Under the pieces are notes generated by a model. That model was given only the letters and a program-made list of their open reading frames with translations. It made no database searches and had not been told where the DNA came from. Of a DNA stretch of 64,000 nt, positions 1 to 64,000 are shown piece after piece. Position numbers and translations under genes: made by a program. Each line of letters starts with the position of its first letter. Position 1 is the first letter of the stretch. The stretch is from the NCBI GenBank assembly GCA_030616085.1, contig JAUWYA010000001.1, positions 8,692-72,691 on the forward strand. Direction: 5' to 3'. This DNA comes from Candidatus Nealsonbacteria bacterium. Lineage in GTDB: Bacteria > Patescibacteriota > Minisyncoccia > Minisyncoccales > GWA2-38-27.

Positions 1-491
1 GATTAAGTAAATGGTTTGTTTTGAAAAACCCTGATTTTTATTCAGGAAGATTTATTGAATTGAAGTTATTTAAAAATACAAATCTCTATTTTCTTAATAT
101 AAACCCAATTTTTCTTAATTTGATAATTGGAGCAGTATTATTACTGCTTGTTTTTTTGTTTTTTAAAACTTTAAAACAGGAAAACTTTTTATTTCAAGAC
201 CATATGTTTTACAATAGCGAATCAAGGTTCTGCCGAGCAAAGCGAGGCAGGTTCTTATTAACATTTGGTTTTTCTTTAATTATTTTGGGAGGATTTAGCA
301 ATCTTTTTGACCGTCTGTATTTTGGCTATGTTATTGACTGGATAAGAATTTTTATTCTTCCTATTTCTATTTTCAACATCGCTGATGTAATGATCATCGG
401 GGGAGTCGTGTGCCTTATTTTAGCGCTGGCGGTATCCGATACCGCCAGCACAAAAAGTGAGTTCAATAAATTAATTTATGTTAACCTGTAA
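1..491 (+). CDS. lspA: Lipoprotein signal peptidase II (5' end probably outside the window)
   Basis: GGFSNLFDRL, GYVIDWI and FNIADV motifs; frame is open back to the window edge; adjacent to lgt. Confidence 0.85.
   Translation, partial: LSKWFVLKNPDFYSGRFIELKLFKNTNLYFLNINPIFLNLIIGAVLLLLVFLFFKTLKQENFLFQDHMFYNSESRFCRAKRGRFLLTFGFSLIILGGFSNLFDRLYFGYVIDWIRIFILPISIFNIADVMIIGGVVCLILALAVSDTASTKSEFNKLIYVNL
230..250. repeat. CTGCC-N11-GGCAG hairpin inserted in frame in lspA
   Basis: CTGCCGAGCAAAGCGAGGCAG; AGGTTCT repeated 24 bp apart (225-231, 249-255), i.e. 8 codons. Confidence 0.55.
427..447. repeat. 21-bp REP-like palindrome (family B) within the lspA 3' end
   Basis: TGGCGGTATCCGATACCGCCA, read as LAVSDTA. 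Confidence 0.9.
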
Positions 492-555
492 TGTGTAGGT
501 TAACATAGAAAAGGTTGATAAAGGTATGGTTGACATCCGATATCAACAATAATAT

Positions 556-1329
556 ATGCCTTATTTTTCATTTGATAAAATCCAAATAGGACCGATTATT
601 CTTTATGTCTGGGGCGCATTCCTGGCTTTAGCTTTTTTATACGCTTTGTTTTTTGTTTCAAGAAAAGCAAAAAAACAAGGGATTGATACAGAAATAATTA
701 TTAGTTCTTTTTCCTGGTTAATAATCGGTACGATTATTGGAGCAAGATTAGGCTATATTATTCAGTTTTCAGATTATTATTTTTCAAAGCCAATTGAAAT
801 TCTAAAAATATGGCAAGGAGGAATGACTTTTCACGGCGGTCTTTTTGGTCTGCTGATTGCTGCTATTATTTATGCAAAGTTTGCCAAAGTTAGTTCAAGA
901 TTGTTTTTACAAATAGCAGATTTAGCTGTTTTAGCAGCTCCAATATCTATTGCTATTACAAGAGTCGGCTGTTCTTTAATTAATGATCATCAGGGAGCTG
1001 AAACATCTTTGCCTTGGGGAATTATGTGGCCAGATGGAACAATCAGGCATCCAGTAGCTGAATATCTGATTATCAGCGCATTAATTTTATATTTAATTCT
1101 AAGATTTTTAAAGCCAAAATTAACAAAACCGGGTCAATTATTTATTGTTTTTTTCTTCTTATATTCTCTTCTTCGCTTTTTCTTGGATTTTACCCGTTCT
1201 ACAGGCACTTCTTTGTCTGATCCCCGCTATTGGGGTTTATCCACAGCTCAGTGGTTATCTTTAGCTATAATTTTAGGTATAATAATAAAAAGTGTTTTTT
1301 TTAAAAAAAGCCCCGTAGAGAAAATTTGA
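556..1329 (+). CDS. lgt: Prolipoprotein diacylglyceryl transferase
   Basis: GARLGY, IWQGGMTFHGG, RVGCSLIND, RHP and RFFLDF motifs; its stop codon lies inside the element at 1311. Confidence 0.9.
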   Translation: MPYFSFDKIQIGPIILYVWGAFLALAFLYALFFVSRKAKKQGIDTEIIISSFSWLIIGTIIGARLGYIIQFSDYYFSKPIEILKIWQGGMTFHGGLFGLLIAAIIYAKFAKVSSRLFLQIADLAVLAAPISIAITRVGCSLINDHQGAETSLPWGIMWPDGTIRHPVAEYLIISALILYLILRFLKPKLTKPGQLFIVFFFLYSLLRFFLDFTRSTGTSLSDPRYWGLSTAQWLSLAIILGIIIKSVFFKKSPVEKI

Positions 1330-1386
1330 CTGCTTACAGCATTTAGGTTTTCTTTAAGAAAACCTTGTCAAATTTTCTCTACGGGG
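1311..1386. mobile_element. Family A miniature inverted-repeat element (CCCCGTAG subtype), 76 bp
   Basis: 20-bp TIR CCCCGTAGAGAAAATTTGAC/GTCAAATTTTCTCTACGGGG; AAAG on both flanks. Confidence 0.85.
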
Positions 1387-1421
1387 AAAGGTCGGAACTT
1401 AATTAAATTATTTATTATGAA

Positions 1422-1489
1422 CCCCGTTAGAAATTTATGTTAATTAGAATTTCTATTGGGGTAAAAATATATGAGAATTTCTAACGGGG
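1422..1489. mobile_element. Family A element, 68 bp, inserted in an ATGAA start codon
   Basis: CCCCGTTAGAAATT/AATTTCTAACGGGG; TGAA on both flanks; internal in-frame ATG at 1471. Confidence 0.9.
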
Positions 1490-1935
1490 TGAAAAAAACA
1501 AAAATTTTTATTCTAATTTCGCTTTTAGCGGTTTTGGTTTTGGTTGGGGCAATGTGTACAAAAAGTCCTGAAGCTTTTTATAAGAAAGTTTGTAAAACTG
1601 CTATAGATTTTTCAGAGGAGCTGGATGATGTTCTTGACCAAGAATTTGCTCTATTAGACGGAGAAGATGATTTAGACGATTGTATGGATGATATGATTGA
1701 ACAAGAAGAAGACTTGTATGATGAATGCATGGACGAGGAGGATGATGAAGACGTATGCGATGAAGTGATTGAAAATTACCGATTAACCATAGAAAACTTT
1801 CTTACTCGTCAAGGATGTTTGATTATCTACACCTCTTATTGTTCTATGCATCAAGCAACTGGAGAGTATGAGGACTTTAATGAATGTGTAGACGATGTAG
1901 AGGAGGTCTGTAAAACACTTCCAAGGTCATTTTAG
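1471..1935 (+). CDS. Acidic Cys-rich putative lipoprotein
   Basis: Hydrophobic signal ending VGAMC; N-terminal MRISNGV is element-derived. Confidence 0.7.
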   Translation: MRISNGVKKTKIFILISLLAVLVLVGAMCTKSPEAFYKKVCKTAIDFSEELDDVLDQEFALLDGEDDLDDCMDDMIEQEEDLYDECMDEEDDEDVCDEVIENYRLTIENFLTRQGCLIIYTSYCSMHQATGEYEDFNECVDDVEEVCKTLPRSF

Positions 1936-1943
1936 AAACTAAA

Positions 1944-1971
1944 CCCTTCATCTTTAGCTAAAAGTGAAGGG
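1944..1971. repeat. CCCTTCA...TGAAGGG mini inverted repeat with TAAA duplication
   Basis: Same termini and the same TAAA flanks as 8462-8495. Confidence 0.6.
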
Positions 1972-1979
1972 TAAAGATT

Positions 1980-4601
1980 ATGAGAAAATTTAAAATTACC
2001 ATTCCGATTTTGCTTTTGGTTGTTTTGACTTTACCTGCAAATGCATTTGCTAGTACTTTATCTGAAGATATTTTCCCGAAAAACGTAAAAGGGCTTCCTT
2101 TAGCTGAGACTGAAGAGCAAAAGCCAGAAGGAGAAATTGCTGAGGCTTATTGGGCTTTTTACGGGACTGATGATTCAGAAACAGAGATTCTGGTTTTCTT
2201 TTCCAGAATAGAAGGTGAAGAATATCTTAGAACAGCAGTAGAGGATTTTATTGCAGGATTTGAATATGAGACAGTCCAGACATTTGACGGCGTTGAACGT
2301 GAAGATCCGTATGAAGTTTATGTAAAAGATTATAAAGCTACACTTGTTACTTATCGCTTTTATTACTTAGGAGTATATTTTGATGCCGGCCTTGCATTAG
2401 TAGTTGTGGATGATTATTTCATTGCTGTTGAGATGCTTAGTTATACTGGAGAACCTCCTTCTTTTTCAGACCTAAAAGATGTTTTAGGTCTTTTTATTGA
2501 TCAGGTTCCTGGAGAAAAGCCAATTTGCGGCAATACTTATTGTGAACAGGGAGAAACCTGTTCAAATTGTCCCCAGGATTGCAATGCTTGCCAAGAGCTT
2601 TTGCCTGATTTAGAAGTTTCATTTTCAGAAAAGAACATCAAGCTTGAATTAGGAGGAAGCACTACACTTAAGTTAAATATTAAAAATATTGGTCAGGGCA
2701 GGGCTGAAGATGTCTATTACAAAGTTCATGTTGACAAGCCAGAAGTTGTAGATGTTTATCCTCTTCAGGGAACAGTAGGGAATATAGATCCAGGCGAGGA
2801 ATTTTATGATTATATAGGTATTGCAGTTAAAGGTTCAGGCACTGCCTATTTAGCTATTCATATTAGAGGTGATAATATCGGCAGCATGATGAAGTTTATT
2901 CAGGTTAGCGTTCCTGAAGCAGCTGCTTTAGATGTGCCAGAGTCCTTGTTTTTACTGCCAGGTGAATCTCAAGGAATTAGTGTTTTCTTAACTAATGCCG
3001 GTGAAGAGCCAATTCTGGTTGAGGTTTTATCTTTAAAAAGCTTGGATCCTTCAGTAGTTTCTATTGAAGAAGGTTCAGAAATGACAGTAAGCGGCCAAAA
3101 AGGAGGAATTAGACAAGACCAGGTTATTAGCACTGAAAGCATTGATATTACTAACGCTATTTATCCAAAACCAAGAATTAAAGCTAATTCAATAGGAGAT
3201 ACTGAGCTCGTTTTCAAACTTTTATACTATTTTCCAGAGATTTCTATGCATGAAGGCAAGACATTGGAAAAGAGAGTAAAAGTAGGAGTAGGAGAGTCAG
3301 TAGGAGGGGAAAAGCCAGGATTAGAACTTAAGCTAAAGCCGTCTGGCCTGGCTGTAGAAAGGGATGAAGCCAGGAAAGTTGAAGTGATTTTAAACAATAC
3401 TGGAAGCGAGGTAATTAAACAGGGAAAGATTCTTCTTAGCGTTTCCAGAGAAGCTCCGTTTAATGCAACCAGAGAAATAACTTTTGGCTTTATTCGACCA
3501 GGCAGGGAAGCTAAGGCTGAAATTGAGATTATTGGCCATGCTCAATTTCCATCTGGCTTGCAGGGTGATGACTTAGTAGTTACCGGGACTTTAACTTTTA
3601 AAGGCCAGTTTACTACTTTGGATGACAGAGAATTTACTTTTGAAGAGGAGATGAAGGTTTCCTTGGTGGGAGAGAGAGAAAAATGCGACGTTGCAAATGC
3701 TGGATGCATGGAAACAGTTGATTGTTTTGTTTCTCTTTCCAATGAAATGGGCTGTGCTCTTGAGTTTGCTGATGTTGTTCCATATTTTGACAAACCAGTA
3801 GCTGTTGTCTTAGCTACTTCTGATGTATGCGAGATAAAAGACAGGGTAGAGGCAGGAGATCCTATTGGAGCTGCTGTATCCAGTCTTTTAATGACAGTTG
3901 ATTTAGGAGATAATGCTCTTGATGCAGTTCCCGGAGCAGGCAATATATTAGGTGTTTTAACAGATATAGTAGAAGGTTCAGCAGATTGCGTTGAAGGATT
4001 TATCTACGATGCAGTAAATGATTATTGCGCAGGAGGCAGAGGAGGTTATACTGGCTGCGCTAATCGTTTATTTGGATTAATTGCTGAAGAATCAGATAGA
4101 TGGAAAGAGTCGAGATCAGCTACGCATTCAGTAGTAGCTATTGGAGGTTCGCCAATAAGATTATCTGTGATTGATGATAATGGCCAGGAATTAGGTTTGT
4201 CTGACGGAGTCTTAGTTATAGAAAAAGAAGATTTGAAGCTGGTATTTATTAAGAATCCTGAAGAGTTGGACAATGGGTATAATTTCCAGATTAATGGAAT
4301 TGGCGAGGGTACTTACGATTTAGACATTGGCTTGATTTCTGATGGAGAGGTTGTTGAAACAGTTGAGCTTAGAGACCAGGAAATTAATTTAGATGAGGAA
4401 GTTTCAATTCCTTTGGCTGTTAAAGCAGAAGATGGTGAATTAACAGATCTATTTGTTGGTGATGAGGCAATAGAATTTAAAGAAGAGCAGGAAAGAAAAC
4501 CATTAATTCTTTATATAATAATTGGCATAGGTGCTGTTCTGGTTGTCATTATCGCTGTAGTAGTAGTTATAGTTTTAATCAAGAAAAGGAAAAAAACTTA
4601 G
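1980..4601 (+). CDS. Large cell-surface protein (signal peptide, Cys-rich module, CARDB/Ig-like domains, C-terminal TM anchor)
   Basis: ANAFA signal; CGNTYCEQGETCSNCPQDC; LPDLEVS...NIKNIGQG CARDB-like; C-terminal hydrophobic helix plus KKRKK. Confidence 0.7.
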   Translation: MRKFKITIPILLLVVLTLPANAFASTLSEDIFPKNVKGLPLAETEEQKPEGEIAEAYWAFYGTDDSETEILVFFSRIEGEEYLRTAVEDFIAGFEYETVQTFDGVEREDPYEVYVKDYKATLVTYRFYYLGVYFDAGLALVVVDDYFIAVEMLSYTGEPPSFSDLKDVLGLFIDQVPGEKPICGNTYCEQGETCSNCPQDCNACQELLPDLEVSFSEKNIKLELGGSTTLKLNIKNIGQGRAEDVYYKVHVDKPEVVDVYPLQGTVGNIDPGEEFYDYIGIAVKGSGTAYLAIHIRGDNIGSMMKFIQVSVPEAAALDVPESLFLLPGESQGISVFLTNAGEEPILVEVLSLKSLDPSVVSIEEGSEMTVSGQKGGIRQDQVISTESIDITNAIYPKPRIKANSIGDTELVFKLLYYFPEISMHEGKTLEKRVKVGVGESVGGEKPGLELKLKPSGLAVERDEARKVEVILNNTGSEVIKQGKILLSVSREAPFNATREITFGFIRPGREAKAEIEIIGHAQFPSGLQGDDLVVTGTLTFKGQFTTLDDREFTFEEEMKVSLVGEREKCDVANAGCMETVDCFVSLSNEMGCALEFADVVPYFDKPVAVVLATSDVCEIKDRVEAGDPIGAAVSSLLMTVDLGDNALDAVPGAGNILGVLTDIVEGSADCVEGFIYDAVNDYCAGGRGGYTGCANRLFGLIAEESDRWKESRSATHSVVAIGGSPIRLSVIDDNGQELGLSDGVLVIEKEDLKLVFIKNPEELDNGYNFQINGIGEGTYDLDIGLISDGEVVETVELRDQEINLDEEVSIPLAVKAEDGELTDLFVGDEAIEFKEEQERKPLILYIIIGIGAVLVVIIAVVVVIVLIKKRKKT

Positions 4602-4643
4602 ACTTAGCCGGGTTAAGTTTTGTACATAATCTATTTTAAAAAT

Positions 4644-5282
4644 ATGAATAAATTAAAATATATTATTCCATTGCTTTTGGTGGCTTTGGTTTTGAATGGG
4701 GCGAGTTGTGGAGGCGGAAAGAAATCAACTGATTCTGAAGAGGAAGAAAAGGAAGAAAAAACGAATGTTGAAAAGAAATTAACCAGAGACCAGATGAAAA
4801 ATGTTTTACTGAAAACAGCAGCTGATTTGGGCTGGTCTGAAACTGATGTTAAGAGCGCTGGTAGCCAAGGATATGAGTTGAAGAAAGTATATGTTAAGGG
4901 CGAGGATAAAAGTAAATCTGTTATATTAGCAATTACTGAAGTTTCAGATTCTGATTTATCTTCAATACTATCTGGAACTAACAGAAAGACATTTATAAAG
5001 GAATATTGTGAAATACTTACTGATTATGAAGAGGGCAGGGGCGGCAGAACAAGCGATTTAATAGAAATATCAGGATTTGATGCTTGTCATACAATTGAAT
5101 ATATGAGTGTTTGGGGGGATTTGAAAGATTGTCTAGGCCATAGTGATACTATGAGCGTAATAGGACATTACTGGCTTCAGGTTATTTCAAATGCTCTTGA
5201 TGAAAGAGGAGAAGTATGTGATGCAACAGATTCATTGCCAATTGCTGAGATTTTAGTCAATAACCTGTTGGAAGCTTTTTAA
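4644..5282 (+). CDS. Putative lipoprotein
   Basis: MNKLKYIIPLLLVALVLNGASC signal; ATG 4644 preferred over TTG 4620. Confidence 0.65.
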   Translation: MNKLKYIIPLLLVALVLNGASCGGGKKSTDSEEEEKEEKTNVEKKLTRDQMKNVLLKTAADLGWSETDVKSAGSQGYELKKVYVKGEDKSKSVILAITEVSDSDLSSILSGTNRKTFIKEYCEILTDYEEGRGGRTSDLIEISGFDACHTIEYMSVWGDLKDCLGHSDTMSVIGHYWLQVISNALDERGEVCDATDSLPIAEILVNNLLEAF

Positions 5283-5297
5283 TTGTTGTAGATTAAA

Positions 5298-5744
5298 ATG
5301 GGTAATTTTTGTTCAAAGTGTAGGACTAAAATAGGAACAGAAGATAAGTTTTGTCCTTCCTGTGGAAAAGAAATAGGGATGCAGTCATCTCCGCAGTTGT
5401 CTGCAATAGGGCATTGGCAAGCCAAACAAATAGATACTGATGAAGCTGGATCCAGCAGCAAAGGAACTTTGTCTTTATCAAAAGATTACTTGATTTTTTA
5501 TGTATATGGTTTCTTTTCCAAAGAGCCAAAAGAACGTCGCAGAATAGTTATTTCAAGCATAAAGTCTATTGTAAGAACTCCTATTTTTAATATGTTAACA
5601 ATTAAGTATAACAGGGCGCCCACTGATGCAGGCGCTTTAAGAAGATTTGTAGGAATGCGCAGTGTTTCATATAAAATAAAGAATTGGGAATCATTTATTC
5701 AAAATATTAGAGCATTGAGTCCAAATATTAAAATAAAGGTTTAA
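5298..5744 (+). CDS. Zinc-ribbon protein with possible PH-like C-terminal domain
   Basis: FCSKC...FCPSCG; GTLSLSKDYLIF resembles GRAM/PH strands. Confidence 0.6.
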   Translation: MGNFCSKCRTKIGTEDKFCPSCGKEIGMQSSPQLSAIGHWQAKQIDTDEAGSSSKGTLSLSKDYLIFYVYGFFSKEPKERRRIVISSIKSIVRTPIFNMLTIKYNRAPTDAGALRRFVGMRSVSYKIKNWESFIQNIRALSPNIKIKV

Positions 5745-5771
5745 AACGAAAAATTAATTAATCTTAAATAT

Positions 5772-6983
5772 ATGTCTAAATTGAAATATCTTATTATTCC
5801 ATTAATGTTAATGGTTTTAGTTTTAGTGGGAGCAATGTGTGGAAAAGAAGACAAAGAAGGATCTCAATCAAGAGAAAGCACTCCTTTTCAGGGAAAAAAG
5901 GTAGTCACCCAAATTACTCAGAATAAAATTAGGGATTTGGGCCCTAGAGTTTCTGGCGACGGCAAGACAATTATTTTCTGGAGGGATACAGATGGAGATA
6001 ATTATTGGGATACTTTAGTCCTGACTGATCCTGAAGGAAAAGAAAAGAAAACAATTAAGATCAGAGGAGATGTTTTTACAGATAAATTTGGCATCAAACC
6101 CGAATCTTTAGATATTGACCATAAAGGCACTAAAGTTGTTTTTATAGGCACTCCTTTTGTTGAAAATTGGCGTTTGGTAGATCCTATGCCGAGTTATTTC
6201 TTTGTTCTAGACTTAAACGGAGAAACAGCAAGAAAAATAGACCCTCATGATCTTCCAGAAAAGTATTATCCTCCAGAAGTTGATGCTGAAAGGGCCTGGC
6301 CATCGTTTATAAAGATAAGTCCTGATGGTTCAAAAATAGCTTTTACAGCTAATGTTACTGGAGTTGAGTTTGGAGAAAGACATGATGTTCCAGAAGATGA
6401 TATAGTGGGCGTGGTTAATTCAGACGGTACGGGCTTAAAGGTTGTAGAAATGGGAATTAATGGGTACTGCTTGGCAATTGATGATTCTGGAAGAGTATTC
6501 TTTGCCAGAACAATAGACAACAAATATAAGTGGGTTTTAACTGTGGTTGATGCAGGCGGAGCTTTAGAAAGCGGGACAAGCCTTGGCATTGAAATAAAAT
6601 GTCCTACCAATAGAGAAGCGATTTCAATAAGCAAAAACGGAAAAAGAATTTCAGGTACTTTACTTTCCGAGGGAACAGTTTTTGTTGCTAGTGACCAGGG
6701 TGAAATTATAGCTCAAATGCATAATTTCACCTTTTCAATGATTACTGGAGACGGATCAAGATTATTAGGATTTGAAACAAAAATGGACTTAAAAGATGAA
6801 CAAAGAGGACTTATTTATTACGATATTGACAATAATTTAGAACAAGAAGGCCAGATTCTGGACATGTCTTATGGAATTCATAGCCCTGATATAGATGTTA
6901 ATTATTCCGGAGGAGTGGTGGCTACTGGAGTTTATGACAAAGAAGATGGCGACGAAGAAATCGTCACTATTACGTGGGAATAA
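5772..6983 (+). CDS. Putative lipoprotein, TolB-like beta-propeller
   Basis: VGAMC lipobox-like; PRVSGDGKTIIF and ISPDGSKIAF PD40-like repeats. Confidence 0.7.
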   Translation: MSKLKYLIIPLMLMVLVLVGAMCGKEDKEGSQSRESTPFQGKKVVTQITQNKIRDLGPRVSGDGKTIIFWRDTDGDNYWDTLVLTDPEGKEKKTIKIRGDVFTDKFGIKPESLDIDHKGTKVVFIGTPFVENWRLVDPMPSYFFVLDLNGETARKIDPHDLPEKYYPPEVDAERAWPSFIKISPDGSKIAFTANVTGVEFGERHDVPEDDIVGVVNSDGTGLKVVEMGINGYCLAIDDSGRVFFARTIDNKYKWVLTVVDAGGALESGTSLGIEIKCPTNREAISISKNGKRISGTLLSEGTVFVASDQGEIIAQMHNFTFSMITGDGSRLLGFETKMDLKDEQRGLIYYDIDNNLEQEGQILDMSYGIHSPDIDVNYSGGVVATGVYDKEDGDEEIVTITWE

Positions 6984-6989
6984 TATAAA

Positions 6990-7065
6990 CCCTGTAGAAG
7001 AAATTTGACTGCCTTTGAGATTTAGGTTTTCTTTCAGAAAATCTTGTCAAATTTTCTCTACGGGG
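6990..7065. mobile_element. Family A element (CCCCGTAG subtype), 76 bp
   Basis: Near-copy of 1311-1386; TAAA on both flanks. Confidence 0.85.
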
Positions 7066-7105
7066 TAAAGGTCGGGAATTTAGTAATTTTTGTTTAAGTT
7101 ATGAG

Positions 7106-7173
7106 CCCCGTTAGAAATCTTTGTTAATTAGAATTTCTATCGGGGTAAAAATCTATGGAAATTTCTAACGGGG
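7106..7173. mobile_element. Family A element, 68 bp, inserted in an ATGAG start codon
   Basis: Near-copy of 1422-1489; TGAG on both flanks; internal in-frame ATG at 7155. Confidence 0.9.
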
Positions 7174-7730
7174 TGAGGAAATTAAAGTTTATTATTATTC
7201 CGGTTTTGCTTTTAACAGCTTTAGTTTTAATTGGAGCTGATTGCGGAGAAGAAGATAGAAAAAGGTCCAGAGATAAAGATGACGAAGAAGAGAATTATCT
7301 GACTTATAAAAATGAGAAATGGGGATTTGAGATTAAATATCCTGAGGACTGGGAAAAAGAAGAAGAAGATTATAGTTACGACGAATTTACAGTATTTTTT
7401 ATTAGTCCGTTTGAAGATGAAGATGATGAAAATAGAGAAAATCTTCTTGTTTATGCATCAACAGCTGAGCCTGATGATTTTGATGAATTAATGACAGACT
7501 TGATAGCAGATTTGTCAGAGAGTACAACTTTGCTTGATTACGAGAAACTAATGGTATCTGGACATCCAGGATATAAAGCGAGTTATATTTATGATGAGAT
7601 TCAGTATCTGCACTATTTCGTAAATGCGGGCGATACTTGGTATCAAATACTTTATGTTGCTTTAGAGAGTACTTATTCTAAGTATGTAGATCAAGTTGAA
7701 ACAATGATTAATTCTCTTGAGATTAAATAA
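7155..7730 (+). CDS. Putative lipoprotein, PsbP-like domain
   Basis: IGADC; TYKNEKWGFEIKYPEDW and MINSLEIK are typical PsbP-like ends. Confidence 0.7.
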   Translation: MEISNGVRKLKFIIIPVLLLTALVLIGADCGEEDRKRSRDKDDEEENYLTYKNEKWGFEIKYPEDWEKEEEDYSYDEFTVFFISPFEDEDDENRENLLVYASTAEPDDFDELMTDLIADLSESTTLLDYEKLMVSGHPGYKASYIYDEIQYLHYFVNAGDTWYQILYVALESTYSKYVDQVETMINSLEIK

Positions 7731-7733
7731 TAT

Positions 7734-8456
7734 ATGCCTAAATTTTGTCCCAAGTGCGGGAAAAATTTAAAACCAGGCAAGAAGTTTTGTGCTGCTTGCG
7801 GTGCAAAGATGAGAACGAAACAAACTCGTAAAACAGCACCAGTATCAGTTCCGCGAACAGCACCGCCAAGACCAGTAGCACCTTTGCCACCTCCGCCAAA
7901 AGGAGGAGCAGGATGTGGAACAGGATGCTTAATTGGTTGTTTGATAGTAGCCTTAGTAGTTTTGTTGATTTTAGCTGGTTTAATTGGAACTGGTTATTAT
8001 TTTCTTTCCAGGATGAAGCAAGCAGATGCAGGAGATTATTTTGACATTGATCCAAAAAGCAAAAAGGAAAAAACAATTAAGTGCGGGGATTCTCTTGCTT
8101 GCTTGGAAGATAATCTTAAAAAATGCGCTCCAGCTAAAGGCGAAGCAGATTTAGGAGAGCTTGCTGAAGCTGAATTTGAAGTATTAGGTTTTGCTGAAGG
8201 CAGTGATTCATGCGTGGTTTTTGCCAAGATAACTGAATTAAAAGAACTTCCTGAAGGATTGGATGTGATTCCTAATTTTATTCTGGAAAAAATGTTTGAG
8301 GATTTATCTTTTGAATGTTTGATTCCAGAAAAAGTTTATCAAAAAGGAATAGAAGACGTTGGAGAATATATTGGAGATAATTTGGTTGAAGCTTGCGAAA
8401 GCCCATTGTTTGATTTAGCAGAAAAGTTTGGAGTTGACCTTGAAGACATTGAATAA
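7734..8456 (+). CDS. Zinc-ribbon membrane protein
   Basis: FCPKCG...FCAACG, Pro-rich linker, one TM helix. Confidence 0.7.
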   Translation: MPKFCPKCGKNLKPGKKFCAACGAKMRTKQTRKTAPVSVPRTAPPRPVAPLPPPPKGGAGCGTGCLIGCLIVALVVLLILAGLIGTGYYFLSRMKQADAGDYFDIDPKSKKEKTIKCGDSLACLEDNLKKCAPAKGEADLGELAEAEFEVLGFAEGSDSCVVFAKITELKELPEGLDVIPNFILEKMFEDLSFECLIPEKVYQKGIEDVGEYIGDNLVEACESPLFDLAEKFGVDLEDIE

Positions 8457-8461
8457 TTAAA

Positions 8462-8495
8462 CCCTTCACCTTTAATTTTAATCAAAGGTGAAGGG
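8462..8495. repeat. CCCTTCACCTTT...AAAGGTGAAGGG mini inverted repeat with TAAA duplication
   Basis: 12-bp perfect IR; TAAA on both flanks. Confidence 0.65.
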
Positions 8496-8534
8496 TAAAG
8501 GTCAAAAAAAAAAACATAAATTGTTGTATATTTT

Positions 8535-9125
8535 ATGACAGATATTTTTACTAGAACAAATCTTCTTGCCAAGTCAAATCTTCTTGCCAGAACTAGTGAT
8601 TATAGTGCTGCAAGTGGTCTGGATATTGGTCTTGGTCTTGGATTTGGTCTTGTTTGGGTTTTCTCTTATCTTGCTTTTTATATCTACCTTGCTATTACTC
8701 TAATGTTTATAGCTAAAAAAACAGGAACTTCAAATGCATGGATGGCTTGGATTCCTTTTCTGAATCTTTATTTAATGTGCAAAGCTGCTGGTAAATCTGG
8801 GATATGGATAATTTTACTATTGCTTCCTGTTGTTAATGTTGTCGCTATAATTCTTTTATGGGCTGGTATGGCTCAAAGATTAGGCAGACCTGGTTGGTGG
8901 GGACTTTTAATGTTAATTCCTGTGCTCAATCTTGTGCTAATGGGAATTTTAGCTTTTTCTAAAAGTCGTCAGGCCGTTGCTTCAGTTGCTGTTCCATCTC
9001 CTGTTCCGGCTGCTCCGGCTGCTCCTCCAGCAGTTCCGGCAGCAAAAGGGAAGTTTTGTTCTAAATGCGGAGCTAATATTATATCAGGTGATAAATTCTG
9101 TCCTGACTGTGGAAATAAACTGTAG
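8535..9125 (+). CDS. DUF5684-like membrane protein with C-terminal zinc ribbon
   Basis: AWMAWIPFLNLY repeat-type TM segments; FCSKCG...FCPDCG. Confidence 0.7.
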   Translation: MTDIFTRTNLLAKSNLLARTSDYSAASGLDIGLGLGFGLVWVFSYLAFYIYLAITLMFIAKKTGTSNAWMAWIPFLNLYLMCKAAGKSGIWIILLLLPVVNVVAIILLWAGMAQRLGRPGWWGLLMLIPVLNLVLMGILAFSKSRQAVASVAVPSPVPAAPAAPPAVPAAKGKFCSKCGANIISGDKFCPDCGNKL

Positions 9126-9165
9126 GCACTTGACAAAGGTCTTTGAATATGATATATAGAAAGAT

Positions 9166-9525
9166 ATGAAACAAGAAACCATAAAATTAATAATTTTTTC
9201 AACAGTAATTGGCGTAGTTTTTATTGCTTCTTTGTTTTTGATTATTCAACAAGAGCAAGCATTAAGCAGACAATTAAGAGCTACGGTTTTTCCATCAGAA
9301 AAAATATTGGGAAAGCAAATTACTAAAGATTTAACAGGAAAACTTACAGGGCAGATAGAGAGAAAGATTTTATCAGATTGTCTTGATGAGGCCAAAAATG
9401 CTTTTGAGGATCTTTGGAATCAAGAATGCGAAGACAAAGGATTAGAAGAAAAGTGTGATTTGCCCAAAGATATTGCTTCTGATTTATTGAATGGATATCA
9501 GGAGCTTAAACAGGGGTGTTATTAA
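9166..9525 (+). CDS. Hypothetical membrane-anchored protein
   Basis: N-terminal TM, four Cys; TTGACA...TG.TATAT promoter-like sequence directly upstream. Confidence 0.6.
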   Translation: MKQETIKLIIFSTVIGVVFIASLFLIIQQEQALSRQLRATVFPSEKILGKQITKDLTGKLTGQIERKILSDCLDEAKNAFEDLWNQECEDKGLEEKCDLPKDIASDLLNGYQELKQGCY

Positions 9526-9559
9526 AGATTGTTTATGCGTGATTCTTTTTATTAAAATT

Positions 9560-9586
9560 CCCGGGAATTGTTTTCTCGGGTTTTTT
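9560..9586 (+). terminator. Intrinsic terminator
   Basis: CCCGGGAA/TTCTCGGG stem followed by T6. Confidence 0.55.
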
Positions 9587-9604
9587 ATGTAATAATAAAC
9601 TAAT

Positions 9605-10684
9605 ATGAAACAAAAAGGGTTTACCCCGTTAGAGATCAACGAGGCAAAAAATAAATATAAGGCAAGACAATCTCTAACGGGGTTTATTTCCATAAAGCTT
9701 CAGTTAATAATATTGGCTGTGATTTTACTTATAATGTCATTAGAAATAACCGGGCTTGTTTTAGACAGCAAAGGAAAATTATTTCCTTTATTTCGTAAAA
9801 TTTCTTTAGTATTCGCAGGATATAAAGATGCGGGAGGAATTTCAGATGAAGAAGGAAACGGCTTAACTTTCAAACAGGGGCCTGAATACTCAGATGAAGA
9901 AATGGAGAAGAGAATTAAAGAATTAGAGAAAAAAATCAAGGATCTTGAAGAAAATCAGCAGGTTCCCTTTCCTCCTGAAGAATATTTTCTTCCCCCTTTA
10001 ACTCAAGAGCAGATTAGCGCTGTAGTTGAACTTTGGTGTCCTGATGACGATTATAATTACACAGGATATATTAGCATTGGGTCAGGCAGCATTGTCAGTC
10101 CAGAAGGAATTATCATTACTAATAGGCACGTTATTTCAAATGAAGACTGGAGCGTTATTAAATCTACGCCAACTTGTTATGTTGCTGTTACAGATGATAT
10201 CGCCTGGCCGCCCACAGTGAAATATGCGGCTAATTTAATTGCTTACGCGCCTGTAACAGATGATTATTTTGATTTTGATATCGCTATTTTATATATCAAT
10301 GACGTTTGCCGCGAATGTGAGGATGCGCCAAGTTCTCTTCCTTCAAGTTTTTCTTATTTAGATCTTGGTTATTCTGATATTCTTGCGCCTGGAGATTATG
10401 TGGCAATTGCTGGTTATCCTGAAATAGGGGCAGGGACTTTTAATTTTACTGATGGAATAATAAGCGGAAGAGTAGGAGAGTTTGTTTTGAAAACAGATGC
10501 TAAGATTGATTCTGGGAATTCTGGAGGTTCTGCTTTGAATAGCAAGAATCAACTTATCGGAGCTCCTACCTGGACAATTTCAGGCCGGGCAGAAAGCATG
10601 GGCTATGTTATTGGTATTGACCAGGTTGTAGAATGGTATGAAACAAAAGTAGTGCCTTCTGATTCAGTAATAGTGCCTTACTAA
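9605..10684 (+). CDS. Membrane-anchored trypsin-like (S1C) serine protease
   Basis: GSGSIV, TNRHV (His), DIAIL (Asp), IDSGNSGG (Ser). Confidence 0.85.
   Translation: MKQKGFTPLEINEAKNKYKARQSLTGFISIKLQLIILAVILLIMSLEITGLVLDSKGKLFPLFRKISLVFAGYKDAGGISDEEGNGLTFKQGPEYSDEEMEKRIKELEKKIKDLEENQQVPFPPEEYFLPPLTQEQISAVVELWCPDDDYNYTGYISIGSGSIVSPEGIIITNRHVISNEDWSVIKSTPTCYVAVTDDIAWPPTVKYAANLIAYAPVTDDYFDFDIAILYINDVCRECEDAPSSLPSSFSYLDLGYSDILAPGDYVAIAGYPEIGAGTFNFTDGIISGRVGEFVLKTDAKIDSGNSGGSALNSKNQLIGAPTWTISGRAESMGYVIGIDQVVEWYETKVVPSDSVIVPY
9624..9682. mobile_element. Family A element, 59 bp, in frame in the protease gene
   Basis: CCCCGTTAGAGAT/ATCTCTAACGGGG; TTTA on both flanks; 59+4=63 bp. Confidence 0.9.
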
Positions 10685-10685
10685 T

Positions 10686-10796
10686 ATGAAAAGCAAAACA
10701 ACAACAATATTAACAGGAACATTAGTTTGCTTAGCAGTTTTTCAAATTATAATAGCAATATTACAGGTTGTAATAATGCTGTTGAAATTAAATTGA
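10686..10796 (+). CDS. Small hydrophobic peptide, 36 aa (not in the ORF track)
   Basis: MKSKTTTILTGTLVCLAVFQIIIAILQVVIMLLKLN; ATG 1 nt after the protease stop. Confidence 0.45.
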   Translation: MKSKTTTILTGTLVCLAVFQIIIAILQVVIMLLKLN

Positions 10797-10849
10797 CATG
10801 TTATTGTTAATATATTAAGATTAAAAAAGAAAATTAATTTTATTATTTT

Positions 10850-11104
10850 GTGATTCATTTTACTAAACATGCCAGAGAAAAATTTGATATATTAAAAGAG
10901 CACAAATTTGAAGTTTCCAGAGAGCAAGTAATTAAAACAATAAATAATCCAGAATTAATCGATCGCTCCCGTTTCCCTCTTTTAATTGCCCAAAAGAAAA
11001 TTAGCAATAGTCATGTTTTAAGAGTAGTTTATAAAAAGGAAAATAGTAATAAAATTATTATTACTTTTTATCCAGGAAGAGTAAAACAATATGAACAGCA
11101 ATAA
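10850..11104 (+). CDS. DUF4258-like putative toxin
   Basis: IHFTKHAREK...LRVVY...IITFYP; overlaps a DUF2283-like partner. Confidence 0.75.
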   Translation: MIHFTKHAREKFDILKEHKFEVSREQVIKTINNPELIDRSRFPLLIAQKKISNSHVLRVVYKKENSNKIIITFYPGRVKQYEQQ

Positions 11105-11327
11105 AAAAACCAAAATTAGTTATGATCTTGAGTCAGATGTTTTAAGAGTAGAGATTTCTAAACAGCCCATTGATTATGCAAAAGAGATGGGAAATATTGT
11201 AGTCCATTTTACCAAAAAAGGATTACCTGTTTATCTTGAATTTCTGGAAGCAAAAAGATTTTTAACTAAAACTAAAAAAGTTTTAGAAAAAGCCAGAGTT
11301 CCTGAATTTGCAGAAAAACCCGCTTAA
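11091..11327 (+). CDS. DUF2283-like putative antitoxin
   Basis: ISYDLESDVL...GLPVYLEFLEA. Confidence 0.75.
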   Translation: MNSNKKTKISYDLESDVLRVEISKQPIDYAKEMGNIVVHFTKKGLPVYLEFLEAKRFLTKTKKVLEKARVPEFAEKPA

Positions 11328-11332
11328 AAACA

Positions 11333-11352
11333 ACAGAAACCCCGGTCTCTGT
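11333..11352. repeat. Family C palindrome (ACAGAGACC-N-GGTCTCTGT type), imperfect
   Basis: ACAGAAACCCCGGTCTCTGT; related copies at 44.9 and 47.6 kb. Confidence 0.55.
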
Positions 11353-11361
11353 CAATTTAGC

Positions 11362-11384
11362 AATCGCCAAAAGGGCGATTTTTT
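11362..11384 (+). terminator. Intrinsic terminator after the TA pair
   Basis: AATCGCC/GGCGATT stem plus T tract. Confidence 0.6.
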
Positions 11385-11421
11385 GTTTGCTTTGAACGAA
11401 GCGAAGGGGTAGAATGAAAAT

Positions 11422-11739
11422 ATGGATTTTATTTTTGTATATATAACCAATTCGACGAAGAAAGAGGCAAAAAAGATAGCTGAATGTTTGCTTAAAAAGA
11501 AGTTAATTGCTTGTGCTAATATTTTTCCAATAAATAGTTTATGTTGGTGGGCAGGAAAGATTGTTGATGAGAATGAGTTTATTTTGATTGCTAAAACAGT
11601 TGAATCTAATTTTGAAAAGGTTAAAAAAGAAGTTGAGAAAATTCATTCATATAAAATTCCTTGCATTGTTAAAATCCCTGTAAGTTCAAATAAAAAATAC
11701 TTTGACTGGTTGAAAAAAGAAATTAGAAAAAACACATGA
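11422..11739 (+). CDS. cutA: Divalent-cation tolerance protein CutA
   Basis: KKLIACANI, W.GKI..E.E, IHSYKIPCI, YFDWL. Confidence 0.9.
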   Translation: MDFIFVYITNSTKKEAKKIAECLLKKKLIACANIFPINSLCWWAGKIVDENEFILIAKTVESNFEKVKKEVEKIHSYKIPCIVKIPVSSNKKYFDWLKKEIRKNT

Positions 11740-12071
11740 AGAAATTTAAAGTTGATGAAAAAAATTGGTATTGTGGTTTTTGGAACAGCTCTCCTTTAGA
11801 AATTGGCTTGTTTAGGGGTTTTTCACGAAAAGAACTTTATGCACGTGAAAAGCTGCATTTTCACAAAGATTTTCGCGAATATTATTTAATTATAGATGGC
11901 AAAATGACTTTAATTATAAATAAAAAAGAATTACTTCTTAAAAAATATGATTTACTAATGGTAGAGCCAGGAGAAATACATAGAGTAACAAGTTTGGGGC
12001 CGAATGGATGTAGTTATGTTGTTATAAAAGAGAAATCATATGAAAATGGCACAATGCCTGTAAAAATATGA
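11736..12071 (+). CDS. Cupin-domain protein
   Basis: HFHKDFREYYLIIDG...VEPGEIH. Confidence 0.85.
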   Translation: MKKFKVDEKNWYCGFWNSSPLEIGLFRGFSRKELYAREKLHFHKDFREYYLIIDGKMTLIINKKELLLKKYDLLMVEPGEIHRVTSLGPNGCSYVVIKEKSYENGTMPVKI

Positions 12072-12391
12072 AGTACACAGATTTTAGAGATATTCTAAAG
12101 ATTATTGCAAAAGCTGCCAGAAAAATGGAAACAGTAAAGATTTATTATCCTAAAACAGAAAATACTGCTGCAGGATGGCGGGAAGTAGAACCATATAGTT
12201 TAACAACAGATATAGGGAGGGAAGGGGAGCATTTGGTTTATGGAAAAGATCGTTTAAGCCCAGGGCATATTTTTAATGGATATACTGTGGCAAGCAAAGA
12301 CGATCATTGCGATTCATTTATTATTGGAAAAATTAAAGCAGCTAAATTAACTAATAAAGAATTTAAGCCAAAATGGTCAGTAGAGTTTTAG
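12068..12391 (+). CDS. Stand-alone WYL-like domain protein
   Basis: VKIYY...WREVEPYSL...SFIIGKI pattern. Confidence 0.55.
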   Translation: MKYTDFRDILKIIAKAARKMETVKIYYPKTENTAAGWREVEPYSLTTDIGREGEHLVYGKDRLSPGHIFNGYTVASKDDHCDSFIIGKIKAAKLTNKEFKPKWSVEF

Positions 12392-13158
12392 TTGAGAAAA
12401 ATTTAAAAAAAGCGGTCCTGAAAGCTGTGAATGAATTAGGTGGTTTTAAGAAGTTTATTAAAAAAGGAGATGTAGTTTTATTAAAGCCAAATTTCAACAC
12501 AGCAGATCCTTTTCCAGGTTCTACTGATTTTGAATTTTTAAAGACAATAGTTGAATTAGTTTATGAATGTGAGCCTAAGATGGTAATACTCGGAGATTCC
12601 TCTACTATGAGCTTGAATACTAGGAAAGTAATGGAAAAGCTTAAAATTTTTGATTTGGAAAAGATGAAGCAGCCTCCCCGGGTTTACGTTTTTGACGAAA
12701 GGTCTTGGGTAAAAAAAGAAATACCTAATGGTAAATATTTAAAAAAGGTTTGGCTTACTCATTATTTAGATAAAGCTGATAAGTTAATTCTTCTCCCTTG
12801 TTTGAAAACCCACTTTTTATCTCAGTTTACTGGAAGTTTAAAGCTTTCTATGGGTTTTATTAAACCTTTCCACCGAGTACATTTTCACATGAAACATCTT
12901 CAAGAGAAGATAGCAGAATTAAATAAGATCATTCACCCCGATTTAATCATTATGGATGCCAGAAGATGTTTTATTAATAAGGGTCCTGATAAAGGAAAAG
13001 TTGCTAATCCAGATTTAATTTTAGCTTCCAAACATAGAGTGGCTATTGATGTTGAAGGAATAAAAATAATTCAGAGCTTTAAAGGCAGTTCACTTAAAGA
13101 TATTAATCCTTTGGAAATACCTCAGATTAAAAAATCAAAAGAATTTGGTATTTCTTGA
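12373..13158 (+). CDS. DUF362 family protein
   Basis: GDVVLLKPN, LPCLKTH, TGSLKLSMG, VAID. Confidence 0.85.
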   Translation: MVSRVLVEKNLKKAVLKAVNELGGFKKFIKKGDVVLLKPNFNTADPFPGSTDFEFLKTIVELVYECEPKMVILGDSSTMSLNTRKVMEKLKIFDLEKMKQPPRVYVFDERSWVKKEIPNGKYLKKVWLTHYLDKADKLILLPCLKTHFLSQFTGSLKLSMGFIKPFHRVHFHMKHLQEKIAELNKIIHPDLIIMDARRCFINKGPDKGKVANPDLILASKHRVAIDVEGIKIIQSFKGSSLKDINPLEIPQIKKSKEFGIS

Positions 13159-13188
13159 AAAGGTCGATGTTATTAATATATTATTAAT

Positions 13189-13386
13189 ATGGAAGAATTT
13201 ATATTACAAAATTCATGGATTCTTTTGCTGATAACTCTTTGGACTGTTCCTTGGAAAGGAGTGGCTTTGTGGAAATCAGCCAGCAATAAACAAACAGGAT
13301 GGTTTATTGCTATGCTGATTTTGAATACTCTAGCTATCTTAGAGATTATCTACATCTTCTGTTTCAGTAAAAAGAAAAAATCCTAA
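13189..13386 (+). CDS. DUF5652-like small membrane protein
   Basis: WKGVALWKSA...WFIAMLILNTLAILEIIYIF. Confidence 0.8.
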   Translation: MEEFILQNSWILLLITLWTVPWKGVALWKSASNKQTGWFIAMLILNTLAILEIIYIFCFSKKKKS

Positions 13387-13400
13387 ACACAAGAATAAAA

Positions 13401-14570
13401 ATGAGAAAATTAGTTTACATATTTTTATTATTGTTTTTTTTATTTAATGCTTTTGATTTTGCCTTGCCCGTCAAAGCTTTTAGCGAAGACGGGTTAGCTC
13501 AGGAAAATCAAATAGAGATTGATTTCTTTTATAGTCCGACTTGTCCTCATTGTGCTGAAGAAGAGAAGTTTTTAAATAGATTAGAAGAAGAATATCCAGA
13601 GATTAAAATTAACAGATTCTCTGTTTTTGATAGAAACAACCTTGAATTATTAAAAGAATCTTACAAAGAATATGAAGTTCCTGTTGAGTATTATGGTATG
13701 GTTCCAGCTACTTTTACCAATGAGAGATACTTTGTAGGTTTTAATAAAGAAATTGGGGAAGCTATTGAAAATTGTATTTTAGAGTGCAAGGCAGGTAAAA
13801 CATCAGAAGATGTTAGTATTATTGACCTTGAAGGCAATATTGATATTCCTATTATAGGAAAGATTAATATTAGAAAATATTCTCTTCCTGTTTTAGCCGT
13901 TGTTTTAGGAGCTTTAGATGGTTTTAATGTTTGTTCTCTCGGCGCTTTGATTTTGATTCTGGGCTTGGTGTTAGCTATAAAATCAAGGAAAAAGACCTTG
14001 CTCTTTGGAGGTCTTTTTATTGTTACTACAGCCGTTGTCTATGGATTATTAATAGTTATTTGGTATCATATTTTCTCTTTTCTTGTTCCATATATGAGAA
14101 CAATGCAGATTTTAATAGGGCTTTTAGGAATAGGAGGGGGAATTTATTTCTTAAGGCAGTTTATCAGATTTAAGAAGTATGGACCAGCTTGTGAGATAAG
14201 TGCAGGAGACGGCATAGTCTCAAGATTTTCTTCAAGATTTCAGCAATCTTTTAAAGAATCAGGAAATATTATTTTACTATTGGGAAGCGTATTTTTATTT
14301 GCTGGAATAATTACTATTGTAGAATTTCCTTGTTCAGCTGTTGTGCCAGTGGCTTTTGCAGGCGTTTTAGCTCAAGCAGGGCTTTCCACCTTTTCTTATC
14401 TTTTATACATTTCTCTTTTCCTTGTTTTCTATATGTTAGATGAGATTATTGTTTTCTTGATTGCTTTTTTCACAATGAAGATTTGGCTTGCTTCCAGCAA
14501 AGCTATTACCTGGATAACTTTATTAGAAGCAATAATCCTTTTAGCTTTAGGATTTTATTATCTTTTTTAA
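13401..14570 (+). CDS. Thioredoxin/glutaredoxin domain fused to a CcdA/DsbD-like TM domain
   Basis: FYSPTCPHC; DGFNVC and VEFPC membrane cysteines. Confidence 0.8.
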   Translation: MRKLVYIFLLLFFLFNAFDFALPVKAFSEDGLAQENQIEIDFFYSPTCPHCAEEEKFLNRLEEEYPEIKINRFSVFDRNNLELLKESYKEYEVPVEYYGMVPATFTNERYFVGFNKEIGEAIENCILECKAGKTSEDVSIIDLEGNIDIPIIGKINIRKYSLPVLAVVLGALDGFNVCSLGALILILGLVLAIKSRKKTLLFGGLFIVTTAVVYGLLIVIWYHIFSFLVPYMRTMQILIGLLGIGGGIYFLRQFIRFKKYGPACEISAGDGIVSRFSSRFQQSFKESGNIILLLGSVFLFAGIITIVEFPCSAVVPVAFAGVLAQAGLSTFSYLLYISLFLVFYMLDEIIVFLIAFFTMKIWLASSKAITWITLLEAIILLALGFYYLF

Positions 14571-14573
14571 TTT

Positions 14574-15323
14574 ATGACCTTGGTATATATTTTAATTGCT
14601 ACTTTTCTGGTTAGCATTATTTCTTTTATAGGAGCTTTGACTTTGTTTCTTAAAGAAAAACTGCTTAATAAAATACTTTTGATTTTAGTTGCTTTTTCTG
14701 CCGGCGCTCTAATTGGAGGAGCGTTTTTGCATTTAATCCCGGAAGCAATTGAAGAGGCGGGATTAGATGAAGGCGGGATTCTGAAAATATTCTTATATCT
14801 GCTTTTAGGTTTTTGCATCTTCTTTGTCTTAGAGCAGTTTATAAACTGGCACCATCATCATGCTGCTTCTCATCCAGAAATAACATCTTTTTCTTATTTG
14901 ATTTTAGTTTCAGATGGAGTTCATAATTTTATTGATGGATTTATCATAGCAGCTTCTTTTGTCATTGCCTTACCGGTTGGGATAGTTACTGTTTTAGCAG
15001 TTGCCTTGCATGAAATTCCTCAGGAATTGGGAGATTTCGGTGTTTTAATCTATGGAGGATTTAAAAAGTCAAAAGCCTTGTTTTTAAACTTTCTAACAGG
15101 CCTTATTGCAGTTTTTGGCGGAATTGCCGGCTTTTTCCTCTCAGAGAGAATAGGCGATTCAATTGTTTTTCTTTTGCCTTTTGCAGCAGGAAACTTTATT
15201 TATATTGCTTGTTCAGATTTAATTCCTGAAATAAAAAATAAAGAAACTTCTAAAAAATCTCTACTTTATTTCTTTGTTTTTCTGCTTGGAATAAGCTTGA
15301 TGCTGTTGCTTAGATTTATCTGA
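14574..15323 (+). CDS. ZIP family metal transporter
   Basis: HLIPEA, DGVHNFIDG, HEIPQELGDFG. Confidence 0.92.
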   Translation: MTLVYILIATFLVSIISFIGALTLFLKEKLLNKILLILVAFSAGALIGGAFLHLIPEAIEEAGLDEGGILKIFLYLLLGFCIFFVLEQFINWHHHHAASHPEITSFSYLILVSDGVHNFIDGFIIAASFVIALPVGIVTVLAVALHEIPQELGDFGVLIYGGFKKSKALFLNFLTGLIAVFGGIAGFFLSERIGDSIVFLLPFAAGNFIYIACSDLIPEIKNKETSKKSLLYFFVFLLGISLMLLLRFI

Positions 15324-15382
15324 TGTAATAAAAAAGCCCCTTGATAAAATCTTAGGGCTTAATAAGTTTTTGTCTTTTTCTT

Positions 15383-15799
15383 TTATTCAAAAGGTGAACG
15401 CACGGATTCTTCTTCTTTAAGGCCGAGTAAACCGGGTGCCCATTCGAATGGACTAGTATCCTTGTTTTTCTTAATTAACTGATTGAACTCTTGTTCTAAT
15501 AAAATATGAACGGGCTTTACGTTCTCTTTGTTCTCATTTCGGACATCAAATCCGAAAGATCCTTCCATGCTCACTAAAACAATAGCTTCTACAACTTTTG
15601 CCTTTTTCCTGGGCAAACGACTCCATACTTTTTTCAGTAATGATTTGTCTAGACAGACCATCATCTCTTTGTCTTTTTTGAAAATAGCTGGGAAGAATCC
15701 CATAAGGCCATGGCTTAACTCCAAGAAGTAAGCTTCTGCCAGCTTGAATCCTGCCAAGTCTTCATCCATTACATCTGCTAATTTCATAGGATTTTCCAT
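15383..15799 (-). CDS. Hypothetical protein
   Basis: 138-aa ORF with an AAGGAG SD upstream on the minus strand. Confidence 0.55.
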   Translation of the reverse strand: MENPMKLADVMDEDLAGFKLAEAYFLELSHGLMGFFPAIFKKDKEMMVCLDKSLLKKVWSRLPRKKAKVVEAIVLVSMEGSFGFDVRNENKENVKPVHILLEQEFNQLIKKNKDTSPFEWAPGLLGLKEEESVRSPFE

Positions 15800-15998
15800 T
15801 AAATTCTCCTTTTTTTAAAACGGGGTTATTTAAACGAAATGAACTAATACGATATTTTATATTAGCATGCTCTTCTCTTTGAGTCAATAATGCCTGAAGA
15901 ATATGTTTCAAGGAAGGCATTCGAACATATTTCTGTAAAACAATTTCTATAATTAACACTTTTTATTATTATTTTGGATCTTTTTCTTCTTTTCAGCT

Positions 15999-16385
15999 TT
16001 ACTCTGGAGCTTCATCTGATATTTTTTCAATAGCCTCAGAAGTTTCAATTATTTCTTTAGACTTCTCTTGAAGCTTGTTTGGCATTTCTTTAAGGGCCAT
16101 TTTGAGAATAATGAAACGAGGATCTGTTGGATTTTCAGTAAATTCTTCCAAAAAAGCCAAACAGAATTCTTCGCCAAATTCTTCAAAAAGACGATCAATT
16201 AATCTGCCACAGCATTCTTCCACGAGTTGGAGTCCGAGAAAACGATCTATAATAGAACTTTGGTCTTCAGACGCATTGGTGCCACATACCTCACATAAAA
16301 CATCTCTATCGCTGGACGAACTTTGGTTATTCCATTTTCGTTCGCTTGGTCCTGCTGGCTTTTGAACTATTTTACCTTTTGCCAT
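15999..16385 (-). CDS. Hypothetical protein (CxxC, CC)
   Basis: 128-aa ORF with a GAAAGGA SD upstream. Confidence 0.55.
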   Translation of the reverse strand: MAKGKIVQKPAGPSERKWNNQSSSSDRDVLCEVCGTNASEDQSSIIDRFLGLQLVEECCGRLIDRLFEEFGEEFCLAFLEEFTENPTDPRFIILKMALKEMPNKLQEKSKEIIETSEAIEKISDEAPE

Positions 16386-16485
16386 TTTATTTCCTTTCTA
16401 AAAATATTGTTAAAGTGCTGTTTTGTTTAATATTTGAACATAAACTATTTTACTTTCTTTGTCAATTAAGATATAATGAAATAAT

Positions 16486-18111
16486 ATGTTAAAGAAAATA
16501 TTAACTAAAAAAGTAATTATAATAATTATTGTTATTACTGTTTTGGGTTTCATTATATATAGCTTCTTTGTTAAAAACGGAGAGCCTGAATATATTTTAG
16601 AAAAGGTTTCTTACGGAACAGTTATTAAAGAAGTTTCAGAAACCGGAGCAGTTAAGATTTCAGGAGAAATAAATCTTAGCTTTAAGAACTCAGGAAGAAT
16701 TGATGAGATATATGTCAAAGTAGGAGACAAGGTTGAGCTAGGCCAGGAATTGGCTAAGCTTGATACAAGCCAGATGTATATTGAACTAACCGAATCTCAA
16801 GCTGCTTTGGAAGTAACCCAGGCAGATTATAATAAGCTTTTGGCTGGTTCTTCTGCTGAGGAGATTAAAGTTGCTGAAACGGAAGTTTTAAATGCTCAAG
16901 TTGTTCTTGATAATGCTGAACAAAGCTTAAAAGATATTAAAGCTGATGCTGAAGAAGATTTAAACCAGGCATATGAAGATGCTCTTGATGTTTTAGATGA
17001 TGCTTATTTAAAACTCTATAATGCATACAACGTAGTAGATGATATCAGACGTACATATTTTAGTTCAAGCGATCAAATATCACTCGTAGTTAAAGATAAT
17101 AAAGACAAGATTAAGAATGCTGTGGATAGCGCAAAAGTATATATTGATGAAGCAAAAGCAGATTCTATTGATGAAGATATTGATACAGCTCTTTCTGAAA
17201 CAAAAGATGCTCTTTCAGATACCAAAGAAGCTTTGGAAGCAGTTAGAGATGCAGCAGAAGCAATAGCTTATCGTGATACTGTTTCAGATTCTGATAAAAC
17301 CTCTTTAGATAATCAAAAAACATACATTAATACTGTTTATACTGATCTTGTTGCTGCTCAGCAAAATATTTCATTAACCAAGATTACCAATGAAACAAAT
17401 ATCAATACTGCTGAAGCAACAATGTCTACGGCTGAAGCTAAATTGCAGAAAGCTCAAGATCAGCTTGATTTGAAAAAAGCCGGACCTACCCAGGAAAATA
17501 TTGATTTGTATTTGGCTAAGATAAAGCAGGCGCAGGCCAATGTTTCTCTTCTATACAATAAAATAAATGAAGCTGTTTTAAAAAGTCCTATTCAGGGACA
17601 AGTAACAGAGATTAATAAAAGGGAAGGAGAGACAGTTCAAACAACTGATTCAGTGATTTCTTTTATGCCAGAAGGTCCATTTCAAGTGGAAGTAGACATA
17701 TATGAGGAGGATATTGTTGATGTTAAGGTAGATAATTTTGTTAGAATTGACTTGCCTGCCTTTCCTGATGAAACCCTAGAAGGCAGAGTGATTTCAATTG
17801 ACCCGGCAGAAAAATTGATTGACGGAGTAGTATATTATGAAGTAAATATTATTTTTAGCACTGGAAAAGAAAACATTAAGCCGGGCATGACAGCTGATGT
17901 TGTCATTGAAACAGATAAAAAAGAAAATGTATTAATCATTTCCAGAGCAGCTTTAAAAAAGATAAATGGAGAAAAAATAGTTAGAGTTTTCAAAAAAGGA
18001 AAAGCTGAAGAGAGAAAAATAGAGATTGGCATGGAAGGAGATGAATATATTGAAGTTATTTCTGGATTAGCAGAAGGTGAAGAAATTATCATCGGCGAAA
18101 AACAGGAATAA
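16486..18111 (+). CDS. Efflux periplasmic adaptor subunit (MacA/HlyD family)
   Basis: N-terminal TM, VKVGDKV lipoyl half, long coiled coil, KSPIQG, IKPGMTA, SGLAEGE. Confidence 0.9.
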   Translation: MLKKILTKKVIIIIIVITVLGFIIYSFFVKNGEPEYILEKVSYGTVIKEVSETGAVKISGEINLSFKNSGRIDEIYVKVGDKVELGQELAKLDTSQMYIELTESQAALEVTQADYNKLLAGSSAEEIKVAETEVLNAQVVLDNAEQSLKDIKADAEEDLNQAYEDALDVLDDAYLKLYNAYNVVDDIRRTYFSSSDQISLVVKDNKDKIKNAVDSAKVYIDEAKADSIDEDIDTALSETKDALSDTKEALEAVRDAAEAIAYRDTVSDSDKTSLDNQKTYINTVYTDLVAAQQNISLTKITNETNINTAEATMSTAEAKLQKAQDQLDLKKAGPTQENIDLYLAKIKQAQANVSLLYNKINEAVLKSPIQGQVTEINKREGETVQTTDSVISFMPEGPFQVEVDIYEEDIVDVKVDNFVRIDLPAFPDETLEGRVISIDPAEKLIDGVVYYEVNIIFSTGKENIKPGMTADVVIETDKKENVLIISRAALKKINGEKIVRVFKKGKAEERKIEIGMEGDEYIEVISGLAEGEEIIIGEKQE

Positions 18112-18151
18112 AAACTAAAAAGCCCCTTGAAAATTAAGAGACCTTTTAGCG

Positions 18152-18224
18152 TGGACCCGGCGGGACTCGCACCCGCTTCACTGGGTACCAACACCAGTAT
18201 GTTACATATATACACCACAGGCCC
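18152..18224 (-). tRNA. Atypical tRNA-like gene with Ala-type acceptor (G3:U70, A73) and irregular anticodon loop
   Basis: Cloverleaf GGGCCTG/CGGGTCC, D-stem GTGT/ACAT, stem CTGG/CCAG around TGTTGGTAC, T-arm GCGGG-TGCGAGT-CCCGC; TATAAT upstream; no encoded CCA. Confidence 0.7.
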
Positions 18225-18246
18225 AGATCCACGATTATATTATAAA

Positions 18247-18280
18247 ACAAAAAGAGTTCTTTTAAAAGAACTCTTTTTGT
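18247..18280. terminator. Long palindrome, probable terminator
   Basis: ACAAAAAGAGTTCTTTTAAAAGAACTCTTTTTGT. Confidence 0.55.
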
Positions 18281-18360
18281 GGTACCCAGTTTAGCTCGTA
18301 GTGTACGAACCATACTAGCGTTTATATCAGTATAGCAAACCATAAACTCTTGTCAAGAGC

Positions 18361-18389
18361 TTGACGTAAATAATCTATCATGATATACT
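18361..18389 (+). promoter_or_regulatory. Sigma70-type promoter of the 18482 gene
   Basis: TTGACG-17-TATACT; AAGGAG SD before the ATG. Confidence 0.7.
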
Positions 18390-18481
18390 AAAATAGTTAA
18401 AGTACCTTATATTATTGGTGAGTCTGAGGCCTTGTTGCGTTAACAAGGTGCGGGACAAACTAAAAGAAAGGAGAAACAAAA

Positions 18482-19108
18482 ATGAGTAGCAAGAAAGAAA
18501 AATCTGCAATTGTAAGAGGAGCAGGCTTGTTAACAAGTATTTTTACGAACCTACAGAAAGAAGTGGAAAAGCGAGGTGGTGATGGAGAAGATATTCATCG
18601 TTTAACTACTCCGGAAGGTGAAGGAATTTTGGGCGAGATAGCCGAGATTATTGTTAAGGCTAGCTATCCACGGAAAGAAGATTTCAAGATAACCGTTAAT
18701 TATGAGCAAAGCTTACAGCAAATGATCAAAGCAGGCAACTATGATTGGGTTAATAATAATATCACAGCAGAGCACTTTCCAGTGGAAGGAAAAGACAAGC
18801 AGGAACTGACTATCACTCTTTTTCATTTCAACAAGCCAATGACTTCAGATGAGATCAAGAACGAAATGGAAAAACAGGACTTTCGTCCTGCTAAGGTTGA
18901 AGAACTTCTTGCTTTGGGCGAAAAATACCCAGAGCTTCAGAAGAAGTTTTTAATAGCTGCCCTTGATTCTGTCTGGCAAGATCCGAACGGCAGCCGCCTT
19001 GTGCCCTATCTTAGCTGGGGTGGCGTCAGGCGTGACTTGTACCTCTGCCGGCTTGGGGATGTCTGGGTTGCCGGTTGGCGTTGGCGGTTTGTTGCTCTCC
19101 GCAAGTAA
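18482..19108 (+). CDS. Putative DGR target-like protein with a C-terminal variable-region signature
   Basis: C-terminus LVPYLSW...W....WRFVALRK; 7 A in 110 nt (18991-19100); palindrome just after the stop. Confidence 0.6.
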   Translation: MSSKKEKSAIVRGAGLLTSIFTNLQKEVEKRGGDGEDIHRLTTPEGEGILGEIAEIIVKASYPRKEDFKITVNYEQSLQQMIKAGNYDWVNNNITAEHFPVEGKDKQELTITLFHFNKPMTSDEIKNEMEKQDFRPAKVEELLALGEKYPELQKKFLIAALDSVWQDPNGSRLVPYLSWGGVRRDLYLCRLGDVWVAGWRWRFVALRK

Positions 19109-19115
19109 GTTTTTA

Positions 19116-19143
19116 AAACCCTTACATAATTATGTAAGGGTTT
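19116..19143. repeat. Perfect 28-bp palindrome after the DGR-like gene
   Basis: AAACCCTTACATAATTATGTAAGGGTTT. Confidence 0.8.
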
Positions 19144-19177
19144 ATTTTTTTAGATTATATGATAATATTAAAATAAT

Positions 19178-19915
19178 ATGGCAGAGGAATTAATAAAAGT
19201 AGAAGATGTTTGGAAAACGTATAAATTAGGAGAAATTGACCTTACTGTTTTAAAAGGAGTGAGCCTTGTTATAAACAAAGGCTCTTTTGTTGCGATAATG
19301 GGTCCTTCTGGTTCTGGAAAATCAACTCTTTTGCATATTGTTGGAGCTTTAGATGTTCCTAGCAAGGGAAAAGTTTTTTTAGAAGGAAAAGAGATTTCCG
19401 AACTTCCGGAGGACGATTTGGCTCAAATAAGAGGCAGGAAAATTGGTTTTGTTTTTCAGCAGTTTAATCTGCTTCATAATCTTACTGCTTTGGAAAATGT
19501 AATGCTTCCTATGACTTTTCAGGGAATTCCTGAAAAGGAAAGAATGGAAAGAGCAAAAGAATTGCTCACGGATTTTGGCTTGGAAAAAAGATTTTTCCAT
19601 AAACCAGGAGAGCTTTCAGGGGGTGAGCGTCAAAGAATAGCCATTGCAAGGGCTTTGTCTAATGACCCTGAAATTATAGTTGCTGATGAGCCAACAGGAA
19701 ACCTGGATTCTACTACCGGAGAAAAGATTATGGATATATTTATTGATCTTCACAGAAATCAGAAAAAAACAATTATTGTTGTTACTCACGATCCTCATAT
19801 TGCTGATTATACCGAAGAAACAATTAATATCATGGACGGCCAAATAATTCATAATCATTTAGAAAAAGAAGCGGCTGAAGAGAAAATATTATGGGAAAGA
19901 CAAAAGAATACATAA
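19178..19915 (+). CDS. ABC transporter ATP-binding protein (LolD/MacB-like)
   Basis: GPSGSGKST, LSGGERQR, ADEPTGNLD, VTHD. Confidence 0.95.
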   Translation: MAEELIKVEDVWKTYKLGEIDLTVLKGVSLVINKGSFVAIMGPSGSGKSTLLHIVGALDVPSKGKVFLEGKEISELPEDDLAQIRGRKIGFVFQQFNLLHNLTALENVMLPMTFQGIPEKERMERAKELLTDFGLEKRFFHKPGELSGGERQRIAIARALSNDPEIIVADEPTGNLDSTTGEKIMDIFIDLHRNQKKTIIVVTHDPHIADYTEETINIMDGQIIHNHLEKEAAEEKILWERQKNT

Positions 19916-21108
19916 AAATTGCAATTAGAAGTTTAAGAAGAAGGCCAGTTAGAAGCTGGCTTACAATGGTTGGTGTTGTTATTGGCGTATTCTTGATTAT
20001 TTCTTTGTTGTCTTTAAGCGAAGGCATAAAAGGCGCAATGATGGATCAGTTAAATATGATGGGAAATGATTTAATTATAATTATGCCAGGAGAGATTACT
20101 GATATAACAACAATGATGGCTGGAGGATTGGAATTAACTGAGGATGATATAGAGGCGGTTAGAAAAGCAGAGGGGGTAGAAACAATTGTTCCTATGAATT
20201 ATAAGGCAGAGGCAGTCAGGCATGAAGGTAGAGTAAAAACAATCTTAATAAATGGAGTTTCTTTCGAATATGGTTTAGAGTTGTTAAGAAATGATATGGG
20301 CCTTCAATTAACAGATGGGCGTTGGCCTATTCCTGGAAAAAAAGAAGTTATTGTGGCCAAAGTAGTTCCTGAAGATATTTTTCCTGGAATGGAGGTAGGA
20401 GATGAAATAAGTGTCAGGGGAAAAAAGTTTGATGTAGTCGGAATATTAAAATCTTTAGGCAACAAACAGGATGATTCTACCATTTATATGGATTTAGATC
20501 TTTTTGCAGATGTTACTGGAGAAAGATCAGGCGCTAAAATGATTATGGCTAAAGTTACGCCTGGCTATTCAGTTGATAACGTGGTAGAGAATATTAAAGA
20601 TAATCTTAATGAAAGCAGAAAAAGGAGAAGGGGAGAAGATTTGCCTTCTTTTTCCGTTTTAAGCAGCGAGAAAATATTAGATATAGTTGGTAATGTAATG
20701 GCTTTAGTTCAGGTAGCTATTTTTGGCTTTGCCTCAATAGCTATTGTTGTTGGCGGAATTGGAATAATGAATACTATGTATACTTCTGTTCATGAAAGAA
20801 TCAGGGAAATAGGCATTATGAAAGCAGTTGGTGCTAAAGGTAGAACTATTACCATATTGTTTTTAATTGAATCAGGATTCTTTGGATTATTTGGCGGTTT
20901 AGGCGGTATAGTCTTAGGTCTTGGCGTGGCTAAATTAGCTGAATTTGCTGTTCAAACAAGCGCTGGCTTTTATTTAAAAGCTTCAATGAGTCCGTTTCTA
21001 ATTCTATTCGGCTTGGCATTTTCTTTCTTAATCGGCTGTATTGCTGGTTATTTACCTTCTCGTTCTGCCTCCAAGCTTAAACCAGTTGACGCATTAAGAT
21101 ATGAGTAG
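19891..21108 (+). CDS. ABC transporter permease (MacB/FtsX-like)
   Basis: RSWLTMVGVVIG, GIMNTMYTSVHERIREIG, LKPVDALRYE. Confidence 0.93.
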   Translation: MGKTKEYIKIAIRSLRRRPVRSWLTMVGVVIGVFLIISLLSLSEGIKGAMMDQLNMMGNDLIIIMPGEITDITTMMAGGLELTEDDIEAVRKAEGVETIVPMNYKAEAVRHEGRVKTILINGVSFEYGLELLRNDMGLQLTDGRWPIPGKKEVIVAKVVPEDIFPGMEVGDEISVRGKKFDVVGILKSLGNKQDDSTIYMDLDLFADVTGERSGAKMIMAKVTPGYSVDNVVENIKDNLNESRKRRRGEDLPSFSVLSSEKILDIVGNVMALVQVAIFGFASIAIVVGGIGIMNTMYTSVHERIREIGIMKAVGAKGRTITILFLIESGFFGLFGGLGGIVLGLGVAKLAEFAVQTSAGFYLKASMSPFLILFGLAFSFLIGCIAGYLPSRSASKLKPVDALRYE

Positions 21109-21340
21109 CGCTTGTAGATTTGAGCCTTGCTTTATTGTGTAGCGAAAATCTACTCCCCGAATTGCGACGAGCGAAGCGAGGAGGCAATGCCTTCGGGCAA
21201 CTCTTCGAATCCTACCCTGGGAGAGTGATCTCACCCTTCTTTTTTAATTGGTAAAAGATTTATTAATATAGACTATACATTTAATGTTGTTTATGGTAGA
21301 TTAATTTATAATTTACATTTTGATTATTGACTATAAATAT

Positions 21341-21880
21341 ATGGCGGATTTTTATATAATTTTTGAGGGTGATATTGAGGAACAGCCAACCAAAGATCTT
21401 ATTAAAACAATAAAAGAGGCTGAAGATAAATATCAGAATATATTTATATTTTTTTCTTCCTCTGGAGGAAGTATTGATTTAGGATTCCTTTTAGCTACCG
21501 TAGTTCAAAACTCTAAGGTTCCTATAACTATGCATGCTATGAATCACATAGATTCTATAGCGAACGTTGTTTATCTATCTGCAAAAAAAAGAACCGCTGA
21601 ATCATATGCTAAGTTCTTTTTTCACGGAGCATCAACTAGTGGCAATTTTGACATTAAAAAATTAAAAGAAAAGATATCGTCAATTGAAACTAGTAACAAG
21701 CGCATTGCATATTATATTTCTGAAAATTCAAACTTGTCACTTAAAAAAATAAACGATATAATGGAAGTAGGTAGTACTATTTCTTCTCCAGATGCGATGA
21801 AATACGGGATAGTTCAAGAAATTATCCATAAAGAAATCCCCGTTGATGCTGATAAAGAAGGATTAATTTTTATAGAATAA
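21341..21880 (+). CDS. ClpP-like protease family protein
   Basis: FSSSGGS, DSIA (Ser), FFFHG (His), AMKYGIV; ATG 21341 preferred. Confidence 0.75.
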   Translation: MADFYIIFEGDIEEQPTKDLIKTIKEAEDKYQNIFIFFSSSGGSIDLGFLLATVVQNSKVPITMHAMNHIDSIANVVYLSAKKRTAESYAKFFFHGASTSGNFDIKKLKEKISSIETSNKRIAYYISENSNLSLKKINDIMEVGSTISSPDAMKYGIVQEIIHKEIPVDADKEGLIFIE

Positions 21881-21882
21881 TT

Positions 21883-22122
21883 ATGACCAAAGAACAATTA
21901 AAGGAAAAAGTAAGGGAAATACTTGAAAAAACGGGTTGCATGAATCTTATCTTTTTAGAAAACGGAGAAGACTCTCTAAGCGTTTTATTTGACAGTAAAG
22001 ATGTTATTAGTTTTAAAGGGGAGATGCCTGGATGGGAATATTCTGGCATTCAGGTGGACGAAACGGGAAAGCATGAGTTTAAAATAACTTTTAAAAAATT
22101 ACAGATGCTTCAAGGACAATAA
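21883..22122 (+). CDS. Hypothetical protein
   Basis: 79 aa, 2 nt after the ClpP-like gene. Confidence 0.6.
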   Translation: MTKEQLKEKVREILEKTGCMNLIFLENGEDSLSVLFDSKDVISFKGEMPGWEYSGIQVDETGKHEFKITFKKLQMLQGQ

Positions 22123-22154
22123 GAAACAAGATAGTGTTTTAGTTATTTTTATAT

Positions 22155-22188
22155 AAAACAGGTTCTAACATAGTCCAGTTCCCGGAGC
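22155..22188. repeat. att-like repeat D1
   Basis: AAAACAGGTTCTAACATAGTC-N10-AGC. Confidence 0.7.
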
Positions 22189-22288
22189 AGGCTAGTGCTT
22201 GGTTCTGTACGACCGAGTTGCATTAAATCGTCAATCAGGCGGTTTTTTGGTAGAATAAAGATGAAAGGTCGGCAAAGTACAAAAAGTA

Positions 22289-23311
22289 ATGAAGCAAATT
22301 ATGAAAGCAATATCTTTACTAATAATTTCAGTATTTCTGTTTTCTCTTGGAACAGGAGTTTTAGCTCAGGAAACAAAGCTTCCAGATCCGGGACTTACTC
22401 CTGATAGTCCATTTTACTTTCTGGAGATAGCTGCAGAGTGGATTGGCACTTTCTTTACTTTTGGCGACCTCAAAAAAGCTGAAAGGTATGCTGACTTAGC
22501 TGCTGAAAGACTAGCTGAAGTTCAAGCTGTGGTAGAAAAAGGAAAGCCAGAATTTGCAGAAAAAACCCTGGAAAGATATGAAATGCAATTACAAAATAGT
22601 ATAACTAGGGCAGAAAAAGCACAAGCTAAGGGCAAGAACACCGAACAAATTATGGCTAGGATCGGCAAGGCAACCCCTGTTCATTTAGAGATTTTAGCTG
22701 AAGTTTATGAGAAAGTTCCCGAACAGGCAAAACCAGCCATTGAAAACGCAATGAAAGTTTCAATAAAGGGACACGAAAAAGCAGTTGAGGCATTAAAAGC
22801 ACAAAATGCTTTGGGTGAAATTCCAGAAGAAGTCACTTTACCAGCTCAGGTTCCACAAGAAGTAAGAGAGAGAATTGAAAGGGAAGTTCAACAGGAATTA
22901 GAAGAAGAGAAAGCTGAGCGGGCAAAAGAGAATGATCTTCAGAGCTTTGAATCGTTTAGAACTTTCTGTATAGAACAGGGAGCACCACCAGAAATGTGTG
23001 CATCATTTGTGAATGATCTTCAGAACTCTGAATCGCTTAGAGCTTTCTGTATAGAGAAGGGAGTACTGCCACCAGAGATGTGTGAGAAAATTCCTCTTCA
23101 GGGTTTTGAATCGTTTGAACAGATTGAGAATTTCTGTATAGGAGTGGGAGGAACACCAGAGCTATGTTCATCGGTTGAAGGTAAATGTAGGGAAGTCGGA
23201 GTAACAACACCAGACGAGTGTTTTCTTGTTCTTTTAACTGCTACGACAACGACTTCTCCCGCGCCTACTTTGTTAGAAGAAGAAAGGGAAGAGATAGAAG
23301 GAGAGGAATAA
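22289..23311 (+). CDS. DUF5667-like secreted protein with C-terminal Cys repeats
   Basis: PGLTPDSPFYFL...ERLAE; three ES.R.FCI..G..PE.C repeats. Confidence 0.75.
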   Translation: MKQIMKAISLLIISVFLFSLGTGVLAQETKLPDPGLTPDSPFYFLEIAAEWIGTFFTFGDLKKAERYADLAAERLAEVQAVVEKGKPEFAEKTLERYEMQLQNSITRAEKAQAKGKNTEQIMARIGKATPVHLEILAEVYEKVPEQAKPAIENAMKVSIKGHEKAVEALKAQNALGEIPEEVTLPAQVPQEVRERIEREVQQELEEEKAERAKENDLQSFESFRTFCIEQGAPPEMCASFVNDLQNSESLRAFCIEKGVLPPEMCEKIPLQGFESFEQIENFCIGVGGTPELCSSVEGKCREVGVTTPDECFLVLLTATTTTSPAPTLLEEEREEIEGEE

Positions 23312-23332
23312 AACTGATACAAGATTTATCTT

Positions 23333-23394
23333 AAACAGGTTCTAACGTTGTCCACGATGGCCAGCTTTTTCAGGAGAGTTAATAGCCCTCTTTT
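23333..23394. repeat. att-like repeat D2 plus hairpin
   Basis: AAACAGGTTCTAACGTTGTC-N10-AGC...GAGAGTTAATAGCCCTC. Confidence 0.7.
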
Positions 23395-23431
23395 ATTTGA
23401 TTTTAGATGTTTGTTTTGATATAATAGAATA

Positions 23432-23725
23432 ATGACTAATGATATTACAAAAATAAAGAAGAAAATAATCCCTATTCTAAAAAGCCACGATGTTAAAAAG
23501 GCGGCTGTTTTTGGCTCTTTTGTTAGAGGAGAGCAAAATAAAAAAAGTGATATTGATATTTTAATAGAGTTTAAGAACGATAACGATAAAAGCTTGCTTG
23601 ATTTAGTTGCTTTAAAACTTGATTTAGAAAAAGTCCTAAAAAGAAAAGTAGATGTAGTTGAATATCCTACGATAAAACCTCTTTTAAGAAAAAGTATTTT
23701 AAAAGAGCAAGCCTTAGTATTATGA
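23432..23725 (+). CDS. Minimal nucleotidyltransferase (MNT) antitoxin
   Basis: FGSFVRGE...SDIDIL, KVDVV. Confidence 0.9.
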   Translation: MTNDITKIKKKIIPILKSHDVKKAAVFGSFVRGEQNKKSDIDILIEFKNDNDKSLLDLVALKLDLEKVLKRKVDVVEYPTIKPLLRKSILKEQALVL

Positions 23726-24072
23726 AAAAAGATATAAGGGTTTTTATTCAAGATATATTAGAAAGCATTAAATTGATTGAAGACTATGCAAAAGGAGTAA
23801 GCGAAGAAGACTTTCTTGATAAAGATAACAATCTTCAGATGAAGGACGCTATTATTAGAAGATTAGAAATAATAGGTGAAGCAGTTAAGAATATCCCCGA
23901 TGATTTTAAAGGAAAATATCCTAATATTCCCTGGAAGCAAATTTCAGGAATGAGAGATATTCTTATTCATGAATATTTTGGAGTAAAATTAGAAAGGGTA
24001 TGGAAAACAGCAAAGGAAGATTTACCAGAACTAAGAAAAGCTATATCAAAAATATTAAAAGAAATTAAATAA
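23722..24072 (+). CDS. HEPN/DUF86 ribonuclease toxin
   Basis: LEIIGEA, MRDILIHEYFGV (Rx4HxY). Confidence 0.9.
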   Translation: MKKDIRVFIQDILESIKLIEDYAKGVSEEDFLDKDNNLQMKDAIIRRLEIIGEAVKNIPDDFKGKYPNIPWKQISGMRDILIHEYFGVKLERVWKTAKEDLPELRKAISKILKEIK

Positions 24073-24134
24073 AACAGGTTCTAACGTCGTCGCCTAAGGG
24101 GAGCTACGACCAGAGGGTTAATAGCCCTCTTTTT
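24071..24134. repeat. att-like repeat D3 plus hairpin
   Basis: AAAACAGGTTCTAACGTCGTC-N10-AGCTACGACCAGAGGGTTAATAGCCCTC. Confidence 0.75.
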
Positions 24135-24140
24135 GCTTGA

Positions 24141-24198
24141 CCCCGTTAGAGATAGGTTGCTATTGGCAATCGTCAGACGTCTTATCTCTAAACGGGGG
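24141..24198. mobile_element. Family A element, 58 bp, inserted in a TTGA(CT) -35-like box
   Basis: CCCCGTTAGAGATA/TATCTCTAAACGGGGG; TTGA on both flanks. Confidence 0.85.
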
Positions 24199-24280
24199 TT
24201 GACTTATTCTAGTAATAAGTATAAGCTATTATATTGTTCTTAAACAGATGAATAATGATTTAAATAAAGGGAGATAAATA

Positions 24281-24493
24281 ATGAAGATAGAAAAGAATAT
24301 TAAGATTGAAATTATGGTTAGTGACGAAGAAAATAATCACTGTTCTTTTAGTTGTAAGTATCTATCAATAATGGGCGGAATATCTTGCGTCTTATTCCAA
24401 GAAAGCCTATCAGAGGAAAAAATACAGTCAGTTAGTGATGTAGGCATACCACTTCGCACAAAAGAGTGCCTAAAAGCATTCCCAATCACATAA
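24281..24493 (+). CDS. Small Cys-containing hypothetical protein
   Basis: AAGGGAG SD; CxxxC...C...C. Confidence 0.6.
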   Translation: MKIEKNIKIEIMVSDEENNHCSFSCKYLSIMGGISCVLFQESLSEEKIQSVSDVGIPLRTKECLKAFPIT

Positions 24494-24564
24494 CCAGAAA
24501 ATCCCAATTCATAAGTCTTGCGGTATTAATATCGTAGGGCTTTTTTATATATAGCTATACACTA

Positions 24565-24600
24565 AAAATGGTTCTAACGTCGTCGCCTATAGGCGGAGTA
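24565..24600. repeat. att-like repeat D4
   Basis: GGTTCTAACGTCGTCGCCTA (24570-24589) is identical to 24077-24096. Confidence 0.75.
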
Positions 24601-24687
24601 TTTAGCCCGAGGCTATTCCTTTGGGTTTTTTGTTGTGGTAGAATAATACAAAGGCCAACAGTATTAAAAACAATAAAAATATAAATT

Positions 24688-25611
24688 ATGAGAAAAACAA
24701 TATTAGTTATAACTTTATTATCATTATTACTCTCTTTAGGGGCAGGAGTTTTAGCCAAAAAGGGCTTGCCTTCTCCAGGGATTACCCCAGACAGCATATT
24801 TTATTTCATAGATACTATAGGAGAAAAAATAGGGTTGTTTTTTGCCTTTAGCGCAGAGAAGAAAGCAGTCAAGGCATTAAAGTATGCCGATGAAAAGCTT
24901 GCTGAAATAATAGAAATGGCTGAACAAGAAGAGACAGAAGCTTTAGAGAAAGCTAATGAAAAATATCAGGAATACTTGGATTTAGCTAATGAAAAAGCTG
25001 AAAAGCTCAAGAAGAAAGATGCTGAAGAGTTATTCGGTTTAATCGTTGAGAAAACCCTTGAACATCAGGAAGTTCTTTCAGAAGTATTAGAAGAGGCCTC
25101 TGAAGAAATTAAAAAAGAAATTGAGGAAGTAATAGAAGCAACTAAAGAAGGATTTGAAGAAGCTTTTGAAACGCTGCCTGAGGACGAACAAAAAGAATGG
25201 GGAGAGGAGGTAGAGAGATTAGAAAATGAAGAAATTGAGAGAGTGGTGAGCGCATTTTTTGAATATATAATAGATGGGGATTATGATAACGCCTTTGCTT
25301 ATATTATAAAAGGAGATGGCAGTTTGCTTTCTGAGAAAGATAAACAAGATTTTATAAAAGAAATAGAAAAAAAACCAGTTATTGACTATTCCATTGGCCA
25401 GATAACTGATTATGAGTTGAATGAGTACTTAGCTGAAGCTGGGTTTACTAAAATTAAAGTTGTAGAGTTTATTGTTATTTTTGAGCAAGGATATGAAGAA
25501 ATAAAGGGGGGATCCGGTGTTGGTTATTTCTCTGGCCAATGGAAACTTATGTTAGGTGTTAGTACTCAAACTATCAAACAGCCGGAGCGTTTAAATATCC
25601 CCGTTTTTTAA
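24688..25611 (+). CDS. DUF5667-like secreted protein with a different C-terminal domain
   Basis: LPSPGITPDSIFYFI...EKLAE; N-terminus paralogous to 22289. Confidence 0.75.
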   Translation: MRKTILVITLLSLLLSLGAGVLAKKGLPSPGITPDSIFYFIDTIGEKIGLFFAFSAEKKAVKALKYADEKLAEIIEMAEQEETEALEKANEKYQEYLDLANEKAEKLKKKDAEELFGLIVEKTLEHQEVLSEVLEEASEEIKKEIEEVIEATKEGFEEAFETLPEDEQKEWGEEVERLENEEIERVVSAFFEYIIDGDYDNAFAYIIKGDGSLLSEKDKQDFIKEIEKKPVIDYSIGQITDYELNEYLAEAGFTKIKVVEFIVIFEQGYEEIKGGSGVGYFSGQWKLMLGVSTQTIKQPERLNIPVF

Positions 25612-25651
25612 TAGATATTCAAGCAAAATTGGGTGATAATTTGAGGCTTTT

Positions 25652-26527
25652 TCAATAAAGATATTTATCTACTACAAGGCCGTTGGGGTCATAGAGGTAA
25701 ATGGTATCGTGCAGGGGCTCTATAATGTCAGTGCCTACATAAACATACCAGTAATTCTTTAAGAAGTCTTCGTCTTTGGAATGTTTCTTAAAGCAGCTGC
25801 TGTAGTTGAAAGTACTGTTAAGGAAAGAAACGCATTTTGAATCAGTAGCTATCTTTATATTATTAGAATAATTTGGGATTTCACAACTTGATAAACGAAG
25901 AATATATTCCTGGCAATATGGATTGAGATGAGAAACATCTTCTAATTTTGGCCTTGGGCAATAAGTGTAGAAAGAGGGATAAAAGCTCTTGTAATTCTTA
26001 ATATAGCCAAAGCATTTATTAAGGCAAAAGTTTTTATCTCTTCCTAAAGGATTTGAATCATTTATCAAATATATTTTAGTATATTCTTTTATAATAATAT
26101 CACCGGGAGTTCTATGAGATTGATATTTCTCTATGCCTTGAGGAATAATGATTTCTCCTTTGCGCGCTTTAATTTTCCAGCCAGTCATATTAATCTTTTC
26201 TCCTGAATAAACTTTAACGTTTAATGTTATTAAAGAAGGATTGTAACGGGTTTCAGCTCGAATAGTAGAAAGTTTTACTTTTCCGTAATAAGGAGAAATA
26301 TCTATTGTTTCCTGCGTTGATGTTTCTTTTATAGTTTCTTCTGTGGTTTCTTCTTCTTTTTGGCTTGGATTATTTGGTTGTATTGTTTTTGAAACCGTTG
26401 CTGTCAACGGCTTATTTTCTTGCAACTCAAGACCATTAGGGAGGTTTTCCTTTTTTAAATATTGGTCAAAAAGAGAAAAAGCTACAACAGCAATAAGAAG
26501 AAGAATGAAAATACTAACAGCTTTCAT
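25652..26527 (-). CDS. Membrane-anchored hypothetical protein, lamin-tail-like elements
   Basis: N-terminal TM; INMTGWKI and DTIYLYDPNGLVVD; several Cys. Confidence 0.65.
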   Translation of the reverse strand: MKAVSIFILLLIAVVAFSLFDQYLKKENLPNGLELQENKPLTATVSKTIQPNNPSQKEEETTEETIKETSTQETIDISPYYGKVKLSTIRAETRYNPSLITLNVKVYSGEKINMTGWKIKARKGEIIIPQGIEKYQSHRTPGDIIIKEYTKIYLINDSNPLGRDKNFCLNKCFGYIKNYKSFYPSFYTYCPRPKLEDVSHLNPYCQEYILRLSSCEIPNYSNNIKIATDSKCVSFLNSTFNYSSCFKKHSKDEDFLKNYWYVYVGTDIIEPLHDTIYLYDPNGLVVDKYLY

Positions 26528-26622
26528 AATTAGTTAATACTATACCATTTAATAAAACAAAATCAAGTTTTTTTAGTTTTCCACAGGAGAAGATTAGCTT
26601 AAAAGTTGTATAATTAAACAAC

Positions 26623-28194
26623 ATGGCTTTTAACACAAAAATACTTATTTTTGGAATAACAGCAGTTTTTGCTGGGTTTTTGCTTTATCCTTTTTTATCT
26701 TCCGGCGGGAGTTTGTCTACTGATATTTTCCCATTGGGATTAGAAGGTCTTTCTTTAACATTTGTTGAAGAAGAACCGCCTGATGATGAGATTGCTGAAG
26801 GTTTTTCAGCTTATTATGAAAGCGAAGAAAAAGAAATTGATGTTTTCTTTTGGCGAATGAGAAGCGTATCAATAGCTGAAAGCACAAAACAGGGTTTAAT
26901 CCCTTCTATTAAAGAAGAATACGCTTTATTATTTGATGAGGTTGACTGGGAAAACTCTCAAACATTTTCTGTAGGAGATTACAGCGCTACAGTTATTAGG
27001 TTTAGAGTTTATTTAGGAGGGGATTATTTAGACGGTGGATTTGCATTCGTAGCTGTTAAAGATTATTTTATTCTCATCCAGATTTTCGGCGATGAAAAAC
27101 CTTCTTTTTCAGAGTTTGAAAGGGTTTTAGAAACTTTTGTAAATAAAGTTCCTGAAAACGGAGGTCCTCCGCCTCCGCCAGGAGAGGAAGAGGAAGAAGA
27201 AGAGGAGGAAGAGGAAGAGGAGGAAGAGGAAGAACCAGGCAAAGAGGGGTGTGGAAATAATAAATGCGAATATTGGATAGGAGAAGATTGCAATGCTTGC
27301 AGATATGATTGTGATATTTCAAGTTTTTGCTGTTTGCCTGACTTTTCTTACGTTTATGCCCATGATTATCATAATAAGAATTATGAGATTCATGAACCTG
27401 CTGCTGGTTTAATCCCCAGGGGCGCTATTCTTATTCCAGAAGGAGTAGATGAGGATGATCTTCCATTAGTTGTTCCTAAGGTATGCGATATGGGCATGAA
27501 AATTGGTGAGTGCGTTTATAATTATGATTGTCCGAGCGGGGTTTGTACTGTAGATAATTGGTGCATTAAAACGCATTCAGAGAAATTCCAAGAAGTTAAG
27601 AATCAAGACATGGTTGAGAAGATTTATGAAGATCAGATCAGTTATAAGGAAGAATATGTTGAAGCTTATGAAATGATTGAAGGGGGAGTAGCTCAGGTCG
27701 TTATTAAAGATGCTAAGCTTGATGTTAGATTGGAAGTCCAAGGAAATACAGCTGGCAAGATTCCGAAAGTTAATGAGGGCGATGAAGTTGAAGTTAGATT
27801 AGAGATTGAAAATGATTCAAGATATAATTTGGCTTTAACGGCTGGAATTTTTTACCCAGAAACATTTGATCTTGAAGAAAAAAAATATACCATGAGTTTT
27901 AAATGGGAGGGAGGTCTTTCTTCTCTAATCGGCAGTTTTAAAACTAAACTGGTAAATTGTAAATTTATTGTTATGCCTCCCGGATCCAAACTGATTGTTT
28001 ATTCAAAAGTTATTCCAAAGCAAACTGGATATTTAGATGTCCAGGGCTTGGTTTTCTTTACTACAGAGAAGAAATATAAAGAATATGATCCAGGGTTTTT
28101 AGATGAAGCGCCAAAAGCTTATCAGGAATCAGAAGTTTCTGAAACAATTCTGGTTGAAGAAAGGCCTTGTGATTGGTGGCCTATATGTTTATGA
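26623..28194 (+). CDS. Secreted protein, N-domain paralogous to the 1980 gene, with poly-Glu linker and Cys-rich module
   Basis: LSTDIFP...EIAE...DYSATVIRFR vs LSEDIFP...EIAE...DYKATLVTYR. Confidence 0.7.
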   Translation: MAFNTKILIFGITAVFAGFLLYPFLSSGGSLSTDIFPLGLEGLSLTFVEEEPPDDEIAEGFSAYYESEEKEIDVFFWRMRSVSIAESTKQGLIPSIKEEYALLFDEVDWENSQTFSVGDYSATVIRFRVYLGGDYLDGGFAFVAVKDYFILIQIFGDEKPSFSEFERVLETFVNKVPENGGPPPPPGEEEEEEEEEEEEEEEEEPGKEGCGNNKCEYWIGEDCNACRYDCDISSFCCLPDFSYVYAHDYHNKNYEIHEPAAGLIPRGAILIPEGVDEDDLPLVVPKVCDMGMKIGECVYNYDCPSGVCTVDNWCIKTHSEKFQEVKNQDMVEKIYEDQISYKEEYVEAYEMIEGGVAQVVIKDAKLDVRLEVQGNTAGKIPKVNEGDEVEVRLEIENDSRYNLALTAGIFYPETFDLEEKKYTMSFKWEGGLSSLIGSFKTKLVNCKFIVMPPGSKLIVYSKVIPKQTGYLDVQGLVFFTTEKKYKEYDPGFLDEAPKAYQESEVSETILVEERPCDWWPICL

Positions 28195-28195
28195 A

Positions 28196-28289
28196 CCCCG
28201 TTAGAGATTATGGGGCAAGATAAGAAAATAATATTTATTATTAATTATGGTTCAAATAAAAAAACAAAGAGAAAGAATCTCTAACGGGG
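28196..28289. mobile_element. Family A element, 94 bp, inserted in an ATGA stop/start overlap
   Basis: CCCCGTTAGAGATT/AATCTCTAACGGGG; TGAA on both flanks; internal in-frame ATG at 28247. Confidence 0.9.
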
Positions 28290-28732
28290 TGAAAAACAAG
28301 GTAATAAAGATCATAGTTCCTATCGTACTTGGTTTAGCTGTTTTAGCAGTTATTGTTTTAGCCGTTGTTCTCGGTTTTAAGCTTTTTGGCAGGACATGCG
28401 ATCCTCTTACGCCTCTTGCTTTGAAAAAGTTTGAAATAGCTGGAGGAGTAAGGCCTATTAAGGGTGATAAGTGCGAAATATCTAAAAACAGCTATTTATT
28501 AAGATTATTTTATGATAGTTCTGATCAAGCAGAAACAGCTAAAACAGGATTAGAGCTGGCAACAGTCGGAGATATGGATGAGATTGAAGATCTTGATTGG
28601 ATAACTAATGACGGCGCTTCTTCGGTTTTCTGGACTAATAAAAAGAAATTAGGGATTTTGGTCATTCCCGGCGAGGATTCAAAAAAAGCAGTTGAAAAAG
28701 AATTAGATAAAGCATTCAAAAAATTAGAATGA
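28247..28732 (+). CDS. Membrane-anchored hypothetical protein
   Basis: One TM helix; N-terminal ...ISNGV is element-derived. Confidence 0.65.
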   Translation: MVQIKKQRERISNGVKNKVIKIIVPIVLGLAVLAVIVLAVVLGFKLFGRTCDPLTPLALKKFEIAGGVRPIKGDKCEISKNSYLLRLFYDSSDQAETAKTGLELATVGDMDEIEDLDWITNDGASSVFWTNKKKLGILVIPGEDSKKAVEKELDKAFKKLE

Positions 28733-29100
28733 TTGAAGAATATCATTTTGGTTCCATAACTATTAATGGAAAGACATATAACAATGATGTAGAAGTTCGT
28801 TCCATGTTTTCAAAAACAGAAGTTTTAGATTGGCAAAGAGACGAATCTCATGATATTAATGTTGATGCTGTTAAAAGGGCAGTAGAACAAAAGCCAGATA
28901 CTATTGTAATCGGAACAGGCGAAGCAGGAGCAGCTAAAGTAACAGAGTCGGCCAAGCAGTTTGTTTATGAAAATAAAATTAAGCTGATTATTGATATCAC
29001 AGGCGAAGCTATAAAAACATTTAATGTTATTAAGCAGGACTCTGTAGAAGAAGAAGGAGAAGAAGCTGATATAATCGGTTTATTCCATTTGACTTGTTAA
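28729..29100 (+). CDS. Mth938-like (DUF498/598) protein
   Basis: YHFGSITING, IVIGTG, T.EAIKTFN, GLFHLTC. Confidence 0.88.
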   Translation: MIEEYHFGSITINGKTYNNDVEVRSMFSKTEVLDWQRDESHDINVDAVKRAVEQKPDTIVIGTGEAGAAKVTESAKQFVYENKIKLIIDITGEAIKTFNVIKQDSVEEEGEEADIIGLFHLTC

Positions 29101-29124
29101 TTTTTTAAAAAATGTTAAAATAAA

Positions 29125-29313
29125 GATAATCTTGTTTTGGCGGGAAGAGAGAGTTATAAAGGACTACCGCTTTTTTGTCTGCAGACCCGCAGAGTTTTTA
29201 TGCTCTCTTTTCTCTATTTCTTGTTCTTTACGCATTTCAGGATAAACCCATATCTCTGTTTCAGGTTCTATCCTTTAAAGCCCAGTAGTTTTTTCTACTG
29301 GGTTCTCTTTTTT
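29125..29313 (+). ncRNA. Candidate small RNA
   Basis: TG.TAAAAT upstream, pyrimidine-rich body, AGCCCAGTAG/CTACTGGGTT terminator; no credible ORF. Confidence 0.3.
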
Positions 29314-29458
29314 CTGCAAAGTTTGCATTGATTCGTTAAAAAGATTAGAATAGGAATATAAGCAGAGCTTGAAATTTCGTCGGGCTTCGCAAGTAAGAAA
29401 ATAAATTCTCTTACTTGGCTCGTCCCTAGAAATTATAATAAATTAATCGCATAAAGAT

Positions 29459-30256
29459 ATGAAACAAAAAAACATTCATAATCATATGAAAGGCAAGAAG
29501 AAGATATTTCTTGTTTTATTAAGCGTATTGATTGTCTTTTTTATCGTTCTTATTCTTTCAACAGCAGTTGATGTTGTGAATAAGATAAAAGAAGGAAGAT
29601 ATATTAGCCAGAATGTCAGAATAAGAAACTCTATTATAGTTTCAGAAACAGGAGAAGTTTATGCTAAGCCTGACCTGGCTGTTATAACTTTTACTGTTGT
29701 GAAGGAAGCAAAATCAGTTGCTGATGCAATGGATGAAAACAGCGCAACAATGAATAATGTAATTGAAGCAGTAAAAGAGCAGGGGGTTGAAGATAAAGAC
29801 CTAAAAACAACTTCTTTTAATATTAGTCCCCGTTATGAATATTCAGAAGGAACTTATGGCAAGAGAATACTTGTTGGATATGAAGTTGTTCAAGCTCTTC
29901 AAGTAAAGATTAGAGATTTAGGAAAGATTGGAACGATTATTGAAAGAGCTACAAGCTCCGGCGCAAATGAAGCAAGCGATTTGCAAATGACCATTGATAA
30001 TCAAGATGAGTTGAAGAAACAGGCAAGAGAACAGGCAATTACAGGAGCTAAAGTAAAAGCAGAAGAATTAACTTCTCAGCTCGACGTTAAATTAGGAAAG
30101 ATAGTCAGTTTTAATGAAAGTTTTTATGCTCCTTACTATGACAGCAGGGTTTACATGATGGAAGAAGGAATAGGAGGCGCTGGAGTAATTCCTGATATTC
30201 AGACAGGAGAAAACAAAATCTCTGTCTCAGTTGTAATAACCTATGAAATATATTAA
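29459..30256 (+). CDS. SIMPL (DUF541) domain protein
   Basis: GEVYAKPDLA, DLKTTSFNISPRY, GEN.IS.SV...Y. Confidence 0.9.
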   Translation: MKQKNIHNHMKGKKKIFLVLLSVLIVFFIVLILSTAVDVVNKIKEGRYISQNVRIRNSIIVSETGEVYAKPDLAVITFTVVKEAKSVADAMDENSATMNNVIEAVKEQGVEDKDLKTTSFNISPRYEYSEGTYGKRILVGYEVVQALQVKIRDLGKIGTIIERATSSGANEASDLQMTIDNQDELKKQAREQAITGAKVKAEELTSQLDVKLGKIVSFNESFYAPYYDSRVYMMEEGIGGAGVIPDIQTGENKISVSVVITYEIY

Positions 30257-30258
30257 AA

Positions 30259-30924
30259 ATGTTTAGGATTTCACCAACAACTGGTTTAAATTTGTTTAAA
30301 GAATGTCCTCGCTGTTTTTGGCTCCATTATAATGAAAAAGTTCACAGGCCTAGAGGTATTTTTCCGTCATTGCCCAGTGGAATGGATTTAGTTATTAAAA
30401 AACACTTTGATAAGTTTCGCAATTCTTTGCCTCCAGAGATTGATGGTAAAGTGGAAGGGCAGTTAGTGCCGGATCTCGGGCTTTTGAATAAATGGAGGGA
30501 CTGGAGAACAGGCTTGGAATATTATGACAAAGAGCGGGACGCTGTTTTATTCGGTGCTTTGGATGATTGTTTGATAAGCGATAATCAGTATATCCCTGTT
30601 GATTACAAGACAAGAGGATTTCCTCCAAAAGAAGGCGACTCTGAAAGATATTATCAAACGCAGATTGATACTTATGCATTGCTTTTGAACGAGAACGGCT
30701 ACAAGGTTAAAGACTTTGCTTATTTGATTTATTATTATCCAGAAGAAGTAAGAGAAGACGGAATAGTTAAGTTTAATATTAAGCCGGTTAGAATTAACAC
30801 GGACTTAGAAAGAGCGAAAAAGACCCTTGAAAACGCAGTTGATTTTCTCAAAGGTCCAATTCCTAAAGAACACAGCAATTGTGAATATTGCTGTTGGATT
30901 AATGACAGGCTTGGCTTTGAATAA
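30259..30924 (+). CDS. PD-(D/E)XK nuclease family protein (RecB/Cas4-like)
   Basis: CPRCFW, GALDD, PVDYKT, QIDTY, CEYC. Confidence 0.85.
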   Translation: MFRISPTTGLNLFKECPRCFWLHYNEKVHRPRGIFPSLPSGMDLVIKKHFDKFRNSLPPEIDGKVEGQLVPDLGLLNKWRDWRTGLEYYDKERDAVLFGALDDCLISDNQYIPVDYKTRGFPPKEGDSERYYQTQIDTYALLLNENGYKVKDFAYLIYYYPEEVREDGIVKFNIKPVRINTDLERAKKTLENAVDFLKGPIPKEHSNCEYCCWINDRLGFE

Positions 30925-30933
30925 TTAAGAATT

Positions 30934-31125
30934 GTGGAGTGTAAAAAAGAAGAAAATTTAAAAGATTGTCCGTGTACATATGCTGGATGTCCCAGGAAAG
31001 GGATGTGCTGTGAGTGTTTAAAGTATCATTTGGCAAGCAAAGAGTTGCCAGCTTGTTGTTTTTCAAAAGAGGCAGAAAAGACCTATAACAGGTCATTTAA
31101 GAAATTTATTGAAGATCAGAAATAA
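30934..31125 (+). CDS. Small Cys-rich DUF6485-like protein
   Basis: CPCTY..CPRKG.CCEC..YH...ELPACCF. Confidence 0.75.
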   Translation: MECKKEENLKDCPCTYAGCPRKGMCCECLKYHLASKELPACCFSKEAEKTYNRSFKKFIEDQK

Positions 31126-31130
31126 AGGTA

Positions 31131-31332
31131 TTGACAAGGGTCTGTGCTTTTTTTATACTTAAAATAGATCTTTCATGTATAACGATTCTGTTTTTTTGAT
31201 TATCCTATTCGGGAGAAAGGAGGAAAAATGAAAAACAAAGCGATTTAATTAGCTAAATCTTGTTAGCCGATTGTGTCAAAAAGATGTTTAAGCCTGATGA
31301 GGATTAAATTCTTCATCAGGCCTTTTTATTTT
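31131..31332 (+). other. Promoter-miniORF-terminator unit (MKNKAI, 31228-31248)
   Basis: TTGACA-17-TATACT; AAAGGAGG SD; GCCTGATGAGGA/TCTTCATCAGGC plus T tract. Confidence 0.5.
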
Positions 31333-31337
31333 TGTCC

Positions 31338-31450
31338 TTGACATAGTTTTTTAATAAGTTAAAATAAAGATAGTACGTTATTTTATAAGAGTTCCTACCC
31401 CTCCCTAACTCCGGAGCCGAATTCTGTCTTATAGGAATTCGGCTTTATTA
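31338..31450 (+). ncRNA. Candidate ~80-nt small RNA with a C-rich stretch
   Basis: TTGACA-16-TAAAAT; CCTACCCCTCCCT; AGCCGAATTC/GAATTCGGCT terminator. Confidence 0.4.
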
Positions 31451-31509
31451 TTTTATATTAAAGTTTTCCACAGATTGTAGTTTACAAACAGAGTGTTTTT
31501 TATTTAATT

Positions 31510-31557
31510 GGTTCGAGTCCTAGCCCCTGAGCTACGATCAGAGGGTTAATAGCCCTC
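31510..31557 (+). repeat. tRNA 3'-end fragment joined to a repeat-D tail
   Basis: GGTTCGAGTCCTAGCCCCTGAGC; 31529-31557 matches 24101-24129 at 28/29 nt. Confidence 0.7.
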
Positions 31558-31630
31558 CTTTATTTTAAAACTCTTGATATCCATAAATATTACAACTTTA
31601 TAGGTTTTTTCTATTTGACAAGCTTTATAA

Positions 31631-31683
31631 AGTTTTCCACAGGTTATGGTTTACAAAGACAGCCCTTTTCCTTTAAAATAAAA
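31631..31683 (+). repeat. ~50-bp promoter-containing direct repeat (copies at 31462, 31631, 32511)
   Basis: AGTTTTCCACAGGTTRTGGTTTACAAAGA...TTTTCCTTTAAAATAAA; TTTACA-18-TAAAAT. Confidence 0.75.
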
Positions 31684-31693
31684 GATGATAGTC

Positions 31694-31714
31694 TGGCGGT
31701 ATCGGATACCGCCA
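31694..31714. repeat. Family B palindrome, left flank of the RAYT gene
   Basis: TGGCGGTATCGGATACCGCCA. Confidence 0.9.
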
Positions 31715-31725
31715 ACTTCAATTTT

Positions 31726-32481
31726 ATGCGAAAACAACCATTTACAATAGATAGTTATGTTCATGTTTATAATAGAGGGAATCGAAAGACAGAGATAGTT
31801 CGAGCTGTCGCAGATAATTGGCGATTTTTACAAAGCCTTCGATTTTTTAATGATTCTCATTCTTCCACTCATATTTTACGTCAATTGGAGCTAGCTGGTC
31901 TGGCGGTATCCGATACCGCCAAGCCTACTATATCAAGAGAGTTTGAGTCTGTGTTTGAGATGGGATGGCCTCCGAATTGGCCAGAAAAAGATCCTCTAGT
32001 AAAAATTTTATCTTATTGTTTAATGCCAAACCATTTTCACCTGCTATTAAAAGAAATTAGAAAAGGTGGGATTAGTAAATTTATGCAAAAACTCGGCATA
32101 GGTTACACAAATTATTTCAATCTCAAATATCAAGAAGTAGGTAAAGTTTTTCAGGGAGGTTATAAAGCAAAATTAGTAAACGAAGAAATGTATTTGAAAT
32201 ACTTGTGTATTTATATTCAAGTAATAAATGTTTTAGAATTATTTCCGGGCGGTCTTAAAACGGCTCTTAAAAGCCCTAAAGATGCGATGAAATTTGTAGA
32301 CGATTATCCTTTTTCAAGTCATCTAGATTATGCTGGATTGCGAAAGTCTTTAATTATTGATAAAGACGTATTGGGTGAGTTTCTTCCCACATCAGAAGAT
32401 TACAGAAAATTTGCTCATGATTCAGTGATAGCAAAAGACTTTTATCAGATATTAGAAAAAGAAGACTTAAGGCTCGAATAA
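31726..32481 (+). CDS. REP-associated tyrosine transposase (RAYT; Y1 HUH family)
   Basis: HVYNRG, YCLMPNHFHLL (HUH), FQGGYK, YI..N, YPFSS; ATG 31726 preferred over TTG 31615. Confidence 0.88.
   Translation: MRKQPFTIDSYVHVYNRGNRKTEIVRAVADNWRFLQSLRFFNDSHSSTHILRQLELAGLAVSDTAKPTISREFESVFEMGWPPNWPEKDPLVKILSYCLMPNHFHLLLKEIRKGGISKFMQKLGIGYTNYFNLKYQEVGKVFQGGYKAKLVNEEMYLKYLCIYIQVINVLELFPGGLKTALKSPKDAMKFVDDYPFSSHLDYAGLRKSLIIDKDVLGEFLPTSEDYRKFAHDSVIAKDFYQILEKEDLRLE
31901..31921. repeat. Family B palindrome in frame inside the RAYT gene
   Basis: TGGCGGTATCCGATACCGCCA, read as LAVSDTA. Confidence 0.9.
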
Positions 32482-32486
32482 CTGTC

Positions 32487-32507
32487 TGGCGGTATCCGAT
32501 ACCGCCA
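32487..32507. repeat. Family B palindrome, right flank of the RAYT gene
   Basis: Extended stem AACTGTCTGGCGGTATC-C-GATACCGCCAGACAGTT. Confidence 0.9.
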
Positions 32508-32600
32508 GACAGTTTTCCACAGGTTGTGGTTTACAAAGAGGGTGTTTTTCCTTTAAAATAAAGAAACAAATTCAATAAGCCTGGCTTATCAAGCAAAACT

Positions 32601-33227
32601 ATGGATAGAAAATTCACTATTTTTATTCTTATTCTTTTACTCCTCGCTGTTATAGGAGTTTTTTGGTGGTGGACCGCAAAGGAAAAGGAGTCCGAAGAAG
32701 GGAAAAGTGTCTGGAAGATAGAGTTAGTTCGGGAGGGCTATGAGGTCATAGAAACGTCAGAAGGAAAATTTTTAGAAAATAAAAAGTATGGGCTAGAAGT
32801 TAAAGTGCCAGAGGGGTGGATTGTTAAAGATTATGGGACTGAAATAGATCTTTTAAGTCCAGAAACAGAATTTGATGAATATGGTGGGGTTTCTATGGAA
32901 AGTATTAGGGAAAAAGGTGCTTGTGGAGTAAGTGTTGAGATAATAAAATGTGAAAAAGTAGACCCTGAAATAGAAACTGATGCAGAAGAAATTGAGTTTT
33001 TAATTTCCGAAACCCAAAAGAATCCTGCACAAATGGAAGAAAAAGGATATGAGCTTATAGAGATAGGCGACCATTTAGCATTGAAAAAAGTTTCGGCAAA
33101 AGGAAAACGTATTTCAGTCAATATAGTTATTAGTAATATAGTGTATTCTTTTGATACTTATGTTTTTTTTGAAAAATGTTCTCAAGAATTTGATAAGGTT
33201 TTACAAACAGTTGAAATTAGGAAATAA
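32601..33227 (+). CDS. Membrane-anchored PsbP-like hypothetical protein
   Basis: N-terminal TM; NKKYGLEVKVPEGW; FDKVLQTV. Confidence 0.6.
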   Translation: MDRKFTIFILILLLLAVIGVFWWWTAKEKESEEGKSVWKIELVREGYEVIETSEGKFLENKKYGLEVKVPEGWIVKDYGTEIDLLSPETEFDEYGGVSMESIREKGACGVSVEIIKCEKVDPEIETDAEEIEFLISETQKNPAQMEEKGYELIEIGDHLALKKVSAKGKRISVNIVISNIVYSFDTYVFFEKCSQEFDKVLQTVEIRK

Positions 33228-33233
33228 GATATT

Positions 33234-37193
<3,960 letters not shown>

Positions 37194-37221
37194 ATAATAA
37201 GCTTAGCTTGCTTTTATTTGA

Positions 37222-37289
37222 CCCCGTTAGAAGCCGCCCTGCCGAAGGCACGGCTACGGCCGCCTCGGGGCGATCTGCTTCTAACGGGG
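37222..37289. mobile_element. Family A element, 68 bp, GC-rich interior, inserted in a TTGACA box
   Basis: CCCCGTTAGAAGC/GCTTCTAACGGGG; TTGA on both flanks; TTGACA-18-TAAAAT regenerated on the right. Confidence 0.9.
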
Positions 37290-37324
37290 TTGACAAGGGT
37301 TTATGATATTTAGTAAAATAGAAT

Positions 37325-37431
37325 TAGGTTAGTTCTTTTCATTCTTCTTTTTGTATTTTTACACTCTCCTCCATGCAAAAAGAGAATGTATGGACCCGTT
37401 GAAGCTGCATAGTTTTTACGGGTCCTTTTTC
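37325..37431 (+). ncRNA. Candidate ~105-nt small RNA
   Basis: Promoter 37290-37319; pyrimidine-rich with CTCTCCTCC; GGACCCGT/ACGGGTCC plus T5. Confidence 0.35.
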
Positions 37432-37435
37432 TTGA

Positions 37436-37496
37436 CCCCGTAGAGAAAATTTGACTTGCTTCGCAAATGAATATTTGTCAAATTTCTTCTACGGGG
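37436..37496. mobile_element. Family A element (CCCCGTAG subtype), 61 bp
   Basis: CCCCGTAGAGAAAATTTGAC/GTCAAATTTCTTCTACGGGG; flanks TTGA and TTTGA. Confidence 0.8.
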
Positions 37497-37531
37497 TTTG
37501 ACCCGTTTGTTTGATTGTGTATAATGAAACA

Positions 37532-37996
37532 ATGAACAAAGATTTTATTTTCTTGATTTTGCTTTTGGTTATTGTATCTGGAGTTTTATTCTGGCAGAAT
37601 CCTGAGACCGTTGGCTTTTATTTTGATAAAGTAAAAGCAGGAATATCTCCAAAATTGGAGTTATCTGAAGATTCTGGTTTGGATTTATCCGAAGTTAATA
37701 TTGAAAGTTTGTTTGAGCAGGATGAAAAGAAAGAAGAATCCGCCTTTGCCCTTGAGAGAGTTACACTGGATGAGGAACCCGTCCTCACTGAAGTTTCGGC
37801 TGACGAGGATGGGATTGGAGGTCCTTTGATTGGAGAATTACTAGAAATGGAAGAAACCTTAGAGAAAGAGGTTGTTGTTTTGGAGAAGAAGCTGACTTTA
37901 GAAGAGATAGAACAGGAAGTTAACAAAGTTGCTGAAGAGGTTGAAAGAATAGATAAAGAAGTCCAAATTCTGGTTGCTTTGGATAAACCCAATTAA
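37532..37996 (+). CDS. Acidic membrane-anchored hypothetical protein
   Basis: N-terminal TM after ATG 37532; C-terminal coiled coil. Confidence 0.6.
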   Translation: MNKDFIFLILLLVIVSGVLFWQNPETVGFYFDKVKAGISPKLELSEDSGLDLSEVNIESLFEQDEKKEESAFALERVTLDEEPVLTEVSADEDGIGGPLIGELLEMEETLEKEVVVLEKKLTLEEIEQEVNKVAEEVERIDKEVQILVALDKPN

Positions 37997-38065
37997 ATAA
38001 AATTCCAAAGGAATTTTAGCCCAAAGGGCTATTTAATCGGGATAAAGCTCAATAAAAGGCTAAAA

Positions 38066-38671
38066 ATGCCCCGTAGAGAAATTTCGAAAAACCCCTACAG
38101 GGTAATAATAAGAATTTCGGAGAAATTCTTAATTCGAAATTCTTCTACGGGGATGGATAAAAATAACCTTGTTGAACTTACAAATAAAGTTTATAAACTG
38201 ACTTTGCTTTTTCCTAAAAAAGAACCTTTGAGGTATAAAATAAGGGAAGTTGCTGATGATATTTTAGCTTGTAATTCAAGTTCAAAGAAATTGCAGGAGA
38301 ATTTAGGCGTTCTTAAAAAGTACTTTGAAGTAGCTAAATGGCAGAATTGGGTAAGTTATTTTGATATTTTGGAGATTGAAAAGAAATATGATAAAATTGA
38401 GAAAGGTTTATTAAAACATGCAGAACTTCAGAAAGGTCCGACCTTTGCCAAGATTGACGGGAGTCAGACCTTAGTTAAAACTTTAGATAATAGAAAAGAA
38501 AGGATTTTAGAGATTTTGAAAGAAAAAGAAAGAATTCAGGTTTGGGAGGTTAATGAGATTTTATCTGATGTATCTAAAAGAACCTTGCGAAGGGATTTTG
38601 AGCAATTATTAAAGCAGGGCTTGGTTGAAAGAATAGGAGAGAGAAACAATACTTTTTACCAATTAAAGTGA
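38066..38671 (+). CDS. Four-helix-bundle-like domain plus DeoR-type HTH protein
   Basis: LFPKKEPLRYKIRE; VSKRTLRRDF..L...GLVERIG; original start probably 38153. Confidence 0.7.
   Translation: MPRREISKNPYRVIIRISEKFLIRNSSTGMDKNNLVELTNKVYKLTLLFPKKEPLRYKIREVADDILACNSSSKKLQENLGVLKKYFEVAKWQNWVSYFDILEIEKKYDKIEKGLLKHAELQKGPTFAKIDGSQTLVKTLDNRKERILEILKEKERIQVWEVNEILSDVSKRTLRRDFEQLLKQGLVERIGERNNTFYQLK
38069..38152. mobile_element. Family A element (CCCCGTAG subtype), 84 bp, duplicating an ATG
   Basis: ATG-CCCCGTAGAG...TCTACGGGG-ATG; 84+3=87 bp in frame and stop-free. Confidence 0.8.
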
Positions 38672-38717
38672 AAAAAGTGGAAGAGAGCAGGTCTCTTCTG
38701 TTCTAGGTAGGACATAG

Positions 38718-39269
38718 ATGTCCTACCTTAATACTATTTTGTCCTACCTAAAAATGAATAATCATAGAAAAATCTTTACACAAATATACGATGATTATGT
38801 AGATAAAATCTATCGTTTTATCTTTTTTAAGGTAAATTCCGAGGAAATTGCTCAAGATTTGTGTTCAGAAACCTTTTTGCGCGGATGGCAGAGTTTTAAA
38901 GCTAAAAAAGAGAATAATAAGCAAGAAATTGAAAACCCTCAGGCCTTTTTATATCAAATTGCCCGTAATTTAGTAATTGACCATTACAGGGAAAAGGGTA
39001 GGACACAGACAGTTTCGGCAGATTATGTTTCAATTACTGACCCTGGACAAGATTTAGAAGAACAAGCTTTATCCAGATCAGACCTTGATACAATTAAATT
39101 AGCTTTAACTGATTTGAAAGATAATTATCAGGAATTAGTTGTTTGGCATTACATAGATGATTTATCAATTTCTGAAATAGCCAAGATGCTTAAAAAACCA
39201 GAAGGAACAGTCAGAGTAATGCTTCATCGGGCTTTAAAATCCCTTAGAAATAATTTGAAAGAAACCTAA
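38718..39269 (+). CDS. ECF RNA polymerase sigma factor
   Basis: AQDLCSETFLRGW, FLYQIARNLVIDHYR, EIAKML...GTVRVMLHRA. Confidence 0.92.
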   Translation: MSYLNTILSYLKMNNHRKIFTQIYDDYVDKIYRFIFFKVNSEEIAQDLCSETFLRGWQSFKAKKENNKQEIENPQAFLYQIARNLVIDHYREKGRTQTVSADYVSITDPGQDLEEQALSRSDLDTIKLALTDLKDNYQELVVWHYIDDLSISEIAKMLKKPEGTVRVMLHRALKSLRNNLKET

Positions 39270-39281
39270 AGATAAAGGTGT

Positions 39282-39328
39282 TGGCGGTATCGGATACCGC
39301 CAGAGCCTGGCGGTATCCGATACCGCCA
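39282..39328. repeat. Inverted doublet of family B palindromes (REPIN-like)
   Basis: Copies at 39282-39302 (CGG loop) and 39308-39328 (CCG loop). Confidence 0.9.
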
Positions 39329-39369
39329 ACAAGGGATATCCGATAAGTGTAATATAAGTGTAATATAGG

Positions 39370-39400
39370 TGTAACAAAAGGCCCATTTTCTCGTCTTAAT
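39370..39400 (+). promoter_or_regulatory. ECF-type promoter
   Basis: TGTAAC-16-CGTC(TTAAT) just upstream of ATG 39406. Confidence 0.6.
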
Positions 39401-39405
39401 TATAT

Positions 39406-40152
39406 ATGGCTAAATTCACTGAAAAACAGCTTATTAGCAAACTTCAGGAACTTAGACAGATTAAGCCCAGCAATGACTGGGTTGTTTTTACTAAAGAACA
39501 GGTATTGGGAAAAGAAAAAACAGGGCCTGAATTTTCTTTTATTTCATTTATTAGAGAGATTCAAAAAGGAGAAAGATTTGTTTTTCAACACAAGCCAGCT
39601 TTTGCTTTTGCTTTAGCTATGGTAATTTTAATCGGGGTTTTTGGTTTTGCGCAGAATTCAATGCCTGGCGATTCACTCTTTCCTTTAAAAAGGATTGCTG
39701 AAAAAGGTCAGGCAGTTTTTGTTTCTGAAAAAGACCAGGCAAAGCATAGCTTTGAGTTGGTTAATAAACGTTTGGATGATTTGACTAAAATCGCTGAAGA
39801 AAATGAAGTAAAGAATTTAGCCCCAGCAATAAATGAATATCAGGAAAGCGTTTCTAAAGCGGCTGAAAGCTTAGCAACAATGGAGAGTGTAAAAGAAATC
39901 GTTGAAGAGATTAAAAAATTAGAGAAAAACGAAGAAAAGGTAAAGTCATTAGGCATAGAAATAGGAGAAAGCGAAGAAATGCATAGCGCTTTGGCTAAAA
40001 TAGTGGAAAGCGAAATTGAGGATTTGGAAAGGAAAACTCTATCTGAAGAGAAACAGGAAGTTTTAGCTGAAGTAAAACAGGATTATGAAGCAGGAAATTA
40101 CTTCCAAGCCCTTGTAAAAATTTTACTTTTAATCAATAATAATAATAATTAA
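39406..40152 (+). CDS. DUF5667-containing putative anti-sigma factor
   Basis: Cytoplasmic N-terminus, one TM, SMPGDSLFPLKR; follows the ECF sigma gene. Confidence 0.7.
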   Translation: MAKFTEKQLISKLQELRQIKPSNDWVVFTKEQVLGKEKTGPEFSFISFIREIQKGERFVFQHKPAFAFALAMVILIGVFGFAQNSMPGDSLFPLKRIAEKGQAVFVSEKDQAKHSFELVNKRLDDLTKIAEENEVKNLAPAINEYQESVSKAAESLATMESVKEIVEEIKKLEKNEEKVKSLGIEIGESEEMHSALAKIVESEIEDLERKTLSEEKQEVLAEVKQDYEAGNYFQALVKILLLINNNNN

Positions 40153-40165
40153 ATAACAAAAGTGT

Positions 40166-40186
40166 TGGCGGTATCCGATACCGCCA
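40166..40186. repeat. Family B palindrome
   Basis: GTGTTGGCGGTATCCGATACCGCCAACAC. Confidence 0.9.
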
Positions 40187-40241
40187 ACACAAATCCATAT
40201 CATCGTTAATCTTAGTTTTTTGAGTGGTTGACGCCAAGTCA

Positions 40242-40272
40242 CCCCAATTAGAAATTGAAAATTTCTAACGGG
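40242..40272. repeat. Degenerate family A element
   Basis: CCCCAATTAGAAATT...AATTTCTAACGGG; no clear TSD. Confidence 0.5.
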
Positions 40273-40364
40273 ACAAATAAAATTTTTATGCTCAAAAGAC
40301 CAAGACAGAAAAGTCGATTAATGATTAAGTAAATTATTAATTAACAAAAACACAGATTAAAAAA

Positions 40365-43300
40365 ATGAAAAAGAAAATAATTCTATGTATAACTGGATTA
40401 GCAATTGTTGCTATGATTGTTCCTTCTTCAGCTCAGGCTGTAACAGCTGCTGAACTGCAAGAGCAAATTAATGCCTTAATGGCTACATTAGCTGAATTGC
40501 AGTCACAATTAGCTGACCTTACAGGCGAGCCAGGAGGAGGCGTTGGAGTTTCCTGCACATTTACCAGAAGTCTTTATCCAGGAATGACTGGTACAGACGT
40601 TAAGTGTTTGCAGGAATATTTGAATGACGCTGGATATACTGTAGCTGCGAGCGGTTATGGTTCTGCTGGTAATGAGACCCAATATTATGGTTCTCTTACT
40701 AAGGCGGCTGTAGGCGCGTGGCAGGATGGTAATGGCGTTGCGTATGGAAACTATAAGGGTTATTTCGGCCCTATTTCTCAAGCTAAATACGATGCATTAG
40801 CAGCCGGAGGAGTAACTGCGGTTTGCGGTAATGGAGTTTGTGAAAGTGGTGAAACAGCCACTTCTTGTCCAGCAGATTGTGAAACTGTTACTCCAATAGC
40901 TTCTGGATTGAAAATTAGCTTAGCTTCTGATACTCCGGACTCAGCCAGTATTGCTGATGATGCTATTGCCAACTTTACCAAGTTTAAATTGACAGCTGGT
41001 TCTGAAGGAGATGTTAAAATCTCTAAGATTTATGTAACCAGAACAGGTTTGTCAGCTAATTCTGATGTGCTAAACATTAAAATTGTTGACGCTGCAACAG
41101 GAGAATATAAAGGAAGTATTGGTTCCTTGAACGTTGATAACCGAGCCATGATTTCCATTATTCCTAGTTTGGTAATTCCTGCTGGCACAACAAAGACATA
41201 CTTTATCAGAGCTGCTATTAAAAATGCTGCTACTGCTGGCAAGACAGTAAAGTTGGGTATAGCTGCAAACAGTGACATTGTTTCTGACGCTTCAGAGGTT
41301 ACTGGCGCTTCAGTAACTGGAAATGCCATGAATGTGGTTACTTTAGACATTGGAGGACTTACAGTTTCTGAAATCGGCAGCACTATTGATTCCCAGCCAT
41401 ATGTTGGGGACACAGATGTTATTGTTCTTAACTGGAAAGCACAAGCAGGCGCTACTGAACCAGTTACTATTGAAACAGTAACAGTGAAGAGAACTGGAAC
41501 TGCTGATGCTTCTGACACAGTTAACATTGAACTTTACAATGTTACTAACAGTGTAAGTTTGGGCACAGTGGCTGAATGGAGCGCTGACGACAAAGCTACC
41601 TGGTCTGATTTAGGCATTGTAATTGGAAAAGGTGAAACAAGAAGGTTTAAGATAATGATAGATGTAGTTGGCGGTGTAAGCTCAACACCTCAAACTGTTA
41701 ACGTTGACATGGTTGACGGCAGTGATTGTTTGGTAGTTGCAAAAGGCAATACTTATGGCTTTTATGTAGCTCCTACAAGCGCTATTACAGATTGGGGAGG
41801 TGGTGATGCTGCTTCACGAGGTAAAGCTGACAATGACCAGACCATTCAGGCAGGCGCTTTGAATGTTTCCAAGTCATCATCTACTCCAGCTACTGGTAGT
41901 ATTGCTGCAGGAGATGACATTGTATTGGGCGTATTTGATTTAGAAGCCAAAGGTGAAGATATTAGGATTACAGCTTTTGGTATTGACTTTACTCTTACTA
42001 GCGGCGGACCAATGACTTATGATGAAATAACTAATGTGGCGTTAGTTGACGAAGACGGCGACATAGTTGCAGGACCTAAAGATGCTTCACAAGGTATAGC
42101 TGACAGAGGAGGTGCTAGTGCCCATGGATATCTTGACTTTAGCGACACATTTATTGTGCCAGTTGGTATTCACTCATATACAGTAAAAGCAAAAATTGCT
42201 GATGCTGTTTCTGGTGATGATACTATAATCGCTACTGTTGACAGACCGGGAACAAGCATTACTGCTGTTGGAATGACTAGCAATGACGACATTACTCCTA
42301 CTCCAGCTGGTGATGTATCTGGTAATACTTTAACAGTAGCTGGCGCTGCCTTAAATGTTGTGACTTTGGCTGAGCCTTCTGGTAGAACCGTGGCTGTGGG
42401 AGCTAATGACTTTGTTTGGGCAACATTCAGCTTAGACGCTGGGACTTCTGGCGAGGATATTAATGTTACTGCTATAACTGTAACTGACACTACAAGTAGT
42501 GCTACAACAGCTGGCCACATTAATAATGCTGCGCTTTGGGCTGACTTAACCAGTGAAAACAGCGACCGGGGAGATGTGTATGAAACCAGAATTACTGATC
42601 TTGAGCAGCCTCCTTCAAGCACAACTATACAGGCATATGTCTTTAATCAGACAATTACTGTTCAAGCAGGTTACTTTATTAAGATTGCCTTAGTTGCTGA
42701 TTTGGATGCTGGAGCAACAGCAGTCACTCACGTCTTTACTATTGCTGATGATGTTACTCACATTACAAGCATTGGCGCTGACACAGGAAGTTCATTTGAT
42801 GAAGGCATTACTGCTGTTGGTCAAACAATGACTGTAAGTACTGTTGGCGGCGTTGTAACTGTTACACAAGACGCTTCCAAACCAGACCCCGACATTATAA
42901 TTGGCGGCGAAATAGCTACTTTGAATGTATTCAGATTAGCTGCTACCAATGTTGAGGACTTAGACCTTAATGATATGACCCTTTATGTTACTGGCGGCGA
43001 TGATGTTGACACTTTCTACTTTTATCACGGAGATACATTAATAGGTCAGAGACCAGGAGGCACTGGACCAAGATTTGATCTTGCTGACGGCACAGTAACT
43101 GTTCCGGCTAATGGCAATGTTAAGATTACGGTTAAGGCAAAGATGCTTCCTGTTGATGATACAGGAACTGCTGCTGGAGAGGTAGACAATAACACAGACG
43201 TAGGAGTTGCTATTAACGCTGCTGCTACTGTTAATCTTACTGGTTTGTCTTCAGGTGCTGCAGTAGCTTCAAGTGAACCTAGTGTAGCAGGCGTTGTCCA

Positions 43301-43838
43301 TCAGTTGTACGAATCCAGGCCTTACTTTGCGCTTAATTCAGGTTCACCTTCTGGAACTATTGTTGCTCCAAGCTCTGTTTTTCTGTTGGCTATATTTGAT
43401 GTAACAGCAGAAGACACAGAAGATATTACCTTTGAAGGCACTGGAGACCAATTAATTGTTCAGATTGAAGCCAGTGTATACGACAGCAACAACGTAGCTG
43501 GCATTTGGTATCTTAAAGATGAGTCCGGCACCTTGCTTGCGTCTGAATCAGTGGCAGATACTAGTTTGGTCAGCGCGAGCAGTGTTACTTTCACCTTTGA
43601 TGAGAGCACCTTTACTGTTCCTGCTGGTCTAACCGAGAAACTCTATGTTTACGGCGACCTTTCTGACTTTGAAGACGAAGGCACTAGCGGCAACAACTCT
43701 ATTCAGGTTTGGTTAGATGATGATTCTGTTGACAATTGTCAATTTGGAATTGATGGTGAGAGTTATGGATCAACAGGTTATGCAGAAGGTATAATAATCT
43801 TCCGCGGTGAAATCTGGGGTGGCACGTTCAACAATTAG
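40365..43838 (+). CDS. Large surface protein with peptidoglycan-binding-like domain (S-layer-like)
   Basis: Signal peptide; FTRSL..G.TG.DVKCLQ.YLN...YG.LT.AAV..WQ...GYFGP; Cys module; T/V/D/G-rich beta repeats. Confidence 0.8.
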   Translation: MKKKIILCITGLAIVAMIVPSSAQAVTAAELQEQINALMATLAELQSQLADLTGEPGGGVGVSCTFTRSLYPGMTGTDVKCLQEYLNDAGYTVAASGYGSAGNETQYYGSLTKAAVGAWQDGNGVAYGNYKGYFGPISQAKYDALAAGGVTAVCGNGVCESGETATSCPADCETVTPIASGLKISLASDTPDSASIADDAIANFTKFKLTAGSEGDVKISKIYVTRTGLSANSDVLNIKIVDAATGEYKGSIGSLNVDNRAMISIIPSLVIPAGTTKTYFIRAAIKNAATAGKTVKLGIAANSDIVSDASEVTGASVTGNAMNVVTLDIGGLTVSEIGSTIDSQPYVGDTDVIVLNWKAQAGATEPVTIETVTVKRTGTADASDTVNIELYNVTNSVSLGTVAEWSADDKATWSDLGIVIGKGETRRFKIMIDVVGGVSSTPQTVNVDMVDGSDCLVVAKGNTYGFYVAPTSAITDWGGGDAASRGKADNDQTIQAGALNVSKSSSTPATGSIAAGDDIVLGVFDLEAKGEDIRITAFGIDFTLTSGGPMTYDEITNVALVDEDGDIVAGPKDASQGIADRGGASAHGYLDFSDTFIVPVGIHSYTVKAKIADAVSGDDTIIATVDRPGTSITAVGMTSNDDITPTPAGDVSGNTLTVAGAALNVVTLAEPSGRTVAVGANDFVWATFSLDAGTSGEDINVTAITVTDTTSSATTAGHINNAALWADLTSENSDRGDVYETRITDLEQPPSSTTIQAYVFNQTITVQAGYFIKIALVADLDAGATAVTHVFTIADDVTHITSIGADTGSSFDEGITAVGQTMTVSTVGGVVTVTQDASKPDPDIIIGGEIATLNVFRLAATNVEDLDLNDMTLYVTGGDDVDTFYFYHGDTLIGQRPGGTGPRFDLADGTVTVPANGNVKITVKAKMLPVDDTGTAAGEVDNNTDVGVAINAAATVNLTGLSSGAAVASSEPSVAGVVHQLYESRPYFALNSGSPSGTIVAPSSVFLLAIFDVTAEDTEDITFEGTGDQLIVQIEASVYDSNNVAGIWYLKDESGTLLASESVADTSLVSASSVTFTFDESTFTVPAGLTEKLYVYGDLSDFEDEGTSGNNSIQVWLDDDSVDNCQFGIDGESYGSTGYAEGIIIFRGEIWGGTFNN

Positions 43839-43877
43839 AACTGTTTGTATTTGCTAATCGGTTATCCTTGTGTAACC

Positions 43878-43911
43878 AAACAAAAAACCGCCAGTTGGCG
43901 GTTTTTTGTTT
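43878..43911. terminator. Bidirectional intrinsic terminator
   Basis: AAACAAAAAACCGCCA/TGGCGGTTTTTTGTTT between convergent genes. Confidence 0.85.
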
Positions 43912-43922
43912 TAAGGTTTTTT

Positions 43923-46274
43923 TTAAGGCAAAGTTTTAAGAAAGTCCTCTATATTTTGACGTGATTCGGGTGATAATTCCAAAACAATCATTGCTTGTTC
44001 CCTGGCTTTGTCATATTCTCCCAATTCTCTATAAATGTATGCTAAAGAAGCATGATATTGGAAATTCTCTGGGTTTACATGTATTATTAATCTTTCATAA
44101 ACATCAGCTAATCTTTGATAACATTCTATCTTGTCTTTAATATCTTCAATTGTTTCAAGCGCTTTTATATAAGCTTGCTGCAATTGAACAAGAGATTTGC
44201 CTGAGTTAATATTGTATTTCATTTTAATTGATATAGCTATATTTTCATCAGCTTGTTCAAGTTCGCCTAAATAAATATGAGCCAGAGCTTTTTTCCACCA
44301 ACAATGGGTTAGTTTCGGATTTAAATTAATACATTGTTCTGCTTTGAGCTTAACTCCTTGATAGTTTCCAGAAAGAAAGTCATTTTCTATCCAGCCAAGA
44401 AAGACTTCTTCGCGTTTAGGGTTTAATTCATAAGCTTTTTGATAGCAAGCATCAGCTTCTTTTATTAATTCTTCAACATTTTCTATTTTGAAAGCTTCTT
44501 TGTTTTCAATCAAAACATTTAAATAGTTTCCAAGAGAAATCCAGGTTCTGGTATGATAGGGTCTCATTTCTTTTACTTCTCTTAAGATTTCAACTGCTTT
44601 TGGCGCTAAGACATATTTTCTCTCTATATTTTCTCTAAGGCAATTTCTAATAACATTAATATACTGTAATCTTACATAAGCATCTATATTGCTGCGCAGA
44701 GACAAAACATTATCTATTCTTTCTAAAGCTTTTTCGCATTGGTTATTTTCTGAATAATGATTAGCCCAATTTATTTCCTTATTAACGCTTAATGGTTTTA
44801 AACCAGCAAACCAAATAAACAAAATTAATACGCAAAACAAACCAAGCATAATCCCATATTTCCATAATCTAGAGCTATCCGAGACCCGGTCTTTGCAAGT
44901 TAACAGAGACCCGGTCTCTGTAAGCTCATTATTTTTTCTAATAAGAAACAAAGAATAAGCAATTATTAAAAACAAAATAAGGTAAGTAGAAAAACTATCA
45001 AAGCTGAAGAAATTAGCTGTTAAATAACCAACAAAAACAGCTTGAATCCCATGATAGATTAATTTATCATCAGGATTTTTCTTCTTAAGTTTTTGCAATT
45101 GCCAAAATAATGTAGCAAAAAGCGAAAGATAGATTATTAAAGCGGGAATACCTGCTGTAACTGCAGTTTCAAGCATAAAATTATGAGCCCTGTCCCACCA
45201 AGTCCCGCTTTCTCTATAAATATTAGGCAAAGAGGGGTCATAATATTTATCAAAAGCAATTGATATGTTTTCCGGGCCATAGCCAAGAATAGGCCTTTCT
45301 TTCAGCGATTCCAAAAGTATTCGCCAGCCAGAAAATCTTGGGTCTTCTAAAACTAAATTAATTGAAAGACGAGAGGAAACCTGTTCGACTATTTTATTTT
45401 CTTGCAAATAATCAGGAAGTTTAGGGTTAGTATTTAAATAGTAAACTCCATAAGCGCTTATGATTAATAGAATTCCGAGTAAAATTTTCACCAATAGAAA
45501 CAAGGTTTTTCTTTTTGCATGAACCAAATTTACAGAGTACAAGAAAAAAAAGTAAAAAGAGCCAACTAATAAACCAAAATAAGCTGCTCTGGTTCCAGTG
45601 ATGAGAATAACATAAAGAAACATTAAAAAAGCAGAAAAATAAAAAATTCTTTTTAAAAGATTTTTTTCTTTAATTGCAAAAACTAAGACCAAAAAAACAA
45701 GAAGGATCAAATAAACGGCCAAAAGAATAGGCGAGCCCATTGTTGCCGGAGGTCTTCCTGTGTGGGGGATAAGATATTCTTTGAAAACCTCAAAATATTG
45801 AAAGATGGCCATAATTGAGGCTAAGACGCCGATAATCAAAGTAAAATCCCAGATTTTCTGCCAATCTTTCTTTTTAATAATCAAAAAAGCTAAAATAGCA
45901 AAAATTATATAAAGAGAAAAGTTTAAAAACCCGCCTGCCCTATAAGGTGAGCCCCAGAAACTAAAATAAGGATTCAAAGAAAAAATGGTTGCTAAGAGGA
46001 AAATTCCCCAAAGAGCGAGCAAAAGCCACCAGGTCATTCGACCTGGTGCCCCGTCGGATGACGGGGCAAAAACTGAAGAAATTTTAAAGTTTATCTGAAT
46101 TTTCCCAGAAATAATCTTCCAAATAAGAAAGAAAAGCAAAATAGAAACTATAATTCTAAAAACAAGAGCTTTTCCCCATGGAGCTGGATGAAACCAAGGA
46201 GGAGCAGCAAGCAAGGGCAAAGCTAAAATCACGAAAAAGGCAATTAGAAAAAAATTATAATTTTTATTATTCAT
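43923..46274 (-). CDS. O-antigen ligase (Wzy_C) family protein with TPR C-terminus
   Basis: RPPATMG.P, TGTRAA, ERPILGYGPEN, DRAHN; TPR helices. Confidence 0.85.
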   Translation of the reverse strand: MNNKNYNFFLIAFFVILALPLLAAPPWFHPAPWGKALVFRIIVSILLFFLIWKIISGKIQINFKISSVFAPSSDGAPGRMTWWLLLALWGIFLLATIFSLNPYFSFWGSPYRAGGFLNFSLYIIFAILAFLIIKKKDWQKIWDFTLIIGVLASIMAIFQYFEVFKEYLIPHTGRPPATMGSPILLAVYLILLVFLVLVFAIKEKNLLKRIFYFSAFLMFLYVILITGTRAAYFGLLVGSFYFFFLYSVNLVHAKRKTLFLLVKILLGILLIISAYGVYYLNTNPKLPDYLQENKIVEQVSSRLSINLVLEDPRFSGWRILLESLKERPILGYGPENISIAFDKYYDPSLPNIYRESGTWWDRAHNFMLETAVTAGIPALIIYLSLFATLFWQLQKLKKKNPDDKLIYHGIQAVFVGYLTANFFSFDSFSTYLILFLIIAYSLFLIRKNNELTETGSLLTCKDRVSDSSRLWKYGIMLGLFCVLILFIWFAGLKPLSVNKEINWANHYSENNQCEKALERIDNVLSLRSNIDAYVRLQYINVIRNCLRENIERKYVLAPKAVEILREVKEMRPYHTRTWISLGNYLNVLIENKEAFKIENVEELIKEADACYQKAYELNPKREEVFLGWIENDFLSGNYQGVKLKAEQCINLNPKLTHCWWKKALAHIYLGELEQADENIAISIKMKYNINSGKSLVQLQQAYIKALETIEDIKDKIECYQRLADVYERLIIHVNPENFQYHASLAYIYRELGEYDKAREQAMIVLELSPESRQNIEDFLKTLP
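44881..44921. repeat. Family C palindrome pair in frame in the CDS
   Basis: GAGACCCGGTCTT and ACAGAGACCCGGTCTCTGT. Confidence 0.7.
46027..46068. repeat. Two abutting GC-rich hairpins in frame in the CDS
   Basis: CACCAGGTC/GACCTGGTG and TGCCCCGTC/GACGGGGCA; absent from the paralogue. Confidence 0.65.
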
Positions 46275-46294
46275 AGATCCTGTCGGGCTAAGGG

Positions 46295-49036
46295 CTAAGG
46301 AAGAGATTCTAAGAATTCATCTATTTTTTCTCGCCCATGTGTTTTTGGTATTGAATATTGCCAAGCAATGAGGGCTTTTTGTTTTGCTTGGTCATATTCT
46401 TTTATTTCGTAATGAAGATGCGCTAAATTAAAATATAAAGTTCTTAAAAAATTATTTGCTTTTTCTCGAGATTTGGTGTCCGGTGTTGAATATTGCCAAG
46501 CAATTAGACCTTGTTGTTCTGCTTGTTTGAAGTTTTGTGTTATATTATAAGCTTGAGCCAAATAAAAATGATATTGGAAATGGTCATTGTCTAAATCTAA
46601 TATTGATTTAAAGAACTCTTCCGCATCTCCTAATAAGTCCGGAAACAATCTTACTATGTTTAAGGCTCGGTCTCTAGCTTTATCATATTCTCCTATTTCT
46701 TTATAAATGTATGATAAAGAAGCATGATATTGGAAACTTTCTGGGTCTGCCCACGCTATTAATCTGTCATAAACATCAGCTAATCTTTTGTAGATTTCTA
46801 TAAAAAGTTCTTCGTTTTTATCTTCATTTTCAATTGATTCAAATAATTTCATATAAGCTCTTTGTAATTTAAAAAGATTTTTGTCTGAGTTAATATTGTG
46901 CCCCATTTTAATTGATATAGCCATATTTTCATCAGCTTGTTCAAGTTCATTCAAATAAATATGAGCCAGAGCTTTTTTCCACCAGCAGTGTGCTAATTTC
47001 GGATTTAAATTAATGCATTGTTCTGCTTTTTCTTTTGCTGTTTGGTATTTTCCAGAAATAAAGTCACTTTCTATCCAACCAAGAAAGACTTCTTCACGTT
47101 TAGGGCTTAATTCGTGAGCTCTTTGATAGCAAGCATCAGCTTCTTTTTCTAATTCTTCAACACTCTCTATTTTAAGGATGTCTTTGTTTCCAATCAAAAT
47201 ATTTAAATAGCTTCCAAGAGAAATCCATGTTCTGGTATAATTAGGCCTTAGGTCTTTTAATTCTCTTAAGATTTCAACTGCTTTTGGGGCTAAGACGTAT
47301 TTTCTTTCCATATTTTGTTCTAGGCAATCTTTAATAATATCAAGATATTGAAGCCGGACATAAGTGTCTACAATGCTATGCGAAGAAAGAATACTGTCTA
47401 TTTTTTCTACTGCTTTTTCACACTGTTTTCTTTCTGAATAATAAATAGCCCAATTTAATTCTTTATTAATCTCCAAGGGTTTTAAAGCTCCAAGCCAAAT
47501 AAACAAAACTAATACACAAAATAGTCCAAATATTAATCCAGATTTCCACAGAGGACTATCAGAGACTGGGTCTCTGTTGATTAACAGAGACCGGGTCTCT
47601 GTAAGCTCATTATTTTTTTGAATAAGAAATAAAGAATAGCCAACTAAAAGAAAGAAAATTAGATAAGTAGAAAAACTATCAAAACTGAAAAAATTAGCTG
47701 TTAAATAACCAATAAAAACAGCTTGAATTCCATGGCAGATTAAAGCATCATTAGGATTTTTTGTTTTTAGTTTTTGTAATTGCCAGAATAATGCGGCAAA
47801 AAGAGAAAGATAGATTATTAAAGCGGGAATGCCTGCTTCAATTGCAATATCAAGTATAAAATTATGGGCTCTATCCCACCAAATGCGGGATAATCCTGGA
47901 AGACGAGGGTCATAATGTTTATCAAAAGCTACTGAAAAATTTTCTGGACCCCAACCAAGAATAGGTCTTTCTTTTATTGCCTCAATACTAACTTTCCAGG
48001 CAGAGAAACGCGCTTCTTCAAAGATTAATTCAAACGAAAGCCGAGGGGCAATTGTTTTTAATGTTCTGTTATTTTCAACAAATTCAGGAAGCTGGTCTTG
48101 TGTATTCACAAAGTAAATACTGCCAACAATTAAAAATAAGGCAATGACAGTTATAATTTTTAGTAAAAGTATTTTTTTTGAGCGGTTTTTTACCCCGTTA
48201 GAGATTTGTTTATTTTGTGGTTCTTCTTTTTTTTGGTAACCTCTAACGGGGTACAAGAGAAAGAAATAAAGAAAACCAATTATTAAGCCGAGATAAACAG
48301 CTCTGGCTTTTATGATTAGAATAACAAAAATAAACAATGCGATTACTGAAAAATAAAAGAATTTTTTTAGATATTTTTTTTCTTTTACCCCGTTAGAGAT
48401 TTGTTTATCTTGTGCTTTCTCTTTATTCTCAGAATCTCTAACGGGGTTTAAACCAAAAGATAAAGCTAAAAATACTAAGAACAAAAGATACATAGCTAAG
48501 AATATTGAATTTCCAAAACTTGCTGCAGGTCTTCCTGTAGAGGAGATAAGATATTCTTTGAAAACCTCAAAATATTGAAAGATGGCCATAATTGAGGCTA
48601 AAGCACCGATAACTAAAGTAAAGCCCCAGATTTTTTGCCAATCTTTTTTTCTGATAATCAAAAAAGCCAAAATAGCAAAAATTATATAAAGAGAAAAGTT
48701 TAAAAACCCGCCTGCTCTATATGGAGATTCCCAAAAACTGTAATAAGGGTCTTTAGAAAAAATAGTTGCTAAGAGGAAAATTCCCCAGAGGGTTATCAAT
48801 AACCAGAAAGGCCAGAAAACCTTATTTTTTCTATCTAATAAATCCTTAAAATTTATCTTGATTTTTTTAGAAATAATCTTCCAAATAAGAAAGAAAAGCA
48901 AACTAGAAACTATAATTCTAAAAACAAGAGCTTTTCCCCAGGCAGCTGGATGAAACATAGGAGGAACAGCAAGCAAGGGCAAAGCTAAAATCACAAAAAA
49001 AGCAATTAGATAGATTTTATAGGACTTGTTATCCAT
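46295..49036 (-). CDS. O-antigen ligase family protein with TPRs (tandem paralogue)
   Basis: Highly similar to 43923-46274, with two ...ISNGV insertions and extra TPRs. Confidence 0.85.
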   Translation of the reverse strand: MDNKSYKIYLIAFFVILALPLLAVPPMFHPAAWGKALVFRIIVSSLLFFLIWKIISKKIKINFKDLLDRKNKVFWPFWLLITLWGIFLLATIFSKDPYYSFWESPYRAGGFLNFSLYIIFAILAFLIIRKKDWQKIWGFTLVIGALASIMAIFQYFEVFKEYLISSTGRPAASFGNSIFLAMYLLFLVFLALSFGLNPVRDSENKEKAQDKQISNGVKEKKYLKKFFYFSVIALFIFVILIIKARAVYLGLIIGFLYFFLLYPVRGYQKKEEPQNKQISNGVKNRSKKILLLKIITVIALFLIVGSIYFVNTQDQLPEFVENNRTLKTIAPRLSFELIFEEARFSAWKVSIEAIKERPILGWGPENFSVAFDKHYDPRLPGLSRIWWDRAHNFILDIAIEAGIPALIIYLSLFAALFWQLQKLKTKNPNDALICHGIQAVFIGYLTANFFSFDSFSTYLIFFLLVGYSLFLIQKNNELTETRSLLINRDPVSDSPLWKSGLIFGLFCVLVLFIWLGALKPLEINKELNWAIYYSERKQCEKAVEKIDSILSSHSIVDTYVRLQYLDIIKDCLEQNMERKYVLAPKAVEILRELKDLRPNYTRTWISLGSYLNILIGNKDILKIESVEELEKEADACYQRAHELSPKREEVFLGWIESDFISGKYQTAKEKAEQCINLNPKLAHCWWKKALAHIYLNELEQADENMAISIKMGHNINSDKNLFKLQRAYMKLFESIENEDKNEELFIEIYKRLADVYDRLIAWADPESFQYHASLSYIYKEIGEYDKARDRALNIVRLFPDLLGDAEEFFKSILDLDNDHFQYHFYLAQAYNITQNFKQAEQQGLIAWQYSTPDTKSREKANNFLRTLYFNLAHLHYEIKEYDQAKQKALIAWQYSIPKTHGREKIDEFLESLP
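47560..47602. repeat. Family C palindrome pair in frame in the CDS
   Basis: CAGAGACTGGGTCTCTG and ACAGAGACCGGGTCTCTGT. Confidence 0.7.
48193..48251. mobile_element. Family A element, 59 bp, in frame
   Basis: CCCCGTTAGAG/CTCTAACGGGG; flanks TTTA and TACA (imperfect). Confidence 0.85.
48388..48446. mobile_element. Family A element, 59 bp, in frame
   Basis: CCCCGTTAGAGATT/AATCTCTAACGGGG; TTTA on both flanks; absent from the paralogue. Confidence 0.92.
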
Positions 49037-49060
49037 ATTTTTTTATGATATATTAAATTT

Positions 49061-49825
49061 ATGAAATTGTCTAATTACAAAGCAGTTATTTTGGCTGGGG
49101 GAAAAGGGACACGTCTTTATCCAGTAACAAAAGAAATTCCCAAACCTTTGCTTCCAGTAAAAGGAAAACCGATTATTAATTATTTAGTTGATTTGTTTAG
49201 AGAGGAGGGAATGAAAGATATTGCTGTTTTAATCAATAAGGATTTTAGAGAAGATTTTGATTGGTGGAAGAAAAGGTATTACCCTTCGGATTCCTCAGGG
49301 CAAGTCCCTAATATTAAATTAGTAGAAGAAAAAGAACCATTAGGTACTTTTGGAGGTCTTTATCTTTTAAAAGATTGGCTCTTCCCTCCTTCATCGGGAC
49401 AAGCTGAAGCATTTTTTATGACTAACGGTGATGAGTTAAAAAGAATTGATTTAAAAAAAATGGCAGGATTTCACCAGAAATTAAAGACGCCAGCCACAAT
49501 AGCATTAGTAAAGGTTCCTGACCCTCAGCATTATGGAGTAGTGGTGTGTGAAAATGGCAAAGTAAAGAATTTCCTAGAAAAGCCAGACAATCCCGTATCA
49601 AACTATATTAATTCAGGTCTTTATTTATTAAAGCCAGAGATTTTGGAAGACCTGCCTCGCGGCAAGGCGGGCTATCCCGGACCTAAATTCTTAATGATAG
49701 AAAAAGATATTTTTCCAAAATTAGCTAAAGAAAATAAATTAGCAGGTTTTAAATTTCAAGGAAAATGGACAGATTGCGGCACCTGGGAACGATATGAAAA
49801 GGCGCTAAAGGGTTGGAACTCTTGA
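49061..49825 (+). CDS. Sugar-phosphate nucleotidyltransferase family protein
   Basis: ILAGGKGTRLYPVT..IPKPLLP, NGD, FLEKP, WTDCGT. Confidence 0.9.
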   Translation: MKLSNYKAVILAGGKGTRLYPVTKEIPKPLLPVKGKPIINYLVDLFREEGMKDIAVLINKDFREDFDWWKKRYYPSDSSGQVPNIKLVEEKEPLGTFGGLYLLKDWLFPPSSGQAEAFFMTNGDELKRIDLKKMAGFHQKLKTPATIALVKVPDPQHYGVVVCENGKVKNFLEKPDNPVSNYINSGLYLLKPEILEDLPRGKAGYPGPKFLMIEKDIFPKLAKENKLAGFKFQGKWTDCGTWERYEKALKGWNS

Positions 49826-49850
49826 CAATGTATTCAAATAAAGATAATAT
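49822..49850 (+). promoter_or_regulatory. Sigma70-type promoter of the riboswitch operon
   Basis: TTGACA-17-TAATAT. Confidence 0.65.
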
Positions 49851-49870
49851 ATATTAAAGCATTTTAAAAA

Positions 49871-49935
49871 TGGATGGGAAAGTTCGGTGAAAATCCGAGA
49901 CTGTGCCGCAACTGTTAAAGTCAGAATACCATCCG
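49871..49935 (+). ncRNA. Compact cobalamin riboswitch
   Basis: GGGAA-GTTCGGTGAAAATCCGA-CTGTGCCGCAACTGT-AAGTCAGA core, closed by GGATGG/CCATCC; DUF4430-like genes downstream. Confidence 0.85.
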
Positions 49936-50034
49936 CACAATATTAACTTCTTTTCTTCGAGCTAAAGAGAAAGATTAACCCGCCAAAATTTAGGCGGGAT
50001 AATCTCTTTCACTCGAAAAGAGATTTTTTAATTC

Positions 50035-51858
50035 ATGAAAATAAAAAAGAAAATTTTAATTGTTTATTTAGCCATACTTTTAGCTGTCTTAATTGGATTG
50101 GGTAATTTTTTTGAAGTTTGGTCAGAAAGCCAATCAGAAATTGATAAAGCTATAAACTATCTTAAAGCTCAGCCTCAAACCGCCTGGGCCACTATGGCTT
50201 TGGCCGGAGCTGGAGAAACCGAGATTGATTTAAATCATCTAAAATCTGTTCCTTCTGGCCAAGAGTCAGCTACTACCTATGCAAAGTATATTTTAGCTTT
50301 AGTAGCAGTTGGCAAGAATCCCTCTAATTTTGGAGATGAAAATTATGTAGAGAAACTAAAAAGTTTTTATCAAGATGGGCAATTCGGTGAGAAAAATTTT
50401 ATTAATGATGATATTTGGGCAATTTTAGCCTTGGCTTCAATTGGTCAGAAAAATTTAGCAATAGTTCAGGATGCCAAAGATTATATTTTGAGCTATCAAA
50501 ATTCAGACGGAGGATGGAGTTATGATATTTCTTTTTCCTCTTCTGATACCAATGATACTGCTGCTGCCATTATGGCCCTGCTTGAAGCAGGAGTTTCTTC
50601 TTCTTCATCAGCTATCCAGAATTCTATTAGTTTTTTGAAATCTCAACAAAATGATGATGGTGGATTTTCTTATCTTGCAGATTCGCTTTCCGATTCTTGC
50701 TCTGATGCCTGGGTAATTTCAGCTATTTATAAATTGGGACAGGATCCTTTCAGCTCAAATTGGACAAAAAATGGGAAAAACGCTTTAGACCATCTCAAAT
50801 CTTTACAAGATGAAGATGGCGGTTTCTGGTGGCAATCTGAAGGGGATAACAAATTTTGCAGTTCTTATGCTTTGGTTTCCTTATTAATGAAGTATTATCC
50901 GATTGAAACAATTTATAATAAGCATCACTTAAGAATTGAAGATCAGGATAGCACTATTTGTGATACTGAGATTAATGGCGGCACTGCTATGGATTTGATA
51001 ATTAGAGGTTCGGAGATATGTAATTACGATTACTTAATTAGTGAGTATCCTGGAATAGGTCTTTATTTGGCAGAAATAAATGGTCAGGCCAACTGGATGT
51101 ATATGGTAAACAATATTTCTCCTATGATAGGAGCAGATAGCTATTACTTAGAAACTGGAGATGAGGTTTTATGGTTTTCTGGAGCATGGTTAGAGAAAGG
51201 TTGGTTTCCAACTAAGCTTGAATTATTTAAAACCGAAAATTTAGCCACTTTTCAAGTAAAATATTACGATTCCGCAGCTAATAATTGGCAAAATTTAGAA
51301 ATACAAGGAATAAAAGTAAAGATTGGCGAGTCAGAATTTATTACTAATGATACAGGACAAATTGAAGTTTCTTTAACAGGTTTAGAAGCTGGTTTTTATC
51401 AGGTATTTGTTGAAACCCAGATTATTGATGAAAAAGGTTATATTAGAAGTGAAAAAGTAAATTTAACAACTGGAGAAGTTCCTAAAGAACATGGAGTGGG
51501 ATTAAAAGTAGAGATTGAAAAAATAGAAGTTCCTCCTGGAGGAGAACAAGAAGCAATTAGTTTTTCAGTAAGTTCAGATAGTTTGGATTTCGGAAAATTA
51601 AAACCAGGAGAAAGCTCTACTCAAAATTTGACCATTGACAATGGAGAGAGTAGAATTTATTTAGAAGCGGAAGTAAATGGAGCTAGTGTTTTTCAAGACA
51701 ATTTAGAAATAGATGAAAAATTTTGGCAATTTTTCTCAACTGAAATTGAGAAAAACCAAGAGAAGTCTTTCCCAGTCAAATTAACTATCCCATTTAATTA
51801 TGATGGAGATTTTGGCCAACAAGAGGGGGAATTAACTTTTTGGGCAATTAAAAAATGA
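50035..51858 (+). CDS. Surface protein with prenyltransferase/squalene-oxidase-like repeats plus DUF4430-like domain (putative B12-binding)
   Basis: YQNSDGGW, QQNDDGGF, LQDEDGGF repeats; WMYMVNN.SP.IGADSY.L..GDEVLW. Confidence 0.75.
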   Translation: MKIKKKILIVYLAILLAVLIGLGNFFEVWSESQSEIDKAINYLKAQPQTAWATMALAGAGETEIDLNHLKSVPSGQESATTYAKYILALVAVGKNPSNFGDENYVEKLKSFYQDGQFGEKNFINDDIWAILALASIGQKNLAIVQDAKDYILSYQNSDGGWSYDISFSSSDTNDTAAAIMALLEAGVSSSSSAIQNSISFLKSQQNDDGGFSYLADSLSDSCSDAWVISAIYKLGQDPFSSNWTKNGKNALDHLKSLQDEDGGFWWQSEGDNKFCSSYALVSLLMKYYPIETIYNKHHLRIEDQDSTICDTEINGGTAMDLIIRGSEICNYDYLISEYPGIGLYLAEINGQANWMYMVNNISPMIGADSYYLETGDEVLWFSGAWLEKGWFPTKLELFKTENLATFQVKYYDSAANNWQNLEIQGIKVKIGESEFITNDTGQIEVSLTGLEAGFYQVFVETQIIDEKGYIRSEKVNLTTGEVPKEHGVGLKVEIEKIEVPPGGEQEAISFSVSSDSLDFGKLKPGESSTQNLTIDNGESRIYLEAEVNGASVFQDNLEIDEKFWQFFSTEIEKNQEKSFPVKLTIPFNYDGDFGQQEGELTFWAIKK

Positions 51859-51859
51859 G

Positions 51860-51940
51860 CCCCGTTAGAAATCCAAAAAAGATTCTAAAGGGGAAATATT
51901 ATGCTTCAAAAACTCAGAAATTCTAAAATTTCTAACGGGG
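51860..51940. mobile_element. Family A element, 81 bp, in an ATGA stop/start overlap
   Basis: CCCCGTTAGAAAT/ATTTCTAACGGGG; TGAG on both flanks; internal GGGG plus in-frame ATG at 51901. Confidence 0.9.
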
Positions 51941-52485
51941 TGAGAAAAATTCTATTAATCTTAATAATAATTTCTTTTTTAGCTGCTAATTCTGTTCAAG
52001 CGGTGGCAGTTAAAGTTAAGCCATCTGAAATAAAAATTGAAGCCAATGCAGGAGTTTTGATTGAACATGAAATAATAATAGAAAATCCGGGTGAAAACGT
52101 AGCTTTGTTTGAAGTTTATTTAGACAATTTTTCTGATTGGATCAAAGCAAAACCAGAAAGTTTTGTTTTAGAAAGTGGAGAAATGCAAAAAGTAATTTTA
52201 GAAATTAAAAATGAAGAGATAGGGGTCTTTTCTACTATGATTTCAGTAGTAGCTAAATCTTTATCTGAAAGGAAGTTTAAAGCCAATTCCGGAGTGAAAA
52301 TCCCCTTGGAAATTAGAGTTATTCAAAGAGAGGAATCAAATTTTTTAGCTGCTGTTTCCCAAAACATTAAAAGATTTTTGGATTCAAGGAGCTTAATTTT
52401 TGTTTTTAGCATAATTTTAGTTTTGGTTTTAGCCATAATTTGCATAAAGAGGCGTAAGAGCATATTAAAAGATGAACCCCGTTAG
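51901..52485 (+). CDS. Secreted Ig-like protein with C-terminal TM
   Basis: Signal peptide, V.P..I...IENPG pattern, C-terminal anchor; start and stop are both supplied by family A elements. Confidence 0.65.
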   Translation: MLQKLRNSKISNGVRKILLILIIISFLAANSVQAVAVKVKPSEIKIEANAGVLIEHEIIIENPGENVALFEVYLDNFSDWIKAKPESFVLESGEMQKVILEIKNEEIGVFSTMISVVAKSLSERKFKANSGVKIPLEIRVIQREESNFLAAVSQNIKRFLDSRSLIFVFSIILVLVLAIICIKRRKSILKDEPR

Positions 52486-52754
52486 AGATTAGCGATATGT
52501 TTTATACTTACGTAATACAAAGCAAAAAAGACAGAAAATGGTACACTGGCTATACTGAAGATTTACGGAAACGCTTTAATCAACATAACTCTAATGAGGT
52601 TTATTCAACAAAAAATAGAGGACCGTTTGAGCTAATTTATTATGAAGTATGTTTAAATTCACAAGATGCAAGGTCAAGAGAAAAATATTTAAAAACTGGG
52701 ATGGGAAAGCGCTATCTTAAAAATAGATTAAAGCGTTTCCTATCTCTAACGGGG
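52477..52754 (+). mobile_element. Family A element, 278 bp, carrying only a GIY-YIG nuclease gene
   Basis: 13-bp perfect TIR CCCCGTTAGAGAT/ATCTCTAACGGGG; TGAA on both flanks (52473-76, 52755-58). Confidence 0.9.
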
Positions 52755-52757
52755 TGA
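52497..52757 (+). CDS. Stand-alone GIY-YIG nuclease, 86 aa
   Basis: FYTYVI...WYTGYT.DL.KR..QHN...TK.RGPFELIYYE...A..RE.YLK. Confidence 0.92.
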   Translation: MFYTYVIQSKKDRKWYTGYTEDLRKRFNQHNSNEVYSTKNRGPFELIYYEVCLNSQDARSREKYLKTGMGKRYLKNRLKRFLSLTG

Positions 52758-53248
52758 AAAAAAATATTAAAATAATTATATGGATTGGAATATTTCTAAT
52801 TTTAGTTGCTGGAATAATTTTTACCCCGTTTAGAGATTATATGACAGGGCTAAAAAACAGAGCAGACAAATCTCTAACGGGGTTTATCTTTCAAGACAAA
52901 GTTGATCTTGAAGAGGAATCTAATAATCAAGTATTAGAAGAAAGCACAATAAGCGTAATTTTAATTATTGATTATGGCGATGGAATCTCTCAAGACTTTG
53001 ATATTGAGTTTGTTGAAGGAATGACCGCCTTTGATTTGTTAAATGATAGGGCAGAGGAATTAAGCTTGGAAACAAAAGCATATGACATTGGAATTCTTAT
53101 AGAGGCAGTTGGGGATAAAAAGAATGGACAAGATGGAAAATATTGGCTATATTATATAAATGGAGAGATGCCTATGGTTTCAGTTGATAATCTGAAAATT
53201 AACCCTGACGATAAAGTAGAATTTAAATTTGAGAAATCACCATTTTAA
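52754..53248 (+). CDS. DUF4430-domain membrane-anchored protein
   Basis: TAFDLL, GILIEAVG...NGQDGKYWLYYING, DKVEFKF; GTG start created by element end plus TSD. Confidence 0.8.
   Translation: MKKNIKIIIWIGIFLILVAGIIFTPFRDYMTGLKNRADKSLTGFIFQDKVDLEEESNNQVLEESTISVILIIDYGDGISQDFDIEFVEGMTAFDLLNDRAEELSLETKAYDIGILIEAVGDKKNGQDGKYWLYYINGEMPMVSVDNLKINPDDKVEFKFEKSPF
52824..52882. mobile_element. Family A element, 59 bp, in frame
   Basis: CCCCGTTTAGAGATT/AATCTCTAACGGGG; TTTA on both flanks. Confidence 0.9.
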
Positions 53249-53280
53249 TGTATAATAAATGTATAATAAGTGTATAATAT

Positions 53281-53826
53281 ATGTCTAAAAAATTAGAATT
53301 TGCTATTGCTATAATTTTTATTTTGGTAGGAGTTAGTTTGCGGCTTCTTCCTCATGCTCCTAATTTTGCGCCAATTGCTGCAATAGCTCTATTCGGAGGA
53401 GTTTATCTTTCAAGAAAAACAGCTCTTATTCTGCCAATAGCAGTAATGATGATTTCAGATATTTTTATTGGCAGTTATGGAATTAAATTAATGGTTTTTG
53501 TTTATGCCAGTTTTTTAATTTGCGTGCTTTTGGGTTTTTGGTTGAAAAAACATAAGAAGTGGCAAATAATCTTAGGAAGTTCTATTTTATCTGGTATTAT
53601 CTTTTTCATTTTGACTAATTTTGCTGTTTGGATTTTTACTCCCTGGTATGCTAAAACTCTTTCCGGCATAGTCCAATGTTATGCAATGGCTCTACCATTT
53701 TTCAGAAACACTTTATTGGGAAATATATTTTATGTAGGCGCGTTTTTTGGAAGTTACGAGATAATAAGAGTTTGGATTAAAAAGAAGTTTGAAAACGAAG
53801 AAAAAGCCCTTGTTCACCCCGTTTAG
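53281..53826 (+). CDS. DUF6580-like membrane transporter (ECF S-component-like, putative cobalamin uptake)
   Basis: RLLPHAPNFAPIAAIALFGG, TNFAVW, CYAMALPFFRNTL; in the riboswitch operon. Confidence 0.75.
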   Translation: MSKKLEFAIAIIFILVGVSLRLLPHAPNFAPIAAIALFGGVYLSRKTALILPIAVMMISDIFIGSYGIKLMVFVYASFLICVLLGFWLKKHKKWQIILGSSILSGIIFFILTNFAVWIFTPWYAKTLSGIVQCYAMALPFFRNTLLGNIFYVGAFFGSYEIIRVWIKKKFENEEKALVHPV

Positions 53827-53970
53827 AGAGTGTTCGACACCGAGTGTCGAACATTTCTAATGTCTAACGAAATATGAAGGTTCGACCTTCATATTTTTTT
53901 CAATCACGGGAAAAGGTCGCTCCTTGAGAAGGAGTGGAGCGAAGCGAAACGACGGGAAAGGTGCGACCTT
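53817..53970. repeat. Cluster of nested palindromes starting with a family A left end
   Basis: CCCCGTTTAGAGA; TGTTCGACAC/GTGTCGAACA; AAATATGAAGGT/ACCTTCATATTT; AAGGTCGC/GCGACCTT. Confidence 0.7.
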
Positions 53971-54025
53971 GAGGAGTGATTTGATTTTAGGTTAAAAAAG
54001 AGTTAACCTGAAAGTAGATAAATCT

Positions 54026-54403
54026 ATGAAAAAGAAATTTATAACCTTAAAAAAATATCAAAAAATTATAGAACCGGGGGAGGAATTAAGTTATGGTAAC
54101 AAGTCTCCATTTGATTCAATAAATCTTCCATCTTGCAAGGGTGTTTTTATTGCTTGGCATGGGCCACAGGTCTTAGTTAATGGTAATACTGGTACAGCTT
54201 ATGTTTGTAGATCAGATGTCAAAGATCCAAAACCTTTAAACTTTGATGTTTATTCTATCCGCCAGACTAAAGATCCGGGAATTATTGAAATCACAACTTC
54301 TCTCAAGCAAAAATATCATTGGGCAGATGATGTCCCAGATATCATGAAAGGATCTGTTCCAGAATGGGTAAAAGAGAAAATCGCGAAAATTAAAAAGATA
54401 TAG
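54026..54403 (+). CDS. Hypothetical protein
   Basis: 125-aa ORF with no recognisable motif. Confidence 0.55.
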   Translation: MKKKFITLKKYQKIIEPGEELSYGNKSPFDSINLPSCKGVFIAWHGPQVLVNGNTGTAYVCRSDVKDPKPLNFDVYSIRQTKDPGIIEITTSLKQKYHWADDVPDIMKGSVPEWVKEKIAKIKKI

Positions 54404-54481
54404 ATTGCGTTAAGCTTAGCTTAACGCAAAACTAGGCTCGGCCTCTCTAATTTAAGTTTGATACTCATTGATACCTATTGA

Positions 54482-54510
54482 CCCCGTTTAGAGATAAATC
54501 TCTAACGGGG
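54482..54510. mobile_element. Minimal family A element, 29 bp, in a TTGACA box
   Basis: CCCCGTTTAGAGATAAATCTCTAACGGGG; TTGA on both flanks; TTGACA-17-TAATAT regenerated on the right. Confidence 0.9.
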
Positions 54511-54551
54511 TTGACACCCTCTCTTGGGTGTTTTAATATGGAAGAAGAAAC

Positions 54552-54800
54552 ATGGATAAAGAAATAAAACCAAATAAAGTTTATACTACTGAAGAGGCCC
54601 AAGATTATTTAAGAGTGAGTAACAGCACTATTAAACGTTTTCTTAAAAATGGAATGATCCATGCAAATAAAGTTGGTGGAAGATATAAGATTTTAGGCAA
54701 TGAGCTTTTGAGATTAGTTTCTCCAAGAAAAGAAACCAAGGTCGAAAAAATATATTATCACATCAAAGATAGAACAAAAAAAACTATTGAGAAGTGGTAG
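54552..54800 (+). CDS. Excisionase-like helix-turn-helix (HTH_17) protein
   Basis: YTTEEAQDYLRVSNSTIKRFLKNG.I.A.KVGGRYKI. Confidence 0.85.
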   Translation: MDKEIKPNKVYTTEEAQDYLRVSNSTIKRFLKNGMIHANKVGGRYKILGNELLRLVSPRKETKVEKIYYHIKDRTKKTIEKW

Positions 54801-54812
54801 TTTTTTATTTTT

Positions 54813-55583
54813 ATGAATGATAAAAAAATAGATTTTAGCGAAAAAAGAACAAAAAATTGTGAAGAACTAATGAGGCCGGAGGTCAGGCCGCTATTGGATT
54901 TACCTTTAGACGAAAAAGTGGCCAAGTCAAAAGAAGTTATAAAAGAAGCTATAGAAAAATACCCTAAGATAGGTTTAGGATTCAGTGGCGGAACAGACAG
55001 TTTGATTTTGTTGCATTTAGTTCTCCCGCTTATTCCAAAAGATATGCCGGTTATTTTTGTAGACACCCAGCATGAGTTTCCGGAAACGTATGTCTATATT
55101 GATAAAATAATAAAAGAGTGGAATATCAAGAATTTTATTACAGTAAAAGCGGATGAAGATAAACTGCAAAAACTTATAGATAGATTTGGTCTCAAAACTC
55201 CTGAGTTTACTGAAATATGCTGTGGCTATCATAAAATAGCTCCAATGATGAAAATTATCGGAGATTTAAACCTTGATGCATTTTTTGTTGGCTTAAGAGG
55301 AGTAGAACACGAAGAAAGAGCAAAAGAATCTTTCTTTTCTCCAAGAATAAACCCAGACCATATAAGAGTTCACCCTCTTTTATTTTGGAGAAAGCCGGAT
55401 GTTATGGAGTATGTTAAAAAGAATAATATGGAGTGCAATCCTATTTATGCCAGAGGATATACTTCTCTGGGCTGTATAGTTTGCACAGAAAAAAATACTG
55501 ACCCGAATGCGCACGAAAGAGCTGGAAGAGGAGCTGTAAGAGAAGAGATTATGAAGAGATTGAGGGATCTCGGATATACCTAA
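54813..55583 (+). CDS. PAPS/APS reductase family protein
   Basis: FSGGTDS, DT..EFPETY, CC...K..P, GLR..E...R, GYTSLGC..CT, ERAGR. Confidence 0.88.
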   Translation: MNDKKIDFSEKRTKNCEELMRPEVRPLLDLPLDEKVAKSKEVIKEAIEKYPKIGLGFSGGTDSLILLHLVLPLIPKDMPVIFVDTQHEFPETYVYIDKIIKEWNIKNFITVKADEDKLQKLIDRFGLKTPEFTEICCGYHKIAPMMKIIGDLNLDAFFVGLRGVEHEERAKESFFSPRINPDHIRVHPLLFWRKPDVMEYVKKNNMECNPIYARGYTSLGCIVCTEKNTDPNAHERAGRGAVREEIMKRLRDLGYT

Positions 55584-55597
55584 TAAGTAAGTTATTT

Positions 55598-56932
55598 ATG
55601 AAGCCAAACATTATTTTAATTACTGTTGATGCCTTAAGAGCAGGTCATCTTGGCTTTATGGGTTATAAAAATAGCATAACCCCGAATATTGATAGTTTGG
55701 CAAAACAAAGTATTGTTTTTAATAATGCTTTTAGCGTAGGGCCTACTACTCCTTATTCTTTTCCCTCTATTTTAACTTCTACTTATCCTTTGGATTATCA
55801 AGGACCTAAAGAGATCAAAGCTCCAAGAGTATTTATTAGTGAGGTTTTAAAAAAACAAGGCTTTACAACCCTTGCCTTTCATTCTAGTCCTTATCTTTCA
55901 GATTATTTTGGCTATAATAAGGGCTGGGATTTTTTCCAGGATATAACTTTTCCTATGAATTCTTCTTCTTCGCAGGGTTTTTTAGGAAAACTGATTAAAA
56001 AAATACTTATTTTTGTTTCACCCAAACTTTTCTTCCGTTTAGCTTATTTAAAATATAGAATAAAAGGACCGAAAAATGTTAAAGTTAAAGCTTCGTTTGT
56101 AAATAAACTTGTAAAGGATTTTGTTTATTCTTTAAAAAACCAAGAAAAACCTTTATTTATCTGGATTCATTATATGGATACTCACACTCCTCCGCTTTGT
56201 TATTCTGAAAATAGGGTTTGTTCTTATTCAGAGCTGATTGGGGATTATGTCGGTTCAGCAGTATGGAGTTATGGCAACAAAGGAGCGTTAAAAAGATTTA
56301 TTAAGAATAATTTTAAAAAATATATCAAAGAAACAACGTCCTGTTATAATCAAGCAATTCAATACGTAGATGAGCAAATAGGGGATTTATTAAATTTTTT
56401 AAAAAAGGAGAATATTTATCAAAACTCTATTGTTTGTCTTGCTTCTGACCATGGTGATGAATTTTTAGAGCATGGAGGATTAGGCCATAACACTCAACTT
56501 TATAACGAAGTTTTGCATATTCCATTATTAATTAAAATTCCTGGATTAGAAAATAAAATAGTAAATAAAAAAGTGTCATTGATTGACTTGGCTCCAACTT
56601 TATGCGATTTAGCAGGAATAGAAACAGATGTTTTTAAGGGCAGGACCTTGTTTGGACAAAATAAAGATTATATTTTTCATCAAGCAGGTTTTTCAAAAAA
56701 ACAGGGTCATCATATAGGAATAGAGAATTTAAGCGAATGCAGGATAGCTTGTCAATCAGATGCTTGGAAATATATTTTAGATTATGATACTGGAGCAGAA
56801 GAACTTTATAATCTTTTTAAAGACCCAGGAGAACAAAATAATCTTTCTGACACGGAGGTAAAAATTCTTTTTCAAATGAGAAAAAGAATTCAAGAATTTG
56901 AGAAAAAAAATCCTTTACTTTCAAAAGTATGA
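55598..56932 (+). CDS. Sulfatase-like hydrolase/transferase
   Basis: PNIILITVDALR, TPNID, HYMDTH.P, SDHGDEF.EHG; Thr at the usual Cys/Ser position. Confidence 0.85.
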   Translation: MKPNIILITVDALRAGHLGFMGYKNSITPNIDSLAKQSIVFNNAFSVGPTTPYSFPSILTSTYPLDYQGPKEIKAPRVFISEVLKKQGFTTLAFHSSPYLSDYFGYNKGWDFFQDITFPMNSSSSQGFLGKLIKKILIFVSPKLFFRLAYLKYRIKGPKNVKVKASFVNKLVKDFVYSLKNQEKPLFIWIHYMDTHTPPLCYSENRVCSYSELIGDYVGSAVWSYGNKGALKRFIKNNFKKYIKETTSCYNQAIQYVDEQIGDLLNFLKKENIYQNSIVCLASDHGDEFLEHGGLGHNTQLYNEVLHIPLLIKIPGLENKIVNKKVSLIDLAPTLCDLAGIETDVFKGRTLFGQNKDYIFHQAGFSKKQGHHIGIENLSECRIACQSDAWKYILDYDTGAEELYNLFKDPGEQNNLSDTEVKILFQMRKRIQEFEKKNPLLSKV

Positions 56933-57909
56933 ATTTTAACAACAAAACAATTTTAATAACTGGAGGTGGAGGTTTTATCGGCACCTCTATTGCAAGAAAT
57001 TTAGTAGCCAAAGGCTTAAAAGTTAGGCTCTTTGATTTGGATTTTACTAATCATACATTATTTTTTAATAAACAAGGAAATTTTCCTGAAGTTGAAAAAG
57101 TACGAGGGAGTATTCTTGATAGCAATGCTCTTTGTAATGCAGTGAGTGGATGTGATTATGTAGTTCATCTGGCGGCAATGTTAGGAGTAAAAAAAACTGA
57201 GTTGAAAAGAGTTAGATGTTTGGATATTAATATTCTTGGTACCATAAATGTGCTTGAAGCTTGTTTAAAAGAAAAAGTAGAGAAAATTCTCTTCACTTCT
57301 TCTTCAGAGATATATGGAGAAACAGATGGAACGCCTATTAAGGAAGATTTTCCCCAAAATCCAGTTTCTATCTATGCGATAACTAAACTTGCTGGAGAAG
57401 AATATATCAAGGCGTATGCAAAGAGATATGGCTTGAAATATTCAATTATCCGCCTTTTCAATGTTTATGGACCTGCTCAGGTTGCTGAGTTTGTTATACC
57501 CCGATTTGTAAAAAGAGTTCTGAATAATAAATCTCCAATTATCTATGGAGATGGTTCCCAAATAAGGGCTTTTTGTTTTATTGAAGATGCTGTAAAAGGA
57601 ATAAGCGCGGCTTTACTAAACTCAAATAGTAACAATCAAATTTTTAATATTGGTAATAATAAAGAGCCCATATTAATGAAAAACTTAGCGAATAAAATTA
57701 TAGAAATAGCAGGGAAAAAATTAGAACCTGAATTTATTCCAATGAGTAAATCGGACCGGGATTCTTCCAGGGAAATCAAAAGAAGAATTCCTTGCATAGA
57801 TAAAGCCAGTAATTTATTAAACTATCAACCACAGATTTCTTTGGAACAAGGCGTAAGGATAATTATGCAAGCTGGTGAAATTCCTGAATCATGGGTTGAG
57901 AGTTTATAA
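56929..57909 (+). CDS. NAD-dependent epimerase/dehydratase
   Basis: TGGGGFIG, HLAA, SSSEIYG, YAITK, FNVYGP. Confidence 0.92.
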   Translation: MNFNNKTILITGGGGFIGTSIARNLVAKGLKVRLFDLDFTNHTLFFNKQGNFPEVEKVRGSILDSNALCNAVSGCDYVVHLAAMLGVKKTELKRVRCLDINILGTINVLEACLKEKVEKILFTSSSEIYGETDGTPIKEDFPQNPVSIYAITKLAGEEYIKAYAKRYGLKYSIIRLFNVYGPAQVAEFVIPRFVKRVLNNKSPIIYGDGSQIRAFCFIEDAVKGISAALLNSNSNNQIFNIGNNKEPILMKNLANKIIEIAGKKLEPEFIPMSKSDRDSSREIKRRIPCIDKASNLLNYQPQISLEQGVRIIMQAGEIPESWVESL

Positions 57910-57913
57910 AAAA

Positions 57914-59029
57914 ATGGAAAAATATATTCCATACGGACATCAATGGATAGATGATGAAGATATTAATGAAGTTGTTAAAGTTTTGAGGGGTGATTGGATA
58001 ACCCAAGGGGGGAAAATTGAAGAATTTGAAAAAGCAGTTGTTGACTATTGCGGAGCAAAATATGGCGTAGCAGTTTGTTCGGGAACAGCTGGTTTACAAG
58101 CTGCCTATTTAGCAGCTGGAATTAATTCAGGAGATGAAGTAATTGCCACTCCTTTAACTTTTGCAGCTACTGCTAATACTGTGGTTTGTTGTGGAGCTAA
58201 ACCAGTTTTCGCTGACATTGATGAAAATACATTGAATATTGATCCAGAAGAGATTAGAAAAAAAATAACAGATAGAACAAAAGCAATAGTTTCTGTTGAT
58301 TTTGCTGGTCACCCCTGTGAATACGAGGAAATTTTAGAAATTGCTAAACAAAATAATCTTTTAGTAATTGAAGATGCTTGTCATGCTTTAGGCGGGGAGT
58401 ATAAAGGGAAGAGAATTGGTAGTTTCGCTGATATGACAATTTTAAGCTTTCATCCAGTAAAAGCGATTACCACTGGAGAAGGGGGAATGGTATTAACAAA
58501 CAACAAAGAGCTTTATGAAAAATTAAAAAGAATCAGGCATCATGGAATAATAAAAAGACCAGAAAAAGGCAATTGGTATTATGAAATAGAAAGTCCAGGA
58601 TTAAATTTAAGAATTACTGATTTTCAATGCGCTTTAGGTTTGAGCCAATTAAAAAAATTAGACAAATTTATATCAAGAAGAAGAGAGATTGCAGAAATGT
58701 ATAATAACGCGTTCCAAAACATTAAAGAGATTATAATTCCCAAAGAAAAAGATTATGTAAAATCAGCCTGGCATATATATCCAATCCAAGTGCAAGGAAA
58801 TGACAGAAGAAAAGTATTTGAACATTTGCAAGAGCAGGGAATAGGTGTTCAAGTTCATTATATGCCTGTTCATCTTCATCCATTTTATAGAAAAAGATTT
58901 GGCTACAAAGAAGGGGATTTTCCAAAAGCTGAAAAATATTATCAAAGAGCAATTAGTTTGCCTCTTTTTCCAAAGATGAGCAATCAAGACGTTGAATATG
59001 TAATCCAATCAGTAGAGAAAATAATATGA
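57914..59029 (+). CDS. pseC: UDP-4-amino-sugar aminotransferase, PseC-like (DegT/DnrJ family)
   Basis: IPYGHQWID, IEDACHALG, SFHPVKAITTGEGG, VQVHY.PVH. Confidence 0.8.
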   Translation: MEKYIPYGHQWIDDEDINEVVKVLRGDWITQGGKIEEFEKAVVDYCGAKYGVAVCSGTAGLQAAYLAAGINSGDEVIATPLTFAATANTVVCCGAKPVFADIDENTLNIDPEEIRKKITDRTKAIVSVDFAGHPCEYEEILEIAKQNNLLVIEDACHALGGEYKGKRIGSFADMTILSFHPVKAITTGEGGMVLTNNKELYEKLKRIRHHGIIKRPEKGNWYYEIESPGLNLRITDFQCALGLSQLKKLDKFISRRREIAEMYNNAFQNIKEIIIPKEKDYVKSAWHIYPIQVQGNDRRKVFEHLQEQGIGVQVHYMPVHLHPFYRKRFGYKEGDFPKAEKYYQRAISLPLFPKMSNQDVEYVIQSVEKII

Positions 59030-59781
59030 GCAAGAAAACTACAGCAATAATTCAAGCCAGGATAGGTTCAACAAGGTTGCCTAAAAAAGTTTTAATGAAT
59101 ATTGAAGGCAAATCCATGTTTTGGCATATTGTTAATAGATTAAAATTTTCAAAAAAACTTGATGATATTATTTTAGCAATCCCTGATTCAAAAGAAAATG
59201 ATGTTTTAGAAAAATTTGCCAAAGATAATAAAGTGAAATATTTCAGGGGAAGCGAACAAGATGTTCTTTCAAGGTATTACGAAACTGCCAAGAAATTTAA
59301 TGTTGATATAATAGTAAGGGTAACATCAGATTCTCCTTTGATTGATCCTATAATTGTTGATAAAGTGATTGAAAAACATTTAAGCTCAAAAGCAGATTTT
59401 ACAGCTAACTTTTTAGAAGGGAAAAGAGCGATTTCAATTAAGAGAAGTTTCCCGCATGGTTTAGAAACCGAGGCCTTTAATTTTTTAACTTTAGAGAAAA
59501 GCCATCAACGAGCAAAAAAAGCCTATCAAAGAGAGCATGTTGATCCTTATATTTTTGAGCATCCAGAGATATTTCGTTTAGCTGATATTGAAAACAAAGA
59601 AAATCTTTCTTATATGCGTTGGACAGTTGATGAAATAAAAGATTTGGAATTTGTTAGAGAAATTTATAAAAGATTATATAAAAAAGGAAAGATTTTTCTG
59701 ATGAAGGATGTGGTAACTCTCTTAAAACTATATCCTGAGCTTATGGAAATAAATAAAGATATAAGACAAAAAGAAATATGA
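59026..59781 (+). CDS. SpsF-like cytidylyltransferase family protein
   Basis: IIQARIGSTRLPKKV, GSEQDVLSRY, RVTSD.PLIDP, REHV, RWTVD. Confidence 0.85.
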   Translation: MSKKTTAIIQARIGSTRLPKKVLMNIEGKSMFWHIVNRLKFSKKLDDIILAIPDSKENDVLEKFAKDNKVKYFRGSEQDVLSRYYETAKKFNVDIIVRVTSDSPLIDPIIVDKVIEKHLSSKADFTANFLEGKRAISIKRSFPHGLETEAFNFLTLEKSHQRAKKAYQREHVDPYIFEHPEIFRLADIENKENLSYMRWTVDEIKDLEFVREIYKRLYKKGKIFLMKDVVTLLKLYPELMEINKDIRQKEI

Positions 59782-60833
59782 AATCAACAAATCAAATAAA
59801 AATAGCTGATAGACCAGTAGGAGAAGGGTGTCCTTGTTTTATTATTGCTGAGGCAGGAATAAATCATAATGGAGATATAAGTATTGCTAAAAAGATGATT
59901 GACTTTGCTGTAGATTGTGGGGTTGATGCTGTAAAATTCCAGACTTTTACTGCTAAAGAGTTTATTAGCAATGAAGATGAAATTTATGAATATAAAAGTC
60001 AAGGAAAGACAGTTAAGGAATCTATGCTAAAGATGTTTGAGAGAAATGAATTCGCAGAAGAAGAATGGGGAGAAATTGCTGATTATTGTAAAAGAAAAGA
60101 GGTGATATTTTTCTCCACGCCTCAAAATTTATCAGACCTTAAACTTTTGCTTAAAATAGGGGTTCCAGCAATAAAAGTGGGTTCAGATGATTTAATTAAT
60201 TTACCTCTTCTGGAGGAATATTCAAAAAAGGGCTTACCAATGATTATTTCTACTGGCATGGCTTATCTTTCAGAAATTGATGAAGCGATAAGAATAATTG
60301 AGAAGAATAACAAAGAATTGGCAGTGCTTCATTGTGTTTCATCTTATCCAGCCGAGTTCGAAGAGTTGAATCTAAGAAAAATAAATACCCTAAAGAAAGC
60401 TTTCCCCAAGTGTGTAATTGGTTTTTCTGACCATTCAAAAGGTATAATGGCTGGTATTACTGTTGTTGCCTTAGGGGCTAAGATTTTAGAAAAACACTTC
60501 ACTCTTGATAAAAATATGCCAGGATCAGACCATTGGTTTTCCGCAGATCCCAAAGAATTAGAAGATTTAATTAAAGGGGTAAGGAATATTGAGAAATCTT
60601 TAGGTAGTTCAGACATTAAACCCACTGAAAAAGAAATTGAAATGAGAGAATTATGTCATCGTTCAATAACCGTGTCCCAAGATATTAAAAAAGGAGAAAT
60701 ACTGACTAAAGAAAATATCACAATGCAAAAACCAGGAACTGGCTTAGCTCCTAAGTTTATTGATTTTGTTGTTGGAAGAAAAGCAAAGCAAGATATAAAA
60801 AAAGGGGAATTGATAACTTTAGAAAAAATATGA
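59778..60833 (+). CDS. NeuB/PseI-family nonulosonic acid synthase
   Basis: IIAEAGINHNG, AVKFQ, LHCVSSYP, GFSDH, EKHFTLD, C-terminal SAF domain. Confidence 0.92.
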   Translation: MKSTNQIKIADRPVGEGCPCFIIAEAGINHNGDISIAKKMIDFAVDCGVDAVKFQTFTAKEFISNEDEIYEYKSQGKTVKESMLKMFERNEFAEEEWGEIADYCKRKEVIFFSTPQNLSDLKLLLKIGVPAIKVGSDDLINLPLLEEYSKKGLPMIISTGMAYLSEIDEAIRIIEKNNKELAVLHCVSSYPAEFEELNLRKINTLKKAFPKCVIGFSDHSKGIMAGITVVALGAKILEKHFTLDKNMPGSDHWFSADPKELEDLIKGVRNIEKSLGSSDIKPTEKEIEMRELCHRSITVSQDIKKGEILTKENITMQKPGTGLAPKFIDFVVGRKAKQDIKKGELITLEKI

Positions 60834-61282
60834 CAAAAAAAGAATTCCAAAAAATGCTTGTTAAAACAATAGATAATCAGAACAATCCATTCCATCCCTT
60901 TGTTTTTATCCACGGCAAGCCCAAAATCGGCAAGAATGTCTATATCGGGCTTTTTTCTGAAGTTAATGCTAAAGGAGCAGAAGTTAAAATCGGTGATAAC
61001 TGCGATATAGCTTCTTTCGTTTCCATAAATGTAGCTGATTCACATAGAAAATGCCTTGGCTTAATGAGTGAAATTGAGTACAAAGATATTATTATAGAAA
61101 ATAATGTTTTTATTGGCTCCCATTGTTTTATTAAAAAAGGAACTCATATTGGACACCATTCAGTAGTTGCTGCTGGGACAATTGTTGAAGGAATAGAAAT
61201 AGCTCCCTATTCATTGATTATTGGCAATCCAATGAAAGTGAGAAAAGGTTATTATAAAAAATTTTTTAAAAAAAATGATTGA
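60830..61282 (+). CDS. Hexapeptide-repeat acyltransferase
   Basis: IGKNVYIG, IGDNCDI, IENNVFIG, IGNP. Confidence 0.85.
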   Translation: MTKKEFQKMLVKTIDNQNNPFHPFVFIHGKPKIGKNVYIGLFSEVNAKGAEVKIGDNCDIASFVSINVADSHRKCLGLMSEIEYKDIIIENNVFIGSHCFIKKGTHIGHHSVVAAGTIVEGIEIAPYSLIIGNPMKVRKGYYKKFFKKND

Positions 61283-61979
61283 AAAAAGTTTTGATAAAAA
61301 TTGGGAAGATAGTATTTACTCAAAAGGAAAGCAACTAAATTTATATCCGTATGATATATTGGTAAGTATAGTAGCAAGAAAATTCCTTAATATTCCTAAG
61401 TCAGAAAGAAATAAAATTAAAGTGTTAGATATTGGATGCGGGGGAGGAAATAATGCTAAATTTTTAGCAGAGAATAATTTTGATGTTTATGGCATCGATG
61501 GTTCAAAGTCTACTATAGAAATTTGCAAAGAGAGGTTTAAAAAGTGGAACCTAAGAGGAAGTTTTGTTTGTGGAGATTTTGTAGAACTACCATACGAGAA
61601 TAATTTCTTTGATTTAGTAGTTGATAGGGAAAGTTTATATGCCAATAAATTTGATGACATTAAAAATGCAATACAAGAAATCTACAAGAGATTAAAAAAT
61701 AACGGGCTTTTTGTCAGTTTTATTTATAGTTCTTATCATCCAGATAGAGAATTTGGGGAAATGATTGAACCAAACACTTTCAATAATTTTAAGAAAGAAA
61801 GTTGCTTTTATGAAGCGGGAACTGCTCATTTTATAGATATTAAAGAGATTTATGAATTGTATTCAAGATTTAAAATAGAAAATATTATGAGGCATTCGCT
61901 GGTTGAGACTTATAACAAATCACATAGGTTTATGGAATTTGACGAGTATATAATAATTGCTAAAAAAACAGAAAAATGA
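61275..61979 (+). CDS. Class I SAM-dependent methyltransferase
   Basis: VLDIGCGGG, GIDGS, LPY..N.FD. Confidence 0.88.
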   Translation: MIEKSFDKNWEDSIYSKGKQLNLYPYDILVSIVARKFLNIPKSERNKIKVLDIGCGGGNNAKFLAENNFDVYGIDGSKSTIEICKERFKKWNLRGSFVCGDFVELPYENNFFDLVVDRESLYANKFDDIKNAIQEIYKRLKNNGLFVSFIYSSYHPDREFGEMIEPNTFNNFKKESCFYEAGTAHFIDIKEIYELYSRFKIENIMRHSLVETYNKSHRFMEFDEYIIIAKKTEK

Positions 61980-63265
61980 TAGACATTTTGTTAGTTTATC
62001 CTATCCCCACAACAGATTCCCCGACCAGGTTTACGCCTTTGTCAATTCTTTTTCCCGGAGCAATGTTTGAGAAACAGGGATTAGAGGTAGCCTATTTTGA
62101 TGAACGATTTGACTCGGAGGAAATGCTGGTCAATTTAATAAAACATTCAAAAGAAATTGGCGTTAGCGCTTTTACCGGGTACCAGACGGGCCGTGCCGCA
62201 AGAATTCTTAAGAAAGCAAAAGAAATCAATCCAAATATTATTACTAGTGTGGGCGGGCATCACCCCCGGATATTGCCCAAGCAAGTTTTAGCAGAACCAT
62301 TTGTAGACAAGATATGGACTAATAGAGTTTATGGTGAAAACCTTTTTCCATATAATAAGCGGACCAAAATTCATTTTCAGCGTACAGATATGCAGTATCT
62401 TACTTCGTGGGGATGTCCAATGGGGTGTTCATTCTGTGGCTTAAGTTCTGACTGGGCGCCAAGAGACATCCAGAAGATTGATCGAGAATTAAAAATTATC
62501 CATAATGACGTTGGCTTTAAAGAGATATCTTTTTCTGATCCTAATATCGTCTGTGGATTTTATAGGGACGGCGATAGAATAATAACCATAGACCGTGTAA
62601 AAAGAATGAGAGAAATTGGAAAAATCCTGAGGGACATAAATGTAAGATGGGATGGTAATACTCGTGCTGATTATATAACTCCTGAGATGGTTGATGCGCT
62701 TGTTTATTCTAAATGTTATTCTTTAGAATTTGGCTGTGAATCAGGGAATGACTATTTTCTTCGAAAGGTTATTAGAAAAGGATATGGCGTTGATACTATA
62801 AAAAGAGCTGTCCAGAATATTAAAGGTTCTGGTGTCTCGGTTATGTATAGCTTTATGGCTAAGATGCCTAGAGAGACTCCAGAAATGCTTAGAGATACCT
62901 TTGACCTTATAGATTGGATTATCCAGAACGATCCGGATGCCCGGGTTTCCATTTACAACTACGCTCCATATCCAGGAACTTCTATGTATGAGGATGCTGT
63001 TGCTGGAGTAGATGGTTATCCAAAGTTTATTCCTCCAACCTCAATGGAAGAATGGGGAAAAATAAAACTTATGCACTCTCCTCTTTATTGGATTACCGGT
63101 CTTTGTTTTCGTGAAGATAATTCGCGTAGAAATTTTCCTGGAGAAAGTTGGAATCTTATTAAACCCTATATTGAGCTTGCCAAAAAGAAATGGAGGGATA
63201 GAGACATTGATGATTTTCCCTGTCAGGAAGTTGAGACCCTTATTGCTAAACAAGTAAAAGAATAA
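61976..63265 (+). CDS. B12-binding-domain radical SAM protein
   Basis: IGVSA, VGGHHP B12-domain motifs; SWGCPMGCSFC; GCESG, PYPGT. Confidence 0.85.
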   Translation: MIDILLVYPIPTTDSPTRFTPLSILFPGAMFEKQGLEVAYFDERFDSEEMLVNLIKHSKEIGVSAFTGYQTGRAARILKKAKEINPNIITSVGGHHPRILPKQVLAEPFVDKIWTNRVYGENLFPYNKRTKIHFQRTDMQYLTSWGCPMGCSFCGLSSDWAPRDIQKIDRELKIIHNDVGFKEISFSDPNIVCGFYRDGDRIITIDRVKRMREIGKILRDINVRWDGNTRADYITPEMVDALVYSKCYSLEFGCESGNDYFLRKVIRKGYGVDTIKRAVQNIKGSGVSVMYSFMAKMPRETPEMLRDTFDLIDWIIQNDPDARVSIYNYAPYPGTSMYEDAVAGVDGYPKFIPPTSMEEWGKIKLMHSPLYWITGLCFREDNSRRNFPGESWNLIKPYIELAKKKWRDRDIDDFPCQEVETLIAKQVKE

Positions 63266-63271
63266 TCCAAT

Positions 63272-64000
63272 ATGACTACAATTCTTACAGCTCATCAACC
63301 AGTATATTTACCATGGCTTGGATTGTTCCACAAGATTGCTATAAGTGACGCTTTTTGTTATTTTGATGATGTCCAATATTTAAAAAAAGATTGGAACAGT
63401 AGAAACAAAATTAAAATTCAAAATAATGAAACATGGCTGACAATACCGGTTTTAACAAAAGGTTATAGAGAAAAAACGATAAAAGAAATAGAAATAGATA
63501 ATTCTATAGATTGGCGAAGAAAACACTGGAAATCAATATATTTAAATTACAAAAAAGCCCTTTATTTTAATAGATATTCAGATTTTTTTGAAGATGTATA
63601 TAAAAAAGAATGGCATTATTTAACGGATTTGAACGAGTATATGCTAAAATGGTTTCTAAAAGAATTAGGCATTAATGTTAAATATTACAAAGCATCGGAA
63701 TTAAATTTTGAAGGATATAAATCAAATTTGGTATTAGATATGTGTAAAAAATTAGGGGCAGATTTATATATTTTTGGAGCATTAGGCAAAGATTACGTAG
63801 AAAAAGAAAAGTTTGATAGACAAGGAGTTAAAATATATTTTCAAAATTATAAACATCCTGTATATTTCCAACTCCTTGACAAATTTCTCCCTTATATGAG
63901 TATTGTTGATTTATTATTTAATTGCGGTGATAAAAGTTTAGAAATTTTAATGGAAGGTAATATCACTAAAAAAGAGTTGATTAAAAAATTTAAATTATCA
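63272..64000 (+). CDS. WbqC family protein (3' truncated by the window; not in the ORF track)
   Basis: MTTILTAHQPVYLPWLGLFHKI...DDVQY....W.SRNKI; WRRKHWKSI. Confidence 0.85.
   Translation, partial: MTTILTAHQPVYLPWLGLFHKIAISDAFCYFDDVQYLKKDWNSRNKIKIQNNETWLTIPVLTKGYREKTIKEIEIDNSIDWRRKHWKSIYLNYKKALYFNRYSDFFEDVYKKEWHYLTDLNEYMLKWFLKELGINVKYYKASELNFEGYKSNLVLDMCKKLGADLYIFGALGKDYVEKEKFDRQGVKIYFQNYKHPVYFQLLDKFLPYMSIVDLLFNCGDKSLEILMEGNITKKELIKKFKLS

Follow-up and report, generated by a model that had tools for sequence, protein, structure and literature searches.

Short inverted-repeat insertions that duplicate a 4-bp target, with a candidate GIY-YIG nuclease mobiliser between their arms

The window analysed here, a 64-kb stretch of DNA, carries 18 copies of an element bounded by short inverted arms, one of which encloses a gene for a small GIY-YIG nuclease. 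All 18 starts in the original prediction were recovered at the coordinates below, and its length range of 29-278 bp was correct. It had also described perfect 4-bp direct repeats around thirteen copies, which we observed for 13 of the 17 two-ended copies (TGAA x3, TGAG x2, TTTA x3, TTGA x3, TAAA, AAAG); the repeat at 24141 was perfect only when the right end was read with five G's (to 24198). Among the imperfect repeats, those at 37436 (TTGA / T+TTGA) and 38069 (AATG / ATG) were one base off, and that at 48193 matched at 2 of 4 positions. The features are as follows, with the strand given where one was assigned.

1311-1386: GTAG-type miniature, 76 bp; AAAG duplicated; contains the stop of the lgt gene (556-1329)
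1422-1489: GTTAG miniature, 68 bp; TGAA duplicated in an ATGAA start; supplies a new in-frame ATG of the ORF at 1471-1935
6990-7065: GTAG-type miniature, 76 bp; left arm CCCTGTAG; TAAA duplicated; sister of the copy at 1311
7106-7173: GTTAG miniature and sister of the copy at 1422; 68 bp; sits in an ATGAG start, with TGAG duplicated
9624-9682: 59-bp class; repeat TTTA; adds 21 codons in frame close to the beginning of a trypsin-domain gene
24141-24198: hairpin-interior miniature; TTGA duplicated (right end with five G's), then TTGAC
28196-28289: 95-bp class; TGAA duplicated at an overlapping stop/start (ATGA)
37222-37289: GC-hairpin class; TTGA duplicated, then TTGACA
37436-37496: GTAG-type miniature, 61 bp; TTGA repeat plus one extra base
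38069-38152: GTAG-type miniature, 84 bp, open in frame; located at a start codon, with ATG as its 3-bp repeat
40242-40273: degenerate minimal copy; repeat lost
48193-48251: 59-bp class; in frame within an O-antigen-ligase/TPR gene (46295-49036, minus strand); repeat 2/4
48388-48446: 59-bp class; in-frame insertion with TTTA duplicated; at this point the tandem paralog (43923-46274) shows a gap of 21 residues
51860-51940: 80-bp class; sits at a stop/start, with TGAG duplicated; related strains have the exact empty site
52477-52754, plus strand: candidate autonomous form; full-length GTTAG-type element of 278 bp with inverted arms of 13 bp and a TGAA duplication
52497-52757, plus strand: GIY-YIG nuclease gene P0001, 86 aa, between the arms of the 52477 element (PF01541, E 2.7e-16)
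52824-52882: 59-bp class; TTTA duplicated; in frame in a DUF4430 gene; exact empty site in related strains
53817-53871: disrupted copy; left arm, an unrelated palindrome, then a decayed right arm
54482-54510: minimal 29-bp copy, arms only; TTGA duplicated, then TTGACA

To count the elements genome-wide, the 740-kb genome (G000), which probably belongs to the CPR/Patescibacteria, was scanned for arm pairs. With relaxed ends, 94 pairs and 34 unpaired arms were found, and the repeats of the pairs were perfect in 70, had one extra base in 10, were 3 bp long in 3, matched at 3 of 4 positions in 6 and were missing in 5; 13 of the 94 junctions were one base off. Strict ends gave 86 pairs, 64 with perfect 4-bp repeats, and the reversed-genome control gave 0 pairs. 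Flank identity, which the original prediction expected to exceed chance, did so clearly: 70 of 94 perfect repeats compared to a mean of 7.1 and a maximum of 18 in 10,000 permutations of the flanks. The duplicated target was mostly TNNA. The arms are 13-14 bp long, so terminal inverted repeats of at least 10 bp are present, and the elements fold as hairpins (z -2.9 to -10.8). They make up ~1% of the genome (7,087 bp) at a density of 0.13 copies per kb, about half that of the window (~0.28 per kb). Two long arm pairings (643 and 1873 bp) both lacked a repeat, and a nearer degenerate arm accounts for the 643-bp pairing.

The claim that these are true insertion events was supported by empty sites. 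Contigs of related strains skip exactly the element plus 4 bp at 51860 (85 bp) and at 52824 (63 bp), and orthologs carry a single 4-mer. On contig C26, two further exact joints of 282 and 68 bp were found in related strains; the empty C26 site in G016 and G001 has a single TGAA, and the arms were missing upstream of 28 of 30 orthologous genes. G000, in turn, keeps a single TAAA at a site that is filled in G008. Among 38 miniatures of relatives, 25 had no two-sided ortholog in G000 and 11 of the other 13 were empty there; the projected difference was exactly -4 bp at three of these 11 sites, and only a single site could be aligned up to the junction from either side. No exact empty site was found for the nuclease element of the window, where related contigs skip 323 bp and not 282, and a DNA search of two same-genus genomes found no ortholog of the 46-55 kb region. 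Viral contigs gave 114 arm matches, of which 80 were examined and one was a paired element; we take these matches as mostly chance, and carriage by phage was unsupported. Collectively, these results confirm that the elements are real DNA insertions that duplicate four bases at their target.

The original prediction held that only the ends are conserved and that the interiors are unrelated, which was not upheld: interior identity was 53% among the 59-bp copies compared to 39% after shuffling. The interiors form subfamilies fitted to their niche, namely in-frame sites in genes, start codons and TTGACA boxes. Of the 28 copies of 58-59 bp, 22 sit inside genes. In-gene copies add NPVR...SNGV or TPLE...LTG peptides to proteins, and others rewrite start codons. 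The GC-hairpin interior of 37222 recurs in distant families, and the repeats of two near-sister 62-bp copies differ, being TTTA in one and CCCG in the other. The further suggestion of arbitrary cargo was not supported either; the GIY-YIG nuclease was the only gene seen inside. What stands is a loose constraint on the interiors, both in length (29-317 bp) and in sequence. The two proposed end subtypes, GTTAG and GTAG, were borne out, with a separate nuclease-bearing long form for each. An origin of the miniatures as deletion derivatives of the nuclease long form was rejected (1 of 76 interiors beat shuffles), and intron-like splicing was set aside (the genome is bacterial and in-gene copies preserve the frame).

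P0001 is a single-domain protein of 86 aa that has both tyrosines and the glutamate and no extra DNA-binding domain; Y5, Y16, R26, H30 and E62 are invariant. Its last codons read through the right arm, and its TGA stop falls in the duplicated target. The closest solved relatives by sequence are PDB 1ZG2 (E 7.6e-8), 1YWL and 7WME, with the match limited to residues 3-64, and the TIGR01453 match was weak (22.5 bits, cut-off 56). Clusters of standalone GIY-YIG genes in the Atlas are auto-named 'putative Excinuclease ABC subunit C'. The original prediction had noted the gene in the 278-bp copy but missed its role as the likely mobiliser. A gene-first search found 75 of 80 P0001 homologues, from many phyla, within the same arms. 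The 74 distinct arm-flanked nuclease loci are 274-287 bp long (one is 314 bp), with 73 of 74 genes intact, a dN/dS of 0.09 (16 pairs) and common flank sequence in only 4 pairs of loci. The perfect repeat was kept by 24 of the 74 (null mean 7, maximum 15), and the mismatched flank pairs TTCA/TAAA and TTTA/TGAA recurred, for which we offer no explanation. Starting from the arms instead, five of the six elements of 201-350 bp in a sample of 69 encode a GIY-YIG protein, and all four PF01541 matches over the cut-off in G000 lie within arms. Small GIY-YIG genes of other clades, retrieved with four arm-bearing queries, had enclosing arms in 43 of 85 cases compared to 1 of 85 in a reversed control.

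Arm sequence follows nuclease clade, and both arms change together. On a quick nuclease tree (44 of 81 branches open; arm labels assigned by eye, post hoc), 10 of 11 GTAG-arm nucleases fell in one clade (SH-aLRT 97), arm labels changed 20 times compared to 40 when shuffled, and arm position 13 changed ~23 times. At the free arm positions 1 and 11-13, the two arms are complementary in 97-100% of 64 copies, where 51-88% was expected. Of 37 nearest pairs, 11 had changed on both arms, 4 on the left only and 0 on the right only; GTAG arms retain a fixed internal mismatch. This covariation could stem from arm-to-arm copying in a palindrome. Across a phylum sample, miniatures occurred in 5 of 6 genomes with a nuclease homologue of at least 65% compared to 18 of 244 others, a co-occurrence for which the Fisher p (2e-5) is overstated because kin are not independent. 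A close nuclease match was absent from the other genomes richest in miniatures, G076 (37 miniatures), G129 (25) and G048 (16), and likewise from G017 (16), G008 and G020 (8 each); in G002 and G219 the nuclease was present and the patterns used found no miniature.

The best reading of these sequence patterns, to which we give a probability of roughly two in three, is that the long form and the miniatures are both moved by the nuclease, which would recognise the arms once they have paired into a single-strand stem and would rely on host repair. Counting against it, miniature-rich genomes often lack the nuclease, a perfect repeat is kept by only 24 of the 74 nuclease copies, and the miniatures are not deletion products of the long form. 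On single-stranded DNA, either the lagging strand or incoming DNA, the 13-14-bp arms would anneal to each other and leave the interior, whatever its length, as a loop. The nuclease would then bind the arm stem by sequence and nick both beside the stem and at a target of the form TNNA. The known activity of GIY-YIG enzymes is hydrolysis, and we know of no case of strand transfer by any of them; host polymerase and ligase would therefore be needed to complete insertion, which would account for the frequent one-base-off junctions. Copies would persist where they are harmless: within genes, where 59+4 = 63 bp stays in frame, at ATGA starts, with GTG or ATG restored by the right end, and immediately ahead of TTGACA boxes.

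The elements might instead be ordinary MITEs that depend in trans on a DDE transposase not seen here, the nuclease being cargo that was captured. IS1380-, IS701- and IS5-like transposases make 4-bp repeats, and a 4-bp repeat around terminal inverted repeats is the standard build of an IS. The 70 exact junctions of 94, the many miniature-rich genomes without the nuclease, and the 55 of 151 arm-first seeds that were unpaired, 24 of them with at least 1 kb of room, also agree with such a transposase. Against this, PF13701, PF01609 and PF13546 were unmatched in G000 (three families; a 35-contig assembly), and 13 of 94 junctions are one base off. In the sample made up of 69 elements and of G000, no transposase-bearing member with these arms was found, and no long member had a repeat, which was also missing from both of the sampled pairings that exceed 350 bp. 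It is also hard to explain how several arm types would each have captured a small nuclease of the matching clade. We consider this explanation unlikely.

A slightly less probable explanation is that the nuclease is a homing or maintenance enzyme and not an inserter, cutting empty alleles or the hairpin while the element is copied or retained through host recombination. Homing endonucleases of the GIY-YIG type are established, and the TIGR01453 match, though below its cut-off, points the same way. At a site common to two genera, the arms (26/26) and repeats (8/8) are identical while the interior (23/33) and flanks (43/56 and 38/56) have diverged. The sister units 1311-1489 and 6990-7173 have differing yet perfect repeats, and a 40-bp unit is present three times over an empty target in G001. 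However, homing acts on one site, whereas the 74 nuclease copies lie in almost wholly unrelated flanks, the target is only 4 bp, the 86-aa protein has no extra DNA-binding domain, and the near-sister 62-bp copies differ in repeat (TTTA and CCCG). Lastly, spread of REPIN-like hairpins by a Y1/HUH transposase (RAYT or IS200/IS605), suggested by three PF01797 matches in G000, by the hairpin folding and by the GTAG contained in one arm type, is very improbable, given that these arms do not enclose any of the three Y1 genes (two adjoin other palindromes) and that empty sites show a 4-bp gain, unlike HUH elements (IS200/IS605, REPIN/RAYT), for which we know of no target duplication.

By their chemistry, transposons fall into the classes DDE, HUH, tyrosine/serine recombinase, IS110 and Cas1. 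Inverted ends and a target duplication with GIY-YIG as the only gene fit none of these. If the nuclease is the mobiliser, as we favour, it would add a transposon class of an extremely small kind and give a role to a large set of standalone GIY-YIG genes. We lean towards regarding the family as such a class, of ~260-330 bp and among the smallest autonomous elements, in which a single-domain GIY-YIG superfamily with clade-specific arms may recognise and insert a long-range single-strand stem with a free loop and a 4-bp duplication; one 13-bp arm pair and an 86-residue protein could then move any short enclosed sequence. Should the inferred mechanism hold, the several nuclease/arm pairs would offer small sequence-specific hairpin nucleases. 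We found no published description of the family in titles and abstract openings outside subscription journals, ISfinder and the supplements on the Ssn nucleases. The repeats beside many GIY-YIG genes are tabulated in those supplements, which may affect how new the family is.

Several known systems share parts of this arrangement. Rickettsia palindromic elements and Correia elements are palindromic inserts that are tolerated in frame or reshape starts and promoters; they have other ends and another target, and the present family has a candidate mobiliser between its ends. UPF0213 and Slx1-like standalone GIY-YIG proteins are the closest solved relatives by sequence, and we know of no description that places them in inverted repeats. 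GIY-YIG homing endonucleases differ in that the present enzyme has no separate DNA-binding domain and its loci are not restricted to a single cognate site. Prokaryotic MITEs, like the IS elements that are their parents, have inverted ends of 10-15 bp, a 2-10-bp target duplication and many non-coding copies (PMC11602168). In contrast, the long form here encodes GIY-YIG and not a transposase, its arms covary per copy, and the miniatures are not internal deletions of it; the main text of that survey does not contain 'GIY-YIG', 'nuclease' or 'Patescibacteria' (PMC11602168). REP/REPIN-RAYT and IS200/IS605 systems likewise have paired repeats as ssDNA hairpins, a repeat-flanked cognate small nuclease and families that covary with the enzyme (PMC11893778), but the present enzyme is GIY-YIG and not HUH, and a 4-bp target is duplicated.

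The closest published system is that of the Ssn nucleases with their NTS/SRM hairpins (cd10448; Chenal et al. 2025, PMC11893778), as described in the main text of that paper. There, a lone ~90-aa GIY-YIG protein binds an ssDNA hairpin by sequence and cuts beside it, a precedent for the stem recognition proposed here. Both systems have a single-domain GIY-YIG of ~90 aa, a gene-flanking repeat that also occurs in many gene-less copies, and a repeat sequence that varies with enzyme clade (PMC11893778). The NTS/SRM motif had 0 matches in G000, in the 94 elements and in the 74 nuclease loci. Membership of cd10448 is defined by a blastp E below 1e-10 over 75% cover to N. meningitidis SsnA; P0001 was 26-30% identical to two NTS-adjacent stand-ins for SsnA (E 6e-4 and 0.1), which carry a C-terminal tail missing from P0001, observations that lean against membership. 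Each NTS is a self-contained ~30-nt hairpin and is rarely found in genes (2%), whereas the present family pairs two half-arms across a gene or spacer, has most of its 58-59-bp copies in genes (22/28) and duplicates a 4-bp target (PMC11893778 for NTS). The main text of that paper makes no use of the terms 'target site', 'duplication' or 'Patescibacteria', and its authors compare NTS-ssnA-NTS to an insertion sequence (PMC11893778). If the nuclease described here is the mobiliser, their idea of an insertion-sequence origin would become testable.

A genome-wide scan with relaxed ends was performed on the window's genome, G000 (740 kb, 35 contigs, 98% complete), and detected 94 paired elements and 34 single arms; the reversed sequence, used as a control with the same relaxed ends, gave no pairs. 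To judge by its small size, its lgt gene and the nearest nuclease loci, G000 probably belongs to the Patescibacteria (CPR). Perfect 4-bp repeats flanked 70 of the 94 pairs, compared to 7.1 on average (at most 18) in 10,000 permutations, and the remaining pairs had one extra base (10), three of the four bases (6), a 3-bp repeat (3) or no repeat (5). Within the window, the ends and coordinates of the original prediction were borne out, with a perfect repeat at 13 of the 17 two-ended copies. The target was T-N-N-A in 60 of the 70 perfect-repeat copies, among which no signal was observed outside this motif, and self-complementary targets were rarer than expected (4/60 vs 21.5%, p 0.002). Three asymmetric hairpins of 32-33 bp in this genome (C10:38744, C20:7611-7642 and C33:8652) combine GTAGG as the left arm with CCTTTGGGG as the right; the genome also contains further CC...GG pairs that have 4-bp repeats (CCCTTCACC twice, CCCCGTTAA) and five AGCACATAA arms.

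Window genes that contain or adjoin elements are as follows.

23722-24072: HepT-like ribonuclease gene, directly upstream of element 24141
43923-49036: tandem O-antigen-ligase/TPR paralogs, which align in part, at 79% DNA identity
50035-53826: gene cluster for two DUF4430 proteins, one of them with a prenyltransferase/squalene-cyclase fold, and DUF6580; it holds four elements within 3.8 kb

The O-antigen-ligase/TPR paralog that lacks elements may contain a decayed remnant at the second site.

Contigs of related strains (about 90-95% alike) from X2 and X3, two sequencing runs of one study, lack 85 bp (81+4) at 51860 and 63 bp (59+4) at 52824; at both joints four bases fit either side. A stretch of 282 bp (278+4) covering the nuclease-bearing copy on contig C26 is missing from one X2 contig, with three bases fitting either side, and one contig of another run, X1, skips 68 bp (64+4) at a different C26 site; these contigs were compared at an 88% likeness threshold, with aligned sides of 40-68 bases. 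Of the 31 orthologs of the gene at the C26 nuclease site, 30 were checked, and arms lay upstream only in G000 and the same-genus G002; a single TGAA is present in the relative G016 and in the same-genus G001, whose upstream DNA aligns. In the reverse case, G000 has a single TAAA at a site filled in the relative G008. The tandem paralog at 43923-46274 has a 21-residue gap at the position of element 48388. Exact empty sites thus carry a single 4-mer rather than both 4-bp copies, so the original reading of the copies as true insertions stood, and the elements are almost certainly real insertions. The empty target of the C26 nuclease element in G001 (L584, G001:C2, upstream of the gene at 33830) is covered exactly by three repeats of a 40-bp unit, which may be the footprint of a repair event or an artefact of assembly.

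The interiors had been thought arbitrary; instead, when classed by length and GC, with gene context from simple ORF calls, they sorted into classes with their own niches. Interiors of the 59-bp copies (n=25) were 53% identical, compared to 39% (maximum 40%) in shuffles. Copies of 58-59 bp lay inside ORFs in 22 of 28 cases, where the frame is kept because 59+4 is 63 bp, and gene starts were occupied by 8/12 80-bp and 4/5 95-bp copies. TG-type targets were preceded by A in 19 of 23, so that insertion falls within an ATG and the right end of the element restores a GTG or ATG; TTGACA was read at 7 of 11 TTGA targets. From this pattern we infer survival of harmless insertions. Carry-over of the donor's 4-mer is less likely, because many different repeats occur within the oriented 59-bp class and two sister copies have TTTA and CCCG. 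Origin of the short interiors by deletion of the long form was rejected, as only 1 of 76 fits; arm-like remnants were found in 5 of the 76 (null mean 0.5, maximum 3).

Within a copy, the arm positions left free by the search patterns are complementary much more often than expected, and nine window copies are predicted to fold as hairpins. At position 13, which is silent in the codon it belongs to in the right arm, the tree shows ~23 changes; among nearest pairs, 11 had changed both arms, 4 the left only and 0 the right only. Arm-to-arm copying could be the source of this pairing, but it should erase the fixed internal mismatch that GTAG arms have retained.

An 86-aa GIY-YIG nuclease gene fills the 278-bp copy at 52477; the right arm provides its last codons and the duplicated target its stop. 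Elsewhere in G000 there are another intact nuclease-bearing copy on C26, three further pieces at contig ends and, on C33, a 317-bp GTAG-type element with its own nuclease (56% identical); all four PF01541 matches over the cut-off lie within arms. Among the best 80 of 436 homologous loci, in records titled Patescibacteria, Omnitrophota, Planctomycetota, Nitrospirota, Desulfobacteraceae, Clostridia and others, 75 had both arms. The arm-bearing loci comprised 74 distinct copies, 73 of them intact, with flanks common to only 4 pairs. The dN/dS of the nuclease was 0.09 (16 pairs), and Y5, Y16, R26, H30 and E62 were invariant in 29 aligned proteins. An arm-first sample of at least 123 metagenome loci (151 seeds, 96 paired) gave 69 distinct elements, of which 35 had a perfect repeat; a GIY-YIG protein was encoded by 5 of the 6 elements of 201-350 bp, and among the matches listed the 2 longer pairings had no repeat. 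Judged from sequence, the GIY-YIG nuclease is probably the mobiliser of the elements (probability about 0.65), which would make them a categorically new kind of element. At three sites (L015, L018 and C33:9236 of G000), insertion is at TTTA directly before a prepilin-like FTLIE/FTIIE motif; the arm supplies the preceding glycine, and two nuclease copies read through into genes with this motif.

In a set of 85 small GIY-YIG genes, restricted to non-duplicate loci and to ORFs of 70-110 aa lying away from contig ends, inverted arms also enclosed 43, compared to 1 in the reversed control. The arms were GTTAG, GTAG, CCCCCAC, CCCCGCCC, AGCACAT and CAACTTCC, several with 4-7-bp repeats. Arm type tracked the protein tree (20 label changes vs 40.2 shuffled), in a comparison using a quick tree, analyst-assigned labels and queries that themselves bore arms; 10 of 11 GTAG-arm nucleases fell in one clade spanning many host families. 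Other arm families surround small GIY-YIG genes in CPR genomes (L111/L121, L114, L269-L282, L294, L247-L259), some with 5-7-bp repeats (7 bp in L274). L111 and L121, two sites in a single genome, encode identical proteins and both have a TGAA repeat, suggesting that the element moved recently.

Mobilisation by a DDE-type transposase is unlikely, as G000 has no IS1380-, IS4/IS5- or IS701-type Pfam match. Several observations do not sit easily with mobilisation by the nuclease. In the phylum sample, miniatures and nuclease did tend to occur together: miniatures were present in 5/6 genomes with a homologue of at least 65% identity, a threshold picked after the hits were seen, vs 18/244 others, and at the search's E cut-off in 6/11 vs 17/239. 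However, the three other genomes richest in miniatures had no close nuclease. Among 40 near relatives, 14 had miniatures, and this nuclease clade was found only in G002, which has none. Such mismatches might arise from elements that were present only in passing and from repeats missing from the assemblies. Only 24 of 74 nuclease copies had a perfect repeat; their right flank was mostly stop-bearing TGAA or TAAA, and the flank pairs TTCA/TAAA and TTTA/TGAA recurred. One site common to two genera has intact arms and repeats around an interior diverged as much as the flanks, and perfect but different repeats flank the two sister units, at 1311 and at 6990; copies are therefore not necessarily recent, and their ends may be maintained in place. 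Homing by the nuclease, quite improbable overall, would account for these otherwise unexplained points but is at odds with the scattered insertion sites. A Y1 transposase is a very improbable mobiliser, since none of the three Y1 genes in G000 lies within these arms.

A Y1-matching ORF (PF01797) at window 31615-32481, followed by a perfect GC-rich palindrome at about 32480-32512, is a separate RAYT-like repeat family. Two other palindromes lie at 53829-53895, one nested in the disrupted copy 53817 and one of the GAAGGTTCGACCTTC type, which also adjoins a Y1 gene on C15. Another, at about 54400-54445, has many near-identical copies in G001 and G002 and one on C7 of G000.

No description of this element family was found in the literature searched, and the available parts of a prokaryotic MITE survey (PMC11602168) do not mention GIY-YIG. 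Going by the accessible portion of its description (PMC11893778), the closest known system is Ssn/NTS, small GIY-YIG nucleases with flanking hairpin repeats. Because its repeat motif, SRM as described there, is absent from these elements, and the nuclease is 26-30% identical to the stand-in proteins used for Ssn, we do not class the elements as Ssn. On the same portion of that description, Ssn/NTS may work like these elements.

Follow-up and report, generated by a model that had tools for sequence, protein, structure and literature searches.

How unrelated genes in a Candidatus Nealsonbacteria genome came to be preceded by the same short sequence, and at which codon their translation now begins, is the question raised by the stretch of 64,000 nt analysed here (hereafter the window). 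In all five copies inserted into start codons of the window, the order of motifs is ATGAA or ATGAG, CCCCGTTAGA(A/G)AT ... AT(T/C)TCTAACGGGG, followed by TGAA or TGAG, and the repeat ends are the 13-bp inverted repeats CCCCGTTAGARAT / ATYTCTAACGGGG (Table 1). Based on sequence comparison, the copies are interpreted as members of one inverted-repeat family that inserted after the A of ATG(A/G)(A/G) with a 4-bp duplication and was likely moved by its own 86-residue GIY-YIG protein, the host gene probably being started at an ATG of the element or, failing that, at the rebuilt GTG. A probability of roughly 0.7 is assigned to this reading.

The abundance of the repeat ends exceeds chance: with up to two mismatches, the 13-mer end occurs 30 times in the window versus 1.77 expected, and perfect 10-mer ends were counted 158 times genome-wide versus 0.6 in shuffles. 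In total, 85 paired copies were recorded in the genome under study (G000, its contigs carrying C-numbers), and a perfect 4-bp direct repeat, mostly TNNA, is present in 68 of them. The elements are predicted to form hairpins of -22 to -33 kcal/mol with a stem of 13-16 bp. Screening of Rfam at gathering thresholds returned nothing on the elements, the only match being an AdoCbl-II riboswitch (49861-49941). Inverted repeats, target duplication, empty sites and a gene-bearing partner with the same ends characterize a mobile element with terminal inverted repeats (TIRs) and MITE derivatives. Furthermore, copies of 58-59 bp share identical ends with the gene-bearing copy and occupy TTTA, TAAA and other TNNA sites; since they are mostly located inside coding sequence (23 of 30, with 6 intergenic), the machinery is not restricted to start codons. 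Within ORFs, each 59-bp copy lengthens the reading frame by 63 bp (21 codons), and in two start-codon copies the frame continues through the whole element.

Table 1. Positions of the repeat insertions and adjoining genes in the window.
Feature	Position	Strand	Details
Insertion 1	1417..1493	+	ATG 1417-1419; TGAA duplication 1418-1421 and 1490-1493; 68-bp element 1422-1489
Insertion 1, inner parts		+	decayed inner right end 1449-1461; in-frame ATG 1471; rebuilt GTG 1489-1491
Insertion 1, host gene	ends 1935	+	secreted or membrane protein, no clear Pfam family
Insertion 2	7101..7177	+	ATG 7101-7103; TGAG duplication; 68-bp element 7106-7173
Insertion 2, inner parts		+	inner end 7133-7145; internal ATG 7155; rebuilt GTG 7173-7175
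Insertion 2, host gene	ends 7730	+	PsbP-like
Insertion 3	28191..28293	+	in ATGA stop/start overlap; 94-bp element 28196-28289
Insertion 3, inner parts		+	internal ATG 28247; rebuilt GTG 28289-28291; host gene ends 28732
Insertion 3, upstream ORF	26623-28194	+	TGA of ATGA retained as stop
Second repeat family, copy	38066..38155	+	ends CCCCGTAGAG...CTACGGGG; 84 bp, 38069-38152
Second repeat family, flanks		+	ATG on both sides, 38066-38068 and 38153-38155
Insertion 4	51855..51944	+	in ATGA overlap; 81-bp element 51860-51940
Insertion 4, inner parts		+	internal ATG 51901; rebuilt GTG 51940-51942; host gene ends 52485
Insertion 4, upstream ORF	50035-51858	+	TGA of ATGA retained as stop
Insertion 5, gene-bearing	52472..52758	+	ATG 52472-52474; 278-bp element 52477-52754
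Insertion 5, left repeat		+	TAG 52483-52485 terminates upstream ORF 51901-52485
Insertion 5, GIY-YIG ORF	52497-52757	+	86 aa; PF01541, E 2.7e-16
Insertion 5, junction		+	duplicated TGA is the GIY-YIG stop and overlaps rebuilt GTG 52754-52756
Insertion 5, host gene	from GTG 52754-52756 to 53248	+	DUF4430

Empty sites in close relatives were found for all five window copies. The uninterrupted sequence at insertion 1, ATGAAAAAAAC, is present in the same-genus genomes G001 (L090) and G002 (L091), that at insertion 2, ATGAATAAATTA, in G002 (L094), and that at insertion 3, ATGATGAAAGGC, in G001 (L098). A contig of run X3 (3170 nt), originating from an about 90%-identical relative, is without 85 nt (51856-51940; four letters shared at the joint), which are also missing from a contig of run X2, and without 282 nt (52473-52754; three letters shared); overall, its joints share four, three and four letters. 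An orthologue of the 51901 gene was not found in G001, G002, G004, G008 and G017, and the 52754 gene yielded only a distant partial match, in G004. Empty sites also exist for the insertions at the rplC and D-Ala-D-Ala carboxypeptidase genes. Moreover, certain start codons have received separate insertions in more than one genome. The rplC start carries an 82-bp element in G000 and one of 131 bp, belonging to another subfamily, in G008, and the PolX gene start was hit in G000 (81 bp) and in G001, where the element carries GIY-YIG and has different ends. At the carboxypeptidase start, 64-bp copies are located in G000 and G017; an ancient orthologous insertion common to both was considered but not adopted, given the empty sites of the same-genus genomes G001 and G002, and either a separate insertion or repeated precise loss is possible.

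Insertion 5 contains a gene bounded exactly by the repeats. The encoded protein is single-domain, as the Pfam matches GIY-YIG (60.1 bits versus a cut-off of 22.6, residues 1-68), T5orf172 and DUF1363 overlap on one GIY-YIG region. Among solved chains, the UPF0213 protein 1ZG2 is the closest to it (E 7.6e-08), and only a sub-threshold match, to group I intron endonuclease, was obtained from NCBIfam. Besides the copy in the window, a full 278-bp copy was detected at G000:C26:3059-3336, as well as partial copies at three contig ends and an internally deleted 121-bp copy (C20:42287) that retains the first and last codons of the nuclease ORF. At least four gene-bearing copies directly adjoin a gene start, in sense orientation, and the duplicated TGA serves as stop of the GIY-YIG gene, which thereby overlaps the host gene at a GTGA. 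Other repeat families each have their own GIY-YIG gene. One of these families is represented in the window at 38066, where the earlier observation that the ATG itself is duplicated holds; from the first ATG, the reading frame passes through this copy without a stop and into a gene ending at 38671, and a gene-bearing relative (G000:C33:19784-20029) has its own GIY-YIG and a TATG duplication.

Concerning the translation start, the last G of the element and the duplicated TG form GTG in all five window copies, four of which additionally contain an in-frame ATG. The junctions are as the sequence-only reading had described them, namely ATGA(A/G) starts with a rebuilt GTG. Also in agreement with it, ATG-started ORFs from 1471, 7155, 28247 and 51901, in the four gene-less copies, continue into the host genes, and two of the targets are ATGA overlaps in which the upstream ORF keeps its TGA. 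The rebuilt codon is always GTG, or ATG in copies where the element terminates in A. Among ATG-flanked G000 copies, 18 of 21 have an in-frame internal ATG. Random-frame ATGs and decaying host genes had been named as evidence against a start function; within the last 60 nt of G000 copies, 20 ATGs are in frame versus 7 and 4 out of frame, and the host genes are intact, many of them essential. Scored by PWM, element ATGs reach a median of 4.5, compared with 3.4 for native starts, -3.1 for other ATGs and -1.2 for the rebuilt GTG; 18 of 19 element ATGs fall within the top 7% of non-start ATGs, and their A/T-rich contexts are native-like. The element would accordingly bring a usable initiation codon directly before the gene, as in REP2-like repeats.

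Beyond this genome, the junction is shared by 93 of the 120 loci that were sampled in other genomes, for the most part of Patescibacteria (95 complete elements); these loci were collected with a 15-mer of ATGAA plus repeat end, so that the sample is conditioned on ATGAA and gives no measure of enrichment. An ORF of at least 50 codons follows 75 of the 95 elements, and ATGs in the last 60 nt number 43 in frame versus 15 and 19. The start module is a subfamily trait and not a family trait, because an in-frame ATG is present in only 40 of the 95 copies and in 2 of 18 copies of the subfamily of about 130 bp; the portable initiation module proposed earlier fits the ATG-bearing subfamilies.

Two further features had been ascribed to the element. 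The SD-like GGGG is indeed located 9, 9 and 7 nt upstream of three internal ATGs (none precedes 28247), but it was rejected as a Shine-Dalgarno sequence: it is the end of the decayed inner repeat (1449-1461, 7133-7145), and the genome has almost no Shine-Dalgarno signal, an SD-like word being present at 17.6% of 533 native starts versus 11.7% of random sites. Regarding stop codons donated by left ends, the ORF 51901-52485 does terminate on a left-repeat TAG, whereas no repeat end lies near 53281, and the lgt case was not located. In all copies, the old ATG opens a short leftover ORF, MNPVR or MSPVR. The earlier idea that the element uncouples operon genes is conceivable, but since the ATGA overlap survives as the start of this ORF, coupling could equally be relayed.

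A preference for start codons is indicated by the distribution of copies in G000. About 24 gene-less copies lie on ATG(A/G)(A/G) starts, between A and TG, and at least four GIY-YIG copies do so, nearly thirty genes being concerned. An ATG directly precedes the duplication in 24 copies; C1:96976, C5:6145 (TTG start) and C33:29530 were inspected visually. In the element-excised genome, TGAA, TGAG and TGGA sites number 319 at starts, 2239 in intergenic and 18044 in coding sequence. Start codons represent 12.5% of the non-coding TGRR sites yet hold 24 of 27 non-coding copies (binomial p=4e-19), gene calls and site classes being derived from simple ORF rules, by which a few copies are misclassified one way or the other. 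Where a left end follows TGAA, the preceding base is A in 14 of 19 cases versus 26% background, and five other genomes, three of them picked for having ATGAA matches, showed 12 ATGAA versus one other, a GTGAA.

These numbers bear on an explanation by selection only, in which insertion occurs at any TNNA, gene-breaking copies are lost and the targeting is only apparent. The roughly proportional spread of the 58-59-bp copies over coding and intergenic sequence speaks for it, as does a search for an extended motif, which revealed nothing beyond ATGAA that distinguishes hit starts from the remaining ones. However, start sites are outnumbered sevenfold by intergenic TGRR sites, which hold 3 copies versus 24, so that survival of harmless insertions alone is insufficient; the earlier idea of an element selected to be harmless does not carry the explanation by itself, as the presumably neutral intergenic TGRR sites are almost unoccupied. 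Selection only also has to contend with the sense orientation of every start-codon copy in G000, with three start codons that received separate insertions across genomes, in two cases from distinct subfamilies or families, and with the second repeat family, which is found on starts with a different duplication, TATG. This explanation is therefore considered unlikely, and we infer that the bias reflects a real site preference together with loss of harmful copies.

The codon used poses a second choice. Rebuilt in every copy ending in G, the GTG could be the working start in all copies, with the internal ATGs incidental; the G000 host genes for PGK, YceG and L35 offer no alternative start in frame ahead of the conserved N-terminus, and the subfamily of about 130 bp in other genomes is likewise without one. 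This too is improbable as a general rule, since the context of the GTG is not start-like, this codon begins with the last paired base of the stem, and internal ATGs occur in frame far above chance in native-like contexts. Even less credit is given to two readings that dispense with a new DNA-level start or with insertion altogether. Neutralization at the RNA level, with the element removed from the mRNA or its hairpin skipped by ribosomes and initiation still taking place at the old AUG, draws on this AUG and the rebuilt GUG facing each other at the predicted stem base; no splicing signals or known RNA family were found, and the in-frame, native-context ATGs would be left unexplained, which makes it very improbable. 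Two RNA runs of the study from which the data derive contained next to none of the sequence words looked for. Least probable of all is a conserved host leader without insertion, consisting of a regulatory mini-ORF (MNPVRN...) and a hairpin before many genes. The leftover ORF in all copies and the strong hairpin agree with it, but the precise empty sites of the five window copies, rplC and the carboxypeptidase gene, the 4-bp duplications and the failure of any Rfam family to match oppose it, and the peptide is merely the translated repeat end.

For the favoured reading, insertion by the family's own nuclease followed by use of an element-borne start, the following course is conceivable. The nuclease would cut element ends and TNNA-type targets, and, by analogy with the Ssn nucleases, may act on hairpins in single-stranded DNA. 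Since a promoter does not fit into the gene-bearing form, this form would depend on transcription and translation of the host gene, the nuclease possibly being translated via the leftover ORF, the nuclease ORF and then the GTGA overlap. Such dependence would reward landing on start codons. Gene-less copies may persist there by bringing a start module or by leaving a usable GTG, true site preference and loss of harmful copies together producing the bias.

To our knowledge, no transposase consisting of a GIY-YIG domain alone is known. Correia elements are taken here as an example of the classical bacterial MITEs used for comparison. In IS200/IS605 and REP/RAYT systems, small nucleases act on single-stranded DNA hairpins and many non-autonomous hairpin repeats occur; the enzymes are HUH nucleases with covalent intermediates, no target duplication is made, and insertion takes place beside a tetranucleotide. 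The present family resembles them in combining a small nuclease, for which activity on such hairpins is conceivable by analogy, with many hairpin repeats, and differs by its duplication, its insertion into start codons and a GIY-YIG instead of an HUH enzyme.

The nearest known system appears to be Ssn/NTS, in whose discussion IS200/IS605 and REP/RAYT are raised (PMC11893778, Nat Commun 2025). Available text of that report concerns site-specific nucleases for ssDNA that consist of a single GIY-YIG domain and are flanked by hairpin repeats; the layout of repeat, gene and repeat is noted to resemble an insertion sequence, and a domesticated function in transformation is proposed. Both systems have a gene for a very small protein with a single GIY-YIG domain between inverted hairpin repeats, and many gene-less copies of these repeats (PMC11893778); as in the Ssn family (cd10448), the protein is shorter than 150 aa (86 aa) and the gene is flanked on both sides by hairpin-forming inverted repeats. 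Target duplications, empty sites and the start-codon location distinguish the elements from Ssn/NTS as far as reported there (PMC11893778). With classical MITEs and their parent insertion sequences, as covered in the accessible part of PMC10969869, they share TIRs, a short duplication, a gene-less majority and, probably, effects on neighbour expression; in contrast, their only gene encodes an 86-residue GIY-YIG protein and not a DDE/HUH transposase, the whole gene-bearing unit measures 278 bp, and the preferred site is the start codon. Rickettsia palindromic elements (RPEs) are likewise palindromic repeats tolerated as in-frame additions inside genes, but they have no sequence relation, are not reported at starts in the text available, and the start-codon class has its own architecture (PMC10969869). 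Neisseria REP2 and Borrelia IR are dispersed repeats before genes that bring a ribosome-binding region and an ATG initiation codon; REP2, which brings a promoter, differs from the present elements in being without TIRs, and its insertion into start codons with a duplication was not shown in that account (PMC3184786). A literature search, largely outside subscription journals, returned, among the texts accessible, no paper on these ends, on GIY-YIG elements with duplications or on start-codon insertion by bacterial transposons.

It is tentatively suggested, at somewhat less than even odds, that the family belongs to an apparently undescribed, widespread class in Patescibacteria, Omnitrophota and Planctomycetota. 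Its members would be the smallest self-contained mobile elements known (about 280 bp, one GIY-YIG gene), actively homing to start codons and making use of host transcription and ribosomes by coupling via a short ORF and GTGA, with gene-less offspring replacing the starts of essential genes by a leader plus ATG. If the site preference is real, the niche of such a mobile element would be the start codon itself. Gene callers will misassign N-termini (MNPVR... stubs, ...ISNGV extensions, GTG starts) in many genes of uncultured bacteria. The elements furthermore provide a natural test bed for translation initiation in bacteria without Shine-Dalgarno signals, and the nuclease-repeat pairs may yield new sequence-specific nucleases.

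Pfam matches were obtained for 18 of 21 host genes. The hosts include rplC (L3), rplM (L13), rpmI (L35), ftsZ, pgk and two class II aminoacyl-tRNA synthetase genes, as well as genes for a PBP transpeptidase, TsaD and a Mur ligase. Genes for ribosomal proteins, FtsZ and tRNA synthetases evidently tolerate a hairpin-forming insert of 60-280 bp within the start. The gene adjoining the C29 copy encodes a putative RNase H, judged by reading of its N-terminus.

The insertion of a short repeated element into start codons, as described in a preceding sequence-only reading, was confirmed. All five first-family copies in ATGA(A/G) starts of the window are positioned as claimed, each with a 4-bp duplication, and their junctions read ATGA(A/G) - CCCCGTTAGA(A/G)AT ... 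AT(T/C)TCTAACGGGG - TGA(A/G); the element therefore ends in 13-bp inverted repeats and is flanked by 4-bp direct repeats whose first base is the T of the ATG. Within the window, the 13-mer end was found 30 times at up to two mismatches (1.77 expected), and perfect 10-mer ends occur 158 times in the whole genome under study (G000; 740 kb, 35 contigs, 33-36% G+C) versus 0.6 in shuffled sequences. The window corresponds to C1:8692-72691 of G000. Based on paired ends, 85 elements were delimited genome-wide, 68 of them with a perfect 4-bp duplication, chiefly TNNA (TAAA/TTTA 22, TGAA/TTCA 20, TCAA/TTGA 10, TGAG 3, TGGA 3, TAGA 3). Copies of 58-59 bp are located within coding sequence in 23 of 30 cases, where the frame is kept because 59 + 4 bp amount to 63 bp, i.e., 21 codons. 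The 60-160-bp class occupies starts in 21 of 45 cases by a strict automatic rule, and both complete 278-bp copies reside on starts. Paired termini covary in several copies, as if one end had templated the other or the two had to pair. Nested elements were also observed. Coordinates are summarized in the table.

Features of the window and of related loci (C, contigs of G000; L, individual loci of further genomes)
Feature	Location	Observation
58-59-bp copy, first family	window 9624-9682	within long ORF, unbroken
58-59-bp copy, first family	window 48193-48251	within minus-strand ORF 46295-49036, unbroken
58-59-bp copy, first family	window 48388-48446	within the same minus-strand ORF, unbroken
58-59-bp copy, first family	window 52825-52882	within long ORF, unbroken
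Second repeat family		ends CCCCGTAGAG...; TATG duplication, copying the whole start codon; own GIY-YIG gene
Second-family copies	window 1311-1386, about 6990-7065, 38069-38152
Other GIY-YIG repeat family		ends CCCTCACGACC...; TGAA duplication; in ATGAA starts
Other GIY-YIG repeat family		TTGA duplication; at TTGACA
Several small GIY-YIG genes	L106, L110, L116, L118 (relatives G014, G019, G024)	in or beside tRNA genes; at L118, 5' part of the tRNA repeated on both sides
Covarying termini (TCCC...GGGA, GCCC...GGGC)	C5:9937-9997, C26:3059-3336, C1:82361-82423, C22:11492-11553, C7:296-364
Nested insertion	L157, C10:23835-23990	second element in ATGAA start brought by the first
G+C-rich-core subfamily	window 24141-24196, 37222-37289, 54483-54510	target always TTGA|CA
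AdoCbl-II riboswitch (54 bits)	window 49861-49941	5' of the operon carrying the start-codon insertions at 51855 and 52472

Comparison with related sequences shows that the window copies are insertions. For the gene at 1489, the orthologue start reads ATGAAAAAAAC in both same-genus relatives (G001 and G002), element-free and with otherwise identical upstream sequence; the start of the gene at 7173 reads ATGAATAAATTA in G002, and that of the gene at 28289 reads ...ATGATGAAAGGC in G001. Usable orthologues of the remaining two window host genes were not found among five relatives searched. A 3170-nt contig from a sequencing run (X3), approximately 90% identical to the window, omits exactly 85 nt (51856-51940), 282 nt (52473-52754) and 63 nt (52820-52882), with 4, 3 and 4 letters, respectively, common to both sides of the joints. 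G001 and G002 also lack the insertions in rplC and in a D-Ala-D-Ala carboxypeptidase gene, both located on other contigs of G000. Neither relative has the second-family copies that precede the genes at 1417 and 7101.

The terminal G of the element together with the duplicated TG had been proposed to restore a GTG start, which holds true for all five window copies; in copies ending TCCC...GGGA, the restored codon is ATG. Internal in-frame ATG codons were verified in four window copies (1471, 7155, 28247, 51901), stop-free into the host gene. The old ATG heads a short ORF (MNPVRN..., MSPVRN...) terminating within the element, except for two G000 copies that are open throughout. The 278-bp copy encodes an 86-residue ORF (52497-52757) with a GIY-YIG domain match at 60 bits, the stop of which is the duplicated TGA overlapping the rebuilt GTG. 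Two targets were ATGA overlaps, and both upstream ORFs still terminate at the retained TGA. A TAG of the left repeat now terminates ORF 51901-52485. The ATG duplication described at 38066 corresponds to a second-family copy of 84 bp with ATG on both sides, open in frame. In G000, 24 copies are immediately preceded by ATG 5' of the duplication, namely two with full and one with a truncated GIY-YIG gene (contig end) and 21 others, 18 of which contain an internal in-frame ATG; three further start-codon copies were recognized by eye (C1:96976, C5:6145 with a TTG start, C33:29530). Every start-codon copy of this genome is in sense orientation, and ATGs within the final 60 nt of elements are in frame in 20 cases versus 7 and 4 in the other frames. 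Random ATG frames or decaying downstream genes, named beforehand as evidence against the proposal, were looked for in G000 and neither was observed. Host genes remain intact: outside the window, 18 of 21 downstream ORFs match Pfam families along their length, including ribosomal proteins L3, L13 and L35, PGK, FtsZ, a PBP transpeptidase, two class II tRNA synthetases, TsaD, a Mur ligase, YceG, MgtE, PolX and NeuB.

Regarding the start used, G000 barely employs Shine-Dalgarno signals: an SD-like word precedes 17.6% of 533 starts versus 11.7% of random sites, and native leaders are A/T-rich (A-rich at -3 to -11, T at -1). Three of the ATGs do follow a GGGG at a distance of 7-9 nt, as noted, but this motif is the terminus of a decayed inner repeat rather than a credible SD signal. 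Scored with a position matrix built from native G000 starts, element ATGs reached a median of 4.5, compared to 3.4 for native starts, -3.1 for other ATGs and -1.2 for the rebuilt GTG. Ranked against non-start ATGs, 18 of 19 element ATGs fall within the top 7%. mRNA folding predictions pair the repeats into a stem of 13-16 bp (-22 to -33 kcal/mol over about 110 nt), with the element ATG inside or adjacent to the loop and the rebuilt GTG at the 3' base of the stem. GTG is the sole in-frame start for PGK, YceG and L35 in G000 and in a subfamily of approximately 130 bp in other genomes. We infer that both codons probably serve as starts, depending on the subfamily.

Accumulation at starts was examined for whether survival of harmless copies alone could produce it. 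After in-silico removal of elements, 319 TGAA/TGAG/TGGA sites are available at first-ATG gene starts, 2239 in intergenic and 18044 in coding sequence; among non-coding copies with these duplications, 24 of 27 are located on starts versus 12.5% expected (p=4e-19; automatic site labels, some of them wrong in either direction). TGAA plus left end is preceded by A 14 times out of 19 versus 26% background, and in five other genomes, three of them chosen for having hits, A precedes TGAA 12 times versus one GTGAA. An extended motif beyond ATGAA was sought at the targets and not found. The 59-bp copies possess the same ends as the gene-bearing copy, yet are located elsewhere than starts. Furthermore, identical starts were occupied separately: rplC in G000 and the relative G008 by differing subfamilies, the carboxypeptidase gene in G000 and the relative G017, and PolX by an 81-bp gene-less copy in G000 (C20:44685-44765) and, in G001 (C5; L109), by an element with very different ends (CCCTCACGACC...), its own GIY-YIG gene and the same TGAA duplication. 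In another relative (G004; L017), a different insert, CCCCG...CGGGG, is flanked on both sides by copies of the rplC start region (ATGAAATTTATTCTTGG).

Breadth was evaluated by scanning a species-representative genome collection for the 15-mer of ATGAA and left end, yielding at least 120 stretches. Among the matches listed, 93 of 120 stretches contained a complete element with TGAA duplication (95 elements); 75 of these 95 precede an ORF of 50 codons or more, many of these ORFs resembling well-known N-termini as judged by eye. An internal in-frame ATG is contained in 40 elements, 14 stay open when read from the old ATG, and ATGs are in frame 43 times versus 15 and 19 in the other frames. By record title, the listed matches belong mainly to Patescibacteria, and some to Omnitrophota and Planctomycetota. 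The exact 15-mer occurs in 14 of 400 other genomes sampled evenly across the phylum, and the repeat in 10 of 18 genomes searched from the same taxonomic family.

The nuclease protein, whose closest solved relative is the UPF0213 protein 1ZG2, matched six times in G000: two complete copies, three contig-end pieces and a 56% identical paralogue belonging to the second family (C33:19784-20029). At least four first-family GIY-YIG copies are present, and each of the four right ends that are visible, those of the complete copies and of two 3' pieces, adjoins a gene start in sense orientation. Other small GIY-YIG genes of relatives are bracketed by other inverted repeats. Three observations point to the nuclease as a candidate mobility enzyme: enzymes and repeats come as matched pairs, the repeats bracket the gene exactly, and a derivative of the nuclease-bearing element has arisen by deletion (C20:42287). 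Contigs of two metagenome runs (X1, X2) harbor internally deleted or rearranged GIY-YIG elements with skips of 91-255 nt (window 52580-52732 and neighbours), suggesting that gene-less derivatives arise continually.

The nearest published system to these GIY-YIG elements is Ssn/NTS; its report describes lone GIY-YIG site-specific ssDNA nucleases between hairpin repeats, and its authors comment on the IS-like layout (PMC11893778). Two further papers report REP2 and Borrelia IR repeats supplying RBS and ATG to genes, and in-frame insertion of RPEs (PMC3184786, PMC10969869). Literature searches for these repeat ends, for GIY-YIG elements with target duplications and for start-codon insertion returned no match. 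The start-codon insertions are real and widespread and constitute an apparently undescribed variant within TIR/MITE biology; the earlier interpretation, an element selected to be harmless or a portable translation-initiation module, is supported in part. In the G+C-rich-core subfamily, insertion at TTGA|CA means that a TTGACA (-35-like) box is restored at the right end by the duplicated TTGA; in a further relative (G024; L111, L124), another repeat family that carries its own GIY-YIG gene behaves likewise.

Follow-up and report, generated by a model that had tools for sequence, protein, structure and literature searches.

A 278-bp unit with a GIY-YIG nuclease as its only gene is a candidate for a new class of insertion sequence

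Introduction

Can a DNA unit of 278 bp whose only gene encodes a single-domain GIY-YIG nuclease insert itself at new sites, and is the nuclease the enzyme that moves it? The question is raised by a locus of Candidatus Nealsonbacteria bacterium within a stretch of 64,000 nucleotides (assembly GCA_030616085.1, contig JAUWYA010000001.1, positions 8,692 to 72,691), here called the window. Prokaryotic insertion sequences are classed by their chemistry as DDE, HUH, serine, tyrosine or DEDD. To our knowledge none uses a lone GIY-YIG domain, and our literature search found none. The window lies on contig C1 of the source genome (G000), a 740-kb draft of 35 contigs that is 98% complete; its small size, along with the number of Patescibacteria among the top protein matches, suggests an ultra-small bacterium. 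An earlier note on this DNA had proposed that the unit is the autonomous member that mobilizes a family of shorter, gene-less repeats with the same termini.

Anatomy of the element

The element, which we assign to family 1, occupies positions 52477-52754 on the forward strand, the strand of all features of this locus. Its inverted ends are perfect over 13 bp, with the left arm CCCCGTTAGAGAT at 52477-52489 and the complementary right arm ATCTCTAACGGGG at 52742-52754. TGAA is repeated directly on both flanks (52473-52476 and 52755-52758). The sole gene (52497-52757) encodes an 86-aa single-domain GIY-YIG nuclease; the right arm provides its last codons, so that the protein ends in SLTG, and the TGA of the right duplication serves as its stop codon. 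The insertion altered the C-terminus of the upstream host gene (51901-52485; 194 aa, no Pfam match), whose new stop lies in the left arm. The left TGAA, together with the preceding A, was formerly the ATG start of the downstream DUF4430 gene (52754-53248). This gene, which contains an in-frame gene-less copy, now starts with a GTG formed by the last G of the right arm and the TG of the duplication. After in silico removal of the element and one TGAA, the upstream gene ends in KDEKKY and the DUF4430 gene starts with MKKNIK. The coordinates thus bear out the earlier description of a 278-bp unit with perfect 13-bp inverted repeats between TGAA flanks, filled by an 86-aa GIY-YIG reading frame that borrows its stop codon from the duplicated target, and of a normal junction restored by its deletion.

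No Rfam family was matched on the 278-bp element. An AdoCbl-II cobalamin riboswitch (Rfam RF01689) is found at 49861-49941, at the head of the operon that contains the element, with genes for a prenyltransferase-like/DUF4430 protein, an unknown protein, a DUF4430 protein and a DUF6580 protein behind it. Because it sits in this operon, the nuclease gene may be read on a B12-controlled transcript.

The Pfam GIY-YIG domain (PF01541) covers residues 1-68 (E 2.7e-16) and is the only domain of the protein. The predicted fold (pLDDT 93) is nearest to those of UPF0213, HIGLE and Slx1, and the top Protein Data Bank match is BH0048, both by sequence (E 7.6e-8) and by fold. HIGLE and Slx1 cut branched DNA, which titles of Slx1 entries echo. 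Residues Y3, Y5, Y16, G18, R26, H30 and E62 are invariant across 40 sequences, and we take them to be catalytic.

Nuclease-bearing copies and sites that lack them

At least four nuclease-bearing copies are present at different loci of the source genome, each on a start codon. The copy on contig C26 shares 88% protein identity with the window copy, with 25 synonymous and 10 non-synonymous codon differences between the two genes. A third copy is split across the ends of contigs C3 and C29 (45 of 45 overlapping bases identical) and is placed between a DHH gene and rnhA. The fourth, of which contig C30 holds the right half only, stands ahead of an ftsZ-like gene. The C29 and C30 copies differ at 2 of 160 bases, yet the genes downstream of them are different. 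Near-identical copies break short-read assemblies, and two of the four copies stand at contig ends.

As the earlier note had proposed, we searched relatives for sites without the element, and these were found for nuclease-bearing as well as gene-less copies. In G037, the only one of eight DUF4430 loci (60 relatives) that also has the upstream gene, the same gene pair as in the window overlaps at ATGA, with one TGAA and without the element. The C26 site is represented in G001 by a single TGAA without the element, and G002 has the filled site. The copies at the rnhA and ftsZ-like loci are each absent in five of five relatives. In contigs from other studies' sequencing runs, no junction skipping the 278-bp unit was seen among the 15 of 82 joints listed, and no listed contig of runs X2-X4 spans the unit. 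Target duplications and empty orthologous sites support the reading that the nuclease-bearing unit is mobile.

Two further observations concern these sites. The empty C26 site of G001 (L244; contig C2, near 33750-33830) lies inside a 40-bp unit repeated three times, which is either an excision footprint or an assembly artefact. In the gap between the DHH gene and rnhA, where the source genome has the nuclease element, G001 and G002 have other small hairpins of unrelated sequence (L395, L396).

Gene-less copies with the same ends

With up to two mismatches allowed, the arm motif is found 24 times in the window, compared with 0.65 expected, and exact 9-mer arms occur 173 times in the source genome compared with 0-5 times in 10 shuffles. 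A duplication flanks 69 of the 85 adjacent arm pairs in this genome (63 of 4 bp and six of 5 bp), against a mean of 8.3 (sd 2.7, maximum 20) in 10,000 flank permutations. The shuffles and permutations rule out a chance origin of the arms and duplications. The four-base duplications read TNNA in 60 of 63 cases. We also ruled out a 2-bp duplication within longer arms, because the non-TNNA sequences CAAG, CCCG, TGAG, TACG and CTGG are duplicated over all four bases.

The window contains 11 gene-less family-1 pairs and two orphan arms. Four pairs stand on start codons: an 81-bp copy with a TGAG duplication (51860-51940), two 68-bp copies (1422-1489 and 7106-7173) and a 94-bp copy (28196-28289), all on the forward strand. 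Four 59-bp copies are found inside genes. One is in frame in the DUF4430 gene with a TTTA duplication (52824-52882, forward strand), one is in frame near the 5' end of a gene (9624-9682, forward strand), and two lie in the O-antigen ligase-like gene, at 48388-48446 in frame and at 48193-48251 with a decayed duplication. The remaining copies are associated with promoter hexamers: a 29-bp copy on a TTGAC(A) -35-like hexamer with a TTGA duplication (54482-54510), a 68-bp copy on TTGACA (37222-37289) and, at TTGAC, a copy whose right arm is a variant (24141-24197). The earlier count of about 17 empty copies with the same termini needs correction, as it mixes two families: four gene-less copies have other ends and belong to the second family described below.

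Three of these copies have exact empty sites, with a four-base ambiguity, in contigs from other studies' runs, which aligned at 85% likeness and therefore come from related organisms. The skipped segments are 63 bases at 48383 (X2 and X3), 85 bases at 51855 (X2 and X4) and 63 bases at 52819 (X2 and X4), corresponding to the copies at 48388-48446, 51860-51940 and 52824-52882.

We did not accept that the gene-less copies are plain deletions of the nuclease gene, since in the source genome they have weak local matches to it at best; a few gene-less copies from metagenomes end in the 3' sequence of the nuclease gene. The value of 14 of 40 obtained in one arm-gap search is a lower bound, as the gap range excluded the common 59-bp class. 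The interiors of the 59-bp copies of the source genome are far diverged (nearest-neighbor median 67%), and 23 of 26 have a perfect duplication and paired arms.

Insertion sites and effects on host genes

We analyzed the insertion sites of 78 elements flanked by duplications, after dropping three composite or nested ones from 81, using genes from a simple ORF caller. Inside genes we found 25 elements, all 25 in frame, which is attributable to selection for harmless sites. The other 53 are enriched on expression signals: 24 on ATG (background 8.7%), nine on TTGAC (background 2.8%) and eight on -10-like hexamers (background 7.1%). The surviving copies would be those that spared the host, being either in frame within genes or at start codons and promoter hexamers restored by the duplication.

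Gene-less copies of the source genome with similar interiors share the class of target (nearest-neighbor agreement 46 of 71, compared with 17.3 when shuffled). The groups comprise TTGAC -35-like hexamers, TATAAT/TAAAAT, and start codons with an internal in-frame ATG. This sorting could reflect either selection or flank-guided targeting.

A second nuclease with its own ends

A second GIY-YIG gene of the source genome (G000:C33:19739-20055) lies in a 317-bp unit and encodes 87 aa with 57% identity to the first; its ends are different, longer and imperfect. These family-2 ends bound 18 gene-less copies. A 4-bp duplication flanks 15 of the family's 19 pairs; most of the duplications read CATA/TATG, where a start codon was hit, or TATA. 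Four of the gene-less copies are in the window, at 1311-1386, 6990-7065, 37436-37496 and 38069-38152, with the nuclease gene on contig C33. Similar proteins with similar ends are found in G013 and G010, and these family-2 proteins do not form one branch in the tree.

The two arms covary

At the variable arm positions 1, 11, 12 and 13, the left and right arms of a copy agree in 66, 67, 68 and 68 of 68 cases, against 57, 34, 48 and 60 of 68 when shuffled; positions 2-9 were fixed by the search, which in itself makes them look constant to some extent, and kinship among the copies raises the counts. Agreement ends at position 14, and the same pattern is seen in 72 nuclease-bearing loci. Several different paired arm variants exist. 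The two arms thus likely pair, and their covariation fits a 13-bp stem that is recognized in part by its sequence and in part by its shape, or arms that are copied from each other. The earlier note had suggested that the nuclease may act by cruciform cleavage: covariation over exactly 13 bp backs the pairing of the ends as a cruciform or hairpin, and the cleavage itself we infer.

Distribution in genomes and metagenomes

The 86-aa protein has at least 436 relatives in genome contigs. The best 80 of these share 69-90% identity with it and are from Patescibacteria, Omnitrophota, Planctomycetota, Nitrospirota, Thermodesulfobacteriota and others. The earlier note had proposed examining whether homologues carry these ends, and both arms are present at 75 of the 80 best-matching loci, 274-287 bp apart in all but one; ranking by similarity favors the right arm, which is coding, without favoring the left. 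An intact duplication is kept at 25 of the 75 loci, against 7.1 (maximum 16) when permuted, and the right flank starts with a stop codon at 55. The flanks of most of the 75 are unrelated to one another, with partial dependence among loci: L002 and L003 are identical, L004/L006 and L047/L067 are orthologous, and five have a common left flank. Since only 25 of 75 loci keep the duplication and G002 also has the C26 copy, many of the copies must be old and inherited.

At 12 of the 75 loci (L007, L008, L019, L034, L036, L040, L046, L048, L054, L055, L061 and L075) the flanks are TTTA..TGAA, or the reverse complement TTCA..TAAA, instead of a duplication. Rearrangement between copies may have produced such flanks.

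We also sampled metagenomes by arm rather than by gene. Under a strict arm list, the sample comprises 123 loci with 128 arms, 78 of them paired and 50 unpaired; for 26 of the 50 unpaired arms, the downstream sequence was read by eye. Of the 78 paired arms, 65 enclose <150 bp, 10 are 150-400 bp apart and three are farther apart and without a duplication. Five of the 10 intermediate pairs encode the family-1 nuclease and the rest have no clear gene. Of the short pairs, 40 of 75 are flanked by a duplication.

Carriage by phages was considered and rejected, as no relative was found in viral_contigs, and the plasmid search returned one distant YazA match. Distant small GIY-YIG genes of related genomes (L094-L119; 33-58%) are in many cases found immediately after tRNA-like ends or other palindromes.

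Other candidate enzymes and co-occurrence

We searched the 35-contig draft for seven transposase families that might supply the mobility. No PF01609, PF13358, PF12762, PF00872 or PF02371 gene was detected. The genome encodes three rve-type (PF00665) and three Y1 (HUH) transposases, none of which bears family-1 ends. The rve genes, presumably IS481-like (one has TGT-type ends of its own) or IS30-like, are separated from the closest arm of the same contig by 6-21 kb, and the Y1 genes are flanked by other palindromes. No duplication-flanked arm pair up to 6 kb apart in this genome encloses another gene. Among the seven families searched in this draft, there was no DDE or Y1 partner sharing the ends. 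The earlier statement that no DDE transposase is present applies to the window for these families, but other contigs encode the three rve-type genes and the window has a Y1 gene. The note had named a DDE transposase with the same ends elsewhere in the genome as evidence against its reading; there is none among the transposases found in the source genome.

The Y1 (HUH) transposase-like gene of the window (31614-32481) is followed immediately by a palindrome specific to it, and what look like copies of this palindrome occur inside the reading frame of the gene. The single reverse transcriptase of the source genome (G000:C5:11593-13663) adjoins what we take to be an Avd-like gene and its likely target gene, with no arm nearby, and is probably part of a diversity-generating retroelement.

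We compared the occurrence of nucleases and gene-less copies (exact-arm, 44-74 bp) across 200 genomes of the class. Gene-less copies are present in 10 of 21 genomes with a close nuclease compared with 31 of 179 without (odds ratio 4.3, Fisher p 0.003, a statistic that ignores kinship). The genome-level association that the earlier note had proposed to look for is therefore real but loose. No nuclease at E 1e-33 was detected in 31 of the 41 genomes with gene-less copies, and 11 of the 21 nuclease genomes have no gene-less copy of 44-74 bp. G008, G017, G020 and G004 contain 18-39 arms and no nuclease with >60% identity. Loss of the nuclease after expansion, or assembly collapse, might explain copies without it.

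Proposed mechanism and alternatives

The family-1 unit inserts at T-N-N-A and duplicates four, sometimes five, bases at many unrelated loci. We consider it likely that the 86-aa GIY-YIG nuclease moves both the 278-bp element and its gene-less derivatives. In the route that we propose, the two arms would form a 13-bp stem when the DNA is single-stranded or extruded, and the nuclease would read the conserved core of the stem and nick at its base. The target would be cut with a 4-nt stagger, and joining would be left to host repair or to a strand-transfer step new for the GIY-YIG fold. GIY-YIG enzymes are hydrolases, and we know of no joining step among them. Of the claim that the unit is an autonomous member mobilizing its family, the mobility is upheld by duplications and empty sites; that the nuclease is the mover we infer, and the co-occurrence is loose.

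Duplications of a constant 4 bp are characteristic of DDE enzymes, and one could suppose that another enzyme (a host DDE or HUH transposase or repair) moves the ends, with the nuclease as a passenger that aids its own persistence or, by cutting gene-less copies, turns them into complete ones. The three rve-type and three Y1 transposases of the source genome and the many genomes that have gene-less copies and no close nuclease are in keeping with this. Yet the rve genes are IS481-like or IS30-like in character and have no arm within 6 kb, the Y1 genes go with other palindromes, and no long, duplication-flanked arm pair encloses another gene in the source genome or the arm-first sample. Moreover, both nuclease subfamilies come with ends and gene-less copies of their own, and we regard a passenger role as unlikely. 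An RNA route like that of Penelope-like elements, with target nicking by the nuclease and copying of a transcript by a reverse transcriptase provided in trans, would draw on the one reverse transcriptase of the source genome, and error-prone copying could yield the diverged interiors of 59-bp copies that retain perfect duplications. Both ends are base-exact, however, without 5' truncation or tails, and the reverse transcriptase sits in its diversity-generating-retroelement-like setting away from any arm, so that we give this route very little credence.

The protein could also be a site-specific single-stranded DNase that cuts beside a hairpin, like the Ssn nucleases, with spread as a by-product of repair or template switching and the gene possibly kept for a host role. 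The same size and fold class, the repeat-enclosed gene and the pairing arms are what this would predict, and the strong enrichment on expression signals (24, nine and eight of 53 on ATG, TTGAC and -10-like sequences) is compatible with it. It is at odds with the clean 4-bp duplications and exact empty sites, which indicate a defined insertion reaction, and with a gene that is multicopy at unrelated loci and not a fixed single-copy host gene; the family also lacks the SRM motif and forms a separate branch. We consider this quite improbable.

Returning to the nuclease as the mover, the broader proposal is that the stand-alone 86-aa GIY-YIG protein is the transposase of a new class of insertion sequence. 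It would read the 13-bp end stem, excise or copy the loop and insert it with a 4-nt stagger. Several nuclease-end pairs per genome, in units of 275-320 bp, would be among the smallest self-mobile DNA units and would remodel the start codons, promoters and proteins of their ultra-small hosts. We hold this proposal with slightly better than even confidence. In Patescibacteria-type genomes, the element family accounts for a pervasive input of peptides inserted in frame, of new N-termini and of altered promoters, and it offers many small enzyme-end pairs of differing specificity.

Comparison with known systems

A literature search, with most subscription journals outside its scope, found no publication on this element. 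We compared family 1 with several described systems. DDE insertion sequences with MITEs (Correia-type) share the inverted repeats, the 4-5 bp duplication and the many short gene-less derivatives, and they too rebuild or donate start codons and promoter hexamers. Family 1 differs in that there is no DDE gene between its ends, the whole unit is 278 bp, and the arms covary per copy as a stem. The REP/REPIN-RAYT systems resemble family 1 in their short paired arms, variable spacers, small cognate enzyme gene and several enzyme-repeat pairs per genome. Unlike in those systems, the family-1 enzyme is a GIY-YIG protein, is multicopy and is itself mobile, and its copies enter genes; none of the three Y1 genes of the source genome is flanked by family-1 arms.

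The nearest matches to the family-1 protein by sequence and fold are UPF0213 (YhbQ/YazA, BH0048), HIGLE and Slx1, and we found no description of them as repeat-bounded or mobile in the literature searched. GIY-YIG domains are used for selfish spread by I-TevI homing endonucleases and by the endonucleases of Penelope-like elements. In contrast to these, family 1 has no intron, added DNA-binding domain or reverse transcriptase and occupies many unrelated sites; the protein is 86 aa alone, at four different sites in the source genome.

We also compared family 1 with the Ssn nucleases (cd10448), which cleave single-stranded DNA next to NTS/SRM hairpins (Chenal et al. 2025, PMC11893778). Their NTS-ssnA-NTS layout has been called IS-like, a domesticated mobile element being the authors' hypothesis (PMC11893778), so that, for this sister family, the Discussion of that article had anticipated the general notion of a GIY-YIG cassette resembling an IS; the word "duplication" is absent from its main text. 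Both families have a single-domain GIY-YIG protein of about 90 aa and a gene enclosed by a genome-scattered repeat (PMC11893778). Family 1 has another C-terminus, each of its ends is one arm and not a whole hairpin, and its target duplications and empty sites demonstrate insertion. Five NTS-flanked GIY-YIG proteins are 26-32% identical to family 1 and form their own branch (100/99, length 2.07), and family 1 is a separate group (95/86), in a tree of 46 rows and 86 columns that serves as a proxy for the CDD classification and whose bootstrap is not fully settled. The published degenerate SRM pattern had no match in the source genome or at any of the 75 loci, with five of five in the control. 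We therefore rejected the assignment of family 1 to Ssn. What is known already is a small GIY-YIG gene with cognate repeats and IS-like anatomy; what is new here is insertion, as shown by comparison of occupied and empty sites. Mobility has been only hypothesized for the sister family (PMC11893778), and the duplications and exact empty sites demonstrate insertion of a nuclease-only unit, which makes the hypothesis of IS-like mobility directly testable with the 86-aa protein and the 13-bp stem.
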